Positions 1 to 58,483 of a stretch of 58,483 nucleotides of DNA are shown piece after piece (position 1 is the stretch's first letter; every line of letters begins with the position of its first letter). Below the pieces are notes generated by a model. The model did not search any database. It had not been told where the DNA came from and worked only from the letters and a program-made list of their open reading frames with translations. The stretch is from Promethearchaeota archaeon. Its GTDB lineage: Archaea; Asgardarchaeota; Lokiarchaeia; Sigyniarchaeales; SOKP01. Location: positions 1 to 58,483 of the forward strand of contig JAHPZI010000029.1 of the NCBI GenBank assembly GCA_019058295.1, given 5' to 3'. The position numbers and the translations under genes are program-made.

Positions 1-347
1 CTTTTTAATTCGGTAATAGCAATAAGCATATTTCTCTTCTCCCACGACATATGCGCGTTCCATTTTGCTGCCCGTCTCAAATCAGGATTTTTAATTTTAT
101 TCCTTTCTATTATAGTACTTAACCCAATATCAGGCATTAAAATTGAAATTGCACTCCCTGTGCGCTCTTTTTTGTCTTTTTCTTGTTTAGTGTATGCCCT
201 AATTCCACTATGGGAAAGATCAAGCTCCCGCTCAAATATAATAAGACCACATTGCTTACAAACTGTCTCGCCTCTCTCTTCAAAATTTTGAATCATCCCA
301 CCACACTCTGGACAAAAATTCGTTATGGTTTCTAAATCAAGTACCAT
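1..347 (-). CDS. tfb: Transcription initiation factor IIB (TFB), N-terminal part; runs off the window edge
   Basis: Not in the ORF track. Manual translation from ATG at 347: MVLDLETITNFCPECGG...GETVCKQCGLII...RAYTKQEKDKKERTGSAISILMPDIGLST...KRNMLIAITELK. Shows the TFIIB Zn ribbon (CPEC/CKQC), B-reader/linker and start of the cyclin fold. Confidence 0.9.
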   Translation of the reverse strand, partial: MVLDLETITNFCPECGGMIQNFEERGETVCKQCGLIIFERELDLSHSGIRAYTKQEKDKKERTGSAISILMPDIGLSTIIERNKIKNPDLRRAAKWNAHMSWEKRNMLIAITELK

Positions 348-667
348 TCTTTAATCCCCACTAATGATGTTTTTTACCCCAACCCAGGAATTTTGTACTA
401 AAAAAAAATATATGGTACAATTTTTTTTAATACAATAAAATAATAGATCAAATTATCATATTTAAATATTTTTGATGTAAATTTTCTTACTATATTGATT
501 TTTTGTTATAAAAAACTAAATATTTAAAAATGATTACACTATCAAGATTTTAATTAAGAAATTAAGTGTTCTTTTTACTATATTTTTAAAATTACATCCA
601 ATGGCATTAAAAGTGTCATATCAATATATGAATCATAAGGAATTTTTTTTAGGGTGGTTGGAGTTTC

Positions 668-2284
668 ATGTTAGAAGAAAGTGAGAAAAGTGTTGTTTAT
701 TCTGAAATTCTTCCATTTGTTATTGAAAATACCAATGATCTAATTTGTATTGTTGATCCAGATTATGAATTCAAACTTGAATTCGTTAATCAGGCATATA
801 GATACATCCTTGACTATTCATGTGAGGAATTAATCGGAAATTCTTTTTTGGATTATATTTTTCCAGCAGATGTTAAAAAAGTAATAAATTTTTTAAAAAA
901 AGGTTCTGAAATCAAAACTAATTTCCCTGAAATAAGAATTAAAAGAAAAGATGAGAAATATATATGGTTCGAATTCAAAGTAAAGAAATTTAAAGATCCG
1001 GCTAATCTATATAAGCTACTTCTAATTTTAAGAGATATCTCAAAAATTAAGAACTTGGAAATTAAAATTGAGCAAAGTGAGAAGAGATTTAAAGATTTAA
1101 CCACCTCTATACCAGAAATCCGATTTTGGAAACTTTTCAACCCAAAAAAGTATGAACAAGCATTACGAAATTCGTACGAAATGCTTCAATTGGTCATGAA
1201 TACCATTCCTGAAAATATTTTTTGGAAGGATAATAACCTTGTATACTTAGGTTGTAATAGAAATTATGCTATATTAATAGGTGCTAAAAATCCACGAAAT
1301 GTTATTGGAAAAACTGATTTTGATTTACTAAAAGACAAAGAAAAAATAGATTATCTTCAAGCTCACGAAACTATCATTATAGAATCAGATAATCCAGAAT
1401 TTCATATTCTTGAACCTTGGTATCGAAATGGTGAAAAGAAAATCTGGTTAGATGTAAATAGAATTCCCCTCCATGATTCAAGTGGGAACTCTGTTGGAAT
1501 CTTGGTTACATATGATGATATTACTGAAAAAATAGAGGCAGAAAGATTAATCATAGAAGAAAATAAGAAATTATTAGAACTTGATCAAATGAGAGAAGAG
1601 CTTATAACTAGGGTGTCGCATGAGTTAAAAACACCCTTGAGTTCTGTATATTCAGGATCTGAATTCCTTCTAGAGCTTTATGGTGATGAACTTAGTAATG
1701 AGATAAAAGAAATTGTTGAAATAATAAATAGAGGGGGAAAAAGATTAAAAGATTTAGTTAATAATCTAATTGATGTCATTAGAATTGAATCTAATAAACA
1801 TATATTGAATAAGTCGAAAGAGAACTTGTCAGAAATGATAAAAGAATGTATAATTGACTTGAAATTTTTGATAAAACAAAGGCAAATATCAATAGAAGTG
1901 GAGCTTTCTAAGGAAATATATTTAAAAATTGATAAAAACAGAATGAAGCAAGCAATTACAAATATTCTCTCAAATGCTTTAAGAAACACGCCTCCAAATG
2001 GCATTATATACATTAATCTAAAGGAAAATGAATCTTATATAGATATCACTATAAAGGATACAGGTGTGGGATTAACAGAAAAAGAAATGAAAAAAATATT
2101 TAAAAAGTTTGGAAAAATTGAAAGATATGGTAAAAAATTAGATGTTGATATTGAAGGAACGGGTCTTGGATTATATCTCTCAAAGGGAATTATAGAATTA
2201 CATGGTGGACATATTTTTGCAAAGTCTAAGGGAAGAAATGAAGGTTCAATATTCACTATAAGATTATTTAAAAAAACCGCATAA
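668..2284 (+). CDS. Cytoplasmic PAS-PAS sensor histidine kinase
   Basis: Two PAS/PAC domains, H-box SHELKTPL, N-box NILSNAL, G1 DTGVG, G2 GTGLGL; no TM segment. Confidence 0.95.
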   Translation: MLEESEKSVVYSEILPFVIENTNDLICIVDPDYEFKLEFVNQAYRYILDYSCEELIGNSFLDYIFPADVKKVINFLKKGSEIKTNFPEIRIKRKDEKYIWFEFKVKKFKDPANLYKLLLILRDISKIKNLEIKIEQSEKRFKDLTTSIPEIRFWKLFNPKKYEQALRNSYEMLQLVMNTIPENIFWKDNNLVYLGCNRNYAILIGAKNPRNVIGKTDFDLLKDKEKIDYLQAHETIIIESDNPEFHILEPWYRNGEKKIWLDVNRIPLHDSSGNSVGILVTYDDITEKIEAERLIIEENKKLLELDQMREELITRVSHELKTPLSSVYSGSEFLLELYGDELSNEIKEIVEIINRGGKRLKDLVNNLIDVIRIESNKHILNKSKENLSEMIKECIIDLKFLIKQRQISIEVELSKEIYLKIDKNRMKQAITNILSNALRNTPPNGIIYINLKENESYIDITIKDTGVGLTEKEMKKIFKKFGKIERYGKKLDVDIEGTGLGLYLSKGIIELHGGHIFAKSKGRNEGSIFTIRLFKKTA

Positions 2285-2403
2285 TTTCGTATGTAAAAAA
2301 GAAAATTAATTCTTATAAAGGTCAAATTTAAGTTGAGAATAGCGTCAAAGAAGATTATTCAAAAAGGAAGAATTTTATTATTTTAATTCCATCTTATCCC
2401 TAA
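2284..2403 (+). pseudogene. Remnant of a histidine-kinase HATPase C-terminus
   Basis: Translates ISYVKKKINSYKGQI*VENSVKEDYSKRKNFIILIPSYP*, colinear with the C-terminus of the kinase at 21554-22873 (LVNKIIHSYNGRIWVEDRIKGNYSHGCNFVILIP). The conserved Trp position is TAA (2329-2331). Confidence 0.7.
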
Positions 2404-2521
2404 GAATATTTATTCTTACGCAAGTAAAATATAGTAATTATTATCTTTAATAGAAGCCTCATAGCTTCAATTTTAACTCTTATATAAAATTTATTCTATT
2501 TTCTTAATAAAAATAACGAAT

Positions 2522-3514
2522 TTATTGCATATTCAAAACGATAAAGTTACCTTCTTTTCTGAATATCTTTTCTTTAATTAAAATTTGCACCTTCTCTTCT
2601 ATTTGCTGTCGAATTAAAGGTTCGTTTACCTTAGAATTCGTGTTTATTATCTTATAAGATTCTAAATACCTTTTAAAAACTTCATTCATTAAGAATTTGT
2701 TTTGATTTTTCGCAAATTGAATTAAAGATTTTTTCGATATTTTTATTGATTTAGGTATTACCTCGAAAGGAGTCCACATTTTTACCACCTTGTAATGATA
2801 TTTTTTAATTAAATCCTTTTGTCCAAATCCTTTTGTCCCATAATACATAAAATACGCAGATGGAAGCATTATTATTGATAATAAAAAATATAATAGATTA
2901 AGAGAAGGCATATTTAAATAATTGAAAATTTGTGATACAGTAAGGACAAAAAAATACAAATATAACGCAATACAGAAACTAAGGAACTTCCGTTTTATAT
3001 CAGGCGCTTCCATAGAAATATATGTTTTTATAGAAAGTATTATTAAAGGAACACCTGCCAATACAAAATTTACAGTAATTATATAGAGCATAAAGGGAAA
3101 ACTATATACAGGTCTCCAATCCGTACTCATGTTAATAACTACGCCATTAGGGATGAAAAAAATACCAAGCAATATTGTAGCATATGATAAAAGGTAATAA
3201 ACTCGTATTTTCAATTTTTGAAAAAAATCATGCCTTGAAAAATACAATAAACCATTGAATATTAACAAAGATCCAAATCCGATGCTGCCTATATATAATA
3301 ATACGAGAAACAAGAAATAGACAATATGTTCGACAAATATAAAAGCATACACTATATTCAAGATAAAGATTGTTGATTGAGAAAAGTAAAAAGCAGACAA
3401 ATACCTTGAATATTTATCATTTCTCCTTATGACAATTTTAGTTCCTAAATATAAATATAGCAAAGCACTCAACGAAAAGAATAATACAATCCTAAGTATT
3501 CGAAGATCAGACAT
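2522..3514 (-). CDS. Multi-pass (~7 TM) membrane protein with a soluble C-terminal domain (possibly winged-helix)
   Basis: About 7 hydrophobic segments in the first ~225 aa (HisKA_7TM-like); basic C-terminus ending in a helix plus beta-hairpin pattern (VQILIKEKIFRKEGNFIVLN). Confidence 0.7.
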   Translation of the reverse strand: MSDLRILRIVLFFSLSALLYLYLGTKIVIRRNDKYSRYLSAFYFSQSTIFILNIVYAFIFVEHIVYFLFLVLLYIGSIGFGSLLIFNGLLYFSRHDFFQKLKIRVYYLLSYATILLGIFFIPNGVVINMSTDWRPVYSFPFMLYIITVNFVLAGVPLIILSIKTYISMEAPDIKRKFLSFCIALYLYFFVLTVSQIFNYLNMPSLNLLYFLLSIIMLPSAYFMYYGTKGFGQKDLIKKYHYKVVKMWTPFEVIPKSIKISKKSLIQFAKNQNKFLMNEVFKRYLESYKIINTNSKVNEPLIRQQIEEKVQILIKEKIFRKEGNFIVLNMQ

Positions 3515-3619
3515 AGCTAATTAAGAAGGGTATTGATATATTTTCTGTTACCTTCCCTTGACAAATTGGAGTGAAAGTATTATGATATTTAAATCTTCCC
3601 TAAAATATATTAATCCATT

Positions 3620-3790
3620 CAATAAACTTTTATATTTTTACTTAAAGTCGTTAAAAACAGTCTTTATAATCTTTTTTAAATTTATTTTATATTAACCAGT
3701 TAATATATAGAACCTTTGATAAACACAATAAGCTTTTATATTTTTATTTTAAGTTATTAAAAACGATATTCAAAATCTTTTTTTGAATTT
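3620..3790. repeat. Imperfect ~65-bp direct repeat (106-bp period), each copy with a minus-strand TATA-like box
   Basis: caataaacttttatatttttacttaaagtcgttaaaaacag... (3620) versus caataagcttttatatttttattttaagttattaaaaacga... (3726). The minus strand reads AAAAATATAAAAG in both. Confidence 0.65.
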
Positions 3791-3798
3791 TTCTTATA

Positions 3799-4926
3799 TT
3801 AGACAGTTATTTGACTTATGGGGTATTTATATCTTAAAATATTAACAACACTATTCACGATTTTTCTAACTTTATAACCTCTCTGTATTTCCAAAACTAT
3901 ATTCGTTTGTCTCGATAAATCTTTTAACGATTTCAATTTTATAAATTTAAATAAATCATGTCGCTTTCCTTCAATTAATTTAAATAAAGGGATATAAGCA
4001 ACGGCTTTAAACCCAAGATCCTGAAAAACTCTTTGTTCTTCAACTGAAATTACATCTACATTTATAATATCGAATTCTGATAAGTCATATAACACTTTAG
4101 ACATGAGATTATATAGCTCTGAACTATTATTTGATTTAAAGTTTATATAAGCCGAAGAATCTTCTTTATTAATAGAAGCTACAACTTCACATTCCTCTGA
4201 CTTAAAGCTTATGAGATTTTCGTTTATATCTAATCTCTCATATTCTCGAAAGCTATATTTAGGTGTAATTTTAAAATCTATTGTTTGTAGATTACTTTTT
4301 TTCTCTATTTTTAATAGACTAAGAACTGTCTTAGTTAGAAATTTTAATTCTGGAATTATTTTAGGCAATTTCCATTCTTTAAATAGATCTTTATCGTAAA
4401 ATTGTTGAAAAAATGCATCTAATTGTGGATATAATACTTTAATAAATCCGGGCTCCCTCTTAGTTTTATCTTCTCCTATTTTGTGCATACTAGGAATAAA
4501 TCCAGCATATCTACTACCCATTAAATCGCTTGCTGTATTTGCAGTTCTAGAGAACGCTCGAAGTATTGCATAGAACATCTCAACATTTTCAAATTTTGTA
4601 AATACTTTAGTTATTAGATTTTGGAAATTCTCAGGATTTACAATAAAACCTTTATGAATATTGTTAGTTCTAAATTTTTTACTTAATATTAAACCATGAG
4701 GGTAACACACTCTATTTTGAGGCTCGTATCTTACAAAATATCCCCCAATAATTTTATTATTAAATAGAATTACATTTGAGAGCGTAGTATCTTGGAGTGC
4801 GTAATTACATAATTCTTCTTTAGAACGAAAATCAAAATATGAACCATATTCTTCCTCATAAAATTTGAAAAATTCTTCAGTATCCTCCTTTTTAAACTCT
4901 CTTATTGTGAGGTCTTTAAACGTCAT
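3799..4926 (-). CDS. Tandem GNAT-fold protein (putative N-acyltransferase)
   Basis: GNAT-like start LTIREFKKEDTEE...IIGGYFV...HGLILSKKFR; second degenerate GNAT end QRVFQDLGFKAVAYIP...RHD. Confidence 0.55.
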   Translation of the reverse strand: MTFKDLTIREFKKEDTEEFFKFYEEEYGSYFDFRSKEELCNYALQDTTLSNVILFNNKIIGGYFVRYEPQNRVCYPHGLILSKKFRTNNIHKGFIVNPENFQNLITKVFTKFENVEMFYAILRAFSRTANTASDLMGSRYAGFIPSMHKIGEDKTKREPGFIKVLYPQLDAFFQQFYDKDLFKEWKLPKIIPELKFLTKTVLSLLKIEKKSNLQTIDFKITPKYSFREYERLDINENLISFKSEECEVVASINKEDSSAYINFKSNNSSELYNLMSKVLYDLSEFDIINVDVISVEEQRVFQDLGFKAVAYIPLFKLIEGKRHDLFKFIKLKSLKDLSRQTNIVLEIQRGYKVRKIVNSVVNILRYKYPISQITV

Positions 4927-5460
4927 TTCTATTAAATGAGATTTAATTAATTTAAATTAAATAATTATGGGGGTCATTATCTATATAAATATTAATGTTT
5001 TTTTTATTCAAACATTATTAATACTTTGGTAAATCAATTTTCTTTTCGAATAATTTAAAAAAAGTTTTTCGATTGGGGTCAAAATTCAGTGATGGCGAGA
5101 TGATTCTATCATAAATTGGTTCAAAATGTAGATTGTCAAGGATTTTTCAGTGGAATTACCGGTTTCCACAAAAATTTTCAGAGATAAAATGTCTAAAATA
5201 AGATGTATAAAATTACATAAAAGTCTCTTTAAAAGTGTAATATATCTTAATCATTATTATAAATTACATCATAAATAAAGGAATTATACTAATTATTTTA
5301 GACTTTAAATTTTATTTTAAACTTTTTCATTTTTTGGATCTAATATTTTAAAAAAAGTAAAAAGATATAGAAAAAAATTTAGATCTTATTTTTATAGTTT
5401 TAGGAAAAATTGCTTAAACTGAGTAATGATTTTTAATACAATTAACTTGAAGATGATATT

Positions 5461-5600
5461 ATGGTTTTAGGATTAGGTTTAATAAGTTTGGATGATAAAC
5501 TAGGTCCCATAATAGATTTCTAATATCCTAAACAATTGAATTTATCAACCGAGTTATTCAACAAGATTATAATGTCCCAAGCTTTTCGTAGTATTAATTA
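5461..5600 (+). pseudogene. N-terminal fragment of a uDENN/longin-like protein with an in-frame stop
   Basis: MVLGLGLISLDDKLGPIIDF*YPKQLNLSTELFNKIIMSQAF matches the (F/W)DxxxGPxxxxxYP opening of uDENN/longin-type domains; TAA at 5521-5523. Confidence 0.55.
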
Positions 5601-6464
5601 TAAATATTTAAAAAGAAATTCAAGTTCAGAAAGGTCAAAAGGCTTTAAAATATAACCATCTGCTTGTGTTTCTTCCATCTTTTTTTCTACTTCGCCATTA
5701 GGGACAGCAGTTAAGTAATAAATTACTATATTTCTGTAATTTTCGTCAGATTTTAATATTTTACAGATTTCAAATCCGCTAATATCTGGTAACATTATAT
5801 CTAGTAGAATTAATTTTGGTGAAATTAATTTTAATTCTTCAATTCCTTTAGAACCAGTTAGAACTCCTTTCAAACTATATCCTTTCCTTTTAAAAAACTT
5901 TTTTATTAGGGTAACTGTCGAAATATCATCTTCAATCAATAAAACGTCATATTTTTCAATAATTCCTTCAACATTATTAAATTTTTTAACGATTTTATCT
6001 TCTAATTGTTTGCTTTCCTCTAAAATATCACCTAGAATGGTTATGACTTCATCATTCAAGTCACCTGTGTAATCTTCAATTAACAATTGCAAATATCCTT
6101 TAATTGTTGTTAATCTTTCTTTTAATTCATGAGAAATACTAAAATCGACATCAGCATCGAGTTCCGTTAATATTCTGCTGAAAGGTTTTGATTTTTCTTT
6201 GATATAATAATCTACTCCTTCTCTTATCAGTTTAGAAAACGTAGAATAATTATGAACTGTAGCAAAAGCTTGCCATCTTGATTTTTTTTCCTTAGAAATA
6301 TATACTGAAAGTCTCTCTTTATCAGTAAGAATACTTTTTTCTCCTTTTTTCCAGCGTTTAAATCCTTCTGTTATTTTTCCTCGCCAGATCGCCGATTTTC
6401 CAGTTTCTTTCTCATACTGTTCCATTTCCTTTGTTTTCTTAAAGTCATTGGAGATATAAATCAC
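5598..6464 (-). CDS. Hybrid regulator: ribbon-helix-helix-like + HisKA (no HATPase) + receiver domain
   Basis: KERLSVYISKEKKSRWQAFA...TFSKLIREGVDYYI (RHH pattern); SHELKERLTTIKGYLQLL (HisKA-like); REC with IEDD, LLDIMLP, YLTA, KPF. Confidence 0.85.
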   Translation of the reverse strand: MIYISNDFKKTKEMEQYEKETGKSAIWRGKITEGFKRWKKGEKSILTDKERLSVYISKEKKSRWQAFATVHNYSTFSKLIREGVDYYIKEKSKPFSRILTELDADVDFSISHELKERLTTIKGYLQLLIEDYTGDLNDEVITILGDILEESKQLEDKIVKKFNNVEGIIEKYDVLLIEDDISTVTLIKKFFKRKGYSLKGVLTGSKGIEELKLISPKLILLDIMLPDISGFEICKILKSDENYRNIVIYYLTAVPNGEVEKKMEETQADGYILKPFDLSELEFLFKYL

Positions 6465-6635
6465 CTTAAAAAAAAGTACTATTAAAGTATTAATTCTAAT
6501 TAAATAATATTACATTAAATAAAAATATAAATTTTAAAGATTTTTTTTACTAAATTTTAAATAATTGATCTATTTTTAATTAAGTAGTAAAAAAATATTT
6601 GATTAATAAGAAGAAATTTATCTATTTTATAACTG

Positions 6636-6965
6636 ATGATAAAAAGTTTGGGATTAATGTCTAAAAATTTTACTGAAACGATTAAAGAGTTGGAGGAAAA
6701 ATTAGGCGAATCCCTAGACTCATTATATTCATTTAATCTAAAATATAGAACTTCGCAAGATAAAATAGACAAATTATATAAAATAATTTTTTCTGCAAAA
6801 ACACAGCTTTTAGAGCTCGTACATGCTTTGAACGATTTGCTTACCAAATTAGGTTTGTCAGTTCATAAAATTAATTTTGACGATGTCAAGAAGTTAGACA
6901 TTGTAGAAATTCTATACTTAATTAACAACGCTTTCCGTCTTATAAACGCTAATAATAAATTTTGA
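6636..6965 (+). CDS. Hypothetical all-helical protein
   Basis: 109-aa ORF with amphipathic helices, divergent from the regulator; no motif recognised. Confidence 0.5.
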   Translation: MIKSLGLMSKNFTETIKELEEKLGESLDSLYSFNLKYRTSQDKIDKLYKIIFSAKTQLLELVHALNDLLTKLGLSVHKINFDDVKKLDIVEILYLINNAFRLINANNKF

Positions 6966-7172
6966 TCTGGTTCTACTGAAGCACAACTGGTTTTCTAAGA
7001 AAAGACAATTTAAATTTAAGACTATTTTTATTTTTTTTATTTTTACACATTATTCTAAACTTCAATGAACTTTTTTTAATAATAAAAGTATAAATTAAAT
7101 AAATTAAAATTAAATAATTTCACCCTATTCTATTAATAATTAAATCTTGATAATTAGCTTTCTGAAAAAATT

Positions 7173-8840
7173 ATGATAAAGAAATGGTATCATCAAAATT
7201 GGATTTTTGAGTGCCCAGATGCGGTAATGACTTGTTCTATTTTAAAATGCAATGAGGAAGCATTTATAATATTTGGAGGACACGATAAAACTCTATACTT
7301 CATGGATAATGAATTGGTGATACAGGATGATGTACTCTTTGATGGATGGGTTAGATGCAGCTATCCAATAGACTTAGATGGAGATAAATGCGATGAAATA
7401 TTAGTTGGGACTGGTGACGGGCGTTTCGTGGTCTTAAAGATTTTCGACACTTCAGAAAACACTAAAAAATTAGAGGGTATCATGAATTATAGACTAAGTG
7501 GTATGATTAACTGTTGTACCGCAGGAGATTGGTCTGGTGATAATAATATCGAGTTAATGTTTGGGGGTGAAGATAAAACCTTAAGAGTATTTAAGAACGT
7601 TTTTTCTGATAAACCGTTCTTAACTTTTTATTATGATTCATGGGTAACCGCATGTTGTTTTGGATATTTAAAAATTCCCAAATTTGAAAAACCTGTTGCT
7701 TCATTACTAGTAGGTACAAAAAATGGTTTGCTCCAATTAATATATATGAAGAATGAAAACCCAGAAATTCTTTGGCAACAAAATGTTTATGCTGAAATTA
7801 ATGATATTAAAATAGGCGATATAACAAATGATGGCTTAAACGAAATTATCGTAGCCTCAGACGATTCATATATAAAAATTTATGATTGTAAAGGAAAAAG
7901 AATTAAATTTATCTTTATTGAAGAACTCATTAAGGCTCAAAAAATAAAGGGTTCTAAATTTTTAAATCGCCCAAAATCACTCCTTATTGAAGATATTGAT
8001 GGCGATAAGGCAAATGAAATTGTAGTTGGATGTGCCGACGGAACTTTAAGAATATTTCAAAATGTAAAGTTAAACTCAAAGGATATTAAGTTAAAATGGA
8101 AAACGACACCTAAACTTTTTTCTTCCATTAAAAAGATATGTGCTTGTATGAACAAGGAGCAAAAAGTAAAGAATATAATTTATGGAGGTTATGAACGAAC
8201 TATTAGAAATATCTCTGACTTTGAATGGGAGAAAAAACCACTTCTTAAAATCCCTATAAAATTTAGAATTCCTCAAGTTTCTATAAAAGAGCAATCCAAT
8301 GAATCCAAGGAAATTTTGAAAATTAAAAAAGTTCCAACAAACTTGAGAGGATTTATCAAAGAAATGCTTGATAAACAAGGATTTTATATGACCTTAGACT
8401 TGTTAATCAGCGATTTAATGGACAAGGGGTATACTCGAAAGGAAATCAATGAAGAATTAGAATTTTTAAAAAATAAAGGCGCTATGCGCTATGACAAAGT
8501 CGATATAGATGTCTGGTGTTTAGTGAATGAAGTGATTGATGAATTGATTAAAACTGAACCAATTAAATCAAAAATACCTCATAAAATCGAAGAAGGTACT
8601 ACAGAAAAATCAGAAGAACCTGAAGCTTCAACCTCTGATAAAACGGAGGAAATAGATAGGATCATAATTAATATTTTAAAAGAACAGAAAACCATACCAA
8701 CAAAAGAGGAGTTGGTTTCTTCAGTTGTTTCAAAAGGATATAATATAGATGCTATTAATCAAAGGATAAATGCTCTCAAAAATAAAAATAAAATCAAATT
8801 TTCAAGAAGCGATCCACGTGGATGGAGTATTGTAGATTAA
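7173..8840 (+). CDS. FG-GAP/VCBS-type beta-propeller with two C-terminal winged-helix-like repeats
   Basis: Blades DLDGDKCDEILVG, DWSGDNNIELMFG, DITNDGLNEIIVAS, DIDGDKANEIVVG; two similar C-terminal units (KGYTRKEINEELEFLKNKG..W and KGYNIDAINQRINALKNKN..W); no signal peptide. Confidence 0.75.
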   Translation: MIKKWYHQNWIFECPDAVMTCSILKCNEEAFIIFGGHDKTLYFMDNELVIQDDVLFDGWVRCSYPIDLDGDKCDEILVGTGDGRFVVLKIFDTSENTKKLEGIMNYRLSGMINCCTAGDWSGDNNIELMFGGEDKTLRVFKNVFSDKPFLTFYYDSWVTACCFGYLKIPKFEKPVASLLVGTKNGLLQLIYMKNENPEILWQQNVYAEINDIKIGDITNDGLNEIIVASDDSYIKIYDCKGKRIKFIFIEELIKAQKIKGSKFLNRPKSLLIEDIDGDKANEIVVGCADGTLRIFQNVKLNSKDIKLKWKTTPKLFSSIKKICACMNKEQKVKNIIYGGYERTIRNISDFEWEKKPLLKIPIKFRIPQVSIKEQSNESKEILKIKKVPTNLRGFIKEMLDKQGFYMTLDLLISDLMDKGYTRKEINEELEFLKNKGAMRYDKVDIDVWCLVNEVIDELIKTEPIKSKIPHKIEEGTTEKSEEPEASTSDKTEEIDRIIINILKEQKTIPTKEELVSSVVSKGYNIDAINQRINALKNKNKIKFSRSDPRGWSIVD

Positions 8841-8842
8841 TG

Positions 8843-8966
8843 CTAGATACTAATATAATCTTTTAAATTCTCTTCAAAGGATTCAAATATTGTTAAGTTA
8901 GTGAAATCCCCATTATAATATTATTGAATAAATCTCTGAAGGATGGACTTTCGTTTACTAATTTAT
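8843..8966 (-). pseudogene. C-terminal remnant of a third longin-like paralog
   Basis: KSILQRFIQ*YYNGDFTNLTIFESFEENLKDYISI* aligns to TPILENFIQKYKNEDFTDINLFQPFKDTIKEYFF of the neighbouring gene; stop at 8921-8923. Confidence 0.7.
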
Positions 8967-9401
8967 CTAAAAAAAATATTCTTTTATTGTATCTTTAAAA
9001 GGTTGAAATAAATTAATATCTGTAAAATCTTCATTTTTATATTTTTGAATGAAATTTTCTAAGATGGGGGTTGTTTTCAGCAAAAATTTCTGCACATTTT
9101 TATCTGGGTTTTTTTTTTTCTTTTCAATTAATCCATACATAATAATAGGTTCAACAGAATTAGCATCTTTACTTTTTATTTTTGAGAACTTAAAGACAAA
9201 CAATATATTGCCACTTTCTAAATATTCTAAATTATTATTATTAAAGGCGCTCTTTGCAAATGTACTAATTGCCGATATAAACGCACCTCTTAGATCTTTC
9301 TTCTCACCTAAATCCTTTTGAGTTGGTAATTCTTTAAAGGTGTGACTTACTATGGTAAATCCACGAAGTATGAATCCAATTTCATAAATTAATTCTTTTA
9401 T
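8967..9401 (-). CDS. Longin/roadblock-like small protein (144 aa; probable ATA start)
   Basis: The track ORF (8967-9203) extends in frame to IKELIYEIGFILRGFTIVSH...DLRGAFISAISTF...LEYLESGNIL, matching the whole paralog at 9515-9940. An in-frame TGA lies just upstream of the ATA. Confidence 0.75.
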   Translation of the reverse strand: MKELIYEIGFILRGFTIVSHTFKELPTQKDLGEKKDLRGAFISAISTFAKSAFNNNNLEYLESGNILFVFKFSKIKSKDANSVEPIIMYGLIEKKKKNPDKNVQKFLLKTTPILENFIQKYKNEDFTDINLFQPFKDTIKEYFF

Positions 9402-9514
9402 GGAATTTCACTTTTTTAGAATTTTAAATTATCAAAATATTTCTTAAGAAATAATAAAACAATATTTCTATTTAACTTTCATCAATATCAAGAAGGAATC
9501 TCTTCAATAAATTT

Positions 9515-9940
9515 CTATAATCCATATAATTCAAATTCAAAATCTACAGTTCGATATAATTCATTTGTAAAATCTAAATTAGTATATCTTTTAAGGAATA
9601 ATTCTATTAAAGGTTCTACCTTTTTTAAAAAATATTTAACTTGTTTATCTTGTTTTTTCTTTTTTTCAACCAAAGCGTAAAAGATTAGGGGTTCTTTAGA
9701 AGGATTATCTTTTGTCTTAATTTCACTAATTTTAAAAATAAATAAAAAATTCCCTGATTCTAAATATTCTAAAGCATCATTATTATAAGTTTTAGAAACG
9801 AATAAATTTATTGCACTAAAAAAGGAGCCTCTTAAATCATTATGTGGTGCAATGTTTTTTTTACCAGGAATTTCTTTGAAATGGCGATTGACTATTATCG
9901 CCCCACGTAGCACAACACCTATCTCATATAGATCTTTCAA
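9515..9940 (-). CDS. Longin/roadblock-like small protein, paralog of 8967-9401
   Basis: LYEIGVVLRG...DLRGSFFSAINLF...LEYLESGNFLFIFK; beta-beta-alpha-beta-beta-beta-alpha pattern; TTG start. Confidence 0.7.
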   Translation of the reverse strand: MKDLYEIGVVLRGAIIVNRHFKEIPGKKNIAPHNDLRGSFFSAINLFVSKTYNNDALEYLESGNFLFIFKISEIKTKDNPSKEPLIFYALVEKKKKQDKQVKYFLKKVEPLIELFLKRYTNLDFTNELYRTVDFEFELYGL

Positions 9941-10028
9941 TTCCTTTTCAGATATTCCTTATTGTTTAGAATAAAATTTTTATTTTTTTCATAGGTATAT
10001 AACTATTTAGCAAACTTGTATTATAGAT

Positions 10029-10745
10029 TTATTTCTTACGAAGTTTTCTCTTTAACCTTTTTATTACATCTTGAGTTTGAACAACATAAACAAATATTAA
10101 TTCCATAGCACGTAATGCGGCGTTATGAAGCTTTTCTGACCATCCAGCAGTCGCATCGTCTACTACAAAGACATTATACCCTAAATCAGATGCAATTCTA
10201 CTAGTATTCTCAACGCACATATGAGTAACAACTCCAGTTACAATTACAGTTTCTATTCCAAGGCTTTTTAATTGATGGTCAAGATCAGTAGAGGAGAAAG
10301 TACCACTAGTAGTTTTTAAAAGGACAACATCGTTTCCTTTTGGAGGCAATTCTGGGATAATTTCGGCATTTTGATCGTCTTTACTTGGAAAGATATATTC
10401 TCCTATTGTTTGCTCAGCATATTTATTGAGTGTGCGAATATGCATAGCGTAATCTTTTCGATCTGGTCTATTTGAAGCAAATTTTGTATAAAAAACTGGA
10501 AGGTCGTGTGCTTGAAAAAACTCAAGTAATTCTTTTATATTAGGTATAACTAAATTCTCTACTCTGTTTAAAAAATATTCAAGCATCCCTGGCGAAAATT
10601 TTTCAAATAGTTTAACTACTGGTGAATGTCCTTTGACCTGATAATCTTGCATATCGATTATAATTAATGCACAAGTTTGCGGATTAATAACGGGTTTTAA
10701 ACCCCTTCTAACTTTCAAGAATAGGTCGATTTTTTCCTCGGTCAT
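10029..10745 (-). CDS. Isochorismatase/cysteine hydrolase family protein
   Basis: ALIIIDMQ (Asp), LLKTTSGTFSSTDL (Lys), TGVVTHMCVENT (Cys) triad. Confidence 0.92.
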   Translation of the reverse strand: MTEEKIDLFLKVRRGLKPVINPQTCALIIIDMQDYQVKGHSPVVKLFEKFSPGMLEYFLNRVENLVIPNIKELLEFFQAHDLPVFYTKFASNRPDRKDYAMHIRTLNKYAEQTIGEYIFPSKDDQNAEIIPELPPKGNDVVLLKTTSGTFSSTDLDHQLKSLGIETVIVTGVVTHMCVENTSRIASDLGYNVFVVDDATAGWSEKLHNAALRAMELIFVYVVQTQDVIKRLKRKLRKK

Positions 10746-10926
10746 TTTAGGTTTTCCACGAATAATATCTTAATTTATAACTTCTATTAAACATATAAAA
10801 TTTGATGATTTTAAAAATAATTCAAAATAAAACTTAAATTTATACAAACGATTAAGATGATTAGGAGAAATTTTATATTTTCATAAAAGAAATTATTAAT
10901 AATAAAATAGTTTTGTTGATAAAAAT

Positions 10927-12108
10927 ATGGCAGTATTGATTTGGAGTCCATATGAAAGAGCCCTATGGGGTTTAGCAATAGGTATAGGAGTGATTTGTTC
11001 TGGATTTTATATCAATAGGGGAGTGAAAAGAGAAAATCGTTGGGAAAAAACCTTGATGACGGGATTTGGAATTTTTATTCTTTGTTTATCGCTAGCTAGA
11101 ATATTTTATTTTCTTGGTGAAATGGAAATTATTGGAGCTTATAAAAACCAAGGATTCTATGGTGACTTCTCAAAAGTTTCTTCCAGTTATGAATTTTATA
11201 ATAGGATGTATTACCTAGTAATAGATATAGGTTTAATCTTTTTTTTCTTCCTCTTTGAATTTTACATTAAACGAACAAAATTTCTTTTAACAATCGTAAA
11301 TGTGGTTATTGCTGTAATTATTCAAATACTTCCATTTAATTCTGCATACATGCTACATAATTATATTTTTTTCCCTTTTAGTATGCTTATATTTATCATA
11401 ATTTTTCTTTTATTAGCAAAAAATTCTCAGAGCGAGTTTAAGGCCGTAGCACCTCTAATCCTGTCTGGACTAATGATGGGTGCTTTAGCGGCAGTATATA
11501 GTGGACCAGAATTTAAGGAACTAGGGGTAATCCCATTAGTAATCCCGCCTATTCTTTTTATTTTTGGAACACTGCTTCTCATAGCACCAATAATAATTGA
11601 TCCAAAGAATATCTCCGAATCTTTTATTTATGGGGTAATTGGATTTCTTATTTTTTTTGCTGGAATAATGACTATAGGATTCTTTTATGCAATAGCACTT
11701 GAATTGTTTATACCAATTGTGGTCGTAATTACGATTCTTATTTACTCCTTTTTGAAAATAATAAAGATGATGAGAATTGCTGAAGCTGATAGAATTAAAA
11801 ATGATGTTCCCTCTGTAATAGGGATGTTCGCTCGACCTAAAAAGTTAACAGAAGAGGAGGTATCAATCTCCAAAGAAAAAAAAACATGTTTAGTTTGTAA
11901 AGGAAGATTGGTCAGAGCTATGTATATCTGCCCAGAATGCAGTACTTTCTATTGTAATAAATGTTCTGATGCATTGACGAATTTGGAAAATGCGTGTTGG
12001 GTATGTGGGACAGCCATTGATGAGTCAAAACCCGTTAAACCTTTCGAGCCAGAGATAAAGGAGAAGAAGGAAAAAGCTGATAAGTTAAAACAACAGAAAG
12101 GAAAATAA
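10927..12108 (+). CDS. Multi-pass membrane protein with a C-terminal C4C4 RING-like zinc finger
   Basis: About 9 TM segments, then CLVC-x10-CPEC-x4-CNKC-x10-CWVC. Confidence 0.8.
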   Translation: MAVLIWSPYERALWGLAIGIGVICSGFYINRGVKRENRWEKTLMTGFGIFILCLSLARIFYFLGEMEIIGAYKNQGFYGDFSKVSSSYEFYNRMYYLVIDIGLIFFFFLFEFYIKRTKFLLTIVNVVIAVIIQILPFNSAYMLHNYIFFPFSMLIFIIIFLLLAKNSQSEFKAVAPLILSGLMMGALAAVYSGPEFKELGVIPLVIPPILFIFGTLLLIAPIIIDPKNISESFIYGVIGFLIFFAGIMTIGFFYAIALELFIPIVVVITILIYSFLKIIKMMRIAEADRIKNDVPSVIGMFARPKKLTEEEVSISKEKKTCLVCKGRLVRAMYICPECSTFYCNKCSDALTNLENACWVCGTAIDESKPVKPFEPEIKEKKEKADKLKQQKGK

Positions 12109-12269
12109 AGCATTCTAAAAAACTAAAGAATCGCCTACATATATTTTCTTAAATTGATTAGGAAATCTATTTTGGATTTATTTTTGATTTTTTTAAAATA
12201 AAAATCATCTCTTATACGGTAATTTCTTCAAATAATAAAAATTAAAACAACAAATGGATTACCTAAACT

Positions 12270-13073
12270 ATGCAAGACCTTACTACGACCACAATATTAG
12301 AATTTCTAAATAAGGAAGGATTACCACTTGCTGGTGTTTCTCCTATTGAACCTTTATTAACCGACAAAAGGTATGAAGAAAACATTAAAACGATCTGCCC
12401 TGATGCAAAATGTGTAGTTGTGTTTGCTAATATTTTTCCTCAGTCAATTTTGGAGGCTTGTCCGGATAATGCTCGACCTGCTCGATTCGCCTTGCATGGT
12501 TTATACGCAGAAGGAGATGGATATTGCCTTAAAGTTGCCCGTCTTTTAGAAAAGCATGGTTATCGAGGAGTGATTATTCCAGCATATCTTCCCGTGGAAA
12601 TGAGTTATGATACTCTTGGTTTTAAGGGAGATTTAAATTTAAAGAAAGCTGCTGCTGAAGCAGGATTAGGAAGTAGAGGAAAAAGTGATCTTCTTATTAC
12701 AAAGGATTATGGTCCAAGAGTACGTTTGTTTGGTGTTATAACTGATGCAGATTTAGAACCGACTCTAAAAATTGAAGAAGACTATTGCACTAATTGCAAT
12801 ATTTGTATCAAATCATGCCCTTCTGGTGCGCTTTCAGAGTCAGGATGTGATGTAAAAAAATGTAGCCAATTCGCAATGAAACATGGCTTACCAAACATTC
12901 TGAACTTTATCAAATGCTTCGAAAGTGAAAGTTCAAGGGAAGGGATAATCAAGAAATTACGAAGTTTACAAGTATGGGACTTTTGGCAAGCTTTATCTCA
13001 GGGATCTTTCTATGAATGTTTTATGTGCATTAAGGTTTGTCCGGTAGGAAAAATAAAATTTAAAAATAAATAA
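12270..13073 (+). CDS. QueG/reductive-dehalogenase-like cobalamin, 2x[4Fe-4S] protein
   Basis: LKKAAAEAGLGSRGKSDLLITKDYGPRVRL motif; CTNCNICIKSCP, CDVKKC, CFMCIKVCP. Confidence 0.85.
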   Translation: MQDLTTTTILEFLNKEGLPLAGVSPIEPLLTDKRYEENIKTICPDAKCVVVFANIFPQSILEACPDNARPARFALHGLYAEGDGYCLKVARLLEKHGYRGVIIPAYLPVEMSYDTLGFKGDLNLKKAAAEAGLGSRGKSDLLITKDYGPRVRLFGVITDADLEPTLKIEEDYCTNCNICIKSCPSGALSESGCDVKKCSQFAMKHGLPNILNFIKCFESESSREGIIKKLRSLQVWDFWQALSQGSFYECFMCIKVCPVGKIKFKNK

Positions 13074-13089
13074 TATATAAAACGAGTTT

Positions 13090-13233
13090 TTACTTATTAT
13101 CTCTTATTTCTTTAACAGCTTCAACTGTTTGTTTAAAGAAAACTGAAACCACATTATGATTAAACCAGCCTATAATGCCACAATCAGGCCCAACATATTT
13201 AAATCGATCACCATAAAGATTCAACGCTCTTGT
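13090..13233 (-). pseudogene. C-terminal remnant of a cobalamin-independent methionine synthase (MetE)-family gene
   Basis: TRALNLYGDRFKYVGPDCGIIGWFNHNVVSVFFKQTVEAVKEIRDNK* contains the PDCG Zn-ligand motif at its usual position near the C-terminus; in-frame stop immediately upstream. Confidence 0.65.
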
Positions 13234-13272
13234 TTAAAAAAAACTTATTTAATATTTCTTATTTTAGTTAAT

Positions 13273-13794
13273 ATGTCTGAAATAATTGAAAGATTTAACG
13301 ATAAAATTAAGAATTTAGAAGAAACTCTACCAGATCTCAAAGAAGAGGCTAATTGCTCTGTCCTCACTTTAACGACTGTTCTTGAAATTCTTGGCCTACC
13401 AGAATTACAAAGCTTTTATTTAAATAATCTTGCTGTTCCACTTGCGGGAGGTTTTGGTGGTTTTAAGTCAGAAAAAGATTGGAATGGCCCATGTGGTGCT
13501 GTCTGTGGTGGATGTGCCGCTATAGGAATAATTATGGGGGGGCAAAAAAGACTTAAATTTAGCGATCATATGAAAGTTTATCAAAAAGTAACTAAATATG
13601 TTCATAACTTCGAAAAAGAATTTGGAAGCGTCGCTTGTAAAGATTTATGCGGAACAGATTTTAGCGATTTAGATTCTATTAATCTTTATATGGAAAATAA
13701 AATATGGGAAAAACAATGTTATAAATATGTGGTATTTGGCGTAGACCAAGTAAAAAAACTAACAAAGTTCGATCTAAAAAAGAAATGGCAATAA
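13273..13794 (+). CDS. C-GCAxxG-C-C family putative redox protein
   Basis: NCS...LAGGFGG...GPCGAVCGG...FGSVACKDL...QCYKYV. Start moved to ATG 13273 because the track extension overlaps the MetE remnant. Confidence 0.85.
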   Translation: MSEIIERFNDKIKNLEETLPDLKEEANCSVLTLTTVLEILGLPELQSFYLNNLAVPLAGGFGGFKSEKDWNGPCGAVCGGCAAIGIIMGGQKRLKFSDHMKVYQKVTKYVHNFEKEFGSVACKDLCGTDFSDLDSINLYMENKIWEKQCYKYVVFGVDQVKKLTKFDLKKKWQ

Positions 13795-13987
13795 ATTGCT
13801 ATAATCTTATAAAAATTTTTTAAAATAAAAAGCCAAATACTAATATTTTTTTATTCTCTCAATAATTTTAATAAAACTCTAATTTTAAAATTAAAAATTT
13901 TTATACTAATAATGCCTAAATTTTATTATAATTATAATTTTAAAATCTAAAAAATTTTTAAATCACTATTAGAAAAGGGGTAAGAAG

Positions 13988-14230
13988 ATGGCTCATGATG
14001 AAAGTCGTAAGTGTCCCTACTGTGGTGCGCTCCTGCAACACCCATATTGGCAACATATACAGTCAAACCACCCTGGAGAATATTCTAAAAACGAAACTTG
14101 GATACAGCTTTATAAGGATTATACATCCATGGGAATGGATGAGTCAATGTCTTTAATGGTCATCTCAGAATTATTTAACCAAGATATGGATGATGTAAAA
14201 TCTTATCTAAAAGAGAATAAAATCTTATAA
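13988..14230 (+). CDS. Small C2H2 zinc-finger protein with a helical C-terminal domain
   Basis: CPYC-x10-H-x4-H; purine-rich SD (AAGGGGT) upstream. Confidence 0.75.
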   Translation: MAHDESRKCPYCGALLQHPYWQHIQSNHPGEYSKNETWIQLYKDYTSMGMDESMSLMVISELFNQDMDDVKSYLKENKIL

Positions 14231-14293
14231 TTTCATTTTTTAACTATTTCTATTAAAATTATAAATAAAAAGAATTGCTTTTCCTTTTCTTCC

Positions 14294-14641
14294 TTATATC
14301 TTTCCATAACTCTTTCTATGAGAGGATCTATATATGTTTAATAAGAATTTATATCGCTTAGATATAAATGAATGAAGGGATTCGGGCAACCATCTAGTTT
14401 GTGCTATAAAAATAACAAGATATAATAAACCAATTAAAATTTCTCTCATTCTCACTCGAGAATTTAGCTCACGAGAAAGCCATTTATACTCAAGTACGAA
14501 ATTTCTTAATAAATCATCCGAGGCGATAGTAATTTCGTGTATAATTGTATTGTCTTTAGCTAAGTTAAAAAACCTTCTCAAAATTTCTATCCTTAAAGCA
14601 AGTCCATCCAGCGTTATAATTGAATTATATTTGTCTTTCAC
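14294..14641 (-). CDS. Hypothetical protein with one hydrophobic segment
   Basis: 115-aa ORF with a GTG start; no motif recognised. Confidence 0.45.
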   Translation of the reverse strand: MKDKYNSIITLDGLALRIEILRRFFNLAKDNTIIHEITIASDDLLRNFVLEYKWLSRELNSRVRMREILIGLLYLVIFIAQTRWLPESLHSFISKRYKFLLNIYRSSHRKSYGKI

Positions 14642-14759
14642 TAAAGATTATTAAGAAAAATGACAATAAAAATGCATAAGGAATGATTTTTAACTGAGAA
14701 ATAAAAAAATTTTTTTTTTTTAATATTTTATCTTCGCTGTCCTTATTCTAACTTTAAAG

Positions 14760-15053
14760 TTAAAACTCATCTTCTTCGTCTTCCTTCAACAGACCTGATT
14801 GCCTTAACATATCTTCTATTGAATCTCTTGTTTTTATTACAGATTCATTCTCATGAAGATTTAGTTTTTCCAAGACATCATCAGAAAATTCCAGAAATTT
14901 CTTAATAGACGATGAAGAGAAATCCTTTATTTTTTCTTGGGTTTCTTGTACCCATTCTTTTCCACTCTCTCCGAAGGCGTTACCAACGAAGTCTACGAAA
15001 GCATTATTTATTTTATCTAAAAGTTTTTCTCCTTCTCCTTCTTCTTCACTCAT
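14760..15053 (-). CDS. Acidic helical hypothetical protein
   Basis: 97 aa with acidic termini; AAGGA upstream of the ATG. Confidence 0.7.
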   Translation of the reverse strand: MSEEEGEGEKLLDKINNAFVDFVGNAFGESGKEWVQETQEKIKDFSSSSIKKFLEFSDDVLEKLNLHENESVIKTRDSIEDMLRQSGLLKEDEEDEF

Positions 15054-15194
15054 TTTTAAAATCCTTATTTTGGAATTTTTAATTATTGTATTTTAAAGTA
15101 AATTCACCTTCTATTAATAATTTTATCAATCTCTTATAATCATAGTTTTTCTCTCAGTAGAACAATTAAGTATAAATATTTTTACTCATGAGTT

Positions 15195-16565
15195 ATGATT
15201 AGAATGGAAAAAAAAGCTATTACTAAGGAAGATATTTTTTTAAAAGCAAGGATGATATCTGAGGGAGTAAATTTACAAATTTCGGAAGATCTATCACCTG
15301 AACAATATAGGAGCTGGATCTTAGGAAAGGCAGCTAATACTGAACAGGTCAAAATACCTGAAAAGCTTGATTTCGATGATCCTGAATCGATAATAGCCTT
15401 ATTTGCAGAAGTTAATAAAACTGATATAAGTAGCGATTTTCGGCAAGAAATTATCTTTGATAACAATGGTTTACGAGCACCAGTTTATCCAAATAAGCGT
15501 TCACGATTGGATTTTCTTATTGAAGGAGAACATGTTACTGTATCCGAAGATGGAAAATCTTTAGTTACAGGGGAATTTCTGAAGCGCCTTGACTGGTTAG
15601 ATGAGAAACTTTCAAATGGCTTGCCTGTTTCAACTGTTTTACCATCGATGTCTGCCGCAATTATTAACGTTGTTTTTAATCTTTCATGTATGAATTTTAA
15701 TACAAATAGGGGCTGTCGGTACTGTAATCTCTTTGCTAATCCTATATCGCGAAAAATTTCAATGCTTCCACTGGATACTTTGAGATTATGGGCTAAGTAT
15801 CAAGGTGAGGCAATTAAAATTGCCATTGATAATGGTTGGAGGGGCATTCTCGCGATAAGCGGCGGTGCATTTGCACCAGCTCAGAGGGGTGAGTATTTAG
15901 AGCGATTAACCCTTGTTTTAGATATTATCAAGGAGGCCGTTGGCGATAAGATGTATGAAACGCTTCCTAAAGTATATAACCATTATCCCCCTGAAGATTT
16001 CTCGGATATGTATAAATGGAAAGAAATGGGCATCAATGCAACTAGCTTTGACTTGGAAGTTATGGATGATGCCTATTTCGCTGCGATTTGTCCTGGAAAA
16101 GTAGCATATAAACCTCTTTCATACTTGAAGAAAGCACAAGAATATTCTGTCGAGGTATTCGGACCTCTATTAGGTACTATAAGTTGTGTTGTAATGGGTA
16201 TAGAGCCCATGTCTTGCTTAGTTAAGGGTTTTGATGAGAGAATGTCAAAAGGAATTTTACCTTTCCCTCTTGTATTCCACCCGGAACCAGGATCTGCATT
16301 GGAAGGATTCCGTAATCCTACAGCAGAATGGATTGTTGAAGCTTCGGAAAAAATGGCGAACTCATTTATGAAATACTTGCTTAAGTGGCTTAAACCAGCG
16401 ATGGACAGAGCCAAAGAGAAAGGAGGGGAGATCTATGAATTTTCCGCTGGTTCGACCCCGACTACAAGGTTATCAGTTGTATTTGACGAAATCGGAATCC
16501 GTTTGAACAAAATATTAGGCGGCAGGTCGATCTCAGAGCTTATGGAAGGGAAAAAGAAGAAATAG
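15195..16565 (+). CDS. Radical SAM protein with an extended CX8CX2C motif
   Basis: CMNFNTNRGCRYC; ISGG, SFDLEV..FAAICPGK, VMGIEP, PLVFHPEPGS are typical of BioB-like radical SAM subfamilies. Confidence 0.85.
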   Translation: MIRMEKKAITKEDIFLKARMISEGVNLQISEDLSPEQYRSWILGKAANTEQVKIPEKLDFDDPESIIALFAEVNKTDISSDFRQEIIFDNNGLRAPVYPNKRSRLDFLIEGEHVTVSEDGKSLVTGEFLKRLDWLDEKLSNGLPVSTVLPSMSAAIINVVFNLSCMNFNTNRGCRYCNLFANPISRKISMLPLDTLRLWAKYQGEAIKIAIDNGWRGILAISGGAFAPAQRGEYLERLTLVLDIIKEAVGDKMYETLPKVYNHYPPEDFSDMYKWKEMGINATSFDLEVMDDAYFAAICPGKVAYKPLSYLKKAQEYSVEVFGPLLGTISCVVMGIEPMSCLVKGFDERMSKGILPFPLVFHPEPGSALEGFRNPTAEWIVEASEKMANSFMKYLLKWLKPAMDRAKEKGGEIYEFSAGSTPTTRLSVVFDEIGIRLNKILGGRSISELMEGKKKK

Positions 16566-16627
16566 GTTGATATCCTTCATAAATTCACTTTCAATTAATA
16601 ATTTTTTCAATCTTTTTTTTATATTTC

Positions 16628-17818
16628 TTATATGATTTTTTTCTTTTTCCATGATCTAAGATCTTCTTTTGAATATCCTAGGAGATCACAATAAATCTCT
16701 TCATTATTCGCACTATATTCTGGTCCTGATCTATCGACAGTTCCTTTCGTCTCTGAGAAATGTATAAGTGGCCCCGGGATTGAAGCTTTTTTCACACCCC
16801 ATTTTGAAAAATCAAATTGATCGCATAACATACCCCTTGCTTTCAGTTGAGGATGTCCATGGACCTCGTCCATACTTAAAACCTTTCCACAGGGAATCCT
16901 TGCAGACTCTAATTTTTCAATCGCTTCCTCTCTTGTGACTGATTGAGTCCATTCTTCAATTAACTCATCTAATTCATGAATATAATCAAATCTTTTTATT
17001 GGATTATCAAAGCGAGGATCTTTTACCAATTCTGGTATAGTTAAAACTTCAATACACAAACGAGAGAATTGCCTTTCTGTCAAAGTCGTCATGGCAATCA
17101 TTCCATTTTTCGTACGATATTGATTATAAATAGGCAAAAATTTGGACCCTACATCAAGTTTATTTGCCATTGATACAAACTCTCTCGCTTGAGCTCGCAT
17201 ATTCATTGCAAATAAAATGTCAAGCATCGAAATATCTATGAATTGCCCCTTTCCTGTTTTTTCCCGATAATACAGAGCTTGAGAGATACCAAGTGCAGCA
17301 ATGTGCCCAGCAGAATAATCTGCGATTGGTAATTTAGGCGGTCCTTCCTTCAATTCTAAGCAATCAAGAATTCCAGATTCCGCTTGGATAATTATATCAA
17401 AAGAAGTCTTTTTGGTATAGCGCGTTAGGCCTTCATTTCCATAACCAGAAATTTTTGCATAAATTAATCCTGGATTGATTTGTTTTAAAACATTGTAACC
17501 TAAGCCCCATTTTTCCATAGTTCCAGCAACAAAATTCTCAATAATAACATCAGATTTCTCTATTAGTTTTTTAAAGATTTCTTTAGATTCTTCTTTCCTT
17601 AAATCTAGAGAAATAGATTTTTTCCCCCGATTAAGAATCGAAAATAAAGGAAAGATAGTTTTTTCAAACATAATAAAAAGTCGAAAAGCTTCTCCAAAAG
17701 GAGGGCTTTCAACCTTAATTACTTCAGCTCCTTGGTCAGCGAAAAAGATACTCGTCCAAGGACCAGATAAAAATTGAGAGCAATCAAGTATCCTTAACCC
17801 TTCAAATATCTTAACCAT
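16628..17818 (-). CDS. Family III CoA-transferase (CaiB/BaiF/Frc)
   Basis: GLRILD, GAEVIKVE, LNRGKKSISLDL, ENF, IADYSAG (catalytic Asp), GKGQFIDISM. Confidence 0.95.
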   Translation of the reverse strand: MVKIFEGLRILDCSQFLSGPWTSIFFADQGAEVIKVESPPFGEAFRLFIMFEKTIFPLFSILNRGKKSISLDLRKEESKEIFKKLIEKSDVIIENFVAGTMEKWGLGYNVLKQINPGLIYAKISGYGNEGLTRYTKKTSFDIIIQAESGILDCLELKEGPPKLPIADYSAGHIAALGISQALYYREKTGKGQFIDISMLDILFAMNMRAQAREFVSMANKLDVGSKFLPIYNQYRTKNGMIAMTTLTERQFSRLCIEVLTIPELVKDPRFDNPIKRFDYIHELDELIEEWTQSVTREEAIEKLESARIPCGKVLSMDEVHGHPQLKARGMLCDQFDFSKWGVKKASIPGPLIHFSETKGTVDRSGPEYSANNEEIYCDLLGYSKEDLRSWKKKKII

Positions 17819-17945
17819 GTATAAAAAAATTCAGAATAATTAAATAAGTTGTTGAGAGAATATTAAAAGGAAATAATCTCTTAAATATTCTCTATGATTA
17901 TAAAAATATATTATTAAAATATAGAAAATGTGAAGTTTTGAAATC

Positions 17946-19934
17946 ATGAGTGATGAGAGAAAGAAACTTTGGGAACCTTCAGAAGATTGGCTAAAAAATG
18001 TTGAAGCAACCCGTTTTATTGAATTTGTTAATAAGAATTATGGTGCAAATATTACTGGAGGTAAAGAGCTATATAGGTGGTCTGTTGAAAAGATTCCGGA
18101 TTTTTGGGCAGCAATGTGGGATTTCGCTGGAATTATTGCCTCAAAAAAATATGATAAGGTAGTTGAGGACTTAAATGTTTTTCCTGGAACTAAGTGGTTT
18201 CCCGGAGCATTATTAAATTTTGCTGAAAATTTACTGAAATATAAAGATGACAAGTTAGCTTTTGATTTTCAAGGTGAAACAAAAGTATCAAAGCAGATGA
18301 CCTACGCTGAATTAAATAAAACAGTTGCTCGTCTAGCAAAATCTCTTAAAGAAATTGGAGTTAAAGTTGAAGATCGAGTAGTATCCTATATTCCCAACTT
18401 AATCGAAACTCCAGTTGCGATGCTTGCAGGTGCAGCAATTGGAGCAACTTGGGCATCTTGTGGAGCAGAGCTCCAACCAAGCGCAGTCATAGATAGGTTT
18501 GGTCAAATTGAACCCAAAGTACTGTTTACCGTTGATGGGTATTTCTATAGAGATAAGGTTTTTGATATTCGAGAGAATGCAAAGGCTGTTGTTGAAGCGA
18601 TTCCTTCTATAGAAAAGGTAATTGTTGTTACTTATGTATCTGATGGTAAATGTGATGTCAGTGGTATTCCTAAAGCTGTGAATTGGGAAGACTTTATTTC
18701 TAAAGATGAAGATCCACCACTTGAATTTGAGCAATTGCCTTTTAACCATCCTATTTATGTAATGTTCTCCTCAGGAACAACAGGAAAGCCGAAGTGTATG
18801 GTACAAAGCGCTGGTGGAGTATTAATCAATCATTTAAAGGAACTTATTCTTTCCACTGATTGTAAAAGAAGTGATGTACTGAATTATATTACAGCACCTT
18901 CTTGGATGATGTGGAATTGGCTTATTAGTGGACTGGCAGTTGGTTGTACTATATTTCTTTATGACGGTAATCCATTATATCCAGATCCATTAAGATTTTT
19001 TGAATTAATAGAAAAACATAAAATCTCGATATTTGGCACTAGTGCTGCGTATATTCATTATTTAATGGGGCTTGGTGTTAAACCTGCCGAGAAATACGAT
19101 CTAAGTGCGTTAAGAGAAATCTCGCAAACAGCATCTACTCTTTCTCCGGAAGGATTTGAATACGTGTATCGAGAAATCAAGAAAGATTTATTCTTTAATT
19201 CGATCAGCGGGGGTACGGATATTAACGGTTGTTTTGCTGGTGCAATCCCTATATTGCCTGTATATTCTGGTGAATTACAGGGACGTGCTTTAGCTATGAA
19301 GGTTGAGTCATATAATGATAACGGAGATATTGTAGAGAATGAACAAGGTGAGCTTGTATGTGAAGCTCCCGCACCTTCAATGCCTATATATTTCTGGGAA
19401 GATGATGACAATATGACAAAATATAAAGCGGCTTATTTTGATTTTTTTAAACCTATGGGTAAAAATATATGGAGACATGGCGATTACATAGTCATTCATA
19501 GCGACACAGGAGGTATTACTTTTTGGGGAAGATCAGATGCGGTTTTAAAACCAAGTGGCGTCCGAATTGGGACAGCAGAGATTTATAACGTTATAGAACA
19601 ACTTCCTGAGGTCTCTGATTCATTGGTAATCGGGCAAAAATTTCAAGGTGATATCAGAATCATAATGTTTGTGCTTCTGAATGAAGGTTATGAGTTAAAT
19701 GATGATTTAAAAGTGAAAATAAGACAAACTTTAAGAGAAAAAACGTCTCCACGACATGTACCTAAGTTAATCTTTCAAGCCCCTCCAGATGGTATTCCAT
19801 ACACGTTCAGCAACAAAAAGGTCGAAATTGCGGTCACTAAAATCATTCACGGAATGTCTGTTGCCAATCGAGGTGCTTTAAGAAACCCGGATTCACTGGA
19901 TTTCTACATGGAAATGAAGGATAAGCTTCAATAA
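17946..19934 (+). CDS. Acetoacetate--CoA ligase
   Basis: WFPGALLNFAENLL, FSSGTTGKPKC, WMMWNWL, SISGGTD, WRHGD, GRSDAVLKPSGVRIGTAEIY, KKVEIAV. Confidence 0.93.
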   Translation: MSDERKKLWEPSEDWLKNVEATRFIEFVNKNYGANITGGKELYRWSVEKIPDFWAAMWDFAGIIASKKYDKVVEDLNVFPGTKWFPGALLNFAENLLKYKDDKLAFDFQGETKVSKQMTYAELNKTVARLAKSLKEIGVKVEDRVVSYIPNLIETPVAMLAGAAIGATWASCGAELQPSAVIDRFGQIEPKVLFTVDGYFYRDKVFDIRENAKAVVEAIPSIEKVIVVTYVSDGKCDVSGIPKAVNWEDFISKDEDPPLEFEQLPFNHPIYVMFSSGTTGKPKCMVQSAGGVLINHLKELILSTDCKRSDVLNYITAPSWMMWNWLISGLAVGCTIFLYDGNPLYPDPLRFFELIEKHKISIFGTSAAYIHYLMGLGVKPAEKYDLSALREISQTASTLSPEGFEYVYREIKKDLFFNSISGGTDINGCFAGAIPILPVYSGELQGRALAMKVESYNDNGDIVENEQGELVCEAPAPSMPIYFWEDDDNMTKYKAAYFDFFKPMGKNIWRHGDYIVIHSDTGGITFWGRSDAVLKPSGVRIGTAEIYNVIEQLPEVSDSLVIGQKFQGDIRIIMFVLLNEGYELNDDLKVKIRQTLREKTSPRHVPKLIFQAPPDGIPYTFSNKKVEIAVTKIIHGMSVANRGALRNPDSLDFYMEMKDKLQ

Positions 19935-19958
19935 TTTTTTTTTTCTTTTTTTTTTCTT
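19935..19958 (+). terminator. Archaeal-type oligo-T terminator
   Basis: Two long T runs immediately after the stop of the acetoacetate-CoA ligase gene. Confidence 0.6.
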
Positions 19959-20094
19959 GATAATTCATATGAAGCGACTGTTAAAACTAATTTTAGATTC
20001 TTTTTCTTTATCATGTTTTATTCACCTCACAAAAAATCTTTTATTTTCGATAACCATAAGTATACATGTCAAAAACACTTAACTTCAAACTGGT

Positions 20095-20556
20095 ATGATA
20101 AATATGGTTTATAATAAGATATTATTAGCGACCGATGGTTCTACCCATGCTGAAAATGCTGCCAAAAAAACTGTAGAGTTACAGAAGATTTGGAATAGCA
20201 AGATCTTAATAATTCATTCAGTTAAAGATAACCGAACTCCCAAAGAGCTATATGCGAATGTAGACGTGTTATATAGAAAATATACCATCATAGAGGATGT
20301 ATATATAGATGCAGGAACAGAATTACTAAAAAGAACAAAAAGAATGTTTGGAAAAAATCAAGATTCCGTTGAATATCGTTTAATCGAAAACGAGACACCT
20401 AGTACATGCATTTTACGAGTTGTGAAGGAGGAAAATATAGATCTTGTCGTTTTAGGCAGTCGAGGTATACATTCTAAAATAAAAAAGACCTTCCTTGGAA
20501 CAGTATCAACTAATGTTGCTAAAAAAGTTGATTGTGATTTATTGATTGTGAGATGA
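20095..20556 (+). CDS. Universal stress protein (UspA family)
   Basis: KILLATDGS ... DLVVLGSRG ... FLGTVS ... CDLLIVR. Confidence 0.95.
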   Translation: MINMVYNKILLATDGSTHAENAAKKTVELQKIWNSKILIIHSVKDNRTPKELYANVDVLYRKYTIIEDVYIDAGTELLKRTKRMFGKNQDSVEYRLIENETPSTCILRVVKEENIDLVVLGSRGIHSKIKKTFLGTVSTNVAKKVDCDLLIVR

Positions 20557-20602
20557 ACAAACTTTCAGCATTTATTTCGGATATTCATATTTCTTTTTCT
20601 TA

Positions 20603-21364
20603 TTATATTAACATCTTTCTAAACAAATAAATAGCCCACCCAAATGCCTCCCGCTCCCACTTAAGATAAAGATTTTTCTCTTTATTTAGTTTGGCTAAAA
20701 ACTCAGGAAGGTCGAGTTCTTCCGGATGTAATTGAGCATATTTGTCCATTGCATACCACTGGAGACCGAGATATCTATCCCACTCATCATGGGTGCTCAC
20801 GAAAGTGTACAGCAGTTTTAGACCGAGATTCTCTCCAATTTGCACGTTCCCGGCGTGATTGCTGAACATCTCATATTTTATTTCCGAGAGATCGAAATAC
20901 TCTTTTGGTGGCTTGCTGATCCAAAATGGTTCTCCCACAACGACGAGTCCGTTGCGCTTTGTTTGGCTCATCAAATATTTAAGCGTGCCCTCATGTCCGT
21001 TATAAATCCAACTGGCACCTAAACAACATGTGAGGTCAAAGCTCTCTGGTGTATCGGGCTTATAATTGGCACCGTCCATTTCAATTAGTTTTAAATCGGC
21101 ATTCGGGACACGCTCTTTCGCTTTTCTTTTAGCATCACCGAGATAGTAGGGCGAGATATCAACGCCTATTGCGGATACATTATACTTTTCGACGAGCCGA
21201 ATCAGAAATTCTCCTTTACCGGTGGCGATTTCTAACACTTTTGAACCTGATTTTAACGCCAAGAGGGTGATAAGCTCGTTTAATTTTTCAATGCTCATAG
21301 GATTGCATATGAGATGATCCTTGTGCGTAACATCGTAATATTTCCAAAAATCCATAGTTATCAA
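20603..21364 (-). CDS. Class I SAM-dependent methyltransferase
   Basis: KVLEIATGKG, GVDISP, FDLTCCLGASWI, VVVGEPFW. Likely start is ATG at 21355. Confidence 0.9.
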   Translation of the reverse strand: MITMDFWKYYDVTHKDHLICNPMSIEKLNELITLLALKSGSKVLEIATGKGEFLIRLVEKYNVSAIGVDISPYYLGDAKRKAKERVPNADLKLIEMDGANYKPDTPESFDLTCCLGASWIYNGHEGTLKYLMSQTKRNGLVVVGEPFWISKPPKEYFDLSEIKYEMFSNHAGNVQIGENLGLKLLYTFVSTHDEWDRYLGLQWYAMDKYAQLHPEELDLPEFLAKLNKEKNLYLKWEREAFGWAIYLFRKMLI

Positions 21365-21553
21365 TTTTGTAATGTTTAGGACACCTCTTTAAGTTTTTGA
21401 ATTTCTTCATCGAGAATTATGATGAAACGTTCTAAGAAATGGCGATTTTTTTATTTATATATGTTTTAAAAAATAAGTGACAGCTATAAAAAGGATACTA
21501 CGCAAATCTAATATAATAGGAAATAGTGGATAAATTTAACATTTCTCGACGCT

Positions 21554-22873
21554 ATGATTGATGAATTAATTTTTGATGTATATATCAGTATTTTTTATTC
21601 AATTGGAGCAATTAACCTTACACTAGTAACTATTAAACGGAAAGATTTACTTAAATATTTGCCAGCTTATATATTACATGCAGTTGGCTATATATTTTAT
21701 ACTTTACATCATATTGATTATACTTATCGTTTGATTGCAAATATTTTTTTTCTATTTACAGCAGTTTTTGCTTTTATTGCCATTTATATTGAATATCGGT
21801 TAACATTTACAAAAATTAAAACAAATCAACCGAACTCTGGTTTTAATTTAATTTTTGTAAGTTTGAATTTGATAGTCTCTATTATAATTGGTTTACAAAT
21901 TGTTATTATCTTAATCTTACTAATTTCAATTGTAATGATGGGCCGGATCTTTTTGGTTAAGAGAGCCCCAACATATTTAGCCCTAATTCTAATTCCTTCC
22001 TTCTCTCTATTAGCAATATTTTCTGCTATTATTAATGAAATGAATATATATGGTTCATGGGAATTGAGTTATGTTATTACATTAATACTCACTTCTGTTA
22101 TTTTACTAACGCCGGTAATTGCATATGCTGAAGATAGATTAATAAAATCAGAGAAAAAACATAGAGAAGCATATATCACAGCTGAATTTTATAAAAATTT
22201 ACTTGCTCATGATATTAGAAACATCTTGCAAACTATTGGTTCATCTTATGAACTTATTAAATTATTACCAACACAAAATAATAATAATGAAGAAGTTATG
22301 AAATACCTACAAATCATTAATGAGCAGATTATACGAGGGGCAAATTTAGTTTCTAATGTTCATAAATTATCTCAGTTTTCTGAAGCTATAGTTGAACCAA
22401 AATCTACTGAAGTTTTAGAAATTTTAAAAAAATCAATAAATTTTGTCAAAAATAGTTTTTCCGAAAAAAATATCATAATAGAACTGTATTCTGAATATGA
22501 TGTAGTTAATGTTGGAGCAAATGATTTAATTCTTGATGTATTTGAAAACATTCTAATCAATGCAGTAAAGCATAATAAAAATCAAAAAATAGAGATTCAG
22601 ATATATATTTCAAGAATTCTTGAAAACAGTGAGCGATTCATAAAAATAGAATTTAAAGATAATGGTAAGGGAGTTCCCGATGATTTAAAAGAACAAATAT
22701 TTATGAGTAATATAAATTCTTTTGCTGAAAGCAAAGGTTTAGGGTTAGGGTTGCTATTGGTTAATAAAATTATTCATAGTTATAATGGAAGAATTTGGGT
22801 TGAAGATAGAATTAAGGGAAATTACTCTCATGGATGTAATTTTGTGATTCTAATACCAGAAGCAACTTCTTAA
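21554..22873 (+). CDS. Membrane sensor histidine kinase
   Basis: About 6 N-terminal TMs; LAHDIRN (H-box), NILINAVKH, DNGKG, GLGLGL. Confidence 0.92.
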   Translation: MIDELIFDVYISIFYSIGAINLTLVTIKRKDLLKYLPAYILHAVGYIFYTLHHIDYTYRLIANIFFLFTAVFAFIAIYIEYRLTFTKIKTNQPNSGFNLIFVSLNLIVSIIIGLQIVIILILLISIVMMGRIFLVKRAPTYLALILIPSFSLLAIFSAIINEMNIYGSWELSYVITLILTSVILLTPVIAYAEDRLIKSEKKHREAYITAEFYKNLLAHDIRNILQTIGSSYELIKLLPTQNNNNEEVMKYLQIINEQIIRGANLVSNVHKLSQFSEAIVEPKSTEVLEILKKSINFVKNSFSEKNIIIELYSEYDVVNVGANDLILDVFENILINAVKHNKNQKIEIQIYISRILENSERFIKIEFKDNGKGVPDDLKEQIFMSNINSFAESKGLGLGLLLVNKIIHSYNGRIWVEDRIKGNYSHGCNFVILIPEATS

Positions 22874-22961
22874 AATCATTAGAAAAATATTCTTATGACA
22901 AAATCTTAATTAATTGATTGAATTTAATTATTATTTATGGATATTATTCTATTTGATTTGT

Positions 22962-24278
22962 ATGAATAAAAAGTTGAAAATTTGGATCAAGCGAATATTA
23001 AAAGGCATTCTAGTAGGTTTTATCTCATTGCTTATCATCTTGGGAAGTTTGTCATTATGGTGGGTTATTCGTCCTAATACTGCTCGGATTAACAGCCATT
23101 TAGATTTTACTAAATGGACTGCAGTTTCTAATGGACGCCATAACGCTAACACAGATTTGATCTTATGGAAGGGTCACTATTATTTTATATATGCTAATCA
23201 ACCAGGAAATCAAGGATCTGATACTACTTTCTTATCTCTAAATCGAGGGAAAAATTTACATAATTTAAGAGAAATTCTAACTCTTAATGTTCCTGGAGAA
23301 GATATCCGTGATCCAAAATTCGCGATTATACAAGACAAGTTATTTGTTTTTTACTTAAAAAACAAAGGATTTATCGCGGATCCATATGGTACAGCTTATG
23401 TATACACAACTGATGGCAAAAAATTTAGCGATCCTGAGGATGTTAAGGGATTTGATGATTGGTTATTTTGGCGTCCAAAAACTCTAGACAATATCACATG
23501 GTATTGTACTGCTTCCTCAGCTCCTCAAACAAAATGCATTTTGCTCAAATCAACTGATGGATTCAATTGGGAAAAAGTTTCTTCAATTGCTGAGGGAACT
23601 GGGCTTGCTGAGATAGAATTACTGTTTTTATCAGATAAACGTATGCTTATTTCAATCCGAGATGAAGTAGATCATGATACTGTTTTAGGGCGGACCACCG
23701 CAGGAACAGGGCTTGGTATCTCAAAACCTCCTTATAAGGAGTGGAAAGGAACCGTTGATGCCCTCACTAAACTTGATGGACCTGTACTCTTCAAGATAAC
23801 TGACTCTTCTAATAACTCGCGCTATTTTGCTGTGGGGCGGTTCCAACCAGATAGGGATATCTTTTTTACAGCCTCCGGTAGTGTATTCAGTAGGAAACGA
23901 ACCTCATTATTTGAGTTTATAAATCTTGATAAATCTCCAGAGCTTAGATATATCTCCGATCTTCCGAGTTCAGGTGATACTGCTTATGGAGGGGTCATAG
24001 TGGAAGGTAATCACGTATATATAAGTTATTATTCTTCCCCTCCCGATAGGGATTATGGATGGCTTATGGGGATGTTATTACCTTCAGATATTTTTATGAT
24101 AGATTTGTCTATCTCAAGTTTATTAAAAGCTGCAGACCATCCTCTTGAGCCCGCTATTACACTACCTTGGGATAATTATATTGTTGTATCTTTAGCCGTT
24201 GCTGTGATTATAATAGGTATATATTTACGAATTCGAAAGATTAAAAGACGAGAAGAAAGTGAAGAAAACACCCAATAA
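22962..24278 (+). CDS. Sialidase/BNR-like beta-propeller anchored by N- and C-terminal TM helices
   Basis: HNANTDL, DIRDPK, Asp-box-like TTDGKKF and STDGFNW, GDTAY; hydrophobic helices at both ends. Confidence 0.65.
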   Translation: MNKKLKIWIKRILKGILVGFISLLIILGSLSLWWVIRPNTARINSHLDFTKWTAVSNGRHNANTDLILWKGHYYFIYANQPGNQGSDTTFLSLNRGKNLHNLREILTLNVPGEDIRDPKFAIIQDKLFVFYLKNKGFIADPYGTAYVYTTDGKKFSDPEDVKGFDDWLFWRPKTLDNITWYCTASSAPQTKCILLKSTDGFNWEKVSSIAEGTGLAEIELLFLSDKRMLISIRDEVDHDTVLGRTTAGTGLGISKPPYKEWKGTVDALTKLDGPVLFKITDSSNNSRYFAVGRFQPDRDIFFTASGSVFSRKRTSLFEFINLDKSPELRYISDLPSSGDTAYGGVIVEGNHVYISYYSSPPDRDYGWLMGMLLPSDIFMIDLSISSLLKAADHPLEPAITLPWDNYIVVSLAVAVIIIGIYLRIRKIKRREESEENTQ

Positions 24279-24433
24279 TATTTCTTAGTAATTTCCTCAT
24301 CTAATTTATGGTTTTAATGTATAGCTAAATATGAGCTAAGTATAATAAAAAGTTTTAATTATGGGATTATCTTATATTTTTAAAATGATTTACATATTTA
24401 AATTTCAACAAAACTTAAGAAAAAGGTATTAGT

Positions 24434-24790
24434 ATGTCAGATAGTAATGAAATATTAAAAAAAATTGATGATGTAAAAAATAAATATGCCGAAGAGGAAG
24501 CCGAAATTCAAAAAACTATTTCCAATGAGTTCGATTCAGTGCTTAATGAAATATATTCTAAATATGAGACGGATTATCGAGAAATGGGGAAAGCCAAGGA
24601 AGTTAAAAAAGATTTAAAGAGGCGTATTTCAGAGTTAAAATATATTCTAAAGCTCTTTAATAAAGAAATAAAAATTCTTACGAGGAATAAAAAAAAGCAA
24701 TTAAATCTGAAGCTGAAAGTGTTGAAAAAAGAAAGAGATGAAGAAATAGATAAACTCAAGGAGTCGTTAGATCAACAAAAATTAGAATAA
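24434..24790 (+). CDS. Coiled-coil protein
   Basis: K/E-rich heptad pattern along all 118 aa. Confidence 0.65.
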   Translation: MSDSNEILKKIDDVKNKYAEEEAEIQKTISNEFDSVLNEIYSKYETDYREMGKAKEVKKDLKRRISELKYILKLFNKEIKILTRNKKKQLNLKLKVLKKERDEEIDKLKESLDQQKLE

Positions 24791-24864
24791 ATAAATTCAA
24801 AATCTTATTTTCCTTTTATAAACTAAACAGAATTAAATTTAATTATAGCTATTTCTATTGTCAA

Positions 24865-26313
24865 ATGCTTTTTTGCCCTAATTGTGGAACACGAAACAGA
24901 ACTACTTATAATTACTGTCATAGATGTGGAACGAAAATAAAGTTCACAATTAAAGATATCAAACCTATAAAGAAGGAAATTAAAGAATTTAAGATTAATG
25001 ATTATATAACCTTGAAACTTGAGAGAAATAAAACGGTAATTTACGTAAAAAATAAAAAATTTCTACAATGTAAATATTTGTTAATAGATATTCCAATAGG
25101 AGAATTTAAAGATTTCGATAAAGTTAGTTCAATTGATGATGTCAGCGAAAGACTCAATCATTCCTTAGAAAAAAATATAAATACTGAGCTTTTAGAACCT
25201 GAAATTGAATTCTGGGGCCATTGTTCTAATATGCAAGCTTGGGCTGAAAATTTATATGATACACGGCTACTTCATAGTAATTTAGCTTTTCCACTTCTCA
25301 AAAAATTAACTGATATTGGAGATCCTAATGCAAAAAGAGTTTTTAAAGATGAAATTGTTGAAAGGCTTATGAGTGGATCTAGTAGCGTTTATCAATATTT
25401 AATTCAAAAAAATTATCTTGAATATTTTAATAATGAGGAAATTGAGCTCTTAATGGAAAAGTTCTTTGAACAAATAGAGATGAAATTTAAAAAGAAATTT
25501 GATGATATTCTTGATGAAAATGATATGAATTCACTTCTGGATGTAATTAAGTTCAATTTAGATGAAGCAAAGATATTTTTGACCAATGAAATAAGTCCTG
25601 TTGATGTTGTTAAAAAAGATACTCAAATGGGATTCATGTATGAAAAGGATAGAATTATCTCCTTAGGATTTAATAGATGTGGTTTAAAATTAGTACCCTT
25701 CTCGATAGGAAACTTTGGAAACTTAAAGGAGCTCTACATGACTGAAAATAAATTAAATTCACTTCCAGAATCAATAGGCGATTTGATAAATCTTGAAAAA
25801 TTAGATTTGAGTGATAATTATTTAATTAACGTTCCAAATGAGATTGGGAACCTTATAAATCTCAAAGAATTGTATATAAATCATAATATTATTCAAGTTT
25901 TACCAGAATCAATTTTAAAATTAAAAAAGTTAGAGATTCTATCAATATGGGGGAATCAGTTAATAAAATTACCAAAAAATATGAATGAAATGACATCATT
26001 GAGAGTTTTAGGCTTAAGTTTTAATCAATTAAAGCAATTTCCCGAGTTTTCATATAATTTTGAATCTCTTGAAATTTTGGATCTAAGCAATAACCAATTG
26101 AGTATCTTACCTGAAAATTTTGAACATTTAACATCATTAAAAGCATTATGGTTAAACAATAATCCAATAAAGAGACTTCCTCAATCATTATTAAACCTTG
26201 AATCTTTAAAAGATTTGTATATTGTAAATACTCCCGTAGTTTTTAAGCCAGATATTAAAACTGAAAAAATCTTTAATGATTTTGAAAGACGTGATGTGAA
26301 TATTTGGAAATAA
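24865..26313 (+). CDS. Zn-ribbon + conserved middle domain + leucine-rich-repeat protein
   Basis: CPNC...CHRC; EFWGHCSNMQAW block; about 8 LRRs of the LxxLxLxxNxLxxLPxxI type. Confidence 0.9.
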   Translation: MLFCPNCGTRNRTTYNYCHRCGTKIKFTIKDIKPIKKEIKEFKINDYITLKLERNKTVIYVKNKKFLQCKYLLIDIPIGEFKDFDKVSSIDDVSERLNHSLEKNINTELLEPEIEFWGHCSNMQAWAENLYDTRLLHSNLAFPLLKKLTDIGDPNAKRVFKDEIVERLMSGSSSVYQYLIQKNYLEYFNNEEIELLMEKFFEQIEMKFKKKFDDILDENDMNSLLDVIKFNLDEAKIFLTNEISPVDVVKKDTQMGFMYEKDRIISLGFNRCGLKLVPFSIGNFGNLKELYMTENKLNSLPESIGDLINLEKLDLSDNYLINVPNEIGNLINLKELYINHNIIQVLPESILKLKKLEILSIWGNQLIKLPKNMNEMTSLRVLGLSFNQLKQFPEFSYNFESLEILDLSNNQLSILPENFEHLTSLKALWLNNNPIKRLPQSLLNLESLKDLYIVNTPVVFKPDIKTEKIFNDFERRDVNIWK

Positions 26314-26395
26314 ACTACTTTATAATCTATAAGAAAAATGCTTATAAATTTTTAAAAAAACTAGAAATATAAGATATTTTGAATGGTGAATCTAA

Positions 26396-26554
26396 ATGAC
26401 TGGTTGTAATGAGTTAAAAAAAGGAGATGTTATTACTTGCGAAGATTGTGGGCTTGAACTAACAGTTACTAAAGCATGTGATTGTAGTACGGGGGAAGGT
26501 AGTTGTTCCGCCGAAGGTTTTTCTTGCTGTGGAGATGAAATGAAAAAGAAATAA
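26396..26554 (+). CDS. 52-aa Cys-rich metal-binding protein (desulforedoxin/metallothionein-like)
   Basis: Not in the track. MTGCNELKKGDVITCEDCGLELTVTKACDCSTGEGSCSAEGFSCCGDEMKKK; GGTGA SD upstream; T-tract downstream. Confidence 0.85.
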   Translation: MTGCNELKKGDVITCEDCGLELTVTKACDCSTGEGSCSAEGFSCCGDEMKKK

Positions 26555-26565
26555 TGAAATCTAAC

Positions 26566-26580
26566 TTCTTTTTTTTTTTT
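26566..26580 (+). terminator. Oligo-T terminator
   Basis: T12 run (26569-26580) shortly after the stop of the Cys-rich gene. Confidence 0.55.
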
Positions 26581-26598
26581 AATTAGATATCTCAAAAT

Positions 26599-26701
26599 GT
26601 TCATAATATTTTACCAGATGTTCCTCCTGAAGATATCGTGGCATTTATTTGAAGAAATTCATGAATATAATGAAAATTTAAAAAAAAGTAAGGTTAGATA
26701 A
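26599..26701 (+). pseudogene. Frameshifted C-terminal remnant of a UroD/MtaA-CmuA-family gene
   Basis: VHNILPDVPPEDIVA, then after a one-base shift LFEEIHEYNENLKKSKVR*. HNIxPDVPPENIxA is the typical C-terminal motif of that family. Confidence 0.7.
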
Positions 26702-26787
26702 CAATTGCATAAAAAGATCTTTATTAATTCTTATTTACTTCTTATGTTAAATTATTATATTTTGTAGAGTTATAACCATAAATTAAA

Positions 26788-27051
26788 TTAGTAGCGAAAA
26801 TTTCGATAAGAATTTAATTGTGGAGGGGCTGCTTCTGTAATGACAACATTATTCGCTTGCGGTCCTTTTTGACCTTCAACAACTTCAAATTCTACCTTGT
26901 CATTTTCATGTAGAGTCTTATATTTATCATCATCACCACTAATTGCGGAAAAATGAACAAAAACATCTCCTCCTTCATCGGAGGTTATAAAACCATAGCC
27001 TTTACGGCTATTAAACCATTTTACTATTCCATTTGTCAATTTTAAAACCAA
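26788..27051 (-). CDS. cspA: Cold-shock protein (CspA family)
   Basis: GIVKWFN, KGYGFI (RNP1), DVFVHFSAI (RNP2), KGPQA. Confidence 0.95.
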
Positions 27052-27293
27052 ATTTCTCTTTTATAAAAAATTTTTTTAGTTCAATTAGAACTGTTTAAGA
27101 AAATAATGCAAGAGTAATAAACTTTAATTTTTTCTGAATGTTGGAAAAAGTTTGAATTCAGTGAATAAAAAAAATTTATTTGGTTTTTTTTTAAAAGAAT
27201 CTATCTTAAAATTATAAAGTATATAAGGAAATCATCATTTTCTTATTAGATTATAAATAAATATTTCAAATTTAATTTTATTTTTAAAATTAC

Positions 27294-27312
27294 AATTCGC
27301 AAATTGCGAATT
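27294..27312. promoter_or_regulatory. Perfect 9-1-9 palindrome, candidate operator
   Basis: AATTCGCAA-A-TTGCGAATT between the divergent csp and aIF-1A genes. Confidence 0.5.
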
Positions 27313-27435
27313 TCTATTTGAAAGATGTTTTCGATTGTTTAGTACAAAACTCAAGTATTTATAAATAGAATTTTGATATATTTTGTTAATCGGAATTATA
27401 TTATTAATGAAGAGATCATTTAGAGTAAATTAACT

Positions 27436-27825
27436 ATGCCAAAAAAGAAAAAAAGTAATCGAAAGAAACGTGGAAGAAGTCCTGGATCATATCAAGCACC
27501 AGAAATAAGTCGTGTAAGATTGCCATATAGAAATAATGGTGAGATGTTTGCGAGAGTTGTAGATATTTATGGTCAAGAAAGAATGGGTGTTTTTTGTGAA
27601 GATGGAAAGCATAGAGTAGGAAGGATTAGAGGCAAAATTAAAAAGAGAGTATGGATAAGAAAAGGAGATTTAATTATAGTCAATCCTTGGGAATTTGAAA
27701 CAGAAATTAAAGGTAAAAAAGAGAAATGTGAAATTTCATGGAGATATTTAAAACATGAAGTCTCATGGATAATTCGTAATAATAAACTTCCTGAAATATT
27801 AGATTTAAATAATATTTCCGTCTGA
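27436..27825 (+). CDS. eif1a: Translation initiation factor 1A (aIF-1A/eIF-1A)
   Basis: RVRLP..GEMFARV...CEDGKHRVGRIRGKIKKRVWIRKGDLIIVNPW...WRY. Confidence 0.95.
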   Translation: MPKKKKSNRKKRGRSPGSYQAPEISRVRLPYRNNGEMFARVVDIYGQERMGVFCEDGKHRVGRIRGKIKKRVWIRKGDLIIVNPWEFETEIKGKKEKCEISWRYLKHEVSWIIRNNKLPEILDLNNISV

Positions 27826-27836
27826 AAGATTTCTTT

Positions 27837-30602
27837 TTAATTAGTATACGAAGTTTTAAAGAAATATTCCCCGGAATTAATCTTTAAACATAAAGTCTTA
27901 TTTTCAAAACTTAAGATTTTAATTTCCTTAGATTCCTGAATAGATATTTCATTCTCATAAGCAGTTTCTGCACTTTCAGCAGGTAAACACACAGTAGCAG
28001 TTGTATTAGCCGGAATTGAAACTTCAAGATTGAAAATCCCATTATCTATATTCCAATTTACTTTAATTTTACCATGAATAGATTCATATAAACCTTTAAC
28101 CCATGTTAATGGGTATCCTGGCATAGGTTTGATTATAATATGCTTATATCCAGGTTGGTTCTCATCAAGGTTAATCCCTAGGATAACTCTATAAATCCAT
28201 TCGCCAACTGATCCTATTGAATAATGATTAAACGAATTCATAATTGGATTATAGAAGCCACGTCCTTTTATATAACTGTCCCAATGCTCCCACATAGTAG
28301 TGGCACCTTGATCAATCATAAAAAACCATGATGGAATCCGTCTGCTAAACAGCAAATCATAAGCAATTTCATTTTGACCTGCTCTAACTAATTCAAGCAT
28401 CATAGGAAGTGTTGTCATGAAACCTGTGGATATTCTGCCATCATATTTTTCAATTGCTTTAATTAATTTATTTATTACCTTAGGACGCATTGATGGGGAG
28501 ATTATATTAAAATGAAGCGTTAAAGCATATCCTGCCTGAGTGTTCCCAATCAAACTACTATCTTCTCGAAAATATCTTTTAACGAATTTCTGTTTGATAT
28601 TTTCTACTAGGTTCGTGTATTTCTGTTCATCTTCTTTAAAATCTAAGACTCGTGCCATTTTAGATAAAATGGCAACAGAATTAGCATAATATGCTGTCGC
28701 AAAAATACGAAATGGGATTGTTCCTCCCGTTCTAGGATAGCCTTCAGAGATAATTGTATTACCATTTAACCAATCTCCATAATGGTTTCCAGTATATTTT
28801 AACCAAAGAAAGTTCTTATTTTTAGATCGGATTAAGTCTACGAATTTTTTTGCCGAGTTATAATGCTTCTCAATTAGTTGTTTATCATTATAATTGAGGT
28901 ATGTTTTCCAAGGTAAAATTAAACCACAATCGGCCCAAGCGGCAGCAGTAAATTGTACTTCGCTCATTTCTCTATAAACCGGTGGATAAGGGACGTATAT
29001 TGGATATAACCCATCTTCTCGTTGAGCATCTCTAATATCTTCTATCCATTTAGTATAAAATGCTGCCATATTCATATTAAAAATGGAAGTTTGGCAGAAT
29101 ACTTGGGCATCCCCCATCCAACCCATTCTTTCATCTCTCTGTGGGCAATCTGTTGGAACGCTAATTAAATTATCTATTTGAGTCCATAAAATATTTTCCC
29201 ATAATTTATTAAGTGTTGGATCTGAAGATTCAAATTCTCCTACTATTGGACAATCAGAACTGATAACACACCCCGTAAGAAAGTCAAGACTTGGGGTAAC
29301 ACCCGATTTTAAACCAGTAACTTCAACATATTGAAATCCATGATAAGTGAAATGTGGTTGATATTCCCTTTCATTATTATTCTTAAGGATGTATTTATCA
29401 GTAGCCTTTGCCTCTCTTAGATTTCTTACATATAATCTACCACTAGTCCTTAACCATTCACCATGTCTTATTGTAATAGTAGAATTAGGATCTACTAATG
29501 TCTCATTTACTCGAATCTTACACCATCCTTGGATATTCTGTCCTAAATTAAAAATAAAAACGCCCGTTTTAATCTCATTTACAGAAACTGGGGCTATTTC
29601 CCTAACTATTCTTATCGGTTCATTCATTTGAGCAACTAATTGTGCTTCAATCCCATCATCAATAGTAACATTAGTCCATTTAGAATCATCAAAACCTGGA
29701 GAATCCCAGCCCTGTTGTTCTTTATGACTATCAAAAATCTCCCCAATGAAGTGATCGGACATACGAATTGGGCCATCATCAGTTATTTTCCAACTTGAAT
29801 CTGTTACAACCTCTTTTGAAGAATTATCTTCAAAGATTATATTCATATGAAGAATTAAACGGAGATCCTCTCCATATACTTTATGAGGGACATCGCTTCC
29901 TGGACCCATATTGCCTCTATACCATCCATCTCCGAGAATAGCACCAATTGCATTAACACCCTTGAGTAATAAGTCGGTTATATCATAGGCTTGATATTGG
30001 ATTCTTTTTGTATAATCAGTCCACTCTGGGGCGAGGATATAATCGCCAACACGTTTGCTGTTTAAATATAACTCATAATGTCCCAAAGCAGAGACATAAA
30101 TGTAAGCATATTTTATCTTCTTAGTAATCTCGAACGATTTGCGAAGCATTGGTGAAGGAAAATAATCCCTTTTACGATTTTCAATATCAATATGTTGAGT
30201 TATAGGAGGTAATCCAATCCATTTTGCATTCCAATCTGAGTTTTTCAACAAACCCATAGTCCAAATTGCTGAATTACTCCATTCTGACTCAATATCATCC
30301 TTATCCCATACTTTAACCTTCCAATAACAATGCATTTTGGATTTAAGAGGCTTCCCAGCATAAACAATTTGGATGGATTCATCTGAGTTGATCTTACCTG
30401 TATCCCATAGGTCTCCTTTTGCTTTCTCTATAAGATCTTTGTTACTGGCAACGATAATTCTATAAGACGTCTGATATTGCCCTCGTTCATCAGATTCCAG
30501 AATCCAGCTCAATCGTGGATTTATGGAATCTATTCCTAATGGACTTACGAGGTACTCACACCTTAAATTATTTATAACTAAAGATTTGCTCATTTTTTTC
30601 AT
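27837..30602 (-). CDS. Alpha-L-rhamnosidase (GH78)
   Basis: LRCEYL..PLGID..PRLSW, FTYHGFQYVEV, PTDCPQRDERMGWMGD, GATTMWEHW, SFNHY; no signal peptide. Confidence 0.95.
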   Translation of the reverse strand: MKKMSKSLVINNLRCEYLVSPLGIDSINPRLSWILESDERGQYQTSYRIIVASNKDLIEKAKGDLWDTGKINSDESIQIVYAGKPLKSKMHCYWKVKVWDKDDIESEWSNSAIWTMGLLKNSDWNAKWIGLPPITQHIDIENRKRDYFPSPMLRKSFEITKKIKYAYIYVSALGHYELYLNSKRVGDYILAPEWTDYTKRIQYQAYDITDLLLKGVNAIGAILGDGWYRGNMGPGSDVPHKVYGEDLRLILHMNIIFEDNSSKEVVTDSSWKITDDGPIRMSDHFIGEIFDSHKEQQGWDSPGFDDSKWTNVTIDDGIEAQLVAQMNEPIRIVREIAPVSVNEIKTGVFIFNLGQNIQGWCKIRVNETLVDPNSTITIRHGEWLRTSGRLYVRNLREAKATDKYILKNNNEREYQPHFTYHGFQYVEVTGLKSGVTPSLDFLTGCVISSDCPIVGEFESSDPTLNKLWENILWTQIDNLISVPTDCPQRDERMGWMGDAQVFCQTSIFNMNMAAFYTKWIEDIRDAQREDGLYPIYVPYPPVYREMSEVQFTAAAWADCGLILPWKTYLNYNDKQLIEKHYNSAKKFVDLIRSKNKNFLWLKYTGNHYGDWLNGNTIISEGYPRTGGTIPFRIFATAYYANSVAILSKMARVLDFKEDEQKYTNLVENIKQKFVKRYFREDSSLIGNTQAGYALTLHFNIISPSMRPKVINKLIKAIEKYDGRISTGFMTTLPMMLELVRAGQNEIAYDLLFSRRIPSWFFMIDQGATTMWEHWDSYIKGRGFYNPIMNSFNHYSIGSVGEWIYRVILGINLDENQPGYKHIIIKPMPGYPLTWVKGLYESIHGKIKVNWNIDNGIFNLEVSIPANTTATVCLPAESAETAYENEISIQESKEIKILSFENKTLCLKINSGEYFFKTSYTN

Positions 30603-30646
30603 TCCAATTTTCTTAATTTATTAGAAAATTTTTATGTTTATAATTA

Positions 30647-32575
30647 TTGTTAAAAGTAATGAGAGAATTTGATTATGAAATTCAACCTATAGCGTTAACA
30701 ACAGTTAAAGTTACCGATAATTTCTGGAAGTATCGAATTGAAACCAACCGTAAAGTAACAATTCCATATGCGCTTAAGAAATGTGAAGAAACGCATCGTA
30801 TCGATAATTTTTCAAAAGCAGGAGGATTGATCGATGATGATATCAAACCAAATAATCCTTATGATGATTCCGATGTGTTTAAAATTATTGAAGGTGCTGC
30901 ATATTCTTTAAGTGTGATACCGGATCCTCAGCTCGAGAAATATATTGATGAAATCATAGGAAAAATTGCTGCAGCACAGGAGGAGGATGGGTATCTTTTT
31001 ACAACGAGAACAATAAATCCAAGAAGACCACATTTATTTGCAGGAAGAAAACGATGGAAAAAAGTTGCGACCACTAGTCATGAATTATATAATATGGGAC
31101 ATCTATATGAAAGTGCTGTTGCTTATTATCAGGCGACAGGTAAACGTGTGTTATTGGATGTTGCAATTAGAAATGCTGAACTGATTGATAAAGTATTCGG
31201 CCCCGGAAAAAATGAAAGTGCACCTGGGCATCAAGAAATTGAGATTGGTTTGATTCGACTATATCGCACGATTGGTGATGAAAAATATTTAAAACTAGCA
31301 AAATTTTTCCTTGATGTCCGTGGACCTAATGGTTATGAATATAACCAAACACACAAGAAAGTTATTGAACAAGATGAAGCAGTTGGGCATGCTGTTCGTG
31401 CGACATATATGTATTCTGGTATGACGGATGTCGCCGCACTTACAAATAATAAAGATTATATTAAAGCAATTGATCGTTTATGGGATAATGTTGTCTCAAA
31501 AAAATTATCCATTACAGGTGGTATCGGAGCTAAACCTCAATTTGAAGCTTTAGGAAATAATTATGAGCTTCCAAATATGGCAACATACAATGAAACTTGT
31601 GCTGCCATAGGTAACGTTTACTGGAATCATAGACTTTTCTTATTACATGGAGATGGGAAATATCTTGATATAATAGAACGAACATTATTTAATGGGCTTC
31701 TCTCGGGTATTTCATTGGAGGGGAATTCTTTTTTTTACCCTAATCCGCTCGCATCAGATGGACAATATAGCCGTAGTCCTTGGTTCGATACGGCGTGCTG
31801 TCCCTCAAATTTAACACGATTTATGGCATCAATTCCAAGTTATATATATGCTCAAAAAGATAAGATTTTATATGTAAATCTTTTTATTGGGAGTAGTGCC
31901 ACAGTTTTTATAGATGAAAAACCAGTAGTAATCACTCAAGAGACAGAATATCCTTGGAAGGGTATAGTAAAAATCATAATTAACGTTCAGGAAAGTAGCG
32001 ATTTTACGATTGCTATCCGAATTCCAGGTTGGACCCAGAACCGCTCTGTACCAAGCGACTTGTATCATTATCTGAATAAAAGCAATGAAGAAGTGAACTT
32101 TGAAGTTAATAATAATTCAATTGATTTTAGTAATGAAAAAGGTTTTGCATGTATTCGGCGCACATGGAGAGATGGAGATATTATTGAATTCAACATGCCG
32201 ATGCCCATCAGACGTGTGGTTGCACATGAAAAAGGTAAAAATAATCTAGGAAGGGTTGCAATTGAACGTGGGCCGATTGTGTATTGTGTTGAAGGGATTG
32301 ATAATAAAGTAGATCATGTGTCAAATCTTTTTCTAGATGATGCTGCTAATCTTACATCTGTTTATCATAAAGATATGCTTAATGGAATCGTTGTTATTAC
32401 AGGTGCTATTCATTACCTTAAAAAAGGTAAAAACGAAAAAATCGAAAAGGACTTTCTAGCCATTCCATATTATGCTTGGGCTCATCGTGGAAAGGGTGAA
32501 ATGACGGTATGGCTGATACGAGATCTAGAGGCTTACAAATCATCCAAGCTCGCATCCAAATACCATTCCGCATAA
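30647..32575 (+). CDS. GH127 beta-L-arabinofuranosidase-like glycosidase
   Basis: DSDVFKIIEG, HELYNMGHLYE, GHQEIE, GHAVRA, YNETCAAIG, ACCPSN, RGPIVYC, IPYYAW. Likely start is ATG at 30659. Confidence 0.95.
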   Translation: MLKVMREFDYEIQPIALTTVKVTDNFWKYRIETNRKVTIPYALKKCEETHRIDNFSKAGGLIDDDIKPNNPYDDSDVFKIIEGAAYSLSVIPDPQLEKYIDEIIGKIAAAQEEDGYLFTTRTINPRRPHLFAGRKRWKKVATTSHELYNMGHLYESAVAYYQATGKRVLLDVAIRNAELIDKVFGPGKNESAPGHQEIEIGLIRLYRTIGDEKYLKLAKFFLDVRGPNGYEYNQTHKKVIEQDEAVGHAVRATYMYSGMTDVAALTNNKDYIKAIDRLWDNVVSKKLSITGGIGAKPQFEALGNNYELPNMATYNETCAAIGNVYWNHRLFLLHGDGKYLDIIERTLFNGLLSGISLEGNSFFYPNPLASDGQYSRSPWFDTACCPSNLTRFMASIPSYIYAQKDKILYVNLFIGSSATVFIDEKPVVITQETEYPWKGIVKIIINVQESSDFTIAIRIPGWTQNRSVPSDLYHYLNKSNEEVNFEVNNNSIDFSNEKGFACIRRTWRDGDIIEFNMPMPIRRVVAHEKGKNNLGRVAIERGPIVYCVEGIDNKVDHVSNLFLDDAANLTSVYHKDMLNGIVVITGAIHYLKKGKNEKIEKDFLAIPYYAWAHRGKGEMTVWLIRDLEAYKSSKLASKYHSA

Positions 32576-32608
32576 CTTTTTAAGCAGAATATTTAATCCT
32601 AACCTTAT

Positions 32609-33532
32609 TTATATAGTTATACTTGTAGGAGTAACTTTTTTATAAGGCCCGCTAGTATTATTTGGAAATCCTGGATTTAATTTAATAATTGCGGCAAGAT
32701 GAAAGACTGCCCAGGCTCCACACATATCACAATTTACATCGTTTCCATAACAGCAAAATGGGCGCTCAAAACCCTTCTCTCCAAGATACATAGGAACCAT
32801 ATAATTCAATACAGGACAATTATTTGTTATTTCTAAGGCGTTCTGAGATAGCATAAGATCTAGAACCATAGAGTTGTTTAAAATATATTTAGGATATTCT
32901 TTCTTTAGAGCCATAATGTTTTTTATTACTTTATCTCGTTCTTCTAAATCTTTCCAGCCCAATCCAGTTGTATCATTCTTTTTCGGTACATAGAATGTGA
33001 AGTTTACTCCCCGTAGAGGGGTTTCTTTCTGTAAAACTTCAATGAATTCTTTTAAAACGTGTGCATTTTTCTTTGTAACACAATAACCACACTGAAGATC
33101 TCCAGTAAAATCATCAGGTAAATTGTTCAAATTATTTATCACTTTCTTAAAAGTACCCTTACCCCTTATTTCATCATTAATCTCTTCGGTCCCATCTAAT
33201 GAAATGACCCATTTTATCTTTGGTCCTAAATTGAATAATGGAAGTGTGCCATTTGTTGTTATGATATTTTGAGGGAAGAGTTTAATACCTCGTTCTAATA
33301 CATCTTTTCTTAAGAGAGGTTCTCCTCCCATCCACACCATGTGAATAATTCCGAATTTTCTACGGTATTTTTTAATTTCTTTTATCATTTGGTCAGCGGG
33401 CATTTCATTTTGTTTATTAGGGGTGTTAGGGGTTCCATCACGGTAAACAAAACAATGTTTACACCTTAATGTGCATCTATTCGTAATGTTTATCATTGCA
33501 GCGGGACGGAACTCTTTAGTCAATTCTTTCAC
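32609..33532 (-). CDS. Radical SAM protein with a C-terminal Cys cluster
   Basis: TNRCTLRCKHC, GGEPLL, TTNG, ISLDG; C-terminal CP...CCYG..NCDMCG. Confidence 0.9.
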   Translation of the reverse strand: MKELTKEFRPAAMINITNRCTLRCKHCFVYRDGTPNTPNKQNEMPADQMIKEIKKYRRKFGIIHMVWMGGEPLLRKDVLERGIKLFPQNIITTNGTLPLFNLGPKIKWVISLDGTEEINDEIRGKGTFKKVINNLNNLPDDFTGDLQCGYCVTKKNAHVLKEFIEVLQKETPLRGVNFTFYVPKKNDTTGLGWKDLEERDKVIKNIMALKKEYPKYILNNSMVLDLMLSQNALEITNNCPVLNYMVPMYLGEKGFERPFCCYGNDVNCDMCGAWAVFHLAAIIKLNPGFPNNTSGPYKKVTPTSITI

Positions 33533-33772
33533 TTCTGGCAGTCTTTAAGTTTTAAGGAAATATATCAATAATCATATTATCTAATATTAAGTTACAATCA
33601 AAGTTTCAATCTAAATTTTATCCTAAAAATTTTATTTAGTTCTCCAGTTGAATAGACTTTAATTTAATCTGGAACTTACCCCACAGAGTAGATTTTATTT
33701 CATTTCTCAAATTAAAAATCTAATTTCAAAAAGAAAAGATTAAATATTATCTATACTCAATTTTTAATTATT

Positions 33773-34543
33773 ATGATAGGCTGGTTTATATTCGGATTTT
33801 TACTATTTTGGTGTTTGGTGAATCGCTTCAGAAAAGGGGGTAAAATTGAAGAGTACCCGCTTGGAATGCCTCGTGGAACCGTCAGAGCGTTAATAACGAT
33901 ACTAATCGTATCATTTCCCTTCATATATCTCATCAATGGCGAGGAAATTCCTGGTATAATCACTAATGCGATTTTCATAGTTGTTGCTTTTTACTTTGAA
34001 GCAAGAAGGGGCAAAAAAGATAGAATACGTGCTATAGAAGAAATAAAATATCCTGAAGAAACAAAAAAAATAGAAAAAAAGCCACTATATCTGCCGAAAT
34101 ATTCTGTCAGAATTATATTGGTATCATTGTTAGTGATAATATTGATTATCAACAGTACCGGTCCCAAAGTCCCCTTTGAAATCACTAATACATTAATTGA
34201 TCTCTTAATAATTGTTGTCTTTTTTATTATTGGTACTATATTTGGAGCTATTAAGAATTCTAAAGCAAATAAAAGATTGACAGGTCAAGTTAAAAGCATT
34301 GATAATTATAAATCTCAATCTGCGTACGAAATTAAAGCGAATATCGACAAACAACCAAAAACATGGTGGGAATTAAAAGGTAATAGTATACTTTCTATAA
34401 TTATGTTCATCGCAGTAGTCATATCATTAATATGCTTCACTATTAATTGGGATTTGATGGTAACGATTTTACCAATTTACGAACTTTCTCTGCGTGAATC
34501 ACTCTTACTGCTTATAAGTGTATATTATGGTTTCAGAGATTAG
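33773..34543 (+). CDS. Membrane protein built from repeated TM-hairpin units
   Basis: PLGMPRGTVRALITILIV...VVAFYF repeated as PLYLPKYSVRIILVSLLV...VVFF; a third unit ends ISVYYGFR. Confidence 0.75.
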   Translation: MIGWFIFGFLLFWCLVNRFRKGGKIEEYPLGMPRGTVRALITILIVSFPFIYLINGEEIPGIITNAIFIVVAFYFEARRGKKDRIRAIEEIKYPEETKKIEKKPLYLPKYSVRIILVSLLVIILIINSTGPKVPFEITNTLIDLLIIVVFFIIGTIFGAIKNSKANKRLTGQVKSIDNYKSQSAYEIKANIDKQPKTWWELKGNSILSIIMFIAVVISLICFTINWDLMVTILPIYELSLRESLLLLISVYYGFRD

Positions 34544-34725
34544 AGTTTTCTAATCTCATTTTTTTAGTAAAGTAATGTTGTTTATTAGCACAATATAGGG
34601 AATTAAACCAAAAAGAAAATTAAAGGTTCTTTTTTTTCTTTTTTATATTTTTTTAAAAAATCTGTTATTACATTTAGATCTAACACTTGTTAACATTAAT
34701 TAAGGTTCATTAATAGAAATTTATT

Positions 34726-36009
34726 ATGTCAAAGTTTAAAACACAAGCTATTAATAATGAAATTCTCGAGAAATTAAGCCTTGAAAATAGATACACCATT
34801 CTAAATGAAAATCTAGGACCTGTACTATCTGATGCTCAATTTAATTTTCTTAAAAAAGTTCAAGAAATTTGTTTAAATTTTGAAAAGGAGAAAAATATTA
34901 CTCATGGGCCTGAAGAAGATATTTATGATTGGAGCCCTTATTTCGGCAAAGAAGGTCTTATTACGAGACAGCATGCGTTCGAATGTATTGATTTAAATTA
35001 TGAAGAACACGGTTTAGCAGCAGATTTTATGAGATTACTCGCACTTGCTTTATTTGATCCCCAATTTGCAATGAGTACAGGAGCAACGGTAATATGTGTT
35101 AATCCAATTTACGAGCATCATGAAAATGTCCCTATAAGATTAGAAGCCTTAAAAGAATTAGTAACTGGCAAAACCCCCGGATGTCTTCTTATAACTGAAC
35201 CAGAAAGAGGTTCTGATGCAGTCCACCAATTAACGACATGTGAAGAGCAGCCAGATGGCAGTTTTATTTTAAATGGAGAAAAAATATACAATACGAACGC
35301 TCCAAAATCAAAGTGGGCAGTAGCTTACGCAACCGCAGAAAAAAATAACGGTAATATGATGGCTCAATTCATGATAAATACTTCTTGGGAGGGCTGGAAT
35401 TGCGAAAGAGTGGGAATACCTTGGGTACCGAAACTTTACTTAGGAAAAGAACGATTAGTTAACCTTAGAGTACCAAAAGAATATGTATTAGGGGGAATTG
35501 GAAAAGGTCGTGAGCATCTTTTTGAGGGCTTAATACCGGAGAGAATTGCAATTGCTTTACGGGGTGTTGGTGAAAGTTGGGGTGCTCTTTCTCATGCTAT
35601 TATTTATGCTAATATGAGAAAACAATTTGAAAAGGAAATTTTATTTTTTCAAGGAGTAGGATTCCTTTTAACTGATTTATGGGCGAGAACAATATCTCTT
35701 ACACATGGTTTATTAAAGTTTTGTGAATCTTACGATGAAAAAAAGAAGAAATATGGTAAAGAAGTGCCAGACAACATCTCTCAGGCAATGGTTGCCGCTG
35801 CGAGTCAATATAAATACAGTTGCGCTTTATTATCTAAAGATGTTTGCTATGAATCTGCTAATGTAATGGGGGGTGCTGGACTCTGTGATAACACCTTGAT
35901 GGATGATTATTTACATATATCAAGAATTCAGGAAATTATAGGTGGTTCTCGTCAGATACAACAATTTATCATGTCGCGAGGGCTAAGAAGGTTTTATAAA
36001 CTTCTCTAA
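34726..36009 (+). CDS. Acyl-CoA dehydrogenase (IVD/LCAD-type active site)
   Basis: ITEPERGSD, LNGEKIY, ERIAIA, RKQFEK..FQGV, MGGAG, EIIGGS. Confidence 0.92.
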   Translation: MSKFKTQAINNEILEKLSLENRYTILNENLGPVLSDAQFNFLKKVQEICLNFEKEKNITHGPEEDIYDWSPYFGKEGLITRQHAFECIDLNYEEHGLAADFMRLLALALFDPQFAMSTGATVICVNPIYEHHENVPIRLEALKELVTGKTPGCLLITEPERGSDAVHQLTTCEEQPDGSFILNGEKIYNTNAPKSKWAVAYATAEKNNGNMMAQFMINTSWEGWNCERVGIPWVPKLYLGKERLVNLRVPKEYVLGGIGKGREHLFEGLIPERIAIALRGVGESWGALSHAIIYANMRKQFEKEILFFQGVGFLLTDLWARTISLTHGLLKFCESYDEKKKKYGKEVPDNISQAMVAAASQYKYSCALLSKDVCYESANVMGGAGLCDNTLMDDYLHISRIQEIIGGSRQIQQFIMSRGLRRFYKLL

Positions 36010-36158
36010 TTTCTTAAAAAGATGCAGATATAGGTAAGAGAAGCTTTTTTTTCTATTTTTTTTATTCACAAGCCATTTTCAAATAGATGTTAAGAAAATT
36101 AAAAAATCAAGGTTAATTCATAATTGGTGTAGAAATAAAATTAATCATAGATTTATTA

Positions 36159-36719
36159 ATGAAAAAAAAAATTAGATTATCGGGTCGTGGAGGACAAGGG
36201 ATTAAATTTTTAGGAAGTGCTTTAGTTAGAGTTGCAATGGAGGCAAACTATTACGCAACACTTTCTGTCGACTATACACCTTCTGTACGAGGCGGCCCGA
36301 TTTTTTGCGATGTTATCCTAAGCTCAGAGGAAATTTCTTATCCGTTCTGTGACGAAGACGCCGATATTTTTATTGCTTTAGATCAAGAAGGATTTGAACG
36401 AGCAAGTGAATGCATATGTGAAAAAACTATTTCCTTTATTGATTCCAACACAGTAAATAACGCTGAACAAGTAATCCAGAGAGGTATTATTCATCGGATT
36501 CCTCTTACCAAATATGCAGACGATAATCAGGTAGCTAAAACAGTAAATATACTCTCTTTGGGATTTCTCTCGGAATACCTTAGTGAAAATGGAAAAATTA
36601 ACTTAAAAGAAGAACATTACTTCCAAGTTTTTAATAAAATGCCAGAAAGGATTAGGGAAATTAACATTCGAAGTTTTCAGGTAGGGAAAACTCTTTATAA
36701 AGAATGTTCTCTCAATTGA
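36159..36719 (+). CDS. korC: 2-oxoacid:ferredoxin oxidoreductase gamma subunit
   Basis: IRLSGRGGQG, YTPSVRGG, NILSLG. Confidence 0.88.
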   Translation: MKKKIRLSGRGGQGIKFLGSALVRVAMEANYYATLSVDYTPSVRGGPIFCDVILSSEEISYPFCDEDADIFIALDQEGFERASECICEKTISFIDSNTVNNAEQVIQRGIIHRIPLTKYADDNQVAKTVNILSLGFLSEYLSENGKINLKEEHYFQVFNKMPERIREINIRSFQVGKTLYKECSLN

Positions 36720-36895
36720 AATTATTACATAATTGTTTTATAATAAACATTATTTAGAAACTACAGTTTTCAACATAGTTATGGTTTTAATATAAAATAC
36801 CTATACTTTAAAAAAGCAAATTTAAAAGAGAAATTAACATTTTTAAAGCATAATTAGGAAAAATTTAACCAGAAGTTTAAGAGAGATAAAAAAAG

Positions 36896-37201
36896 TTGAA
36901 ATTAGAATCTACTCGAAGTCCCATTTTACCACCACCTCACCTTCAGAAAAAGTATGAAGTTATAATTGAATCTGAACAATGTGATGGTTGTAAAATCTGT
37001 GTGGATTTTTGTCCTAAAGAACTTTTAGAGGTTAGCGAAAAGACCAACAGTCGCATGCTTCATTATGTAGTCATAACTGAACCTGATGACTGTTTAGGAT
37101 GTAAACAATGCGAACGATTATGTCCCACTACTTCCATATTTATTAAAGAAATTGATTTAGAGGATGATGCCATAAATGAATCTAAAACAAAGCGAAAATG
37201 A
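36896..37201 (+). CDS. korD: 2-oxoacid:ferredoxin oxidoreductase delta subunit (2x[4Fe-4S])
   Basis: CDGCKICVDFCP and CLGCKQCERLCP; directly upstream of the alpha subunit. Confidence 0.88.
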   Translation: MKLESTRSPILPPPHLQKKYEVIIESEQCDGCKICVDFCPKELLEVSEKTNSRMLHYVVITEPDDCLGCKQCERLCPTTSIFIKEIDLEDDAINESKTKRK

Positions 37202-38333
37202 TCCACATAATAAGGCAATTTTAACTTCTGGAAATTATGCCTCTGCAGAAGGAGCCATAGCAGCAGGGTGTTTGCTCTTTGCGGGGTATCCTATTACACC
37301 TTCCTCAGAGATTGCTGCTTATATGTCTAGACGTCTTCCAGAAGTTAATGGTACGTTTATTCAGATGGAAGATGAGTTGGCGTCCGTTGCTTGTTGCTTA
37401 GGGGCCTCTTATGCGGGCACTAAATCGATGACTGCTACTTCAGGTCCTGGGCTTTCGCTTATGGCTGAAAATATTGGTTTAGGGGTTATGCTGGAAGCTC
37501 CAGTAGTTATCGTAACGATAATGCGAGGAGGACCAAGTACCGGCCAGCCGACAAACGCTTCCCAATCTGATGTGTATCAAGCTCGCTATGCTTCTCACGG
37601 GGATTATCAAATTATTGTTTTGGCACCATCTACGGTTCAAGAAATGTATGATTTAACAATACGTGCGTTCAATTTAGCCGAAAGATATCGTACCCCCGTA
37701 ATTGTTGCATCAGATGGAATCCTAGGACAGATGATGGAACCTGTATATTATCATTCTAATTTTGAAAAAGTAGAGCGTAAAAAACCACAAGTTCCACCAG
37801 AAAAATATAAACCGTTTGAGGTATTTGACGATGATCTTGTACCAGGAATGGCTGTAGCTGGAACTGATTATTATTTTTATGTTTCAGGGTTAACTCACGA
37901 TATTGAAGGTAATCCAGATATGACTCCAGAGGGGGCAGAAACACTTATTAAGCGCCTGTGTGATAAAATTACAAGAGCTCGTCCTGAAATTAATGATTGG
38001 GAGGAAAAATATATAGATGATTCTGATACAGTTGTATTATCCTATGGGATTAATGCGAGGGGAGTACCTGAAGCGATTGAACAAGCACGTCAACAAGGAC
38101 ATAAAATGGGTTATGTGCGACTTAAAAGCCTATGGCCTTTTCCTGACGAGTTAATGGAAAAATTAGGTCGGCAAGGGGTTTCAAAAGTAATTGTATCTGA
38201 GATGAATTATGGAATGCTAATACGAGAAGTTCAACGATTCCAACATTTATTTGAAGTTTCTGGCATAACTATTCCTACAACTATTCCATTTAGTCCAAAA
38301 TTTATTTATAAGAAGATGATAAAGGAGGTTTAA
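37176..38333 (+). CDS. korA: 2-oxoacid (2-oxoglutarate-type):ferredoxin oxidoreductase alpha subunit
   Basis: FAGYPITPSSE, QMEDE, TATSGPG, MRGGPSTG. Confidence 0.93.
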   Translation: MNLKQSENDPHNKAILTSGNYASAEGAIAAGCLLFAGYPITPSSEIAAYMSRRLPEVNGTFIQMEDELASVACCLGASYAGTKSMTATSGPGLSLMAENIGLGVMLEAPVVIVTIMRGGPSTGQPTNASQSDVYQARYASHGDYQIIVLAPSTVQEMYDLTIRAFNLAERYRTPVIVASDGILGQMMEPVYYHSNFEKVERKKPQVPPEKYKPFEVFDDDLVPGMAVAGTDYYFYVSGLTHDIEGNPDMTPEGAETLIKRLCDKITRARPEINDWEEKYIDDSDTVVLSYGINARGVPEAIEQARQQGHKMGYVRLKSLWPFPDELMEKLGRQGVSKVIVSEMNYGMLIREVQRFQHLFEVSGITIPTTIPFSPKFIYKKMIKEV

Positions 38334-38336
38334 TTA

Positions 38337-39203
38337 TTGATCCCATCAGATAATTTATCAACCCCAGAAGAAGCTCTTAATCATCCTTTAAAAGATTGGC
38401 TAAACTTGAATCGTTTTATTTTTTGTCCAGGCTGCTTGATCGGAACAGTCATTACATCGATAACAACTTGTTTAAAAGAAAGAGGGTACACCTCAAAAGA
38501 TTACGCTATAGTGTCAGGTATCGGATGCACTGGCCGAGCCAGTGGTTGTTTTAAGGCACCAGCTTTTCATACTACTCATGGAAGAGCGATTCCCTTTGCG
38601 ACAGGACTTAAGCTAGCAAATCCTGAATTAGAAGTTATTGTCCTTTCAGGAGATGGGGATCTTTTTGCCATTGGGGGTAATCATTTTATCCATGCTGCTA
38701 GAAGAAATATTGAAATTACAGTAATTTGTGTAAATAACAATGTTTATGGGATGACAGGAGGTCAAGTTGCCCCTACAACTCATGTAGGTGACATAACTTC
38801 GACAACTCCTTATGGAAATATGGAACCTCCTTTCAATTTAATAAGTTTGGCAGCCGCTTCTGGAGCCACCTATGTCGCTCGATGGCCTGGATATGATACG
38901 CTTCGGTTACAGAAAAGCATTTTGAAAAGTCTAGATAATGAGGGTTTTAATTTCATCGAGGTGCTTGCACCTTGTTTCATTCAATATGGAACTAAAAACA
39001 GACTGGGAGATGCGGTAGAGATGTTGGAATGGATGAAAAAACAGATTAAAATCGAAACAGATTGTCCCCCTCATATGGCGACCTTAGATTTCAAAAAAGG
39101 TGTTATCATTTGTGGCGAATTTGTTGAAGATAAAAGAGAAGGATTTACAAAAAGAATGGAGCAAATTCGGGAAAAGGCAAAAAGCAAAAAAATTAAAAAA
39201 TAA
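38337..39203 (+). CDS. korB: 2-oxoacid:ferredoxin oxidoreductase beta subunit
   Basis: FCPGC, SGIGC, HTTHGRA, GDGD...NNNVYGMTGGQ. Confidence 0.93.
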   Translation: MIPSDNLSTPEEALNHPLKDWLNLNRFIFCPGCLIGTVITSITTCLKERGYTSKDYAIVSGIGCTGRASGCFKAPAFHTTHGRAIPFATGLKLANPELEVIVLSGDGDLFAIGGNHFIHAARRNIEITVICVNNNVYGMTGGQVAPTTHVGDITSTTPYGNMEPPFNLISLAAASGATYVARWPGYDTLRLQKSILKSLDNEGFNFIEVLAPCFIQYGTKNRLGDAVEMLEWMKKQIKIETDCPPHMATLDFKKGVIICGEFVEDKREGFTKRMEQIREKAKSKKIKK

Positions 39204-39213
39204 CGGTGAAAAG

Positions 39214-41571
39214 ATGACAAAAAGCGAAGACAAACCTTTCGGAGGGCCAGATATTGGAGTTTTTCTTTGTAAGTGCGGAAAAAATATTGGTGGTACTATA
39301 GATATCGACCAATTAGCCGAAGAGATTCAGAAGATTCCAGAAGTTAAATTAGTTCAAGTTAATTCTTATACATGTTCTGATCCCGGACAGTTAGAAATTG
39401 AAACAGCCATAAATGAGCAAGGAATAGAAAAGATAGTTGTGGCAGCCTGTAGTCCGAGATTGCATGGACCAACATGGAAAAAACTTCTAAATAGAGTTGG
39501 AATAAACCCTTCTTTAGTTGAAGTAGCTAACATTCGAGAACAATGTAGTTGGGTACATCTTTCGGAGAAGCAAGAAGCTACAAAAAAGGCCAAAGAACTA
39601 ATTGAGATGGCGATTGCTAAAGCTGAATTATTAGAAGAAGTTGATGATATTATTGTTCCTGTTAAACAAAGAGTACTAATCATCGGAGGCGGTGTGGCAG
39701 GAATTCAAGCTGCTTTAGATTTAGCTGACGATTACAAAATCATTCTTGTTGAGAAATCCCCTACAATAGGAGGAAATATGGCTCTTATCGACAAAACTTT
39801 TCCAACAATGGATTGTTCCATTTGCATTTTAGGACCAAAAATGGCGGATGTGGGGAATCATGAGAATATTAAACTAATTTCTAACGCAGAAGTTATAAGC
39901 ATCTCAGGTTATATTGGTAATTTTGAAGTCACTATTAAAAAGAATCCTCGATATGTAAATGAAGATCTTTGTACAGCATGTGACGATTGCGTCGATGTTT
40001 GCCCTGTAAATGTTATGGATGAGTATTCTGGGAACTTAGGTTGGAGAAAGGCAATTTATATACCCTACCCCCAGGCTGTACCAGCTAGCTATATAATCGA
40101 CGAAAAAAATTGCTTGGGTCTTTCACCTCTAGCTTGTGGAAAGTGTAATTCCGCATGTGAAAAAGAGGCCATCAATTACGAAGATACCAAGAAATTTTTC
40201 ACCTATAAAGTTGGTGCTATTATTGTTGCCGTTGGTTTTGAGAAATTTGATCCTTCTAAAATCCCAGAATATGGATGGGGTCGTTATCCCAATGTGATTA
40301 CAACATTTGAATTTGAAAGATTAATCAATGCGGCCGGACCAACGTATGGGGAACTAGTACGACCTAGTGATCTTCGTAAACCAAAAAAGGTTGCTTTTAT
40401 CAATTGTGTTGGGTCGCGAGATCTTAGATTCAATCCTCATTGTTCTAACTTTTGTTGTATGGAGAGTATTAAGGATAGCCTTCTAATTAAGGAGCATTGG
40501 CCTGAAGTTGAGGTTGTTATTTTTTATATCGATATTAGGGCATTCGGTAAGGGATTTGAAGAATTATATTTACGTTCGAGAGAAGAGGGTGTATTATATA
40601 TTCGGGGTCGTCCAGGTCAAATAAAAGAAGATCCCAAAACCAAAAGCCTCATTGTTACTGTTGAAGACATAAGTACAGAAACAATATTATCTGAAGAATT
40701 TGATTTAGTTGTTCTCTCTGTTGGAGCAGAAGGATCCTCGGAATCTATTCCATTTCCAATTGCTAAGGATAAGAAAGGATTTTATATTGAAGCTCATCCA
40801 AAACTTAGACCTGTGGATACACCTACTGATGGTGTTTATATTGCAGGTGGAGCTGAATCTCCGAAAGATATTCGCGAATCGGTAACCCAAGCCAGTGCTA
40901 CAGCAGGTCGAATTGCCAAATTGCTTTCAAAAGGAGAATTCCAAGTGGAACCATTGTATGCGTTTGTGGATGTCGAAAAATGCACAAGTTGCGGCATTTG
41001 TGTGTCTTGTTGTCCTTACAATGCTATTACCATTGATCAAGAAAAAAAAACACCAGCCTATATCAGACCTATCTTATGTAAAGGATGCGGAACATGTGCC
41101 GCTGATTGCCCTTCAGACGCCATTACTATGACAAACTTTACAGATAAAATGATCTTTTCTCAAATTGATATTGCACTTCGCGAAAATGCTTCCGAGAAGG
41201 TATTGATTTTTGCATGTAATTGGTGTTCCTATGCTGGTGCTGACTTGGCTGGAACCAGTAGAATCCAATATCCAACTAACACTAGAATTATTAGAACCAT
41301 GTGTTCTGGAAGAGTAGATATCGATTTTATTAAATATTGCTTTGAAAGAGGTGCCGGAGCGGTTATGATAACAGGATGTCATCCGCAAGATTGTCATTAC
41401 ATATCTGGCAATGATTATGCCCTAAAAAGAGAGAAGAAAATTAGAAGCTGGATGAAAAAAAACAATATCGCAGACGAGCGTTTTATCATTGAATGGATGT
41501 CCGCTGCTGAAGGTAAAAAATTTGCTGAAATAGTCTCGAAAATTAGCAGTATAGCTTCAAGGCAATACTAA
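39214..41571 (+). CDS. hdrA: HdrA-like flavoprotein fused to an MvhD-like [2Fe-2S] domain
   Basis: GVFLCKCG, VAACSPRLH, NIREQCSWVH, IGGGVAG, KTFPTMDCSICI, CVGSRD, ferredoxin motifs; MvhD part FACNWCSYAGAD, RTMCSGRV, GCHPQDCHY. GGTGA precedes ATG 39214. Confidence 0.95.
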   Translation: MTKSEDKPFGGPDIGVFLCKCGKNIGGTIDIDQLAEEIQKIPEVKLVQVNSYTCSDPGQLEIETAINEQGIEKIVVAACSPRLHGPTWKKLLNRVGINPSLVEVANIREQCSWVHLSEKQEATKKAKELIEMAIAKAELLEEVDDIIVPVKQRVLIIGGGVAGIQAALDLADDYKIILVEKSPTIGGNMALIDKTFPTMDCSICILGPKMADVGNHENIKLISNAEVISISGYIGNFEVTIKKNPRYVNEDLCTACDDCVDVCPVNVMDEYSGNLGWRKAIYIPYPQAVPASYIIDEKNCLGLSPLACGKCNSACEKEAINYEDTKKFFTYKVGAIIVAVGFEKFDPSKIPEYGWGRYPNVITTFEFERLINAAGPTYGELVRPSDLRKPKKVAFINCVGSRDLRFNPHCSNFCCMESIKDSLLIKEHWPEVEVVIFYIDIRAFGKGFEELYLRSREEGVLYIRGRPGQIKEDPKTKSLIVTVEDISTETILSEEFDLVVLSVGAEGSSESIPFPIAKDKKGFYIEAHPKLRPVDTPTDGVYIAGGAESPKDIRESVTQASATAGRIAKLLSKGEFQVEPLYAFVDVEKCTSCGICVSCCPYNAITIDQEKKTPAYIRPILCKGCGTCAADCPSDAITMTNFTDKMIFSQIDIALRENASEKVLIFACNWCSYAGADLAGTSRIQYPTNTRIIRTMCSGRVDIDFIKYCFERGAGAVMITGCHPQDCHYISGNDYALKREKKIRSWMKKNNIADERFIIEWMSAAEGKKFAEIVSKISSIASRQY

Positions 41572-41703
41572 TAATATTAGATGCTAAAACTCTAATTATA
41601 GAAAATACAGCTAAAATAACTTTTTCAACTACTCTTGATATTATCTTTAAATATGTAAAATTTATATAGCTAATACAATTTTTAAATAATTAACTAAATA
41701 ATG

Positions 41704-41738
41704 TTCATTTTCAGAAGAAAAAATCTTCTGAAAATGAA
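41704..41738. promoter_or_regulatory. Perfect 15-bp inverted repeat (operator or hairpin)
   Basis: TTCATTTTCAGAAGA-AAAAA-TCTTCTGAAAATGAA, about 90 bp upstream of the thiolase operon. Confidence 0.65.
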
Positions 41739-41827
41739 TGTTTTTCAGAAATTGAATTGCAAATTCGTAATAATGTTTAGAAATCGTATAAATTTATGAA
41801 AAAAAAAACCCCTAAAACTGGTTAATC

Positions 41828-43051
41828 TTGAATAAAGTAGCAATAATTGGAGTGGGACATACTAAATTTGGTAAATTAGAAGAAAAGAATTTGATGGACC
41901 TATTATGCGATGCGTCTCTTGAAGCACTCAACGACTCTAATACTAACGATGAAAACTTTGATTCAGTTTATTTAGGAGCTATGTGTCCTGGAGAATTTAA
42001 TCACTTATCGGGAATTGCAAGTGCTCTTGTTGATAGATTAGGTTTAATACCTGCTGCTGCGGATCATTTAAAAAATGGACCTGCCAGCGGGGGATCTGCG
42101 GTAAAAGCAGGGTTTCATGCAATAGCTTCAGGAATGAATTCTATGGTTTTAGTTGTTGGAGGTGAGAAGATGACACATATTTCCACTCCAGGATATATTA
42201 CTTCAGCTGTTGCAACTCTTACCCATCATCAAGCAGAGAGGAGACATGGTACATCACTTCCTTCTTTGGCAGGTTTACTATCTCGAATTTATCTTGAAAA
42301 ATATAATGCAAAATTGGAATGGTTATCCGATATTGCCATAAAAAATCATCGGAATGGAGCATTGAATCCTATTGCTCATTTTCAAAAAAAGATTGAGGAT
42401 TTTATGGAAAGTGCTGTTAAGAAAGGAAAAGGTAATTGGAATACAATTTATGAATTTCTCAGTGATGATAACAGTAATCCGATAATAGCAGATCCATTAC
42501 GGCTTTTTCATATTTGTCCTATTTCGGATGGTGCTGCAGCTATTATTTTATGTAATGGTGAAATCGCAAAAAAATTTTGCGACAATCCAGTTTTAATTAC
42601 AGGAATTGGTCAAGCCACTGATACCCATATCACATATGAAAGAGAGGATATTACTGTCTTAAATGCATTAAGAGTTAGTTCAGATCAAGCTTATAGAATG
42701 GCAAAAAAGACTCCAAAGGACATTGATGTTGCTGAACTCCATGATGCTTTTGAAATCTTAGAAGCTGTGGAAAGTGAAGATATCGGATTTTTTAAAAAAG
42801 GAGAAGGCGCTAGGGCAGCACATGAAGGTCGAACTGAAATTGATGGAGAAATTCCTATTAATCCCTCTGGTGGTTTAAAAGCTAGAGGTCATCCACTTGG
42901 AGCGACAGGCGTTGCTCAAGTTGTTGAATTAGTGTGGCAACTAAGGGGGGAGGCTGGAAAAAGACAGGTTTCAGATGCCCAAACAGGAATAACGTGCAAT
43001 TTCGGAGGATTTGGAAATAATATTATTTCAATCTTAGTTGAAAGGATGTGA
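41828..43051 (+). CDS. SCP2-type thiolase-fold protein lacking the nucleophilic Cys
   Basis: VAIIGVG, GGEKM, KNHRNG, PISDGAAA, ELHDAF, NPSGGLKARGHPLGATG; NGPASGG where thiolases have xACASGG. Confidence 0.9.
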   Translation: MNKVAIIGVGHTKFGKLEEKNLMDLLCDASLEALNDSNTNDENFDSVYLGAMCPGEFNHLSGIASALVDRLGLIPAAADHLKNGPASGGSAVKAGFHAIASGMNSMVLVVGGEKMTHISTPGYITSAVATLTHHQAERRHGTSLPSLAGLLSRIYLEKYNAKLEWLSDIAIKNHRNGALNPIAHFQKKIEDFMESAVKKGKGNWNTIYEFLSDDNSNPIIADPLRLFHICPISDGAAAIILCNGEIAKKFCDNPVLITGIGQATDTHITYEREDITVLNALRVSSDQAYRMAKKTPKDIDVAELHDAFEILEAVESEDIGFFKKGEGARAAHEGRTEIDGEIPINPSGGLKARGHPLGATGVAQVVELVWQLRGEAGKRQVSDAQTGITCNFGGFGNNIISILVERM

Positions 43052-43057
43052 TATTTA

Positions 43058-43414
43058 ATGAGTAACAAGGAAAATTTAGTTAGTAACAAGTGTAAAAAAT
43101 GTGGTTATTTACAAGATATAAGCCATCTAAGATGTCTAAAATGCAAAAATAACACATTTGATACTATAGAAGCTAATGGCACTTGTGTTTTATTGACTTA
43201 TACAATATTAAAAGCTCCACCTTTGGAATTTAGAGATAAGGGATCTTATGCTCTTGGGGTTGTACAGTTTGAAAACGGTATAAGAGCTCTTGGACAGATA
43301 TTTCCTAAAGAAAATTTAAGAATAGGAATGAAATTAAAACCTGTGTATGAAAAAATTTGTAATAATCTTGATGGTAATGAAGTTTATAGTTATGTTTTCA
43401 AATTAATTGAATAA
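43058..43414 (+). CDS. DUF35 Zn-ribbon/OB-fold protein (thiolase partner)
   Basis: CKKC...CLKC, GTCVLLTYT, YALGVV, IGMKL; adjacent to the thiolase gene. Confidence 0.9.
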   Translation: MSNKENLVSNKCKKCGYLQDISHLRCLKCKNNTFDTIEANGTCVLLTYTILKAPPLEFRDKGSYALGVVQFENGIRALGQIFPKENLRIGMKLKPVYEKICNNLDGNEVYSYVFKLIE

Positions 43415-43433
43415 TTAAAAAGGAGGATTAAAA

Positions 43434-45113
43434 ATTACTATACCTATTAAAAATGAGGAGGATATTAATCCTCATAAGAAAATTTGGAAAAATAACATTT
43501 TAAATAATTCAATTAATAAGGAGGATTCAAACGAAATAATTGAATCTCCTTCAGGGATCTCATTAAAACAGCTCTACGATCCTGAGGACATCAAAGATAT
43601 TGATTTCTCTGAAGATATAGGATATTCCGGAAAATATCCCTTTACTAGGGGTATTTATCCAAATATGTATCGTGGTAGACTATGGACAATGAGAGAGTAT
43701 GCAGGATTTGGGGATGCTGTTCAAACTAACAAAAGATTTAAATATTTGATATCACAGGGGCAGAAGGGGCTTTCCATTGCTTTTGATTTACCAACACAAA
43801 TGGGATATAATTCTGACAACGATTTATGCTATGGAGAAGTTGGAAAAGTAGGTGTTTCTATTAATTCTTTAAAGGATTTTGAAAAATTATTTGATGGTAT
43901 TCCAATAGATAAGATATCAACAAGCATGACTATTAATGCCCCTGCTGCCATTATCCTTGCAATGTACATTGCTATCGGTGAGCAGCAGGGCGTAACTCCT
44001 GAGCATTTAATGGGGACTGTCCAAAATGATATTTTAAAAGAATATATAGCAAGAGGGACATATATTTATCCCATAGAACCTTCTTTAAGATTGACTGTGG
44101 ATGTGATTGAATATTGTTCCAAATATTTACCTAAATTTAATAGTATAAGCATAAGTGGTTATCATATGCGGGAAGCAGGAGCTAATGCTATTCAAGAGAT
44201 TGCTTTTACTTTAGCTAATGGCATCACTTATGTTGAAGAAGTACTCAAAAGAGGAATAGATATTGACCAGTTTGCTCCAAGACTCTCATTTTTCTTCTGT
44301 GTTCACAATAATATTTTCGAAGAAATAGCAAAATTTCGAGCAGCTCGACGATTATGGGCGAAAATAATGAAGGAGCGTTTTAATGCTAAAAATCCTAAAT
44401 CATTAATGTTAAGATTTCATACTCAAACAGCAGGAGTAACTTTAACAGCTTCACAAATGAAAGTAAATATAATTAGAGTTACTTTACAAGCGTTAGCTGC
44501 CATTCTTGGAGGGACACAATCATTGCATACTAACTCGTTTGACGAGGCTCTCTGCCTCCCTACTGAAGAGGCTGTCAGGATAGCTTTAAGAACTCAGCAA
44601 GTATTAGCACATGAGACAGGGATAACTGATGTTGTTGATCCAATTGGTGGATCCTTTTATTTAGAATCTTTGACTAAAAGATTAGAGGAAGAGGCAATGA
44701 AGTACATCCAAAAAATAGACGAAATGGGTGGAATGTCTACTGCTATTAATAAAGGTTATATTCAAAATGAAATTCAAAATAATGCATACATGATTCAAAA
44801 AAGAATAGAGATGGGAATTGATAAAGTTATTGGGGTAAATTGTTTTCAAACAGAGGAAAAATCTGAAATAAAACCATTTAAGTGTGATATTGATATCGAG
44901 AAAAAATCAAATTTAGCGCTAGACGAATTAAAAAAAAATCGTAATAATCATGTTATACAAGAAAAATTGGAGGTATTAAAGAAAATTGCTCAATCTCCTG
45001 AAAATATTATGCCAATTATAATTGATCTCGTTAAAGAATACGCTACTATTCAAGAGATTTGTGATGTTCTAAGAGAAATATATGGAATATATAAACCTCA
45101 AGAAATTTTTTAA
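43434..45113 (+). CDS. Methylmalonyl-CoA mutase large (substrate-binding) subunit; probable ATT start
   Basis: An in-frame extension of the track ORF holds conserved SPSGISLKQLY and GYSGKYPFTRGIYPNMY; also WTMREYAGFG, QNDILKEYIARG, SGYHMREAG, QSLHTNSFDEA. AGGAGG at 43421, stop at 43416. Confidence 0.92.
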   Translation: MTIPIKNEEDINPHKKIWKNNILNNSINKEDSNEIIESPSGISLKQLYDPEDIKDIDFSEDIGYSGKYPFTRGIYPNMYRGRLWTMREYAGFGDAVQTNKRFKYLISQGQKGLSIAFDLPTQMGYNSDNDLCYGEVGKVGVSINSLKDFEKLFDGIPIDKISTSMTINAPAAIILAMYIAIGEQQGVTPEHLMGTVQNDILKEYIARGTYIYPIEPSLRLTVDVIEYCSKYLPKFNSISISGYHMREAGANAIQEIAFTLANGITYVEEVLKRGIDIDQFAPRLSFFFCVHNNIFEEIAKFRAARRLWAKIMKERFNAKNPKSLMLRFHTQTAGVTLTASQMKVNIIRVTLQALAAILGGTQSLHTNSFDEALCLPTEEAVRIALRTQQVLAHETGITDVVDPIGGSFYLESLTKRLEEEAMKYIQKIDEMGGMSTAINKGYIQNEIQNNAYMIQKRIEMGIDKVIGVNCFQTEEKSEIKPFKCDIDIEKKSNLALDELKKNRNNHVIQEKLEVLKKIAQSPENIMPIIIDLVKEYATIQEICDVLREIYGIYKPQEIF

Positions 45114-45116
45114 TTT

Positions 45117-46562
45117 CTAACTCACCTTCTTTTTCCTTTCTCTTGTAAATTTTGAGATTTTAGGTAATAAAGGTATAAATTCATGTGGATCTCCAAATAC
45201 AGGAATATTCCTTTCAAATAGTTTTTTTAGAAGTCTCTCCCAATCTTCAGGACAATTAATTCGCTTTATGATTGGAATTAGTGGTTTTTTATGTTTATAA
45301 CCTAAGGTTAGTGCTTCTATCATTTTATTTTCATATGATGGATCTAATCTAGTCCTAAAGGATAAATCACTGTTGAAATAAAAGCTTGGTAAATCTACTA
45401 TCATTCCATCTATATTTGTATCTGATAATGCGTTATCAATAATTTTATAAAAAGCTTCACTATTGAAAACTTGTGCAGAAACATCTAATGGATTTTTTGA
45501 GCTTGTTCCAAGTGTAAAAAAAAGTTGTGTTATTTGTTCTTGAATATCAGGGCTGAAGGGAGGAACTTTCATTCCTGCTTTTTCAATTAGATCAACCAAG
45601 ATAACACCATAACCACCACTACTGCTAATAACAGATAGATTTTTTAGATCAAAAAGTCCATAAAATTCTATTAAATAGGCAAAAGATAGCAATTGTTCGA
45701 TAGAATCCAATTCAATAATATTATATTGTGTAAAAATCGCTTTCCACATATGATTGTCTCCTGAAATTGTTGCTGTATGAGTTTTTGCCGCAATTGAGCC
45801 AGTTTCAGTTTGGCCCCCTCTTACTATTGCAATAGGTTTTTTATTTTGTTTCAGGATTTTTTTTAATTCGACCCCTCTCTCTTTTTTAATTCCCTCAATA
45901 TAACACAATATTATCTGGGTCTCGGGGTCATTAATTAAAAAATAGAGTAAATCAACAAAATCTAAGTCAGTACCATTTCCGAAAGAGAATACTTTACTAA
46001 AGTGTAATCCTAACTGATTTCCACCATAGATCATTAAATTACATATTCCGCCGCTCTGAGCTAGAAATGCAATATCACCGCTCTCTGCCGAGAATTTCGG
46101 TCTCCATGCAATACCTAATTTTGGATAATATAAACCAAGACCATTAGGGCCTAATAGTCTCACTTTATTTTTAGCTCTTCTTAATAATTCTCTTTCTAGT
46201 TTTCTCCCTTCTTCTGTTCCAGAATCAGAGAATTCTGCGGTGAATACACTAGCCAATTTTACACCTTTCTCGACACACTCATCCATTACTTCTAAAATTA
46301 ACGAAGGTGGAATTGATATAAAAACAAAATCAACTTCACCGGGAATAGCACTTAATGAAGGATAGATCATATTTTTATCGAATCCAGGTATTTCTTTTAT
46401 GGTTGGGTTCACAGCGTATAATTTTCCTTTAAAATTCTCAGCATGGTTTCTAAAAAAGAAGAAATTTCTTTTTTTCGAAGTTCCAATAACCGCCATTGAT
46501 TTAATATTATTAATAAAAGATATATCTTTTACATCTATGTCAGAAGTCTCGAAATGTGTCAT
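45117..46562 (-). CDS. ADP-forming acyl-CoA synthetase alpha subunit (AcdA-like)
   Basis: SMAVIG, YAVNP, RLLGPNGLG, AQSGG, SFGNGTD, YIEG, KTHTA (phospho-His), NPLD. Confidence 0.88.
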   Translation of the reverse strand: MTHFETSDIDVKDISFINNIKSMAVIGTSKKRNFFFFRNHAENFKGKLYAVNPTIKEIPGFDKNMIYPSLSAIPGEVDFVFISIPPSLILEVMDECVEKGVKLASVFTAEFSDSGTEEGRKLERELLRRAKNKVRLLGPNGLGLYYPKLGIAWRPKFSAESGDIAFLAQSGGICNLMIYGGNQLGLHFSKVFSFGNGTDLDFVDLLYFLINDPETQIILCYIEGIKKERGVELKKILKQNKKPIAIVRGGQTETGSIAAKTHTATISGDNHMWKAIFTQYNIIELDSIEQLLSFAYLIEFYGLFDLKNLSVISSSGGYGVILVDLIEKAGMKVPPFSPDIQEQITQLFFTLGTSSKNPLDVSAQVFNSEAFYKIIDNALSDTNIDGMIVDLPSFYFNSDLSFRTRLDPSYENKMIEALTLGYKHKKPLIPIIKRINCPEDWERLLKKLFERNIPVFGDPHEFIPLLPKISKFTRERKKKVS

Positions 46563-46692
46563 TTAAACTAAAAAATTAATTGTTTGCTAATTTTAATAAA
46601 GAAAATAGTTAAAAGAATAAAAATATATACTCGTTGGACTTTAAAGAGATAAGACTTCTTCCATTTTGTTCATAATTATATTAATCAACATA

Positions 46693-47586
46693 TTAAGTTT
46701 TAATTATTGGAGTTTTAATTTCAGGAACATTATTTTTTATGAATTCTATAGATTCCTTTGCCTCTTGAAAAGTCAACTCAAAAACTATTGGCCCCTTAAA
46801 ATTATACGCATGAAGTGTTTTTAAGAAGTTTACTGGAAAATTCTGTCCCGTCCCTAACGCAGCATGGTCAGCACCTCCACCAGAATTGTAATCTTGTAGA
46901 TGAATTTCACTTGTTATATCAAGGTTTTCTTCAGTAACTTCAACGAGATCGACATCGCCAGAGTAACCCCCCAAGAAATGAGCGGTGTCAATACATAAAT
47001 TGGGTCCTTTCAATTTTTTGATTATTTCTAATGTTTTTTGGAAGGGAAATTCAATATTTTCAATCGCAATTTTTGTTTTATCCATCTTTGTTTCTTTAAC
47101 TAACTTCTTTACGCTTGAAACAGCAAAATCAACGAATAAATTAGCAATAAATTCTTTATATTTTGGCTCAATCTCCATACTCATAATCTCAGCTGCAAAT
47201 GCTCCTGAAGGATGGAGTACAAATACTTCAATATCAGGTTCCAAAAATTTGAACGTGTTATATGCATCAATTAGACTTTGAACGCTGGCATCCCGGATAA
47301 TTTTATTTGGACTTACCAATTCAATGGTCCATATAGGGAAATGTGCGGAATACGTTATATCATACTCCTTTATAAAAGTTTTCAATCTTTTTTTCTCATC
47401 ATCAGGCATTTGTATCGGTAATATTTGAAATAAATCTAAGGAAATCTCGCAATGTTGATATCCTTTTTCAATTGCTTCTAAAATAATATCTGAAAAGCGA
47501 AAACTCAAGAAGCTATCAAGCCCCTTCTCTTTTTTAAATACGCTTGCGATGTTTTCGACTTCTATAGGTGTAATTCCAAATCGCAT
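46693..47586 (-). CDS. Xylose-isomerase-like/AP endonuclease 2 TIM-barrel metalloenzyme
   Basis: SAHFP, VLHP, IENIEFP, IDTAH, EIHLQD, DH, VFEL. Confidence 0.85.
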   Translation of the reverse strand: MRFGITPIEVENIASVFKKEKGLDSFLSFRFSDIILEAIEKGYQHCEISLDLFQILPIQMPDDEKKRLKTFIKEYDITYSAHFPIWTIELVSPNKIIRDASVQSLIDAYNTFKFLEPDIEVFVLHPSGAFAAEIMSMEIEPKYKEFIANLFVDFAVSSVKKLVKETKMDKTKIAIENIEFPFQKTLEIIKKLKGPNLCIDTAHFLGGYSGDVDLVEVTEENLDITSEIHLQDYNSGGGADHAALGTGQNFPVNFLKTLHAYNFKGPIVFELTFQEAKESIEFIKNNVPEIKTPIIKT

Positions 47587-47726
47587 AAAAATATATTCTT
47601 ATTTTATAATTATATTTATTATAATTACAAAGTATTAAATTCTTTTATTTTTTTAAAAAATAAAACAGTTAATTATAAGCAATAACTAGTTTTAAAAATA
47701 AAGATAAATATTAACATGGGATTCCT

Positions 47727-48242
47727 TTGACTGACGAAGATAAAAAAATCGAAGAAAGATCTGAGAGAATTATTAACCTTTTTAATGCATTTAAAGGTAA
47801 AAATCTTGGAGAGGCTCCTGGACCTATTCCTCCTTTTACTAAATGGTTGAATGGTGTAATAATTTCCGCTAAAAGAGGTGAGGTTGAGCTAGAATTCGAG
47901 ATTCGTCCTGAATGGGGGAATCCTACAGGATTACTTCACGGCGGAATGCAATGTGGATTAATGGATGACGCTATTGGAATAATGACTGCAACTTTAGGTT
48001 ATGAAGGGTTTCTAATCTCCATCGATTTTCATGTTGATTACTTAGGAAAGGCCAAAATTGGCGAGAAAATTCGAGTTATCGGAAAAATTATTCGAGAAGG
48101 CAAAAATGTCGTAAATGCCATTTCACAAATCTATAAAATAGATGGCAAATTAATTGCTTCTGGTAATGCAAACTTATTAAAAACTAAATTTAAACCAGAT
48201 TATGTTAAAGAAGTTGATAAGATTGATTATAGGGATCTTTAA
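47727..48242 (+). CDS. PaaI/hotdog-fold acyl-CoA thioesterase
   Basis: NPTGLLHGG....MDD motif. Confidence 0.9.
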   Translation: MTDEDKKIEERSERIINLFNAFKGKNLGEAPGPIPPFTKWLNGVIISAKRGEVELEFEIRPEWGNPTGLLHGGMQCGLMDDAIGIMTATLGYEGFLISIDFHVDYLGKAKIGEKIRVIGKIIREGKNVVNAISQIYKIDGKLIASGNANLLKTKFKPDYVKEVDKIDYRDL

Positions 48243-48407
48243 AGTGATTAACCCTTGAAAAACATATCTTTTTGAAATCCTATTTTTAAATTCTATAAAT
48301 GAAAAAGTCTAAGATAATAAATTCTAAAGTAAGATTTTTTTAATAAGTATAAATTTTAAAATAAAGTATTCCAAAATTATAGAAAAAATAATTGAATTTT
48401 GAAAAAA

Positions 48408-49406
48408 ATGTTAACTCAAGAATATGTTAATGATGTTTTAAAAAACCAATGCGTTAATCTTCGATTCCATGCAAGAGGTGGACAAGGAGGTGTTACTGCT
48501 TCTAATTTATGCGTAGAAGCGTTCAAGGGTCGTGGAATTTGCCAGCCTAAATTTGGAGCGGAACGAGCGGGGAGTCCTACAGAGAGTTATGTTCGTCTTT
48601 CGTTTGATTATGATTTAATACGATCAAACGAACAAGTTTATGGTCCTCATTTTGTTTCTGTATTAGATCCTTCATTACTTACAGAAGTGGATGTTACTGC
48701 CGGCATGCCTCAAGGTGGTTGGTTGATTATAAATACTGTCATGAATCAATTAGAAATCCAAGATATCGTTAAAAGAAAAGATTTAAACATCGCTACTATT
48801 GATGCAACTAATATTGCTATGGAGATCTTAGGAAGAAATATAACAAATACAATCATTTTAGGTGCTTTAATTAGAGTTTCTCACTTATTCTCTCTTGAGG
48901 ATTTATCAGATGCGATTATGAGACGATTTAAAGGTGAAATAGCTGCGAAAAACATTGCCGCAATTAAACAAGCTATTGAAGAAACATGTTTGTATGAAGT
49001 CAATATTGAACTTGACTTTTCAAAAGATACAAAAGTTCCTTGGCAACAAGTTGAGCCAGGTTTGCCAGGATATAAAGAATTAGATAAGGCTGGAGTGTGG
49101 TACTGCGATGAAAATGTCATAAAAGTTGGAAGCGATCAAGTAAATACAGGTTCTTGGGGCGAATGGGAAATGGTTTGGGATAAGGAAACATGTACTGATT
49201 GTGCTCAATGTTGGTTTATTTGTCCTGATTTTGCAATTCTACGAGAAAAAGGAGATGATGGTCTATATCATATGGCTGGAATTGACGTTTTCCATTGCAA
49301 ATCATGTCAAAATTGCTTGGAAATTTGTCCCGTTAATGCTATTAGCAAAAGATCAAAACAAGGTCCAGCGTCTTGTGCTGTACCTGAAGAAACTGGAGGT
49401 AATTAA
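48408..49406 (+). CDS. Pyruvate-type oxidoreductase gamma-delta fusion
   Basis: RFHARGGQGGVT, FGAERAGSP, NTIILGA (gamma); NTGSW, CTDCAQCWFICPD, CKSCQNCLEICP (delta). Confidence 0.9.
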   Translation: MLTQEYVNDVLKNQCVNLRFHARGGQGGVTASNLCVEAFKGRGICQPKFGAERAGSPTESYVRLSFDYDLIRSNEQVYGPHFVSVLDPSLLTEVDVTAGMPQGGWLIINTVMNQLEIQDIVKRKDLNIATIDATNIAMEILGRNITNTIILGALIRVSHLFSLEDLSDAIMRRFKGEIAAKNIAAIKQAIEETCLYEVNIELDFSKDTKVPWQQVEPGLPGYKELDKAGVWYCDENVIKVGSDQVNTGSWGEWEMVWDKETCTDCAQCWFICPDFAILREKGDDGLYHMAGIDVFHCKSCQNCLEICPVNAISKRSKQGPASCAVPEETGGN

Positions 49407-49408
49407 AA

Positions 49409-50638
49409 ATGTCCATAGAACCAATGAAGATTTTTTTTAAAGAGATTAAAGAACCTACTGAAACCACAATGATAGGAAATTATGCGGTAGCTGGAGGAGT
49501 TACGCAAACGGATCCCGATGTTATTTGTGCATTTCCAATTACTCCTCAGACGCAATCAGTAGAAGGATTATCTGATGTAGTCCATCAAGGACGATTAAAA
49601 GCAGCCTTTGTAAATGTCGAATCTGAATTAGCTGCAATAAGTTATTCAACAGCTGCATGTGCTGCGGGGGCCAGAACTTTTACCGCAACCGCTTCTCAAG
49701 GGTATTTATTAATGACTGAAGCATTACCTATGGCTGTAGGATGGAGAGTCCCTCTTACTATGATGATCTCAGCGAGAGCATTTAACTCTCCAAATTTATC
49801 AATTTGGAATAGTTGGGAATTTACTATGACTAACTCTGAACTCGGATGGAATTGCATTGTATCTGAAAATGTCCAAGAGACATATGATGCTGCGATTCTT
49901 TCTGTAATGATATCAGAGGATTCGTTATTTCCAACGATGTTTGTTCATGATGGTTTTATAATATCTCACTCTGTTCAGAATTTATCTCTCATTCCTGACG
50001 AAGTAGTGAGAAATATGACACCAAAGAAGAAAAGACATACGATTAATCCAAAACACCCCGGGACATGGGGCGGAATTGTCACTCCTAGCTTCTTTATGGA
50101 GGGAAGAATGAATCTAGAAGAAGCAAAAAAGCCCGTCTTAGGCATAATGGAAGATGTTTACAAAAGATTTGAAAAAGCTACGGGCAGGCAATACAGATCA
50201 ATTAGAACTTTTAATTTGGATAATCCTTCAAAGACAGCATTCATAACGATGGGCTCCATGTGTGGGAATATAATCAGCTATATGACTAAGCATAAAGACG
50301 TTGGTCTTATAAAAATAAAAACCTACCGTCCCTTTCCCTACGAAGACTTACAAAAAATTATACAAGATCACAATATAGAGAAGCTAATTATTTTAGAGAA
50401 ATCAGATGCATTAAATGGATTATTACCCCCTTTTTCAATGACAATTGCTTCAGCATTATATCCCCTTGGAACGTTATTTAGAAGCTTTATAGTCGGATTA
50501 GGTGGTCGCGATGTTACAAGAGACGAATTTGATATAGCTAAAAAGAAGATGGAAACCGTAAAAGATATGAAAGGGCCTCTCTATTCATATCTAGGTGTGA
50601 GAGAAACAAAAGATAAAATTCATGGGGTGAGTAAATAA
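49409..50638 (+). CDS. porA: Pyruvate-type oxidoreductase alpha subunit
   Basis: AFPITPQT, NVESE, RTFTATASQG, DGFIISH, YRPFP, GLGGRD. Confidence 0.92.
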   Translation: MSIEPMKIFFKEIKEPTETTMIGNYAVAGGVTQTDPDVICAFPITPQTQSVEGLSDVVHQGRLKAAFVNVESELAAISYSTAACAAGARTFTATASQGYLLMTEALPMAVGWRVPLTMMISARAFNSPNLSIWNSWEFTMTNSELGWNCIVSENVQETYDAAILSVMISEDSLFPTMFVHDGFIISHSVQNLSLIPDEVVRNMTPKKKRHTINPKHPGTWGGIVTPSFFMEGRMNLEEAKKPVLGIMEDVYKRFEKATGRQYRSIRTFNLDNPSKTAFITMGSMCGNIISYMTKHKDVGLIKIKTYRPFPYEDLQKIIQDHNIEKLIILEKSDALNGLLPPFSMTIASALYPLGTLFRSFIVGLGGRDVTRDEFDIAKKKMETVKDMKGPLYSYLGVRETKDKIHGVSK

Positions 50639-50640
50639 AA

Positions 50641-51729
50641 ATGTCGAAACCAGAGAGAAATGTTATACAAATTGATGATTTATTGGCCAGAGATGGAAAA
50701 TGTAATGTGTTATTTCTAAATTACGATAATGAAGCCTTTATGAATACAGGAATTCAAGAAAGTGGTGGTACTCCACCTCATGCTGCTACAACTACAGGTC
50801 CTGCTGGAGAAAAAGTTCCTGGGAAAGTTGGAGTGAAACAAGATTTAGTAACTCCTTTTGGATTTTATGGTACAAAATCAACATTTTTAGCAACTGTTAA
50901 TCCAGCTTATCCAAACGATTTGATAGGAAAGATTGTCGAAGCGTTAAAAACAAATGGAGGAGCTTTCATTCAATCATATGCCGATTGTATGAGAGGCTGG
51001 AGGCATGCTTCTCAAGATGCTGTAAAAGTTTCTAAACTCGCGACCGATTGTGGTTATTGGCCATTATACACAATAAAAGTAAAAGATGGGATGCCAACTT
51101 TTTCATATTTTAGAGGTTTAGAAATAGATAAAGAAAAATTTGTTGATTATTTAAAATCTATGGGCAGATTCAGACATCTTTTTAGGCCAAAATTTATGGA
51201 AAAAGAAATCGATGAGATAATTTATTATACCGAACAACGAAATGAAAAATTAAAAGGACTAATTGAGCAATTTGGATCAGAAAAACCAGTTGATGTATAT
51301 AGAGTAAATCGGAAAGCATTAGAACCACAAAAACATCTGCTTCCTGGACATGGTCTGTGTCCTGGTTGCGGTGCGGGTATGTTTTTAAATCAAATGGCAA
51401 CAGCTGCACAATTAGTTGCTGGGACAAATATTATCTATGTAAATAACACAAGCTGTTCTGAAGTCTCTACTTCAAAGGATTTTGTTACTTCTTGGACTGT
51501 ACCATGGGTACATCATCTATTTGAATCAGGAGCAACAATCGCTGATGCAATTTCAACAACATATAAAATCATGAAATCAAAAGGTCTGTATAACGGTGAA
51601 GTACCATACCTCATACATATTGGTGGTGATGGCTCAACTTATGACATTGGTTTCCAATTTCTTAAGGCTGCTTTGGTAAGATCAAGTAGTTTTGTAGAAA
51701 TGAATGAATACCTTTTAAATCAGAAATAA
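50641..51729 (+). CDS. porB: Pyruvate-type oxidoreductase beta subunit, circularly permuted
   Basis: Begins with NVLFLNYDNEAFMNTGIQESGGTP (normally mid-protein) and ends with PGHGLCPGCG...TSCSEV...GGDGSTYDIGFQ (normally N-terminal). Confidence 0.9.
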   Translation: MSKPERNVIQIDDLLARDGKCNVLFLNYDNEAFMNTGIQESGGTPPHAATTTGPAGEKVPGKVGVKQDLVTPFGFYGTKSTFLATVNPAYPNDLIGKIVEALKTNGGAFIQSYADCMRGWRHASQDAVKVSKLATDCGYWPLYTIKVKDGMPTFSYFRGLEIDKEKFVDYLKSMGRFRHLFRPKFMEKEIDEIIYYTEQRNEKLKGLIEQFGSEKPVDVYRVNRKALEPQKHLLPGHGLCPGCGAGMFLNQMATAAQLVAGTNIIYVNNTSCSEVSTSKDFVTSWTVPWVHHLFESGATIADAISTTYKIMKSKGLYNGEVPYLIHIGGDGSTYDIGFQFLKAALVRSSSFVEMNEYLLNQK

Positions 51730-51807
51730 TTTCTTTTTTAACCTCTTATTTTTTTTTTAAATGTTTATTTGAAAATTGTTTTATTATTTTATATCTTTTT
51801 AATTTTT

Positions 51808-52581
51808 ATGGTTATAAAAATTGAGAAGAAAACTATAGATAAGGGAAAAATCTACACAATAATAATTGATAATCCTGAAGTAAAGAACGCAGTTGATGGA
51901 CCAACAGCTAAAGAACTTGCCGATGCGTTTCGAGATTTTGAACAAGACAATAATGCTTTAGTTGCTGTTTTATGGGGTGCTAATGGAACATTTTGCGCGG
52001 GGGCAAACTTAAAAGCTATCGCTGATGGGCGTGGTAATAGGATAGATACTAAAGGAGATGGTCCTATGGGACCTTCTAGAATGGTTCTCTCAAAACCCGT
52101 CATCGCAGCAGTGGCGGGATACGCAGTCGCAGGTGGTCTTGAACTTGCATGTTGGTGTGATATGCGAGTTGTTGAGAAAAACGCGATATTTGGAGTTTTT
52201 TGTCGTAGATTTGGAGTACCTCTTATTGATGGAGGAACTGTACGCCTTCCTAGATTAATTGGGTTAAGTCGAGCAATGGATATGATTCTTACAGGGCGCC
52301 CTGTAACTGCTGAAGAAGCTTATTCTTGGGGTCTTGCTAATCGCATTGTTGAAAATAATCAATCGAGACCAGAAGCAGAAAAATTGGCAAGAGAAATTGC
52401 TTTTCATCCTCAAACATGTATGAGAAATGATCGTTTATCAACTTATGAGCAATTTGGGATGAGTATAAAGGATGCAATGGCTAATGAATTCGAATGGGGC
52501 AGAAAAACCTTGGCTAGTGGAGAATATTTAGAAGGAAGTGAAGCATTTACACAAGGTAAAGGAAAACATGGAAAATTCTAA
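51808..52581 (+). CDS. Enoyl-CoA hydratase/crotonase family protein
   Basis: FCAGANL, KPVIAAVAGYAVAGGLEL, GVPLIDGGTVRLPRLIG. Confidence 0.93.
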   Translation: MVIKIEKKTIDKGKIYTIIIDNPEVKNAVDGPTAKELADAFRDFEQDNNALVAVLWGANGTFCAGANLKAIADGRGNRIDTKGDGPMGPSRMVLSKPVIAAVAGYAVAGGLELACWCDMRVVEKNAIFGVFCRRFGVPLIDGGTVRLPRLIGLSRAMDMILTGRPVTAEEAYSWGLANRIVENNQSRPEAEKLAREIAFHPQTCMRNDRLSTYEQFGMSIKDAMANEFEWGRKTLASGEYLEGSEAFTQGKGKHGKF

Positions 52582-52628
52582 AAGAAAAATTACATTTATT
52601 TTTAATTATTATAAAATAAGGTGAAATT

Positions 52629-53033
52629 ATGATAGCATTCGAAGAATTGAGAGTGAAAACTCCAAAAAGAGAAGTTCTTATAAATATAACGAGCGATATT
52701 AATAAAATTGTAAGAAATAGTAAAATAGAAGAAGGAGTCTGTCGAATTTTTGTCCCCCATACAACAGCGGGAATTACTATCAATGAAAACGCAGATCCTG
52801 CAGTAATGAAAGATATAATAAATTATTTGAATAAGTTAATTCCACAAAGAGCAGGCTTTTCTCACATGGAGGGCAATAGCGATGCGCATATAAAATCTTC
52901 CTTAACTGGACCATCTTTAGATGTTATTATTCACAATGGTAGATTAGTATTGGGGACTTGGCAAGGGATTATGTTCGCAGAATACGATGGTCCGCGTCAT
53001 AGAAAGGTATATATACAAGTTCAAGGGGAATAA
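52629..53033 (+). CDS. yjbQ: YjbQ/UPF0047 family protein
   Basis: PHTTAGITINENADP, GNSDAHIKS, LGTWQ, EYDGPR. Confidence 0.95.
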   Translation: MIAFEELRVKTPKREVLINITSDINKIVRNSKIEEGVCRIFVPHTTAGITINENADPAVMKDIINYLNKLIPQRAGFSHMEGNSDAHIKSSLTGPSLDVIIHNGRLVLGTWQGIMFAEYDGPRHRKVYIQVQGE

Positions 53034-53134
53034 TTCAAAAATAAACGAGATTATTTTCTATAAACACAAATTTAATATTATCATTAAAAATTTATATTTA
53101 TAAAATAAAAACCATATTTTCTGAGGAGTTAAGA

Positions 53135-53467
53135 TTGAGTTTGGATTGGAATTTTTATTTAAGTCTAATTTGTTCAATAGGAGGAATAGTGTTTTTTTTA
53201 TATAGCTTGTACATTATTAAAAGAATTAAAGAGTTGTTCCCTGGCACTAGAATAATCAAAAAATGGTATGCTATTCAGGCATTAATTATTTTATTTTTGG
53301 TTGGGTATGTTGTAAACATAATCTTTTTAGCGTTAGAATATATCGAAATTGTAACTATTATGACTGCGATTGTTTATATTTTTGGTGCTGTATTTGTTTT
53401 AATTGTGGTAGATCTAAGCTATAAAACATATAAATTAATTTTGTTAGAATCCTCGTCAAAAAAATAG
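53135..53467 (+). CDS. Small 3-TM membrane protein
   Basis: Three hydrophobic helices; GAGGAG SD before a TTG start. Confidence 0.75.
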   Translation: MSLDWNFYLSLICSIGGIVFFLYSLYIIKRIKELFPGTRIIKKWYAIQALIILFLVGYVVNIIFLALEYIEIVTIMTAIVYIFGAVFVLIVVDLSYKTYKLILLESSSKK

Positions 53468-53500
53468 AATTATCTGTCATAGAAATATTTACAATTTAAA

Positions 53501-53902
53501 ATGTTTTCGATTATTGATGATTTATGGATATTTTCTAAGGAGGGGCTACCTATAGTTGAATTTTGTAAGGAGGGGAAAATAGACAAATCACTCTTAGGAG
53601 CATTTTTTTCCGCAATAAAATCATTTAGTAAGAAAATATCATCTGGAGATGAATTAACTTCATTCATAATGAAAGATTGTAAATTCACATTAGTGCCAGC
53701 ACTTAAAAATGACGCTATTCTCGTTTGCAGATCAGATCCGAAGCACAAAGAAAAAAAAATCCATAAACTCTGCAATGTTATTGTAAGAATTTTTGAGGAA
53801 ACATTCGACTCATCAGATATCAATAATTGGGATGGAGATTTATCTTTTTTTGATGATTTCAAGGCCAAATTAGACCTTTATTTTAAGATGAGCGCCTTAT
53901 AA
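53501..53902 (+). CDS. Longin/roadblock-like small protein
   Basis: DLWIFSKEGLPI...LLGAFFSAIKSFS...LTSF; shares the GxFxSAIxxF helix with 8967-9940. Confidence 0.7.
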   Translation: MFSIIDDLWIFSKEGLPIVEFCKEGKIDKSLLGAFFSAIKSFSKKISSGDELTSFIMKDCKFTLVPALKNDAILVCRSDPKHKEKKIHKLCNVIVRIFEETFDSSDINNWDGDLSFFDDFKAKLDLYFKMSAL

Positions 53903-53932
53903 ATTAAAAATATTAAGATTATTAAAAAAAAA

Positions 53933-55168
53933 TTATCCTGCCAATTGAATGCTACAAGGAAAAACCGCTGCTTTTGGAGGATCGCTATAATCATCAGATA
54001 ATTGTTTTATTAAACTATCCCAATCCTGAAATAATTTTACAGATTTAGGGAAAAAATGATATAAATCAGAAAGACTAATATTAGGTGAGAAGAAATAAAC
54101 TTGTTTTCTTTTTACAAAAGCTTTCCAAATGATACTTTCCCCTAAATTATTATATAACTTTGCTCCAGTTTCAGCTACGAGGCTATGATATCCACGCCCT
54201 TCATATGAAGAAGACATTAACACAATAGTACCTTTTCTATCAAGAATTTTATTTGAAGCAGTCATTAGAAAATTAAAGCCTTTAACTGATTGATTTAATT
54301 CAGAATCTTCAGGAAATAGATTGAAGAAGCAGATTTGATTTTCAAGCGTATAATCTGTTGAATAATTTTCTTTTGCGATCTCCATAGCTTTTCTATGAGC
54401 ATCTCTAAAGTGTCCTGCTGTTAAAGCAGCAATATCTCCTCGTTCAGTTAAAATCGCATTAATAGAGAAATCTAAGCCTACTTTATCCGCAATATCTTCA
54501 ATATCTTTCCTAATCTCAGTCATTCTACCTATTCCTGCCCCTATACCTCTCATTCCAGCGGAATGATTTGCTTCGAGAGTGCGAATTCCACAGACACCTG
54601 GTAATACAATCTTCGCACCACCTCCAAATCCTGCTAAAGGGTGAGGTATCACTCCTCCTAAAGAGATTTTTAAATCAGCACTGACATAAGTAGAATTAAC
54701 ATCAATAGGAGTCCCAATTTTTGATTCACCAAGATTAGTGAGATTTTCATAGGGATGATGATTTTCAATGCAAATTGTATCTACAACTTCTCTTCCAAGC
54801 TTTAGAATACAATCATGTCGATTCATTGGTTTATGAGCGCCTAAAGCTAATAAAATAATTATTTGATCCTTCGCTACATTTGCTTTTTCTAATTCCTCAA
54901 AAACAAAGGGTAATACTTTATAGACTGGTGTAGTTCTTGTCATATCATCAACAACAATTACAACTTTTTCCTTTCCTTTTGCTAATTCTGACAATTTAGG
55001 AGTTCCAATTGGATTGAGAATAGATTCTTTAATTTCATTATCAGATATTTGTGGTGCTTCCGCTCCGGTCATACTACAAACGGATACGTCCCAAGAATCT
55101 GGAAATTTTAATTCTAAATATTCTGGCTCTCGCCAAGCAGCCCAAGGTACTTTAAATATCTTTACCAA
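53933..55168 (-). CDS. larA: LarA-family nickel-pincer racemase/epimerase
   Basis: DDMTR, ALGAH, NHHP, PHPLAGFGGGAK, ANHS, NQSVKG. Confidence 0.9.
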   Translation of the reverse strand: MVKIFKVPWAAWREPEYLELKFPDSWDVSVCSMTGAEAPQISDNEIKESILNPIGTPKLSELAKGKEKVVIVVDDMTRTTPVYKVLPFVFEELEKANVAKDQIIILLALGAHKPMNRHDCILKLGREVVDTICIENHHPYENLTNLGESKIGTPIDVNSTYVSADLKISLGGVIPHPLAGFGGGAKIVLPGVCGIRTLEANHSAGMRGIGAGIGRMTEIRKDIEDIADKVGLDFSINAILTERGDIAALTAGHFRDAHRKAMEIAKENYSTDYTLENQICFFNLFPEDSELNQSVKGFNFLMTASNKILDRKGTIVLMSSSYEGRGYHSLVAETGAKLYNNLGESIIWKAFVKRKQVYFFSPNISLSDLYHFFPKSVKLFQDWDSLIKQLSDDYSDPPKAAVFPCSIQLAG

Positions 55169-55321
55169 GAAAATTCACTTCAATATTTTTTTTTAATATT
55201 ATTTCAATTTGCATTATTAATTAATCTTTTAAATTTCTCTTAAGATAAAAAAATAAAGAATTGAATATTTACTTAATCATCTAAATTCTAAGAAAATACA
55301 TGATGGTTTACTTTTACTCAA

Positions 55322-56146
55322 ATGATTGATAATTTGAAGATTTTCGATTCACATATTCATTATTTGGGGAAATTTAAGAGAAGGGATGAAACTTTAACAG
55401 ACTTTTTAGATAGATTCGGAATTGACAAATCAATTGTCACTGCATTGAACACATCTGCTAATAAAAATTTGCTAATTAGAGATGATATAAATTTTAACGA
55501 AAAGGAATATGCTGAAAAATTATATGCAAAAAGCCAACATAATCACGAAGTAGTTAGAGAATTAATTAAGAAAAATTCAGATAGATTAGTAGGCGTTTAT
55601 TGGTTTAATCCCAGAATTGCCGATGATAACGATTGGAAAACTTTAGAAAAATATATTAAAGATTACAATTTTAAAGGTGTAAAAATTCAGGCTTCACTTG
55701 ATAATTTGAAGATTCCAAATGATTTGTTTGAATTAGCGGAATTTTGTATAGGTTTCGATATTCCACTTTTTATTCATTCTGGACAATCTTTCTTTTTCCA
55801 AGAACCATTTCGCGTCAAAGATATTTATACTTTAGTTAAAAAATATGGAGAGCTCAAATGTGTCATTTTGCATGCGGCTTACACTATGGAATATTGTATT
55901 AGTTGTTTGAAATTTTTTCCTAAATGCTCTAATGTATATTTTGAAACAAGTTTATCAATCCCATATGGGATAAATATTTTGATTAAAGTCATGGGGAACC
56001 ACCGGGTTATGTATGGATCAGATTCACCAGCAGCAACCACACCAGATATAGAAATTAATAAAATTAGAATTCTTGATTTAGATAAAAAAACGTTAGAAAA
56101 TGTATTTTATAATAATATAAGCAATCTAATAGGTGAAATCTCATAA
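55322..56146 (+). CDS. Amidohydrolase_2-family TIM-barrel protein
   Basis: FDSHIH, KGVK, FIHSG, ILH, NVYFETS, YGSDSP. Confidence 0.9.
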   Translation: MIDNLKIFDSHIHYLGKFKRRDETLTDFLDRFGIDKSIVTALNTSANKNLLIRDDINFNEKEYAEKLYAKSQHNHEVVRELIKKNSDRLVGVYWFNPRIADDNDWKTLEKYIKDYNFKGVKIQASLDNLKIPNDLFELAEFCIGFDIPLFIHSGQSFFFQEPFRVKDIYTLVKKYGELKCVILHAAYTMEYCISCLKFFPKCSNVYFETSLSIPYGINILIKVMGNHRVMYGSDSPAATTPDIEINKIRILDLDKKTLENVFYNNISNLIGEIS

Positions 56147-57015
56147 ATCAACAAGATAAATTTAGAATTTTTGACAGTCATCTCCATACCTATGGAAAAT
56201 TCATAGGAGAATCTAAAAATGTGCTTGATTATATGGATAGATTTAACGTAGAGAAAGCAATAATAACAACAATTAATAGAGCAAAATTTTTTCAAAAGAA
56301 CGATAAATCCGGAAATATAAATCCGCTCGAGAATAATATGGCAGATCTCTTAAAAAATTTTAAAAAAGTAATGTTAAAAGGGCAGCTACCTCATCAAGAC
56401 GTAATAGATATTGCAAATAAATCTCCCGAACGATTTTATAAACTTTTTTGGTTTAATCCTAATTTAGAACCTGAGGAAGAAGAATCAAACTACAAAATTT
56501 TAGAAGAACATTTTAAAAAAGGATTCTGCGGCGTAAAAATACATAACATATTTCATATGTTCAGAGTTCCAAGAGATATTCTTAAATTAGTTTCATTTAT
56601 TCAAGAATATAATAAAAATTTGATATTATTTATTCATTCTGCTCCTGATACTTCGTTTTTTAAAGGTGTTTCATGTAGGGATATCGCAAAATTAGCAAAA
56701 AATCAGGAATTTCAGGAATTACGAATAATTGTAGGACATGCTGCCTATAGCATGGAATACAGTATGGATGTAGCATTTAATTTAAAAAAATTTAAGAATG
56801 TTTATTTTGAGACTTCTGCTTCTGCGTCTTTTGGAATTTATAATATATTTAAGGCTGTAGGCTCTAAACGCATTTTATTTGGGTCTGACTCTCCGGTTGT
56901 ATCTCCAATCCAGCTTGAAATCGACAAAATATTGACATTGCCTATTTCTAATGAAGTAAAACAAGATATCTTATATAATAATGTAAATAAGCTACTTGAA
57001 TTTTGTCAAAATTAA
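56143..57015 (+). CDS. Amidohydrolase_2-family protein, tandem paralog; probable ATA start
   Basis: The in-frame extension INQQDKFRIFDSHLH restores the HxH motif; ATAA overlap with the upstream stop; GGTGA at 56132. Confidence 0.88.
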   Translation: MNQQDKFRIFDSHLHTYGKFIGESKNVLDYMDRFNVEKAIITTINRAKFFQKNDKSGNINPLENNMADLLKNFKKVMLKGQLPHQDVIDIANKSPERFYKLFWFNPNLEPEEEESNYKILEEHFKKGFCGVKIHNIFHMFRVPRDILKLVSFIQEYNKNLILFIHSAPDTSFFKGVSCRDIAKLAKNQEFQELRIIVGHAAYSMEYSMDVAFNLKKFKNVYFETSASASFGIYNIFKAVGSKRILFGSDSPVVSPIQLEIDKILTLPISNEVKQDILYNNVNKLLEFCQN

Positions 57016-57274
57016 TTTAAGTAAAAATCCTTATTATGTCATCTTAAATTTACTAAATAATTTATTTTTTTTATTCCCAAATTCAGACTTTAACAAATTT
57101 AAAATATCTTTAACAAATAATCTTATTGTTAAAATAAACTCAATTAAGGTCTATTAAAAGATAAAATTAAATGAAAATCTTATCGTTTTAAATAAAGTAA
57201 AAATAGTAAAAATTAACTTTTAAGAGATTCTTGTGATAATATAAAAATTAATATAGTATAGAGGAAGAACGTCC

Positions 57275-58483: not shown

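Follow-up and report, generated by a model that had tools for sequence, protein, structure and literature searches.

Does the run of genes at positions 34726-52581 (~18 kb) of this archaeal DNA encode one coordinated pathway, or is it a neighbourhood assembled from parts? Every gene listed in the preliminary description of the window (the whole stretch of 58,483 nucleotides that was analysed) was found with Pfam and NCBIfam, at its position and with broadly the function claimed. The region holds two 2-oxoacid oxidoreductases that depend on ferredoxin, an electron module formed by HdrA-MvhD, and acyl-CoA enzymes, several of which are odd variants, and the boundaries drawn around them are right because the flanks carry glycosidases, radical-SAM genes, a LarA-like gene and amidohydrolases.

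We consider it fairly likely, with a probability of roughly 65%, that the region is a real catabolic neighbourhood composed of at least five modules with their own evolutionary histories, which follows published fermentation logic and is not one new pathway operon. The five modules would be a lone acyl-CoA dehydrogenase (ACAD) gene; korCDAB with hdrA::mvhD; a cassette of thl*, DUF35 and a mutase; ACD-alpha (plus a TIM barrel gene) with a hotdog gene; and porGD-porA-cpPorB with a crotonase gene and YjbQ. The analysis directly shows the gene identities, the altered motifs with their conservation, and the blocks that are kept together in other genomes; the chemistry of the modules is inferred.

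In the scheme that Imachi et al. (2020, PMC7015854) published for Asgard amino acid fermentation, 2-oxoacid:ferredoxin oxidoreductases yield acyl-CoA, ATP is obtained from acyl-CoA, and Hdr-type modules reoxidize ferredoxin; some lineages have propionate and butyrate branches, and propionate formation is linked with methylmalonyl-CoA decarboxylase and biotin proteins. The general logic claimed for the region, from 2-oxoacid to acyl-CoA and reduced ferredoxin and on to free acid and ATP, agrees with this scheme, and the general chemistry is already published. The same paper has no gene-level cluster of this kind, no permuted PorB and no Cys-less thiolase.

The two 2-oxoacid oxidoreductases

Genes lie on the + strand unless stated otherwise. 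In the KOR-type enzyme, the gamma subunit is encoded by korC (36159-36719; Pfam POR, with NCBIfam PRK08537 and OorC both below cut-off), the delta subunit by korD (36896-37201; Fer4 families and an OorD-like match), the alpha subunit by korA (37176-38333; NF006412, 482.6 bits against a cut-off of 411) and the ThDP-binding beta subunit, in canonical order, by korB (38337-39203; Pfam TPP_enzyme_C; PRK09628, 240 bits, below the cut-off of 364). korD and korA overlap by 26 nt, and the eight Cys residues of korD (two 4Fe-4S clusters) are all invariant in alignment A3. The korB stop is followed after 10 nt by hdrA::mvhD (39214-41571), an HdrA2-type fusion (NF040770, 1080.5 bits against a cut-off of 1100) whose ORF opens at 39100, with the conserved start at ATG 39214, and whose FlpD/MvhD domain occupies residues 701-816 of the long ORF. 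It shares with HdrA2 of Methanosarcina acetivorans (NF040770) the fused architecture and near-cut-off similarity over the full length; however, here there is no adjacent HdrB or HdrC, the gene ends the korCDAB operon, and the host is not a methanogen.

Orthologues of hdrA::mvhD (84 to 96% identity) are present in 6 of 41 genomes, always directly 3' of korB, and a genome of another family (G030) has an analogous korDABC-hdrA-mvhD arrangement of unfused genes. At five loci (L069, L103, L108, L116, and L135) the orthologue lies at most 10 kb upstream of cpPOR, and in G003 it adjoins ACD-alpha, in each case with no thl or methylmalonyl-CoA mutase (MCM) gene between. korCDAB-hdrA::mvhD is a patchy module, found repeatedly beside the cpPOR block. 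HdrA had been proposed as the route of electron disposal; we found HdrA::MvhD tied to korCDAB only and not to the cluster as a whole. It is presumably the dedicated electron partner of KOR and would handle the electrons released by that enzyme.

The second oxidoreductase consists of a porG-porD fusion (gamma plus delta; 48399-49406; PorC_KorC at 148.7 bits, above cut-off, PorD_KorD at 55.9 bits, below 60.05, and Fer4), a POR/VOR-type alpha subunit, porA (49409-50638; POR_N and PFOR_II; PorA_Arch at 298 bits, below the cut-off of 550), and a circularly permuted ThDP/FeS beta subunit, cpPorB (50641-51729), with two PorB stretches in swapped order. Residues 229-348 of cpPorB match residues 6-116 of 9bt4_C and residues 23-193 match 119-282; the same swap is seen against the genome's own canonical paralogues, which bears out the permutation claimed earlier. 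The break lies between GDG and DNE, and a break segment of ~18 residues is copied at both termini. C116, C240, C243, C272, GDG (329-331) and YDNE (28-31) are conserved. The likeness to the four-subunit pyruvate:ferredoxin oxidoreductase of M. acetivorans (9bt4) extends to the subunit set, to the residues of the ThDP motif and to the four Cys of the cluster in the beta subunit, and oxalate oxidoreductase (5c4i) also has a gamma-delta fusion as its delta subunit. Unlike in these enzymes, the beta subunit of the window is permuted, and all subunits fall below equivalog cut-offs.

Among 1.84 billion representative proteins, cpPorB is almost unique: its co-linear counterparts are P0001, P0002, and six short fragments alone. 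Each of the four families of the host's order has full-length orthologues, and the 80 best cpPorB loci are all in Promethearchaeota-type metagenome-assembled genomes, which fits the earlier guess of Lokiarchaeia for what is indeed a Promethearchaeota (Lokiarchaeia) genome. porGD-porA-cpPorB is intact, and the porG-porD fusion present, in all 41 loci whose upstream flank spans 9 kb or more, the set used for upstream counts. The three genes are also intact in 9 of 10 relatives fetched; in the other (G033) porGD and porA were not detected beside cpPorB. They are an order-wide unit. In the 67 loci used for downstream counts, a crotonase (ECH) gene follows cpPorB in 42 and YjbQ follows the block in 45, although all such synteny counts overstate the support, as related genomes are not independent samples. 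In the window the crotonase-fold protein is EchA5-like (51808-52581; NF006108, 400 bits against a cut-off of 273) and matches PDB entries 4z0m, 3r9q, and 3qka (E = 7e-93 to 4e-91); its ORF runs from TTG 51769, and the family match begins near Met 51808. YjbQ/UPF0047 (52629-53033; TIGR00149, 173 bits), named 'secondary thiamine-phosphate synthase', is just outside the region first delimited and belongs with the POR block. Both oxidoreductases would convert 2-oxoacids into acyl-CoA, CO2 and low-potential electrons.

The thiolase-fold cassette and the mutase

thl* (41828-43051) encodes an archaeal/SCP2-type thiolase-fold protein in which KNGPASGG replaces xACASxG, with Pro for the nucleophilic Cys, and HDAF replaces HDCF; GHP is retained, and a Cys is present in CNFGG. 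The altered motifs occur in 14 of 14 aligned orthologues, and each of three motifs in 113 to 119 of 120 database homologues, so the Cys-less thiolase of the preliminary description is real. The loss of both catalytic Cys rules out thiolase activity for thl*. Its modified active site hardly varies and is therefore under selection. Its closest solved relative, 4yzo_A, an uncharacterised 'putative acyl-CoA acyltransferase', has likewise lost both Cys. The DUF35 partner (43058-43414; Pfam OB_ChsH2_C), a Cys4 zinc ribbon plus OB fold, starts 6 nt 3' of thl*, and its translation carries CKKC...CLKC. The fold and the adjoining DUF35 gene are shared with SCP2/archaeal-type thiolases, whereas thl* is without both thiolase Cys, and the catalytic Tyr of Ltp2/Sal aldolases (YDHF/YDCY) is His in thl* (HDAF). 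No HMG-CoA synthase gene is adjacent to thl*.

The orphan MCM large subunit (TIGR00641, 741 bits) had been placed at 43665-45113 and thought to be N-terminally short. This could not be upheld: the frame is open from 43419 to 45113, with GGAGG at 43422-43426, and the mutase of relatives starts with an ATG ~80 codons upstream of 43665. That ATG is lost in the window, leaving the large subunit without a canonical start codon, and given this loss the gene may be decaying. Neither a B12 subunit nor a MeaB gene lies beside it; two complete mutase operons are present elsewhere in the genome (on C7 and C14), and the host's family has three mutase paralogues.

DUF35 adjoins thl* in 10 genomes. In 8 genomes thl*-DUF35-MCM occur together, with other partners (a genuine thiolase, alone or accompanied by ACAD and ECH), and in G005, G007, and G016 thl*-DUF35 is kept without an adjacent mutase. 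The triad is a separate module inserted here. In G023 a korDABC paralogue is directly upstream of thl*, which hints at a link between KOR, thl* and the mutase that is secondary in our preferred reading.

A route to succinyl-CoA had also been proposed. No PF01039 carboxyltransferase was found in the host genome or in 15 other family genomes searched, and the step from propionyl-CoA to succinyl-CoA is unsupported because the propionyl-CoA carboxylase or transcarboxylase that it needs was not found. There was no match to methylmalonyl-CoA epimerase above its cut-off, and the methylmalonyl-CoA decarboxylase and biotin proteins of the published scheme (PMC7015854) were not found in the host's family. 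Genus g14, of a sister family, has the carboxyltransferase and no thl* orthologue.

The conserved triad, the three mutase paralogues beside the missing carboxyltransferase, the distribution in g14, the lack of an epimerase match above cut-off and the near-invariant thl* active site can be cited for an alternative in which 2-oxoglutarate would be converted to propionate: KOR would yield succinyl-CoA and the mutase methylmalonyl-CoA, thl*/DUF35 would be a methylmalonyl-CoA decarboxylase or epimerase, and ACD or a thioesterase would release propionate. With no nucleophile, the His of GHP kept and a Cys gained in CNFGG, thl* would work via an enolate, independently of biotin. KOR operons directly upstream of thl* take two forms, kor1-hdrA (the host G000, G005, and G007) and the kor paralogue of G023. 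The scpA-argK-scpB-scpC ('sleeping beauty mutase') operon of Escherichia coli, which leads from succinate to propionate, has the same logic: a mutase, a conversion of methylmalonyl-CoA to propionyl-CoA that needs no biotin, and a CoA-ester-releasing step. There, however, a crotonase-fold enzyme serves as the decarboxylase and the operon includes MeaB/ArgK, whereas here MeaB and the B12 subunit are encoded elsewhere, and the listed matches make the crotonase EchA5-like rather than YgfG-like. To our knowledge no thiolase-fold methylmalonyl-CoA decarboxylase has been described. Moreover, the complementary distribution runs along family boundaries and may be due to ancestry alone, three genomes lack the adjoining mutase, kor and thl* are not neighbours in most genomes, and the mutase of the window may be decaying. 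We regard this purely inferential route as unlikely.

Acid release and the ACAD gene

The gene for the alpha subunit of ADP-forming acyl-CoA synthetase (ACD; 45117-46562, - strand; Pfam CoA_binding_2 and Succ_CoA_lig; TIGR02717, 270 bits, below cut-off) is convergent with the mutase gene across a 3-nt gap and has 12 paralogues in the genome. ACD beta was not found in the host genome (79% complete); 23 of 26 related genomes, G007 among them, do have the gene. A xylose-isomerase-like, weakly CbiR-like TIM barrel gene (46693-47586, - strand; Pfam AP_endonuc_2; NF041277, 96.9 bits against a cut-off of 105) occupies this position only in the host and G005; at 8 other loci a relative of 49 to 54% identity follows cpPorB instead. 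What had been called PaaI (47727-48242; Pfam 4HBT) is a hotdog-fold thioesterase (TIGR00369, 45 bits, above cut-off), but the PaaI identity did not stand, the match being generic (PaaI E = 0.005). The hotdog gene is upstream of the POR operon in 23/41 loci, and ACD-alpha or the hotdog gene is upstream of cpPOR in 32/41 loci within the family. Acids would be released by ACD, with its beta subunit encoded elsewhere, or by the thioesterase.

ACAD (34726-36009) is a divergent acyl-CoA dehydrogenase (Pfam Acyl-CoA_dh_M and Acyl-CoA_dh_1; no N domain detected in the Pfam search of the protein) of a subfamily expanded in the host's family, with 2 to 7 paralogues per related genome. Gly replaces the MCAD-type catalytic Glu (YEG), and a Glu is present at the helix-G 'PERI' position.

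Gene order and its meaning

The preliminary description saw one coordinated pathway that leads from amino acids or branched-chain acids via 2-oxoacids and acyl-CoAs to either succinyl-CoA or free acids; ACD would supply ATP, HdrA would dispose of electrons, and the odd enzymes would make up a new variant. All of the enzyme classes do lie side by side, parts of the neighbourhood recur, and ACAD directly adjoins thl* in G022. However, the synteny comparison showed only sub-blocks to be conserved: the full 18-kb order recurs in only two genomes (G005 and G007), near-identical to that of the host and both without the MCM gene. With no carboxyltransferase found in the host or the 15 other family genomes searched, propionyl-CoA would not reach methylmalonyl-CoA by the known route, no 3-hydroxyacyl-CoA dehydrogenase lies within the cluster (six copies are elsewhere in the genome), thl* has neither catalytic Cys, and the mutase has no B12 subunit here and no normal start codon. 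Two T8 tracts follow the ACAD stop codon, T7 follows the hotdog gene and T10 cpPorB, and seven gaps of 130 to 256 nt and one strand switch separate units, from which about 8 to 10 transcription units are predicted; the modules may still be co-regulated. A single pathway is thus improbable. The claimed deviations from textbook forms are real for some members (such as the permuted PorB, the Cys-less thiolase and the mutase without a canonical start codon); the HdrA-MvhD and porG-porD fusions, the split mutase and the unlinked ACD beta are commonplace in archaea and were rejected as signs of a new pathway.

Juxtaposition without functional meaning, by chance and rearrangement among abundant acyl-CoA and oxidoreductase genes, is hardly probable: paralogue counts are high (13 ACD-alpha, 8 ACAD-like and 10 thiolase-fold genes, and 5 OFOR loci) and module content differs between close relatives, but the same module pairs recur across many species, such as ACD-alpha/hotdog with cpPOR, and KOR-HdrA adjoining the ACD/cpPOR block in at least 9 genomes.

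In the composite neighbourhood that we favour, the 18-kb order would be of recent origin, the thl*-DUF35-mutase cassette and the TIM barrel gene having entered an older KOR-HdrA/ACD/cpPOR neighbourhood. In G005 and G007 the flanking genes are 93 to 96% identical, but their thl* reaches no more than 70% identity and belongs to the short subtype. The modules probably draw on common substrate pools (CoA esters, ferredoxin) and would not form one linear pathway. The KOR-HdrA, ACD-alpha/hotdog and cpPOR modules recur together in several species, and this argues for more functional coupling than the word 'patchwork' implies.

Conserved modules in the 18-kb region

We conclude that the region at 34726-52581 combines several modules of known metabolism, each conserved separately, into a mosaic that includes lineage-specific enzyme variants. 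ORF calling and Pfam/NCBIfam scans of the window located every gene named in the preliminary description at its coordinates. The divergent ACAD (34726-36009) is followed by korC, korD, korA, and korB (36159-39203) and by an ORF for HdrA fused to MvhD (HdrA::MvhD), which has a conserved ATG start at 39214, 10 nt 3' of the korB stop, and ends at 41571. Then come a thiolase-fold gene with Thiolase_N and Thiolase_C_1 matches (thl*, 41828-43051), a DUF35 gene 6 nt downstream of it, and the gene for the large subunit of methylmalonyl-CoA mutase (MCM), which lies between the DUF35 gene and the convergent gene for the alpha chain of the ADP-forming acyl-CoA synthetase (ACD). The rest of the cluster consists of an AP_endonuc_2 TIM barrel, a hotdog thioesterase, a porG-porD fusion, porA, a PorB-like gene (cpPorB), and a crotonase (51808-52581), after which a YjbQ/UPF0047 gene ('secondary thiamine-phosphate synthase') is found at 52629-53033. 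As the flanking genes encode a GH78 alpha-L-rhamnosidase and a GH127 beta-L-arabinofuranosidase upstream (27837-32575), a LarA-like 2-hydroxyacid racemase and two Amidohydro_2 proteins downstream (53933-57015), and also radical-SAM proteins, the boundaries of the cluster are sound. Oligo-T tracts after the ACAD, hotdog, and cpPorB genes, one strand switch, and seven gaps of 130 to 256 nt indicate that the cluster is split into about 8 to 10 transcription units. When a shared operator was sought in ten intergenic regions, the 9-mers common to them were AT-rich noise only. A perfect 15-nt inverted repeat with a 5-nt loop (TTCATTTTCAGAAGA / TCTTCTGAAAATGAA) is present at 41704-41738, between hdrA::mvhD and thl*, and is a candidate terminator hairpin or operator.

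The mapping of the window proteins covered 41 related genomes and another 80 loci. Beyond the window's genome, the full gene order is present in only two relatives (G005 and G007), and sub-blocks are conserved to different depths, so that the idea of one conserved cluster holds for the sub-blocks and not for the whole 18 kb. The block porGD-porA-cpPorB (cpPOR) is complete in all 41 loci with enough upstream flank and in 9 of 10 fetched relatives; in the tenth, G033, porGD and porA went undetected beside cpPorB. G033 is one of three single-contig genomes in the sample, all of which carry cpPorB, and the other two, G032 and G038, have porGD and porA next to it. Within the family, an ACD-alpha or hotdog gene lies at most about 10 kb upstream of cpPOR in 32 of 41 loci, and the crotonase gene lies downstream in 42 of 67. 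The thl*-DUF35-MCM triad is a separate module that is found together in eight genomes; its neighbor is in most cases a true thiolase, to which a canonical ACAD and crotonase may be added. An ortholog of hdrA::mvhD occurs in only 6 of the 41 genomes, always directly after korB, and where contigs allow the module that it forms with the kor genes adjoins the ACD/cpPOR block (G003, G005, G007, L069, L103, L108, L116, and L135). No thl or MCM gene separates module and block in G003, L069, L103, L108, L116, and L135.

G005 and G007, the two closest genomes, share the gene order yet carry a short 387-aa subtype of thl* (70% identical to that of the window) and no mutase, which means that a cassette was recently swapped or inserted. 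The swap is visible when 41828-45113 is compared with the corresponding loci L047 (G007:C184) and L048 (G005:C118), where the flanking genes are 93 to 96% identical. The thl* of G003 is 83% identical to that of the window.

Several members of the region had been called non-textbook. This is true for cpPorB and for the Cys-less thl* protein, and for these lineage-specific variants we found no description in the literature. It does not apply to the HdrA-MvhD fusion, which is the HdrA2 architecture, to the gamma-delta (porG-porD) fusion, for which oxalate oxidoreductase is a precedent, to the unlinked B12 subunit and MeaB, or to the unlinked ACD beta chain, all of which are ordinary for archaea.

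A circularly permuted PorB

Several comparisons bear out the circular permutation of PorB. The NCBIfam PorB profile matches cpPorB in two stretches whose order is swapped, residues 21-204 corresponding to profile positions 119-296, and the protein thus departs from the order of the family profile, in which the N half precedes the C half. Against the beta chain of a solved PFOR (9bt4_C), residues 229-348 align with chain positions 6-116 and residues 23-193 with positions 119-282, and the same swap is seen against the canonical paralogs on contigs C2 and C19 of the same genome. Each of the order's four families has full-length orthologs, with 49 to 97% identity. The break lies between GDG (329-331) and YDNE (28-31), and a segment of about 18 residues at the break is kept in copy at both termini, which is what an origin by duplication and then truncation would leave. 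The ThDP residues G329-D330-G331 and Y28-D29-N30-E31 and the four Cys ligands of the proximal 4Fe-4S cluster (C116, C240, C243, and C272) are invariant or nearly so in 14 orthologs.

A Pfam-A scan of cpPorB gave no match at an E value of 0.001 or below. Among 1.84 billion representative proteins, co-linearity with cpPorB is limited to two database proteins (P0001 and P0002) and six short fragments, and almost all other listed matches have the canonical PorB order. The best 80 relatives all come from metagenome-assembled genomes of Promethearchaeota (Lokiarchaeia), which bears out the lineage assumed earlier. The AlphaFold2 monomer model is of moderate quality (pLDDT 66, pTM 0.74), the cofactor and interface loops being modeled with low confidence, and Foldseek with this model returned PFOR/OOR beta chains in partial order-dependent alignments only (TMq about 0.37), so that the model and its matches add little to the sequence evidence. 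A literature search for a circularly permuted OFOR subunit found nothing relevant.

In 45 of 67 loci YjbQ comes after the cpPOR operon, whose enzyme depends on ThDP, and this neighborhood may reflect a link to cofactor supply. Two congeners (G006 and G002) have a gene for a MEDS-domain sensor between the hotdog gene and porGD (L017:16334-17128 in G006) and a sulfatase gene between the crotonase gene and YjbQ, both of which are missing from the window. An operon with an 81% identical cpPorB is also present on a contig titled 'Nanopelagicaceae bacterium' (L096, DATKTW010000155.1), which is probably mis-binned, and several metagenome-assembled genomes of the Loki type carry Thor-, Hod-, Hermod-, or Odinarchaeota record titles (L058, L063, L072, L109, and L129).

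The thiolase-fold protein, the mutase, and other acyl-CoA enzymes

The absence of the catalytic Cys residues from thl* is confirmed in its relatives. The loop that holds the nucleophile reads KNGPASGG and not xACASxG in 14 of 14 aligned orthologs, and the acid/base Cys is lost as well, HDAF replacing HDCF; the canonical thiolase paralog of the same genome has GACASSG and HDCF. NGPASGG recurs in 119 and HDAF in 117 of 120 database homologs, each of three thl* motifs being found in 113 to 119 of them. The protein keeps the thiolase fold, the GHP His (GHPLGATG), and its DUF35 partner gene, and it has a Cys in CNFGG. Its best solved relative, 4yzo_A, has the same Cys losses, and titles and abstracts revealed no paper characterizing 4YZO. 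Ltp2/Sal retro-aldolases have their catalytic Tyr in a YDHF/YDCY motif (PMC12329534), whereas thl* has HDAF; the His at the Tyr position rules out an Ltp2-type aldolase. Since both Cys residues are gone and the Ltp2/Sal Tyr is not there, thl* is neither a thiolase nor an aldolase of a known type, and judging from its motifs it should be incapable of thiolysis. Many homologs are nevertheless labeled 'acetyl-CoA acetyltransferase' in public databases.

The window's mutase scores 741.5 bits against TIGR00641 (cutoff, 303.8), and its translation contains REYAGF and PSLRL, the Tyr and Arg of which we take to be the putative binders of the substrate carboxylate. There is no adjacent B12-binding subunit or MeaB. 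Two B12-subunit/MeaB pairs of the genome belong to other, complete mutase operons, one among chaperone and ribosomal genes (G000:C7:18321-21068) and one transcribed divergently from genes for a Bcd-like ACAD and for EtfAB, whose EtfA is fused to a ferredoxin (G000:C14:38806-41577). The latter may encode an isobutyryl/butyryl-CoA mutase, and neither surrounding explains the copy in the window. The 5' part of the window's gene (43419-43664) is open in frame, so a truncated mutase can be rejected, and it holds no ATG, GTG, or TTG. A GGAGG at 43422-43426 is followed only by ATT (43434), ATA (43440), and ATT (43446), and seven relatives start the mutase here with ATG ('MFSxEEL...'), about 80 codons upstream. 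The options are translation from a non-canonical start codon and decay of the gene, which the two closest genomes have lost.

In the window's ACAD, the MCAD-type Glu position (YEG) is a Gly, and a Glu stands at the helix-G position and aligns with that of ACAD c18. We take this Glu to be a putative IVD/LCAD-type base, and the enzyme can be read as presumably active. The crotonase scores 400 bits against NF006108 (cutoff, 273) and 314 bits over 245 residues against mycobacterial EchA5-type structures (4z0m, 3r9q, and 3qka; E values of 7e-93 to 4e-91), and it shares with them the segment FGVFCRRFGVP, presumably the position of the second catalytic Glu of true hydratases. This closeness suggests a transfer between bacteria and Lokiarchaeia. 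ACD alpha matches the Pfam families CoA_binding_2 and Succ_CoA_lig and reaches 270 bits against TIGR02717 (cutoff, 567), its last 90 residues being unmatched. Of 26 related genomes, 23 carry the ATP-grasp beta chain (PF13549), G007 among them, and a search of the window's genome, which is 79% complete, did not find it. We therefore dropped the reading that no ATP can be formed for lack of a beta chain; ATP formation by ACD, as claimed earlier, is plausible even though the beta gene was not found in this genome.

Electron disposal, overall route, and meaning for Lokiarchaeia

HdrA::MvhD covers positions 2-766 of the 777 positions of the HdrA2 profile NF040770 with 1080.5 bits, under the cutoff of 1100, and an FlpD domain at residues 701-816 of the ORF identifies the fusion to MvhD. 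Similar HdrA-MvhD fusions occur in most relatives. There are no HdrB/HdrC (CCG-domain) genes in the window, and the rest of the genome gives 48 CCG matches. In another family an unfused korD-korA-korB-korC-hdrA-mvhD run is present (L053, G030:C17:662000-680000), which means that the linkage of OFOR, HdrA, and MvhD is older than the fusion. Electron disposal through HdrA had been proposed for the whole cluster; the linkage in 6 of the 41 genomes connects HdrA to KOR, the korCDAB product, only, and a direct KOR-HdrA contact would be putative. Paralogs of HdrA that carry at least two TGA codons in frame occur in the same genome (G000:C1:162318-164207) and in most relatives and are probably selenocysteine-containing.

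The general chemistry of the region is that of the published Asgard scheme (PMC7015854). Of the single route from amino or branched acids that had been proposed, the genes and this general scheme stand, and specific steps are unsupported: thl* should be incapable of thiolysis, and no hydroxyacyl-CoA dehydrogenase is encoded inside the cluster. The step from propionyl-CoA to succinyl-CoA is likewise unsupported, as no PF01039 carboxyltransferase was found in this genome or in 15 other genomes of the family, genus g14 of the sister family being the only place where the domain turned up. A search for methylmalonyl-CoA epimerase gave no canonical match above threshold and only sub-threshold VOC-family matches. 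These two results, the thl*-DUF35-MCM triad, and the position of thl* directly downstream of kor operons of two kinds (in the window and in G023) would indirectly fit an undescribed, biotin-independent branch from 2-oxoglutarate to propionate, in which KOR is wired directly to a flavin-based electron-confurcating HdrA, thl* is a methylmalonyl-CoA decarboxylase or epimerase, and the orphan mutase takes part, beside the permuted-ThDP oxidoreductase. We consider such a branch improbable. The order of steps that it would imply, the reverse of the proposed direction, from 2-oxoglutarate via succinyl-CoA and methylmalonyl-CoA to propionyl-CoA with enolate chemistry by thl*/DUF35, is similarly doubtful. 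A mosaic of separately conserved modules is the reading that we prefer.

Models of eukaryogenesis draw on the syntrophic, 2-oxoacid-based energy metabolism of Lokiarchaeia, which among the close relatives of the eukaryotic host lineage have been studied best. Automatic annotation masks real enzyme changes in this region, with thl* called 'acetyl-CoA acetyltransferase' and cpPorB left without a Pfam-A match. In metabolic reconstruction, the 18-kb cluster should not be taken as a single pathway, and neither a thiolase step nor the conversion of propionyl-CoA to succinyl-CoA should be presumed. The genes that do travel together are cpPOR with ACD-alpha, the thioesterase, the EchA5-like crotonase, and YjbQ, and KOR with HdrA::MvhD. 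The units for work at the bench are the conserved sub-blocks, namely, cpPOR with its neighbors, KOR-HdrA::MvhD, and thl*-DUF35-mutase.

Follow-up and report, generated by a model that had tools for sequence, protein, structure and literature searches.

A PFOR-type beta subunit with circularly permuted halves in an Asgard archaeal class

The open reading frame (ORF) at 50641..51729 (+) of the window, i.e., the whole 58,483-nucleotide stretch of Lokiarchaeial (Asgard) DNA analysed here, encodes 362 aa plus a stop, was present as earlier described, and represents a circularly permuted beta subunit, a known enzyme in a new variant form in which the two halves of a PFOR-type beta are swapped. The ORF very probably encodes the functional beta of a three-gene PFOR-type 2-oxoacid:ferredoxin oxidoreductase with a circularly permuted PP domain, for which we infer catalysis, the substrate, convergence of the motif halves in three dimensions, and the route of origin. 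As far as could be found, it is the first natural circular permutation within the PP domain of a ThDP enzyme: a search of the literature on circular permutation in OFOR, PFOR, and ThDP enzymes or in Asgard archaea found no report of a swapped PorB order, and a November 2026 review of PFOR diversity mentions neither permutation nor Asgard.

Swapped order of the two halves

Comparison with PDB chains by phmmer revealed a reversed two-piece match to PorB of the Methanosarcina acetivorans PFOR (9bt4_C, E = 1.5e-45), in which query aa 229-348 paired with PorB 6-116 and query aa 23-193 with PorB 119-282, and the same reversed two-piece match was obtained for the oxalate oxidoreductase beta 5c4i_C (9.3e-42). 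A profile of 56 normal-order PorBs, made in this analysis, matched the ORF with 138.5 + 102.5 bits. In all 28 family members tested, the profile paired its positions 4-125 with aa 223-352 and its positions 123-296 with aa 22-207. Each half was present once, with the profile overlap between the segments limited to positions 119-125 or so. The order proposed by the sequence-only reading, a C-half followed by an N-half, was thus confirmed by 9bt4_C, 5c4i_C, and the 56-PorB profile, and the alignment of each half to archaeal PorB, proposed there as a check, matched both halves in reversed order.

The break site lies between the helix after GDG (aa 329-331) and the strand ending in DNE (aa 29-31), which supports the earlier placement of the cut in the loop between the two motif halves. 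A linker connects the old termini, and what was once a loop now contains the new ones, an arrangement that defines a circular permutant. GDG and DNE stand 300 residues apart in the ORF, with the continuous GDG-X(24-28)-(D/N)N motif split over the chain ends, and the Mg-ligand residues are now ~30 residues from each chain end versus ~28 apart in the normal order. The normal GDG-to-NN spacing quoted earlier holds, as GDG starts at 105 and NN at 133 in the normal-order KorB of the same window, and GDG and DNE are 27-28 residues apart in normal-order relatives (28 in normal PorBs).

Along the + strand, an N-terminal extension (aa 1-21; 50641..50703), whose LLAR core lines up with the terminal part of the post-GDG helix of canonical proteins, precedes the ancestral C-half (aa 22-207; 50704..51261; profile 123-296), which comprises the strand plus DNE, C116, GYWPLY, GRFRHL, and the C-terminal helix. 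A new linker of 15 residues (aa 208-222; 51262..51306), with no counterpart in the normal-order profile, leads to the ancestral N-half (aa 223-352; 51307..51696; profile 4-125) with the CxxC, C272, WVHHLFE, GDG, and the post-GDG helix, and a T-rich tract lies between the C-terminal tail (aa 353-362 plus stop; 51697..51729) and the next gene. HMMER alignments to the one-subunit PFORs 6cin and 1b0p reach back to aa 11 of the N-extension, which is shorter in other families yet retains LLAR. The linker shows a conserved pattern within the family in a single open frame, and the tail is conserved inside the family-level group and variable beyond it.

Conserved motifs and predicted structure

The segment NVLFLNYDNEAF has its first residue at aa 22, and DNE occupies aa 29-31 (nt 50725-50733). 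The CxxC cysteines C240 (nt 51358-51360) and C243 (nt 51367-51369) lie inside GHGLCPGCG, C272 (nt 51454-51456) inside NTSC, and the fourth cluster Cys, C116 (nt 50986-50988), inside DCMRGW; GGDG spans aa 328-331 (GDG, aa 329-331, nt 51625-51633). GYWPLY, GRFRHL, and WVHHLFE are likewise present, and every motif named earlier sits where it had been placed. N27-YDNEAF, GDG, C116, C240, C243, and C272 were invariant in 28 diverse members, including the Mg-ThDP ligand residues G329-D330-G331 and D29-N30-E31. The four Cys align with the CaGC, tgC, and pCptgw positions of the profile, and the proposal that all four putative [4Fe-4S] Cys are kept agrees with this invariance.

The AlphaFold2 monomer model (pTM 0.82) placed the core strands 21-27 and 323-328 confidently, and its sole solved-structure matches above background were PFOR/OOR domain VI (Z 9.3-11.4); sequential aligners covered about half of the model (TM 0.40-0.48). 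The pLDDT was 78-94 in the N-extension and ~90 in the linker, and fell below 50 at aa 32-73 and 273-293, loops expected to contact ThDP and alpha. In a shape search of the ESM Atlas, no cluster shared the full-length topology, and the highest query-based TM was 0.49, over aa 20-261.

Operon and partner subunits

The permuted beta is the last gene of a gamma-delta/alpha/beta operon with 2-nt gaps and SD-like motifs. The gamma-delta fusion subunit (48399..49406, +; 335 aa) combines a POR gamma domain (CoA-binding domain III) with a 2x[4Fe-4S] ferredoxin domain (domain V), matches Pfam POR (3.4e-27) and Fer4 families, and has its best PDB matches in 9bt4 gamma (6.9e-31) and delta; the fusion is kept in the operons of relatives. 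The alpha subunit (49409..50638, +; 409 aa) comprises domains I and II with the pyrimidine-binding half of the ThDP site (Pfam POR_N 2.9e-55 plus PFOR_II; 9bt4_B 7.7e-55), carries the PFOR-type Thr in FPITPQT plus the Arg of ISARA, and shares 66-95% identity with its counterparts in 13 relatives. The order gamma-delta, alpha, and permuted beta is kept in 11 loci spanning the whole operon, and four shorter loci hold parts of it; together with the gaps and SD-like motifs, this conservation bears out the earlier description of an intact por operon. In the window, the operon is flanked by acyl-CoA/amino-acid catabolic genes, upstream by a gene for a hotdog-fold thioesterase and downstream by one for an enoyl-CoA hydratase, but these neighbours are not conserved outside the family-level group.

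Distribution, selection, and retention

The permuted form was detected in 130 of the 161 genomes searched in the same class, which holds Lokiarchaeum, Promethearchaeum, and Helarchaeota-labelled genomes, versus 1 of 239 in the rest of the phylum. The sole match outside the class is on a 2.8-kb contig of a MAG with 8% contamination; a binning error is its most probable origin. Full-length colinear homologues, with 54-98% identity, numbered more than 120. Closed genomes with the permuted gene include those of P. syntrophicum MK-D1 (QEE14985.1, DSAG12_00808), Ca. L. ossiferum (UYP46588.1), and Ca. Harpocratesius repetitus. An apparent alpha-beta fusion in another genome (a 715-aa open frame) proved to be a run of N in the scaffold. 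The distribution, together with the single clade (100/100 support), supports the lineage marker suggested by the sequence-only reading, and its proposed search of Asgard genomes found the same permutation to be widespread in the class.

The permuted beta is under selection, with whole-gene dN/dS of 0.070 and 0.058 in unsaturated pairs and 0.12-0.15 in aa 194-228, which contain the linker. Three genomes (91-99% completeness) without the permuted beta also lacked the cognate alpha, and one closed genome kept the cognate alpha though it lies 543 kb away from the permuted beta. Imachi et al. 2020 list DSAG12_00808 as the PFOR beta of MK-D1, with its order unmentioned (PMC7015854), and the orthologous operon (DSAG12_00808-00810) has RPKM values of 286, 372, and 314, of which 286 belongs to the beta (PMC7015854 S-Tables 3-4). 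An RNA-library run (X17) yielded only short contigs at 50300-50546, 50595-50792, 51022-51237, and 51436-51530 (85-99% alike), a weak signal with possible DNA carry-over. The earlier expectation of a probably functional gene is supported by the low dN/dS, the co-loss of alpha and beta, and the transcription in MK-D1.

The swapped order is no assembly artefact. That two porB fragments were misassembled or joined into a chimera, hinted at solely by the unusual order in a window from a MAG of 79% completeness, has a negligible probability, as cultured strains with closed genomes and ~130 species-level genomes show the identical order, and the linker is conserved within a single open frame. Moreover, a Logan contig of the source run covers 50300-51794 with zero differences and contigs from two other studies cross the linker junction (51148-51923 and 51187-51354); at the contig level, the junction for which a read check had been proposed earlier showed no misassembly. 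It could also be argued that a scrambled porB was kept by chance, or only as a scaffold, as a decaying or non-catalytic relic, given the sub-threshold family scores, the "hypothetical protein" labels in NCBI records, and the normal-order PorB paralogues in the same genome. Such a relic is nevertheless highly improbable, considering the dN/dS of ~0.06 (with synonymous sites near saturation), the invariance of all cofactor and cluster ligands over 54-98% identity, the intact ORF in ~130 genomes, the retention of the cognate alpha even when unlinked, and the transcribed MK-D1 orthologue.

Predicted function and origin

The ORF shares several features of an OFOR beta (PorB/VorB type, PFOR domain VI), namely homology over the whole PP domain, as seen with 9bt4_C and 5c4i_C, the Mg-ThDP ligand residues, the four Cys of the proximal cluster, and alpha and gamma/delta partners encoded alongside. 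It did not pass the curated cut-offs (Pfam TPP_enzyme_C PF02775, 18.9 vs 21.9 bits; NCBIfam PorB NF008819, 200.6 vs 405), owing to the swapped order and divergence. By homology, D330 of GDG and N30 of the D-N pair would jointly bind Mg-ThDP, and C116, C240, C243, and C272 would hold the proximal [4Fe-4S] cluster. The break falls within the loop from helix to strand of a beta-alpha-beta unit. Judging from the topology, this loop would lie on the sheet edge remote from the cofactor, a position that would account for the tolerance of the break. Together with alpha, the enzyme is predicted to convert pyruvate or a similar small 2-oxoacid and CoA to acyl-CoA and CO2, and the electrons would pass via three clusters to ferredoxin. 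As the score is under the NCBIfam PorB cut-off and the pyruvate assignment is a prediction, the name PorB is provisional.

In an IQ-TREE phylogeny of sequences un-permuted in silico, the permuted clade received 100/100 support on a stem of 1.15 substitutions per site, and its sister was the intein-bearing Altiarchaeales PorB (97/90 support), represented by one sequence. The permutation has a single origin, near the base of the class. The most likely route would be a tandem duplication and in-frame fusion followed by loss of the outer halves. Consistent with duplication then truncation, the helix end is copied at both chain ends, as LLAR at the N-end and ALVR (with invariant R347) at the C-end, corresponding to "alER" in normal PorBs. 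The LLAR of the N-extension is possibly a duplication relic, although the sequence likeness at the chain ends is short and weak, with its profile overlap of only ~119-125. No tandem-fusion or split intermediate was found: of the stand-alone C-halves among the representatives, P0199, with its start 8 nt away from the end of its contig, is a fragment, and P0267, which stands in an odd context, was likewise not counted.

Two further alternatives concern the substrate and the origin. A working permuted OFOR whose main substrate is not pyruvate (2-oxoisovalerate- or 2-oxobutyrate-type, or broad-range), for which PorB would be a misnomer, is a serious but less probable possibility. Consistent with it, all three subunits fall below the NCBIfam equivalog cut-offs, PorB (200.6 bits) outscores oxalate oxidoreductase beta (183.8) and the VorB subfamily (167.5) by a modest margin, the MK-D1 orthologue was called VorB by Prokka, the window operon lies amid the above catabolic genes, and the stem branch is long. 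However, alpha, beta, and gamma each have a pyruvate enzyme as their best match, solved or curated, alpha has the PFOR-type Thr and Arg instead of the oxalate oxidoreductase Arg, the sister PorB belongs to a canonical porCDAB operon, and the neighbouring catabolic genes are unconserved outside the family-level group. As to the origin, the sister bears a LAGLIDADG intein between V and C-YDNE, in the same motif and downstream of the breakpoint by ~8 residues. In other close normal-order relatives, inteins sit at that position or at either of two more in the motif, inteins being found only in normal-order relatives (P0125, P0134, P0141, and P0152). An intein homing site could thus have caused the break in place of plain duplication and truncation, in that an ancestor like the Altiarchaeales sister underwent endonuclease breakage, or its split intein was re-fused C-then-N, with the intein later lost; in the split-intein variant, the C-then-N arrangement would first give a backbone-cyclised subunit. 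By this route, an intein would have driven the circular permutation of an enzyme in nature, but it appears improbable, as inteins generally favour conserved motifs and their proximity may be chance, intein site and breakpoint do not coincide, the sister is a single representative sequence, and flanking intein halves were seen in no permuted homologue. Furthermore, Pfam searches revealed no Hint domain or intein remnant at the ends of the permuted protein, which align to PorB sequence and not to intein blocks.

Implications

The cut through the signature GDG...NN motif provides a natural test of topology tolerance in the ancient ThDP fold, and the permutation, as a single-origin rare genomic change, sets one Asgard class apart from the remainder of the phylum. 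For MK-D1, the listed PFOR is the orthologue of this operon, so it is no side enzyme, and the oxidation of 2-oxoacids to reduced ferredoxin is at the core of the MK-D1 syntrophy/eukaryogenesis model (PMC7015854). QEE14985.1 is labelled "hypothetical protein" at NCBI; such labels arise because the swapped order drops the score under the Pfam/NCBIfam cut-offs, which can cause the beta subunit to be overlooked when the metabolism of Lokiarchaeia is reconstructed automatically. As cultured strains carry the permuted gene, biochemistry and cryo-EM are feasible.

Comparison with known systems

The closest solved system is the four-subunit PFOR of M. acetivorans, to the PorB of which (9bt4 chain C) both halves of the ORF are homologous, with the same GDG/DNE and four Cys; the partner set is the same, and the window alpha and gamma also match 9bt4 best. 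The ORF differs from 9bt4_C in its swapped halves and in the added 15-residue linker, 21-residue N-extension, and 10-residue tail, gamma and delta are fused in the window, and the beta identity is only ~35-40% per half. The Moorella thermoacetica oxalate oxidoreductase (5c4i), whose beta is the second-best solved match, has three genes with a fused gamma-delta, as in the window, but its beta is in the normal order, unlike the ORF. Its alpha carries an Arg (YPIRPYT) that binds the second carboxylate, whereas the window alpha has Thr (FPITPQT) as in PFOR, making oxalate an unlikely substrate; an identity as oxalate oxidoreductase was rejected on the lack of this Arg. An intein-containing PorB was likewise rejected, as no intein family matched the window protein.

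The nearest normal-order relative on the tree is the Altiarchaeales PorB (P0125 cluster, e.g., RLI86919.1), with 45% identity to the C-half. Its operon, porC-porD-(NTase/HEPN)-porA-porB, has separate gamma and delta, the normal order, and a LAGLIDADG intein, unlike the operon in the window. In contrast, DSAG12_00808 of MK-D1 (QEE14985.1; KEGG K00170) is an orthologue with the same permuted order and operon and 56% identity by tblastn (59% in a second comparison), and its N-extension is similar in length to that of the ORF but different in sequence.

Permuted Layout of the Beta Subunit

A phmmer search of all PDB chains aligned the 362-aa ORF at 50641-51729 (+ strand) with PorB of the solved Methanosarcina acetivorans PFOR (9bt4, chain C; E 1.5e-45) in two stretches of reversed order, with aa 229-348 corresponding to PorB 6-116 and aa 23-193 to PorB 119-282, and the beta subunit of oxalate oxidoreductase likewise gave a reversed two-piece match. 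In 28/28 diverse family members, a profile made from 56 normal-order PorBs was matched at positions 123-296 by aa 22-207 and at positions 4-125 by aa 223-352, delimiting an N-extension (aa 1-21), the ancestral C-half (aa 22-207), a linker (aa 208-222), the ancestral N-half (aa 223-352), and a tail (aa 353-362). Normal relatives, the KorB of the window among them, have GDG and DNE (or NN) 27-28 residues apart, whereas here they occupy opposite ends of the chain (DNE at aa 29-31, GDG at aa 329-331), indicating that the cut falls inside the ThDP motif; it lies in the loop joining the post-GDG helix to the strand ending in DNE. The sequence-only reading, which had described swapped halves with termini inside the TPP motif and proposed aligning each half to archaeal PorB, is thereby borne out.

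An AlphaFold2 model of the permuted beta, with the 28-sequence alignment as input, reached a pTM of 0.82 and a mean pLDDT of 75, with confident core strands and helices (aa 21-27, aa 323-328, and the linker region among them) and low confidence at aa 32-73 and 273-293, loops expected to face ThDP and alpha. Going by the beta-alpha-beta topology of the motif, the helix-to-strand loop would lie at the sheet edge facing away from the cofactor, and would thus offer a benign site for new termini. With Foldseek and VIA-align, nothing other than PFOR/OOR domain VI rose above background (Z 9.3-11.4); the matches covered about half of the model, as expected because these aligners are sequential and the protein is a permutant. 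In the ESM Atlas, the first row was a bacterial cluster of 239 aa, rich in Acidobacteriota and labelled "hypothetical protein", aligning to model residues 20-261, i.e., the C-half and the beginning of the N-half (TM 0.73 by its own length), which could be another rearranged PP-domain protein.

Occurrence and Conservation

A word-indexed protein search returned more than 120 full-length, colinear clusters with 54-98% identity to the ORF, and nearly all of the named ones were labelled Promethearchaeota, Lokiarchaeota, or Helarchaeota. Whole-genome searching detected a colinear copy in 130 of 161 genomes of the same class and 1 of 239 in the remaining phylum, the latter on a 2.8-kb contig of a MAG with 8% contamination. 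The permuted beta, earlier raised as a possible lineage marker, is thus a class-level marker of Lokiarchaeia. Exact look-up also identified it in three closed genomes, those of Promethearchaeum syntrophicum MK-D1 (QEE14985.1, DSAG12_00808), Ca. Lokiarchaeum ossiferum (UYP46588.1), and Ca. Harpocratesius repetitus. Moreover, a Logan contig from the probable source run spanned 50300-51794 with zero differences, and contigs of two other studies crossed the linker junction (51148-51923 and 51187-51354). Misassembly or another artefact is therefore rejected, given this spread among class members and closed genomes and the junction-spanning contigs. Separately, each of the four runs showed a 4- to 6-fold rise in read and contig depth across the NYDNEAFMNTGIQ codons (50727-50787), flanked on either side by loose ends; a copy-number signal was considered and rejected, the cause being instead PorB contigs of other organisms stacking on the ultra-conserved motif.

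All four putative [4Fe-4S] cysteines noted in the initial reading (C116, C240, C243, and C272) were invariant in the 28 diverse members, together with N27-Y-D-N-E-A-F and G329-D-G. Nei-Gojobori analysis with two unsaturated relatives gave whole-gene dN/dS values of 0.070 and 0.058, while the linker-bearing region aa 194-228 gave 0.12-0.15 and the tail 0.07-0.15; the gene is under selection. The por operon, also described as intact, comprised a gamma-delta fusion gene with a POR gamma domain and two Fer4 motifs (48399-49406, +), an alpha subunit gene with POR_N and PFOR_II (49409-50638, +), and the permuted beta as third gene, the genes being spaced by 2 nt, with GGAGG- and GGTGA-like motifs lying within the 3' end of the preceding gene. 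This order was kept in 11 loci spanning the whole operon in four family-level groups, and four shorter loci covered alpha-beta or a portion of the operon. A closed genome from a different family-level group had its permuted beta (L014:6016-7065), which has the shortest N-extension and begins MLARK, apart from alpha, the cognate alpha (L024, G033:C1:2045955-2047169; 62% identical) lying 543 kb off. The cognate alpha was also absent in three permuted-beta-free genomes (completeness 91-99%), and in a fourth genome alpha stopped at a contig edge. The ORF is a real and conserved beta subunit, in circularly permuted form, of an enzyme of the PFOR type, and it is almost certainly functional.

The window's genome also carried two normal-order PorB genes and a KorB, which makes the permuted gene an additional, distinct enzyme. 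Downstream, the beta stop is separated from the start of the enoyl-CoA hydratase gene by a long T-rich tract (51730-51768) that resembles an oligo-T terminator of archaea, and the hydratase may therefore be transcribed separately. A YjbQ-family gene (52629-53033; NCBIfam "secondary thiamine-phosphate synthase enzyme", 1.6e-51) lay just downstream of the operon and again adjoined it in three other loci (L006, L019, and L020); its position next to a ThDP enzyme operon may reflect a functional link to thiamine supply.

Origin of the Permutation

IQ-TREE analysis of the sequences un-permuted in silico, with 51 normal-order representatives, two own-genome paralogues, and three intein-spliced sequences, resolved the permuted proteins as one clade (support 100/100) on a long stem (1.15 substitutions per site), sister to an Altiarchaeales PorB (97/90), with the normal PorBs of the window genome placed elsewhere. 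In a library of 1.84 billion representatives clustered at 50% identity, the permuted family corresponded to one full-length representative and fragments, and the rest of the best 150 matches were normal-order or fragmentary PorB-like proteins. The end of the post-GDG helix was kept at both chain ends, as LLAR near the N-end and ALVR (invariant R347) near the C-end, both corresponding to "alER" in normal PorBs, and HMMER alignments to one-subunit PFORs reached back to aa 11. A small overlap of this kind would be left by tandem duplication, fusion, and truncation on both sides, and this route is somewhat favoured, short as the overlap is.

The sister Altiarchaeales PorB is one of three close normal-order relatives in which a LAGLIDADG intein separates V from C-YDNE, about 8 residues away from the breakpoint, which might suggest an intein-linked origin; a fourth relative (P0141) bore two inteins at other places of this motif, one following GDGA and one preceding TGIQ (intein-bearing PorBs of Altiarchaeales and other archaea: P0125, P0134, P0141, and P0152; L021:6001-8559). 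However, inteins favour conserved motifs, so that this nearness may be coincidence, and a search of the permuted proteins found no intein remnant; such an origin is very improbable. A literature search yielded no publication describing inteins in PorB. Between porD and porA of the Altiarchaeales por operon lay a toxin-antitoxin-like nucleotidyltransferase/HEPN pair (L021:4074-4806).

Annotation and Enzyme Identity

The permuted protein (50641-51726) scored 18.9 bits against Pfam TPP_enzyme_C (gathering cut-off 21.9) and half the cut-off of NCBIfam PorB, which explains why NCBI gives the label "hypothetical protein" to the MK-D1 and L. ossiferum proteins and to those of many MAGs, whereas JGI and KEGG label it PFOR beta. 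A full-text literature search for a swapped PorB order found nothing, and a November 2026 review of PFOR diversity treats subunit and domain composition only, with "permut" and "Asgard" both absent. Given these searches and the existing database labels, the enzyme family and likely function are already known, and the permuted topology appears undescribed. In MK-D1, DSAG12_00808, 00809, and 00810 are listed as PFOR beta, alpha, and delta-gamma with RPKM of 286, 372, and 314, within the range of the table's other catabolic genes (Supplementary Table 4; Imachi et al. 2020, PMC7015854); that study stressed 2-oxoacid:ferredoxin oxidoreductases as central to MK-D1 energy metabolism, and the swapped order of DSAG12_00808 goes unmentioned in it.

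The best solved-structure match of alpha, beta, and gamma alike was the M. acetivorans PFOR, and their best NCBIfam models were PorA, PorB, and PorC, all below equivalog cut-offs. Alpha retained the Arg of ISARA and, at the site of an Arg in oxalate oxidoreductase, carried the Thr typical of PFOR (FPITPQT). The fused gamma-delta resembles the architecture of oxalate oxidoreductase. On these grounds the enzyme is filed as a Por/Vor-type OFOR, with pyruvate the most likely predicted substrate.
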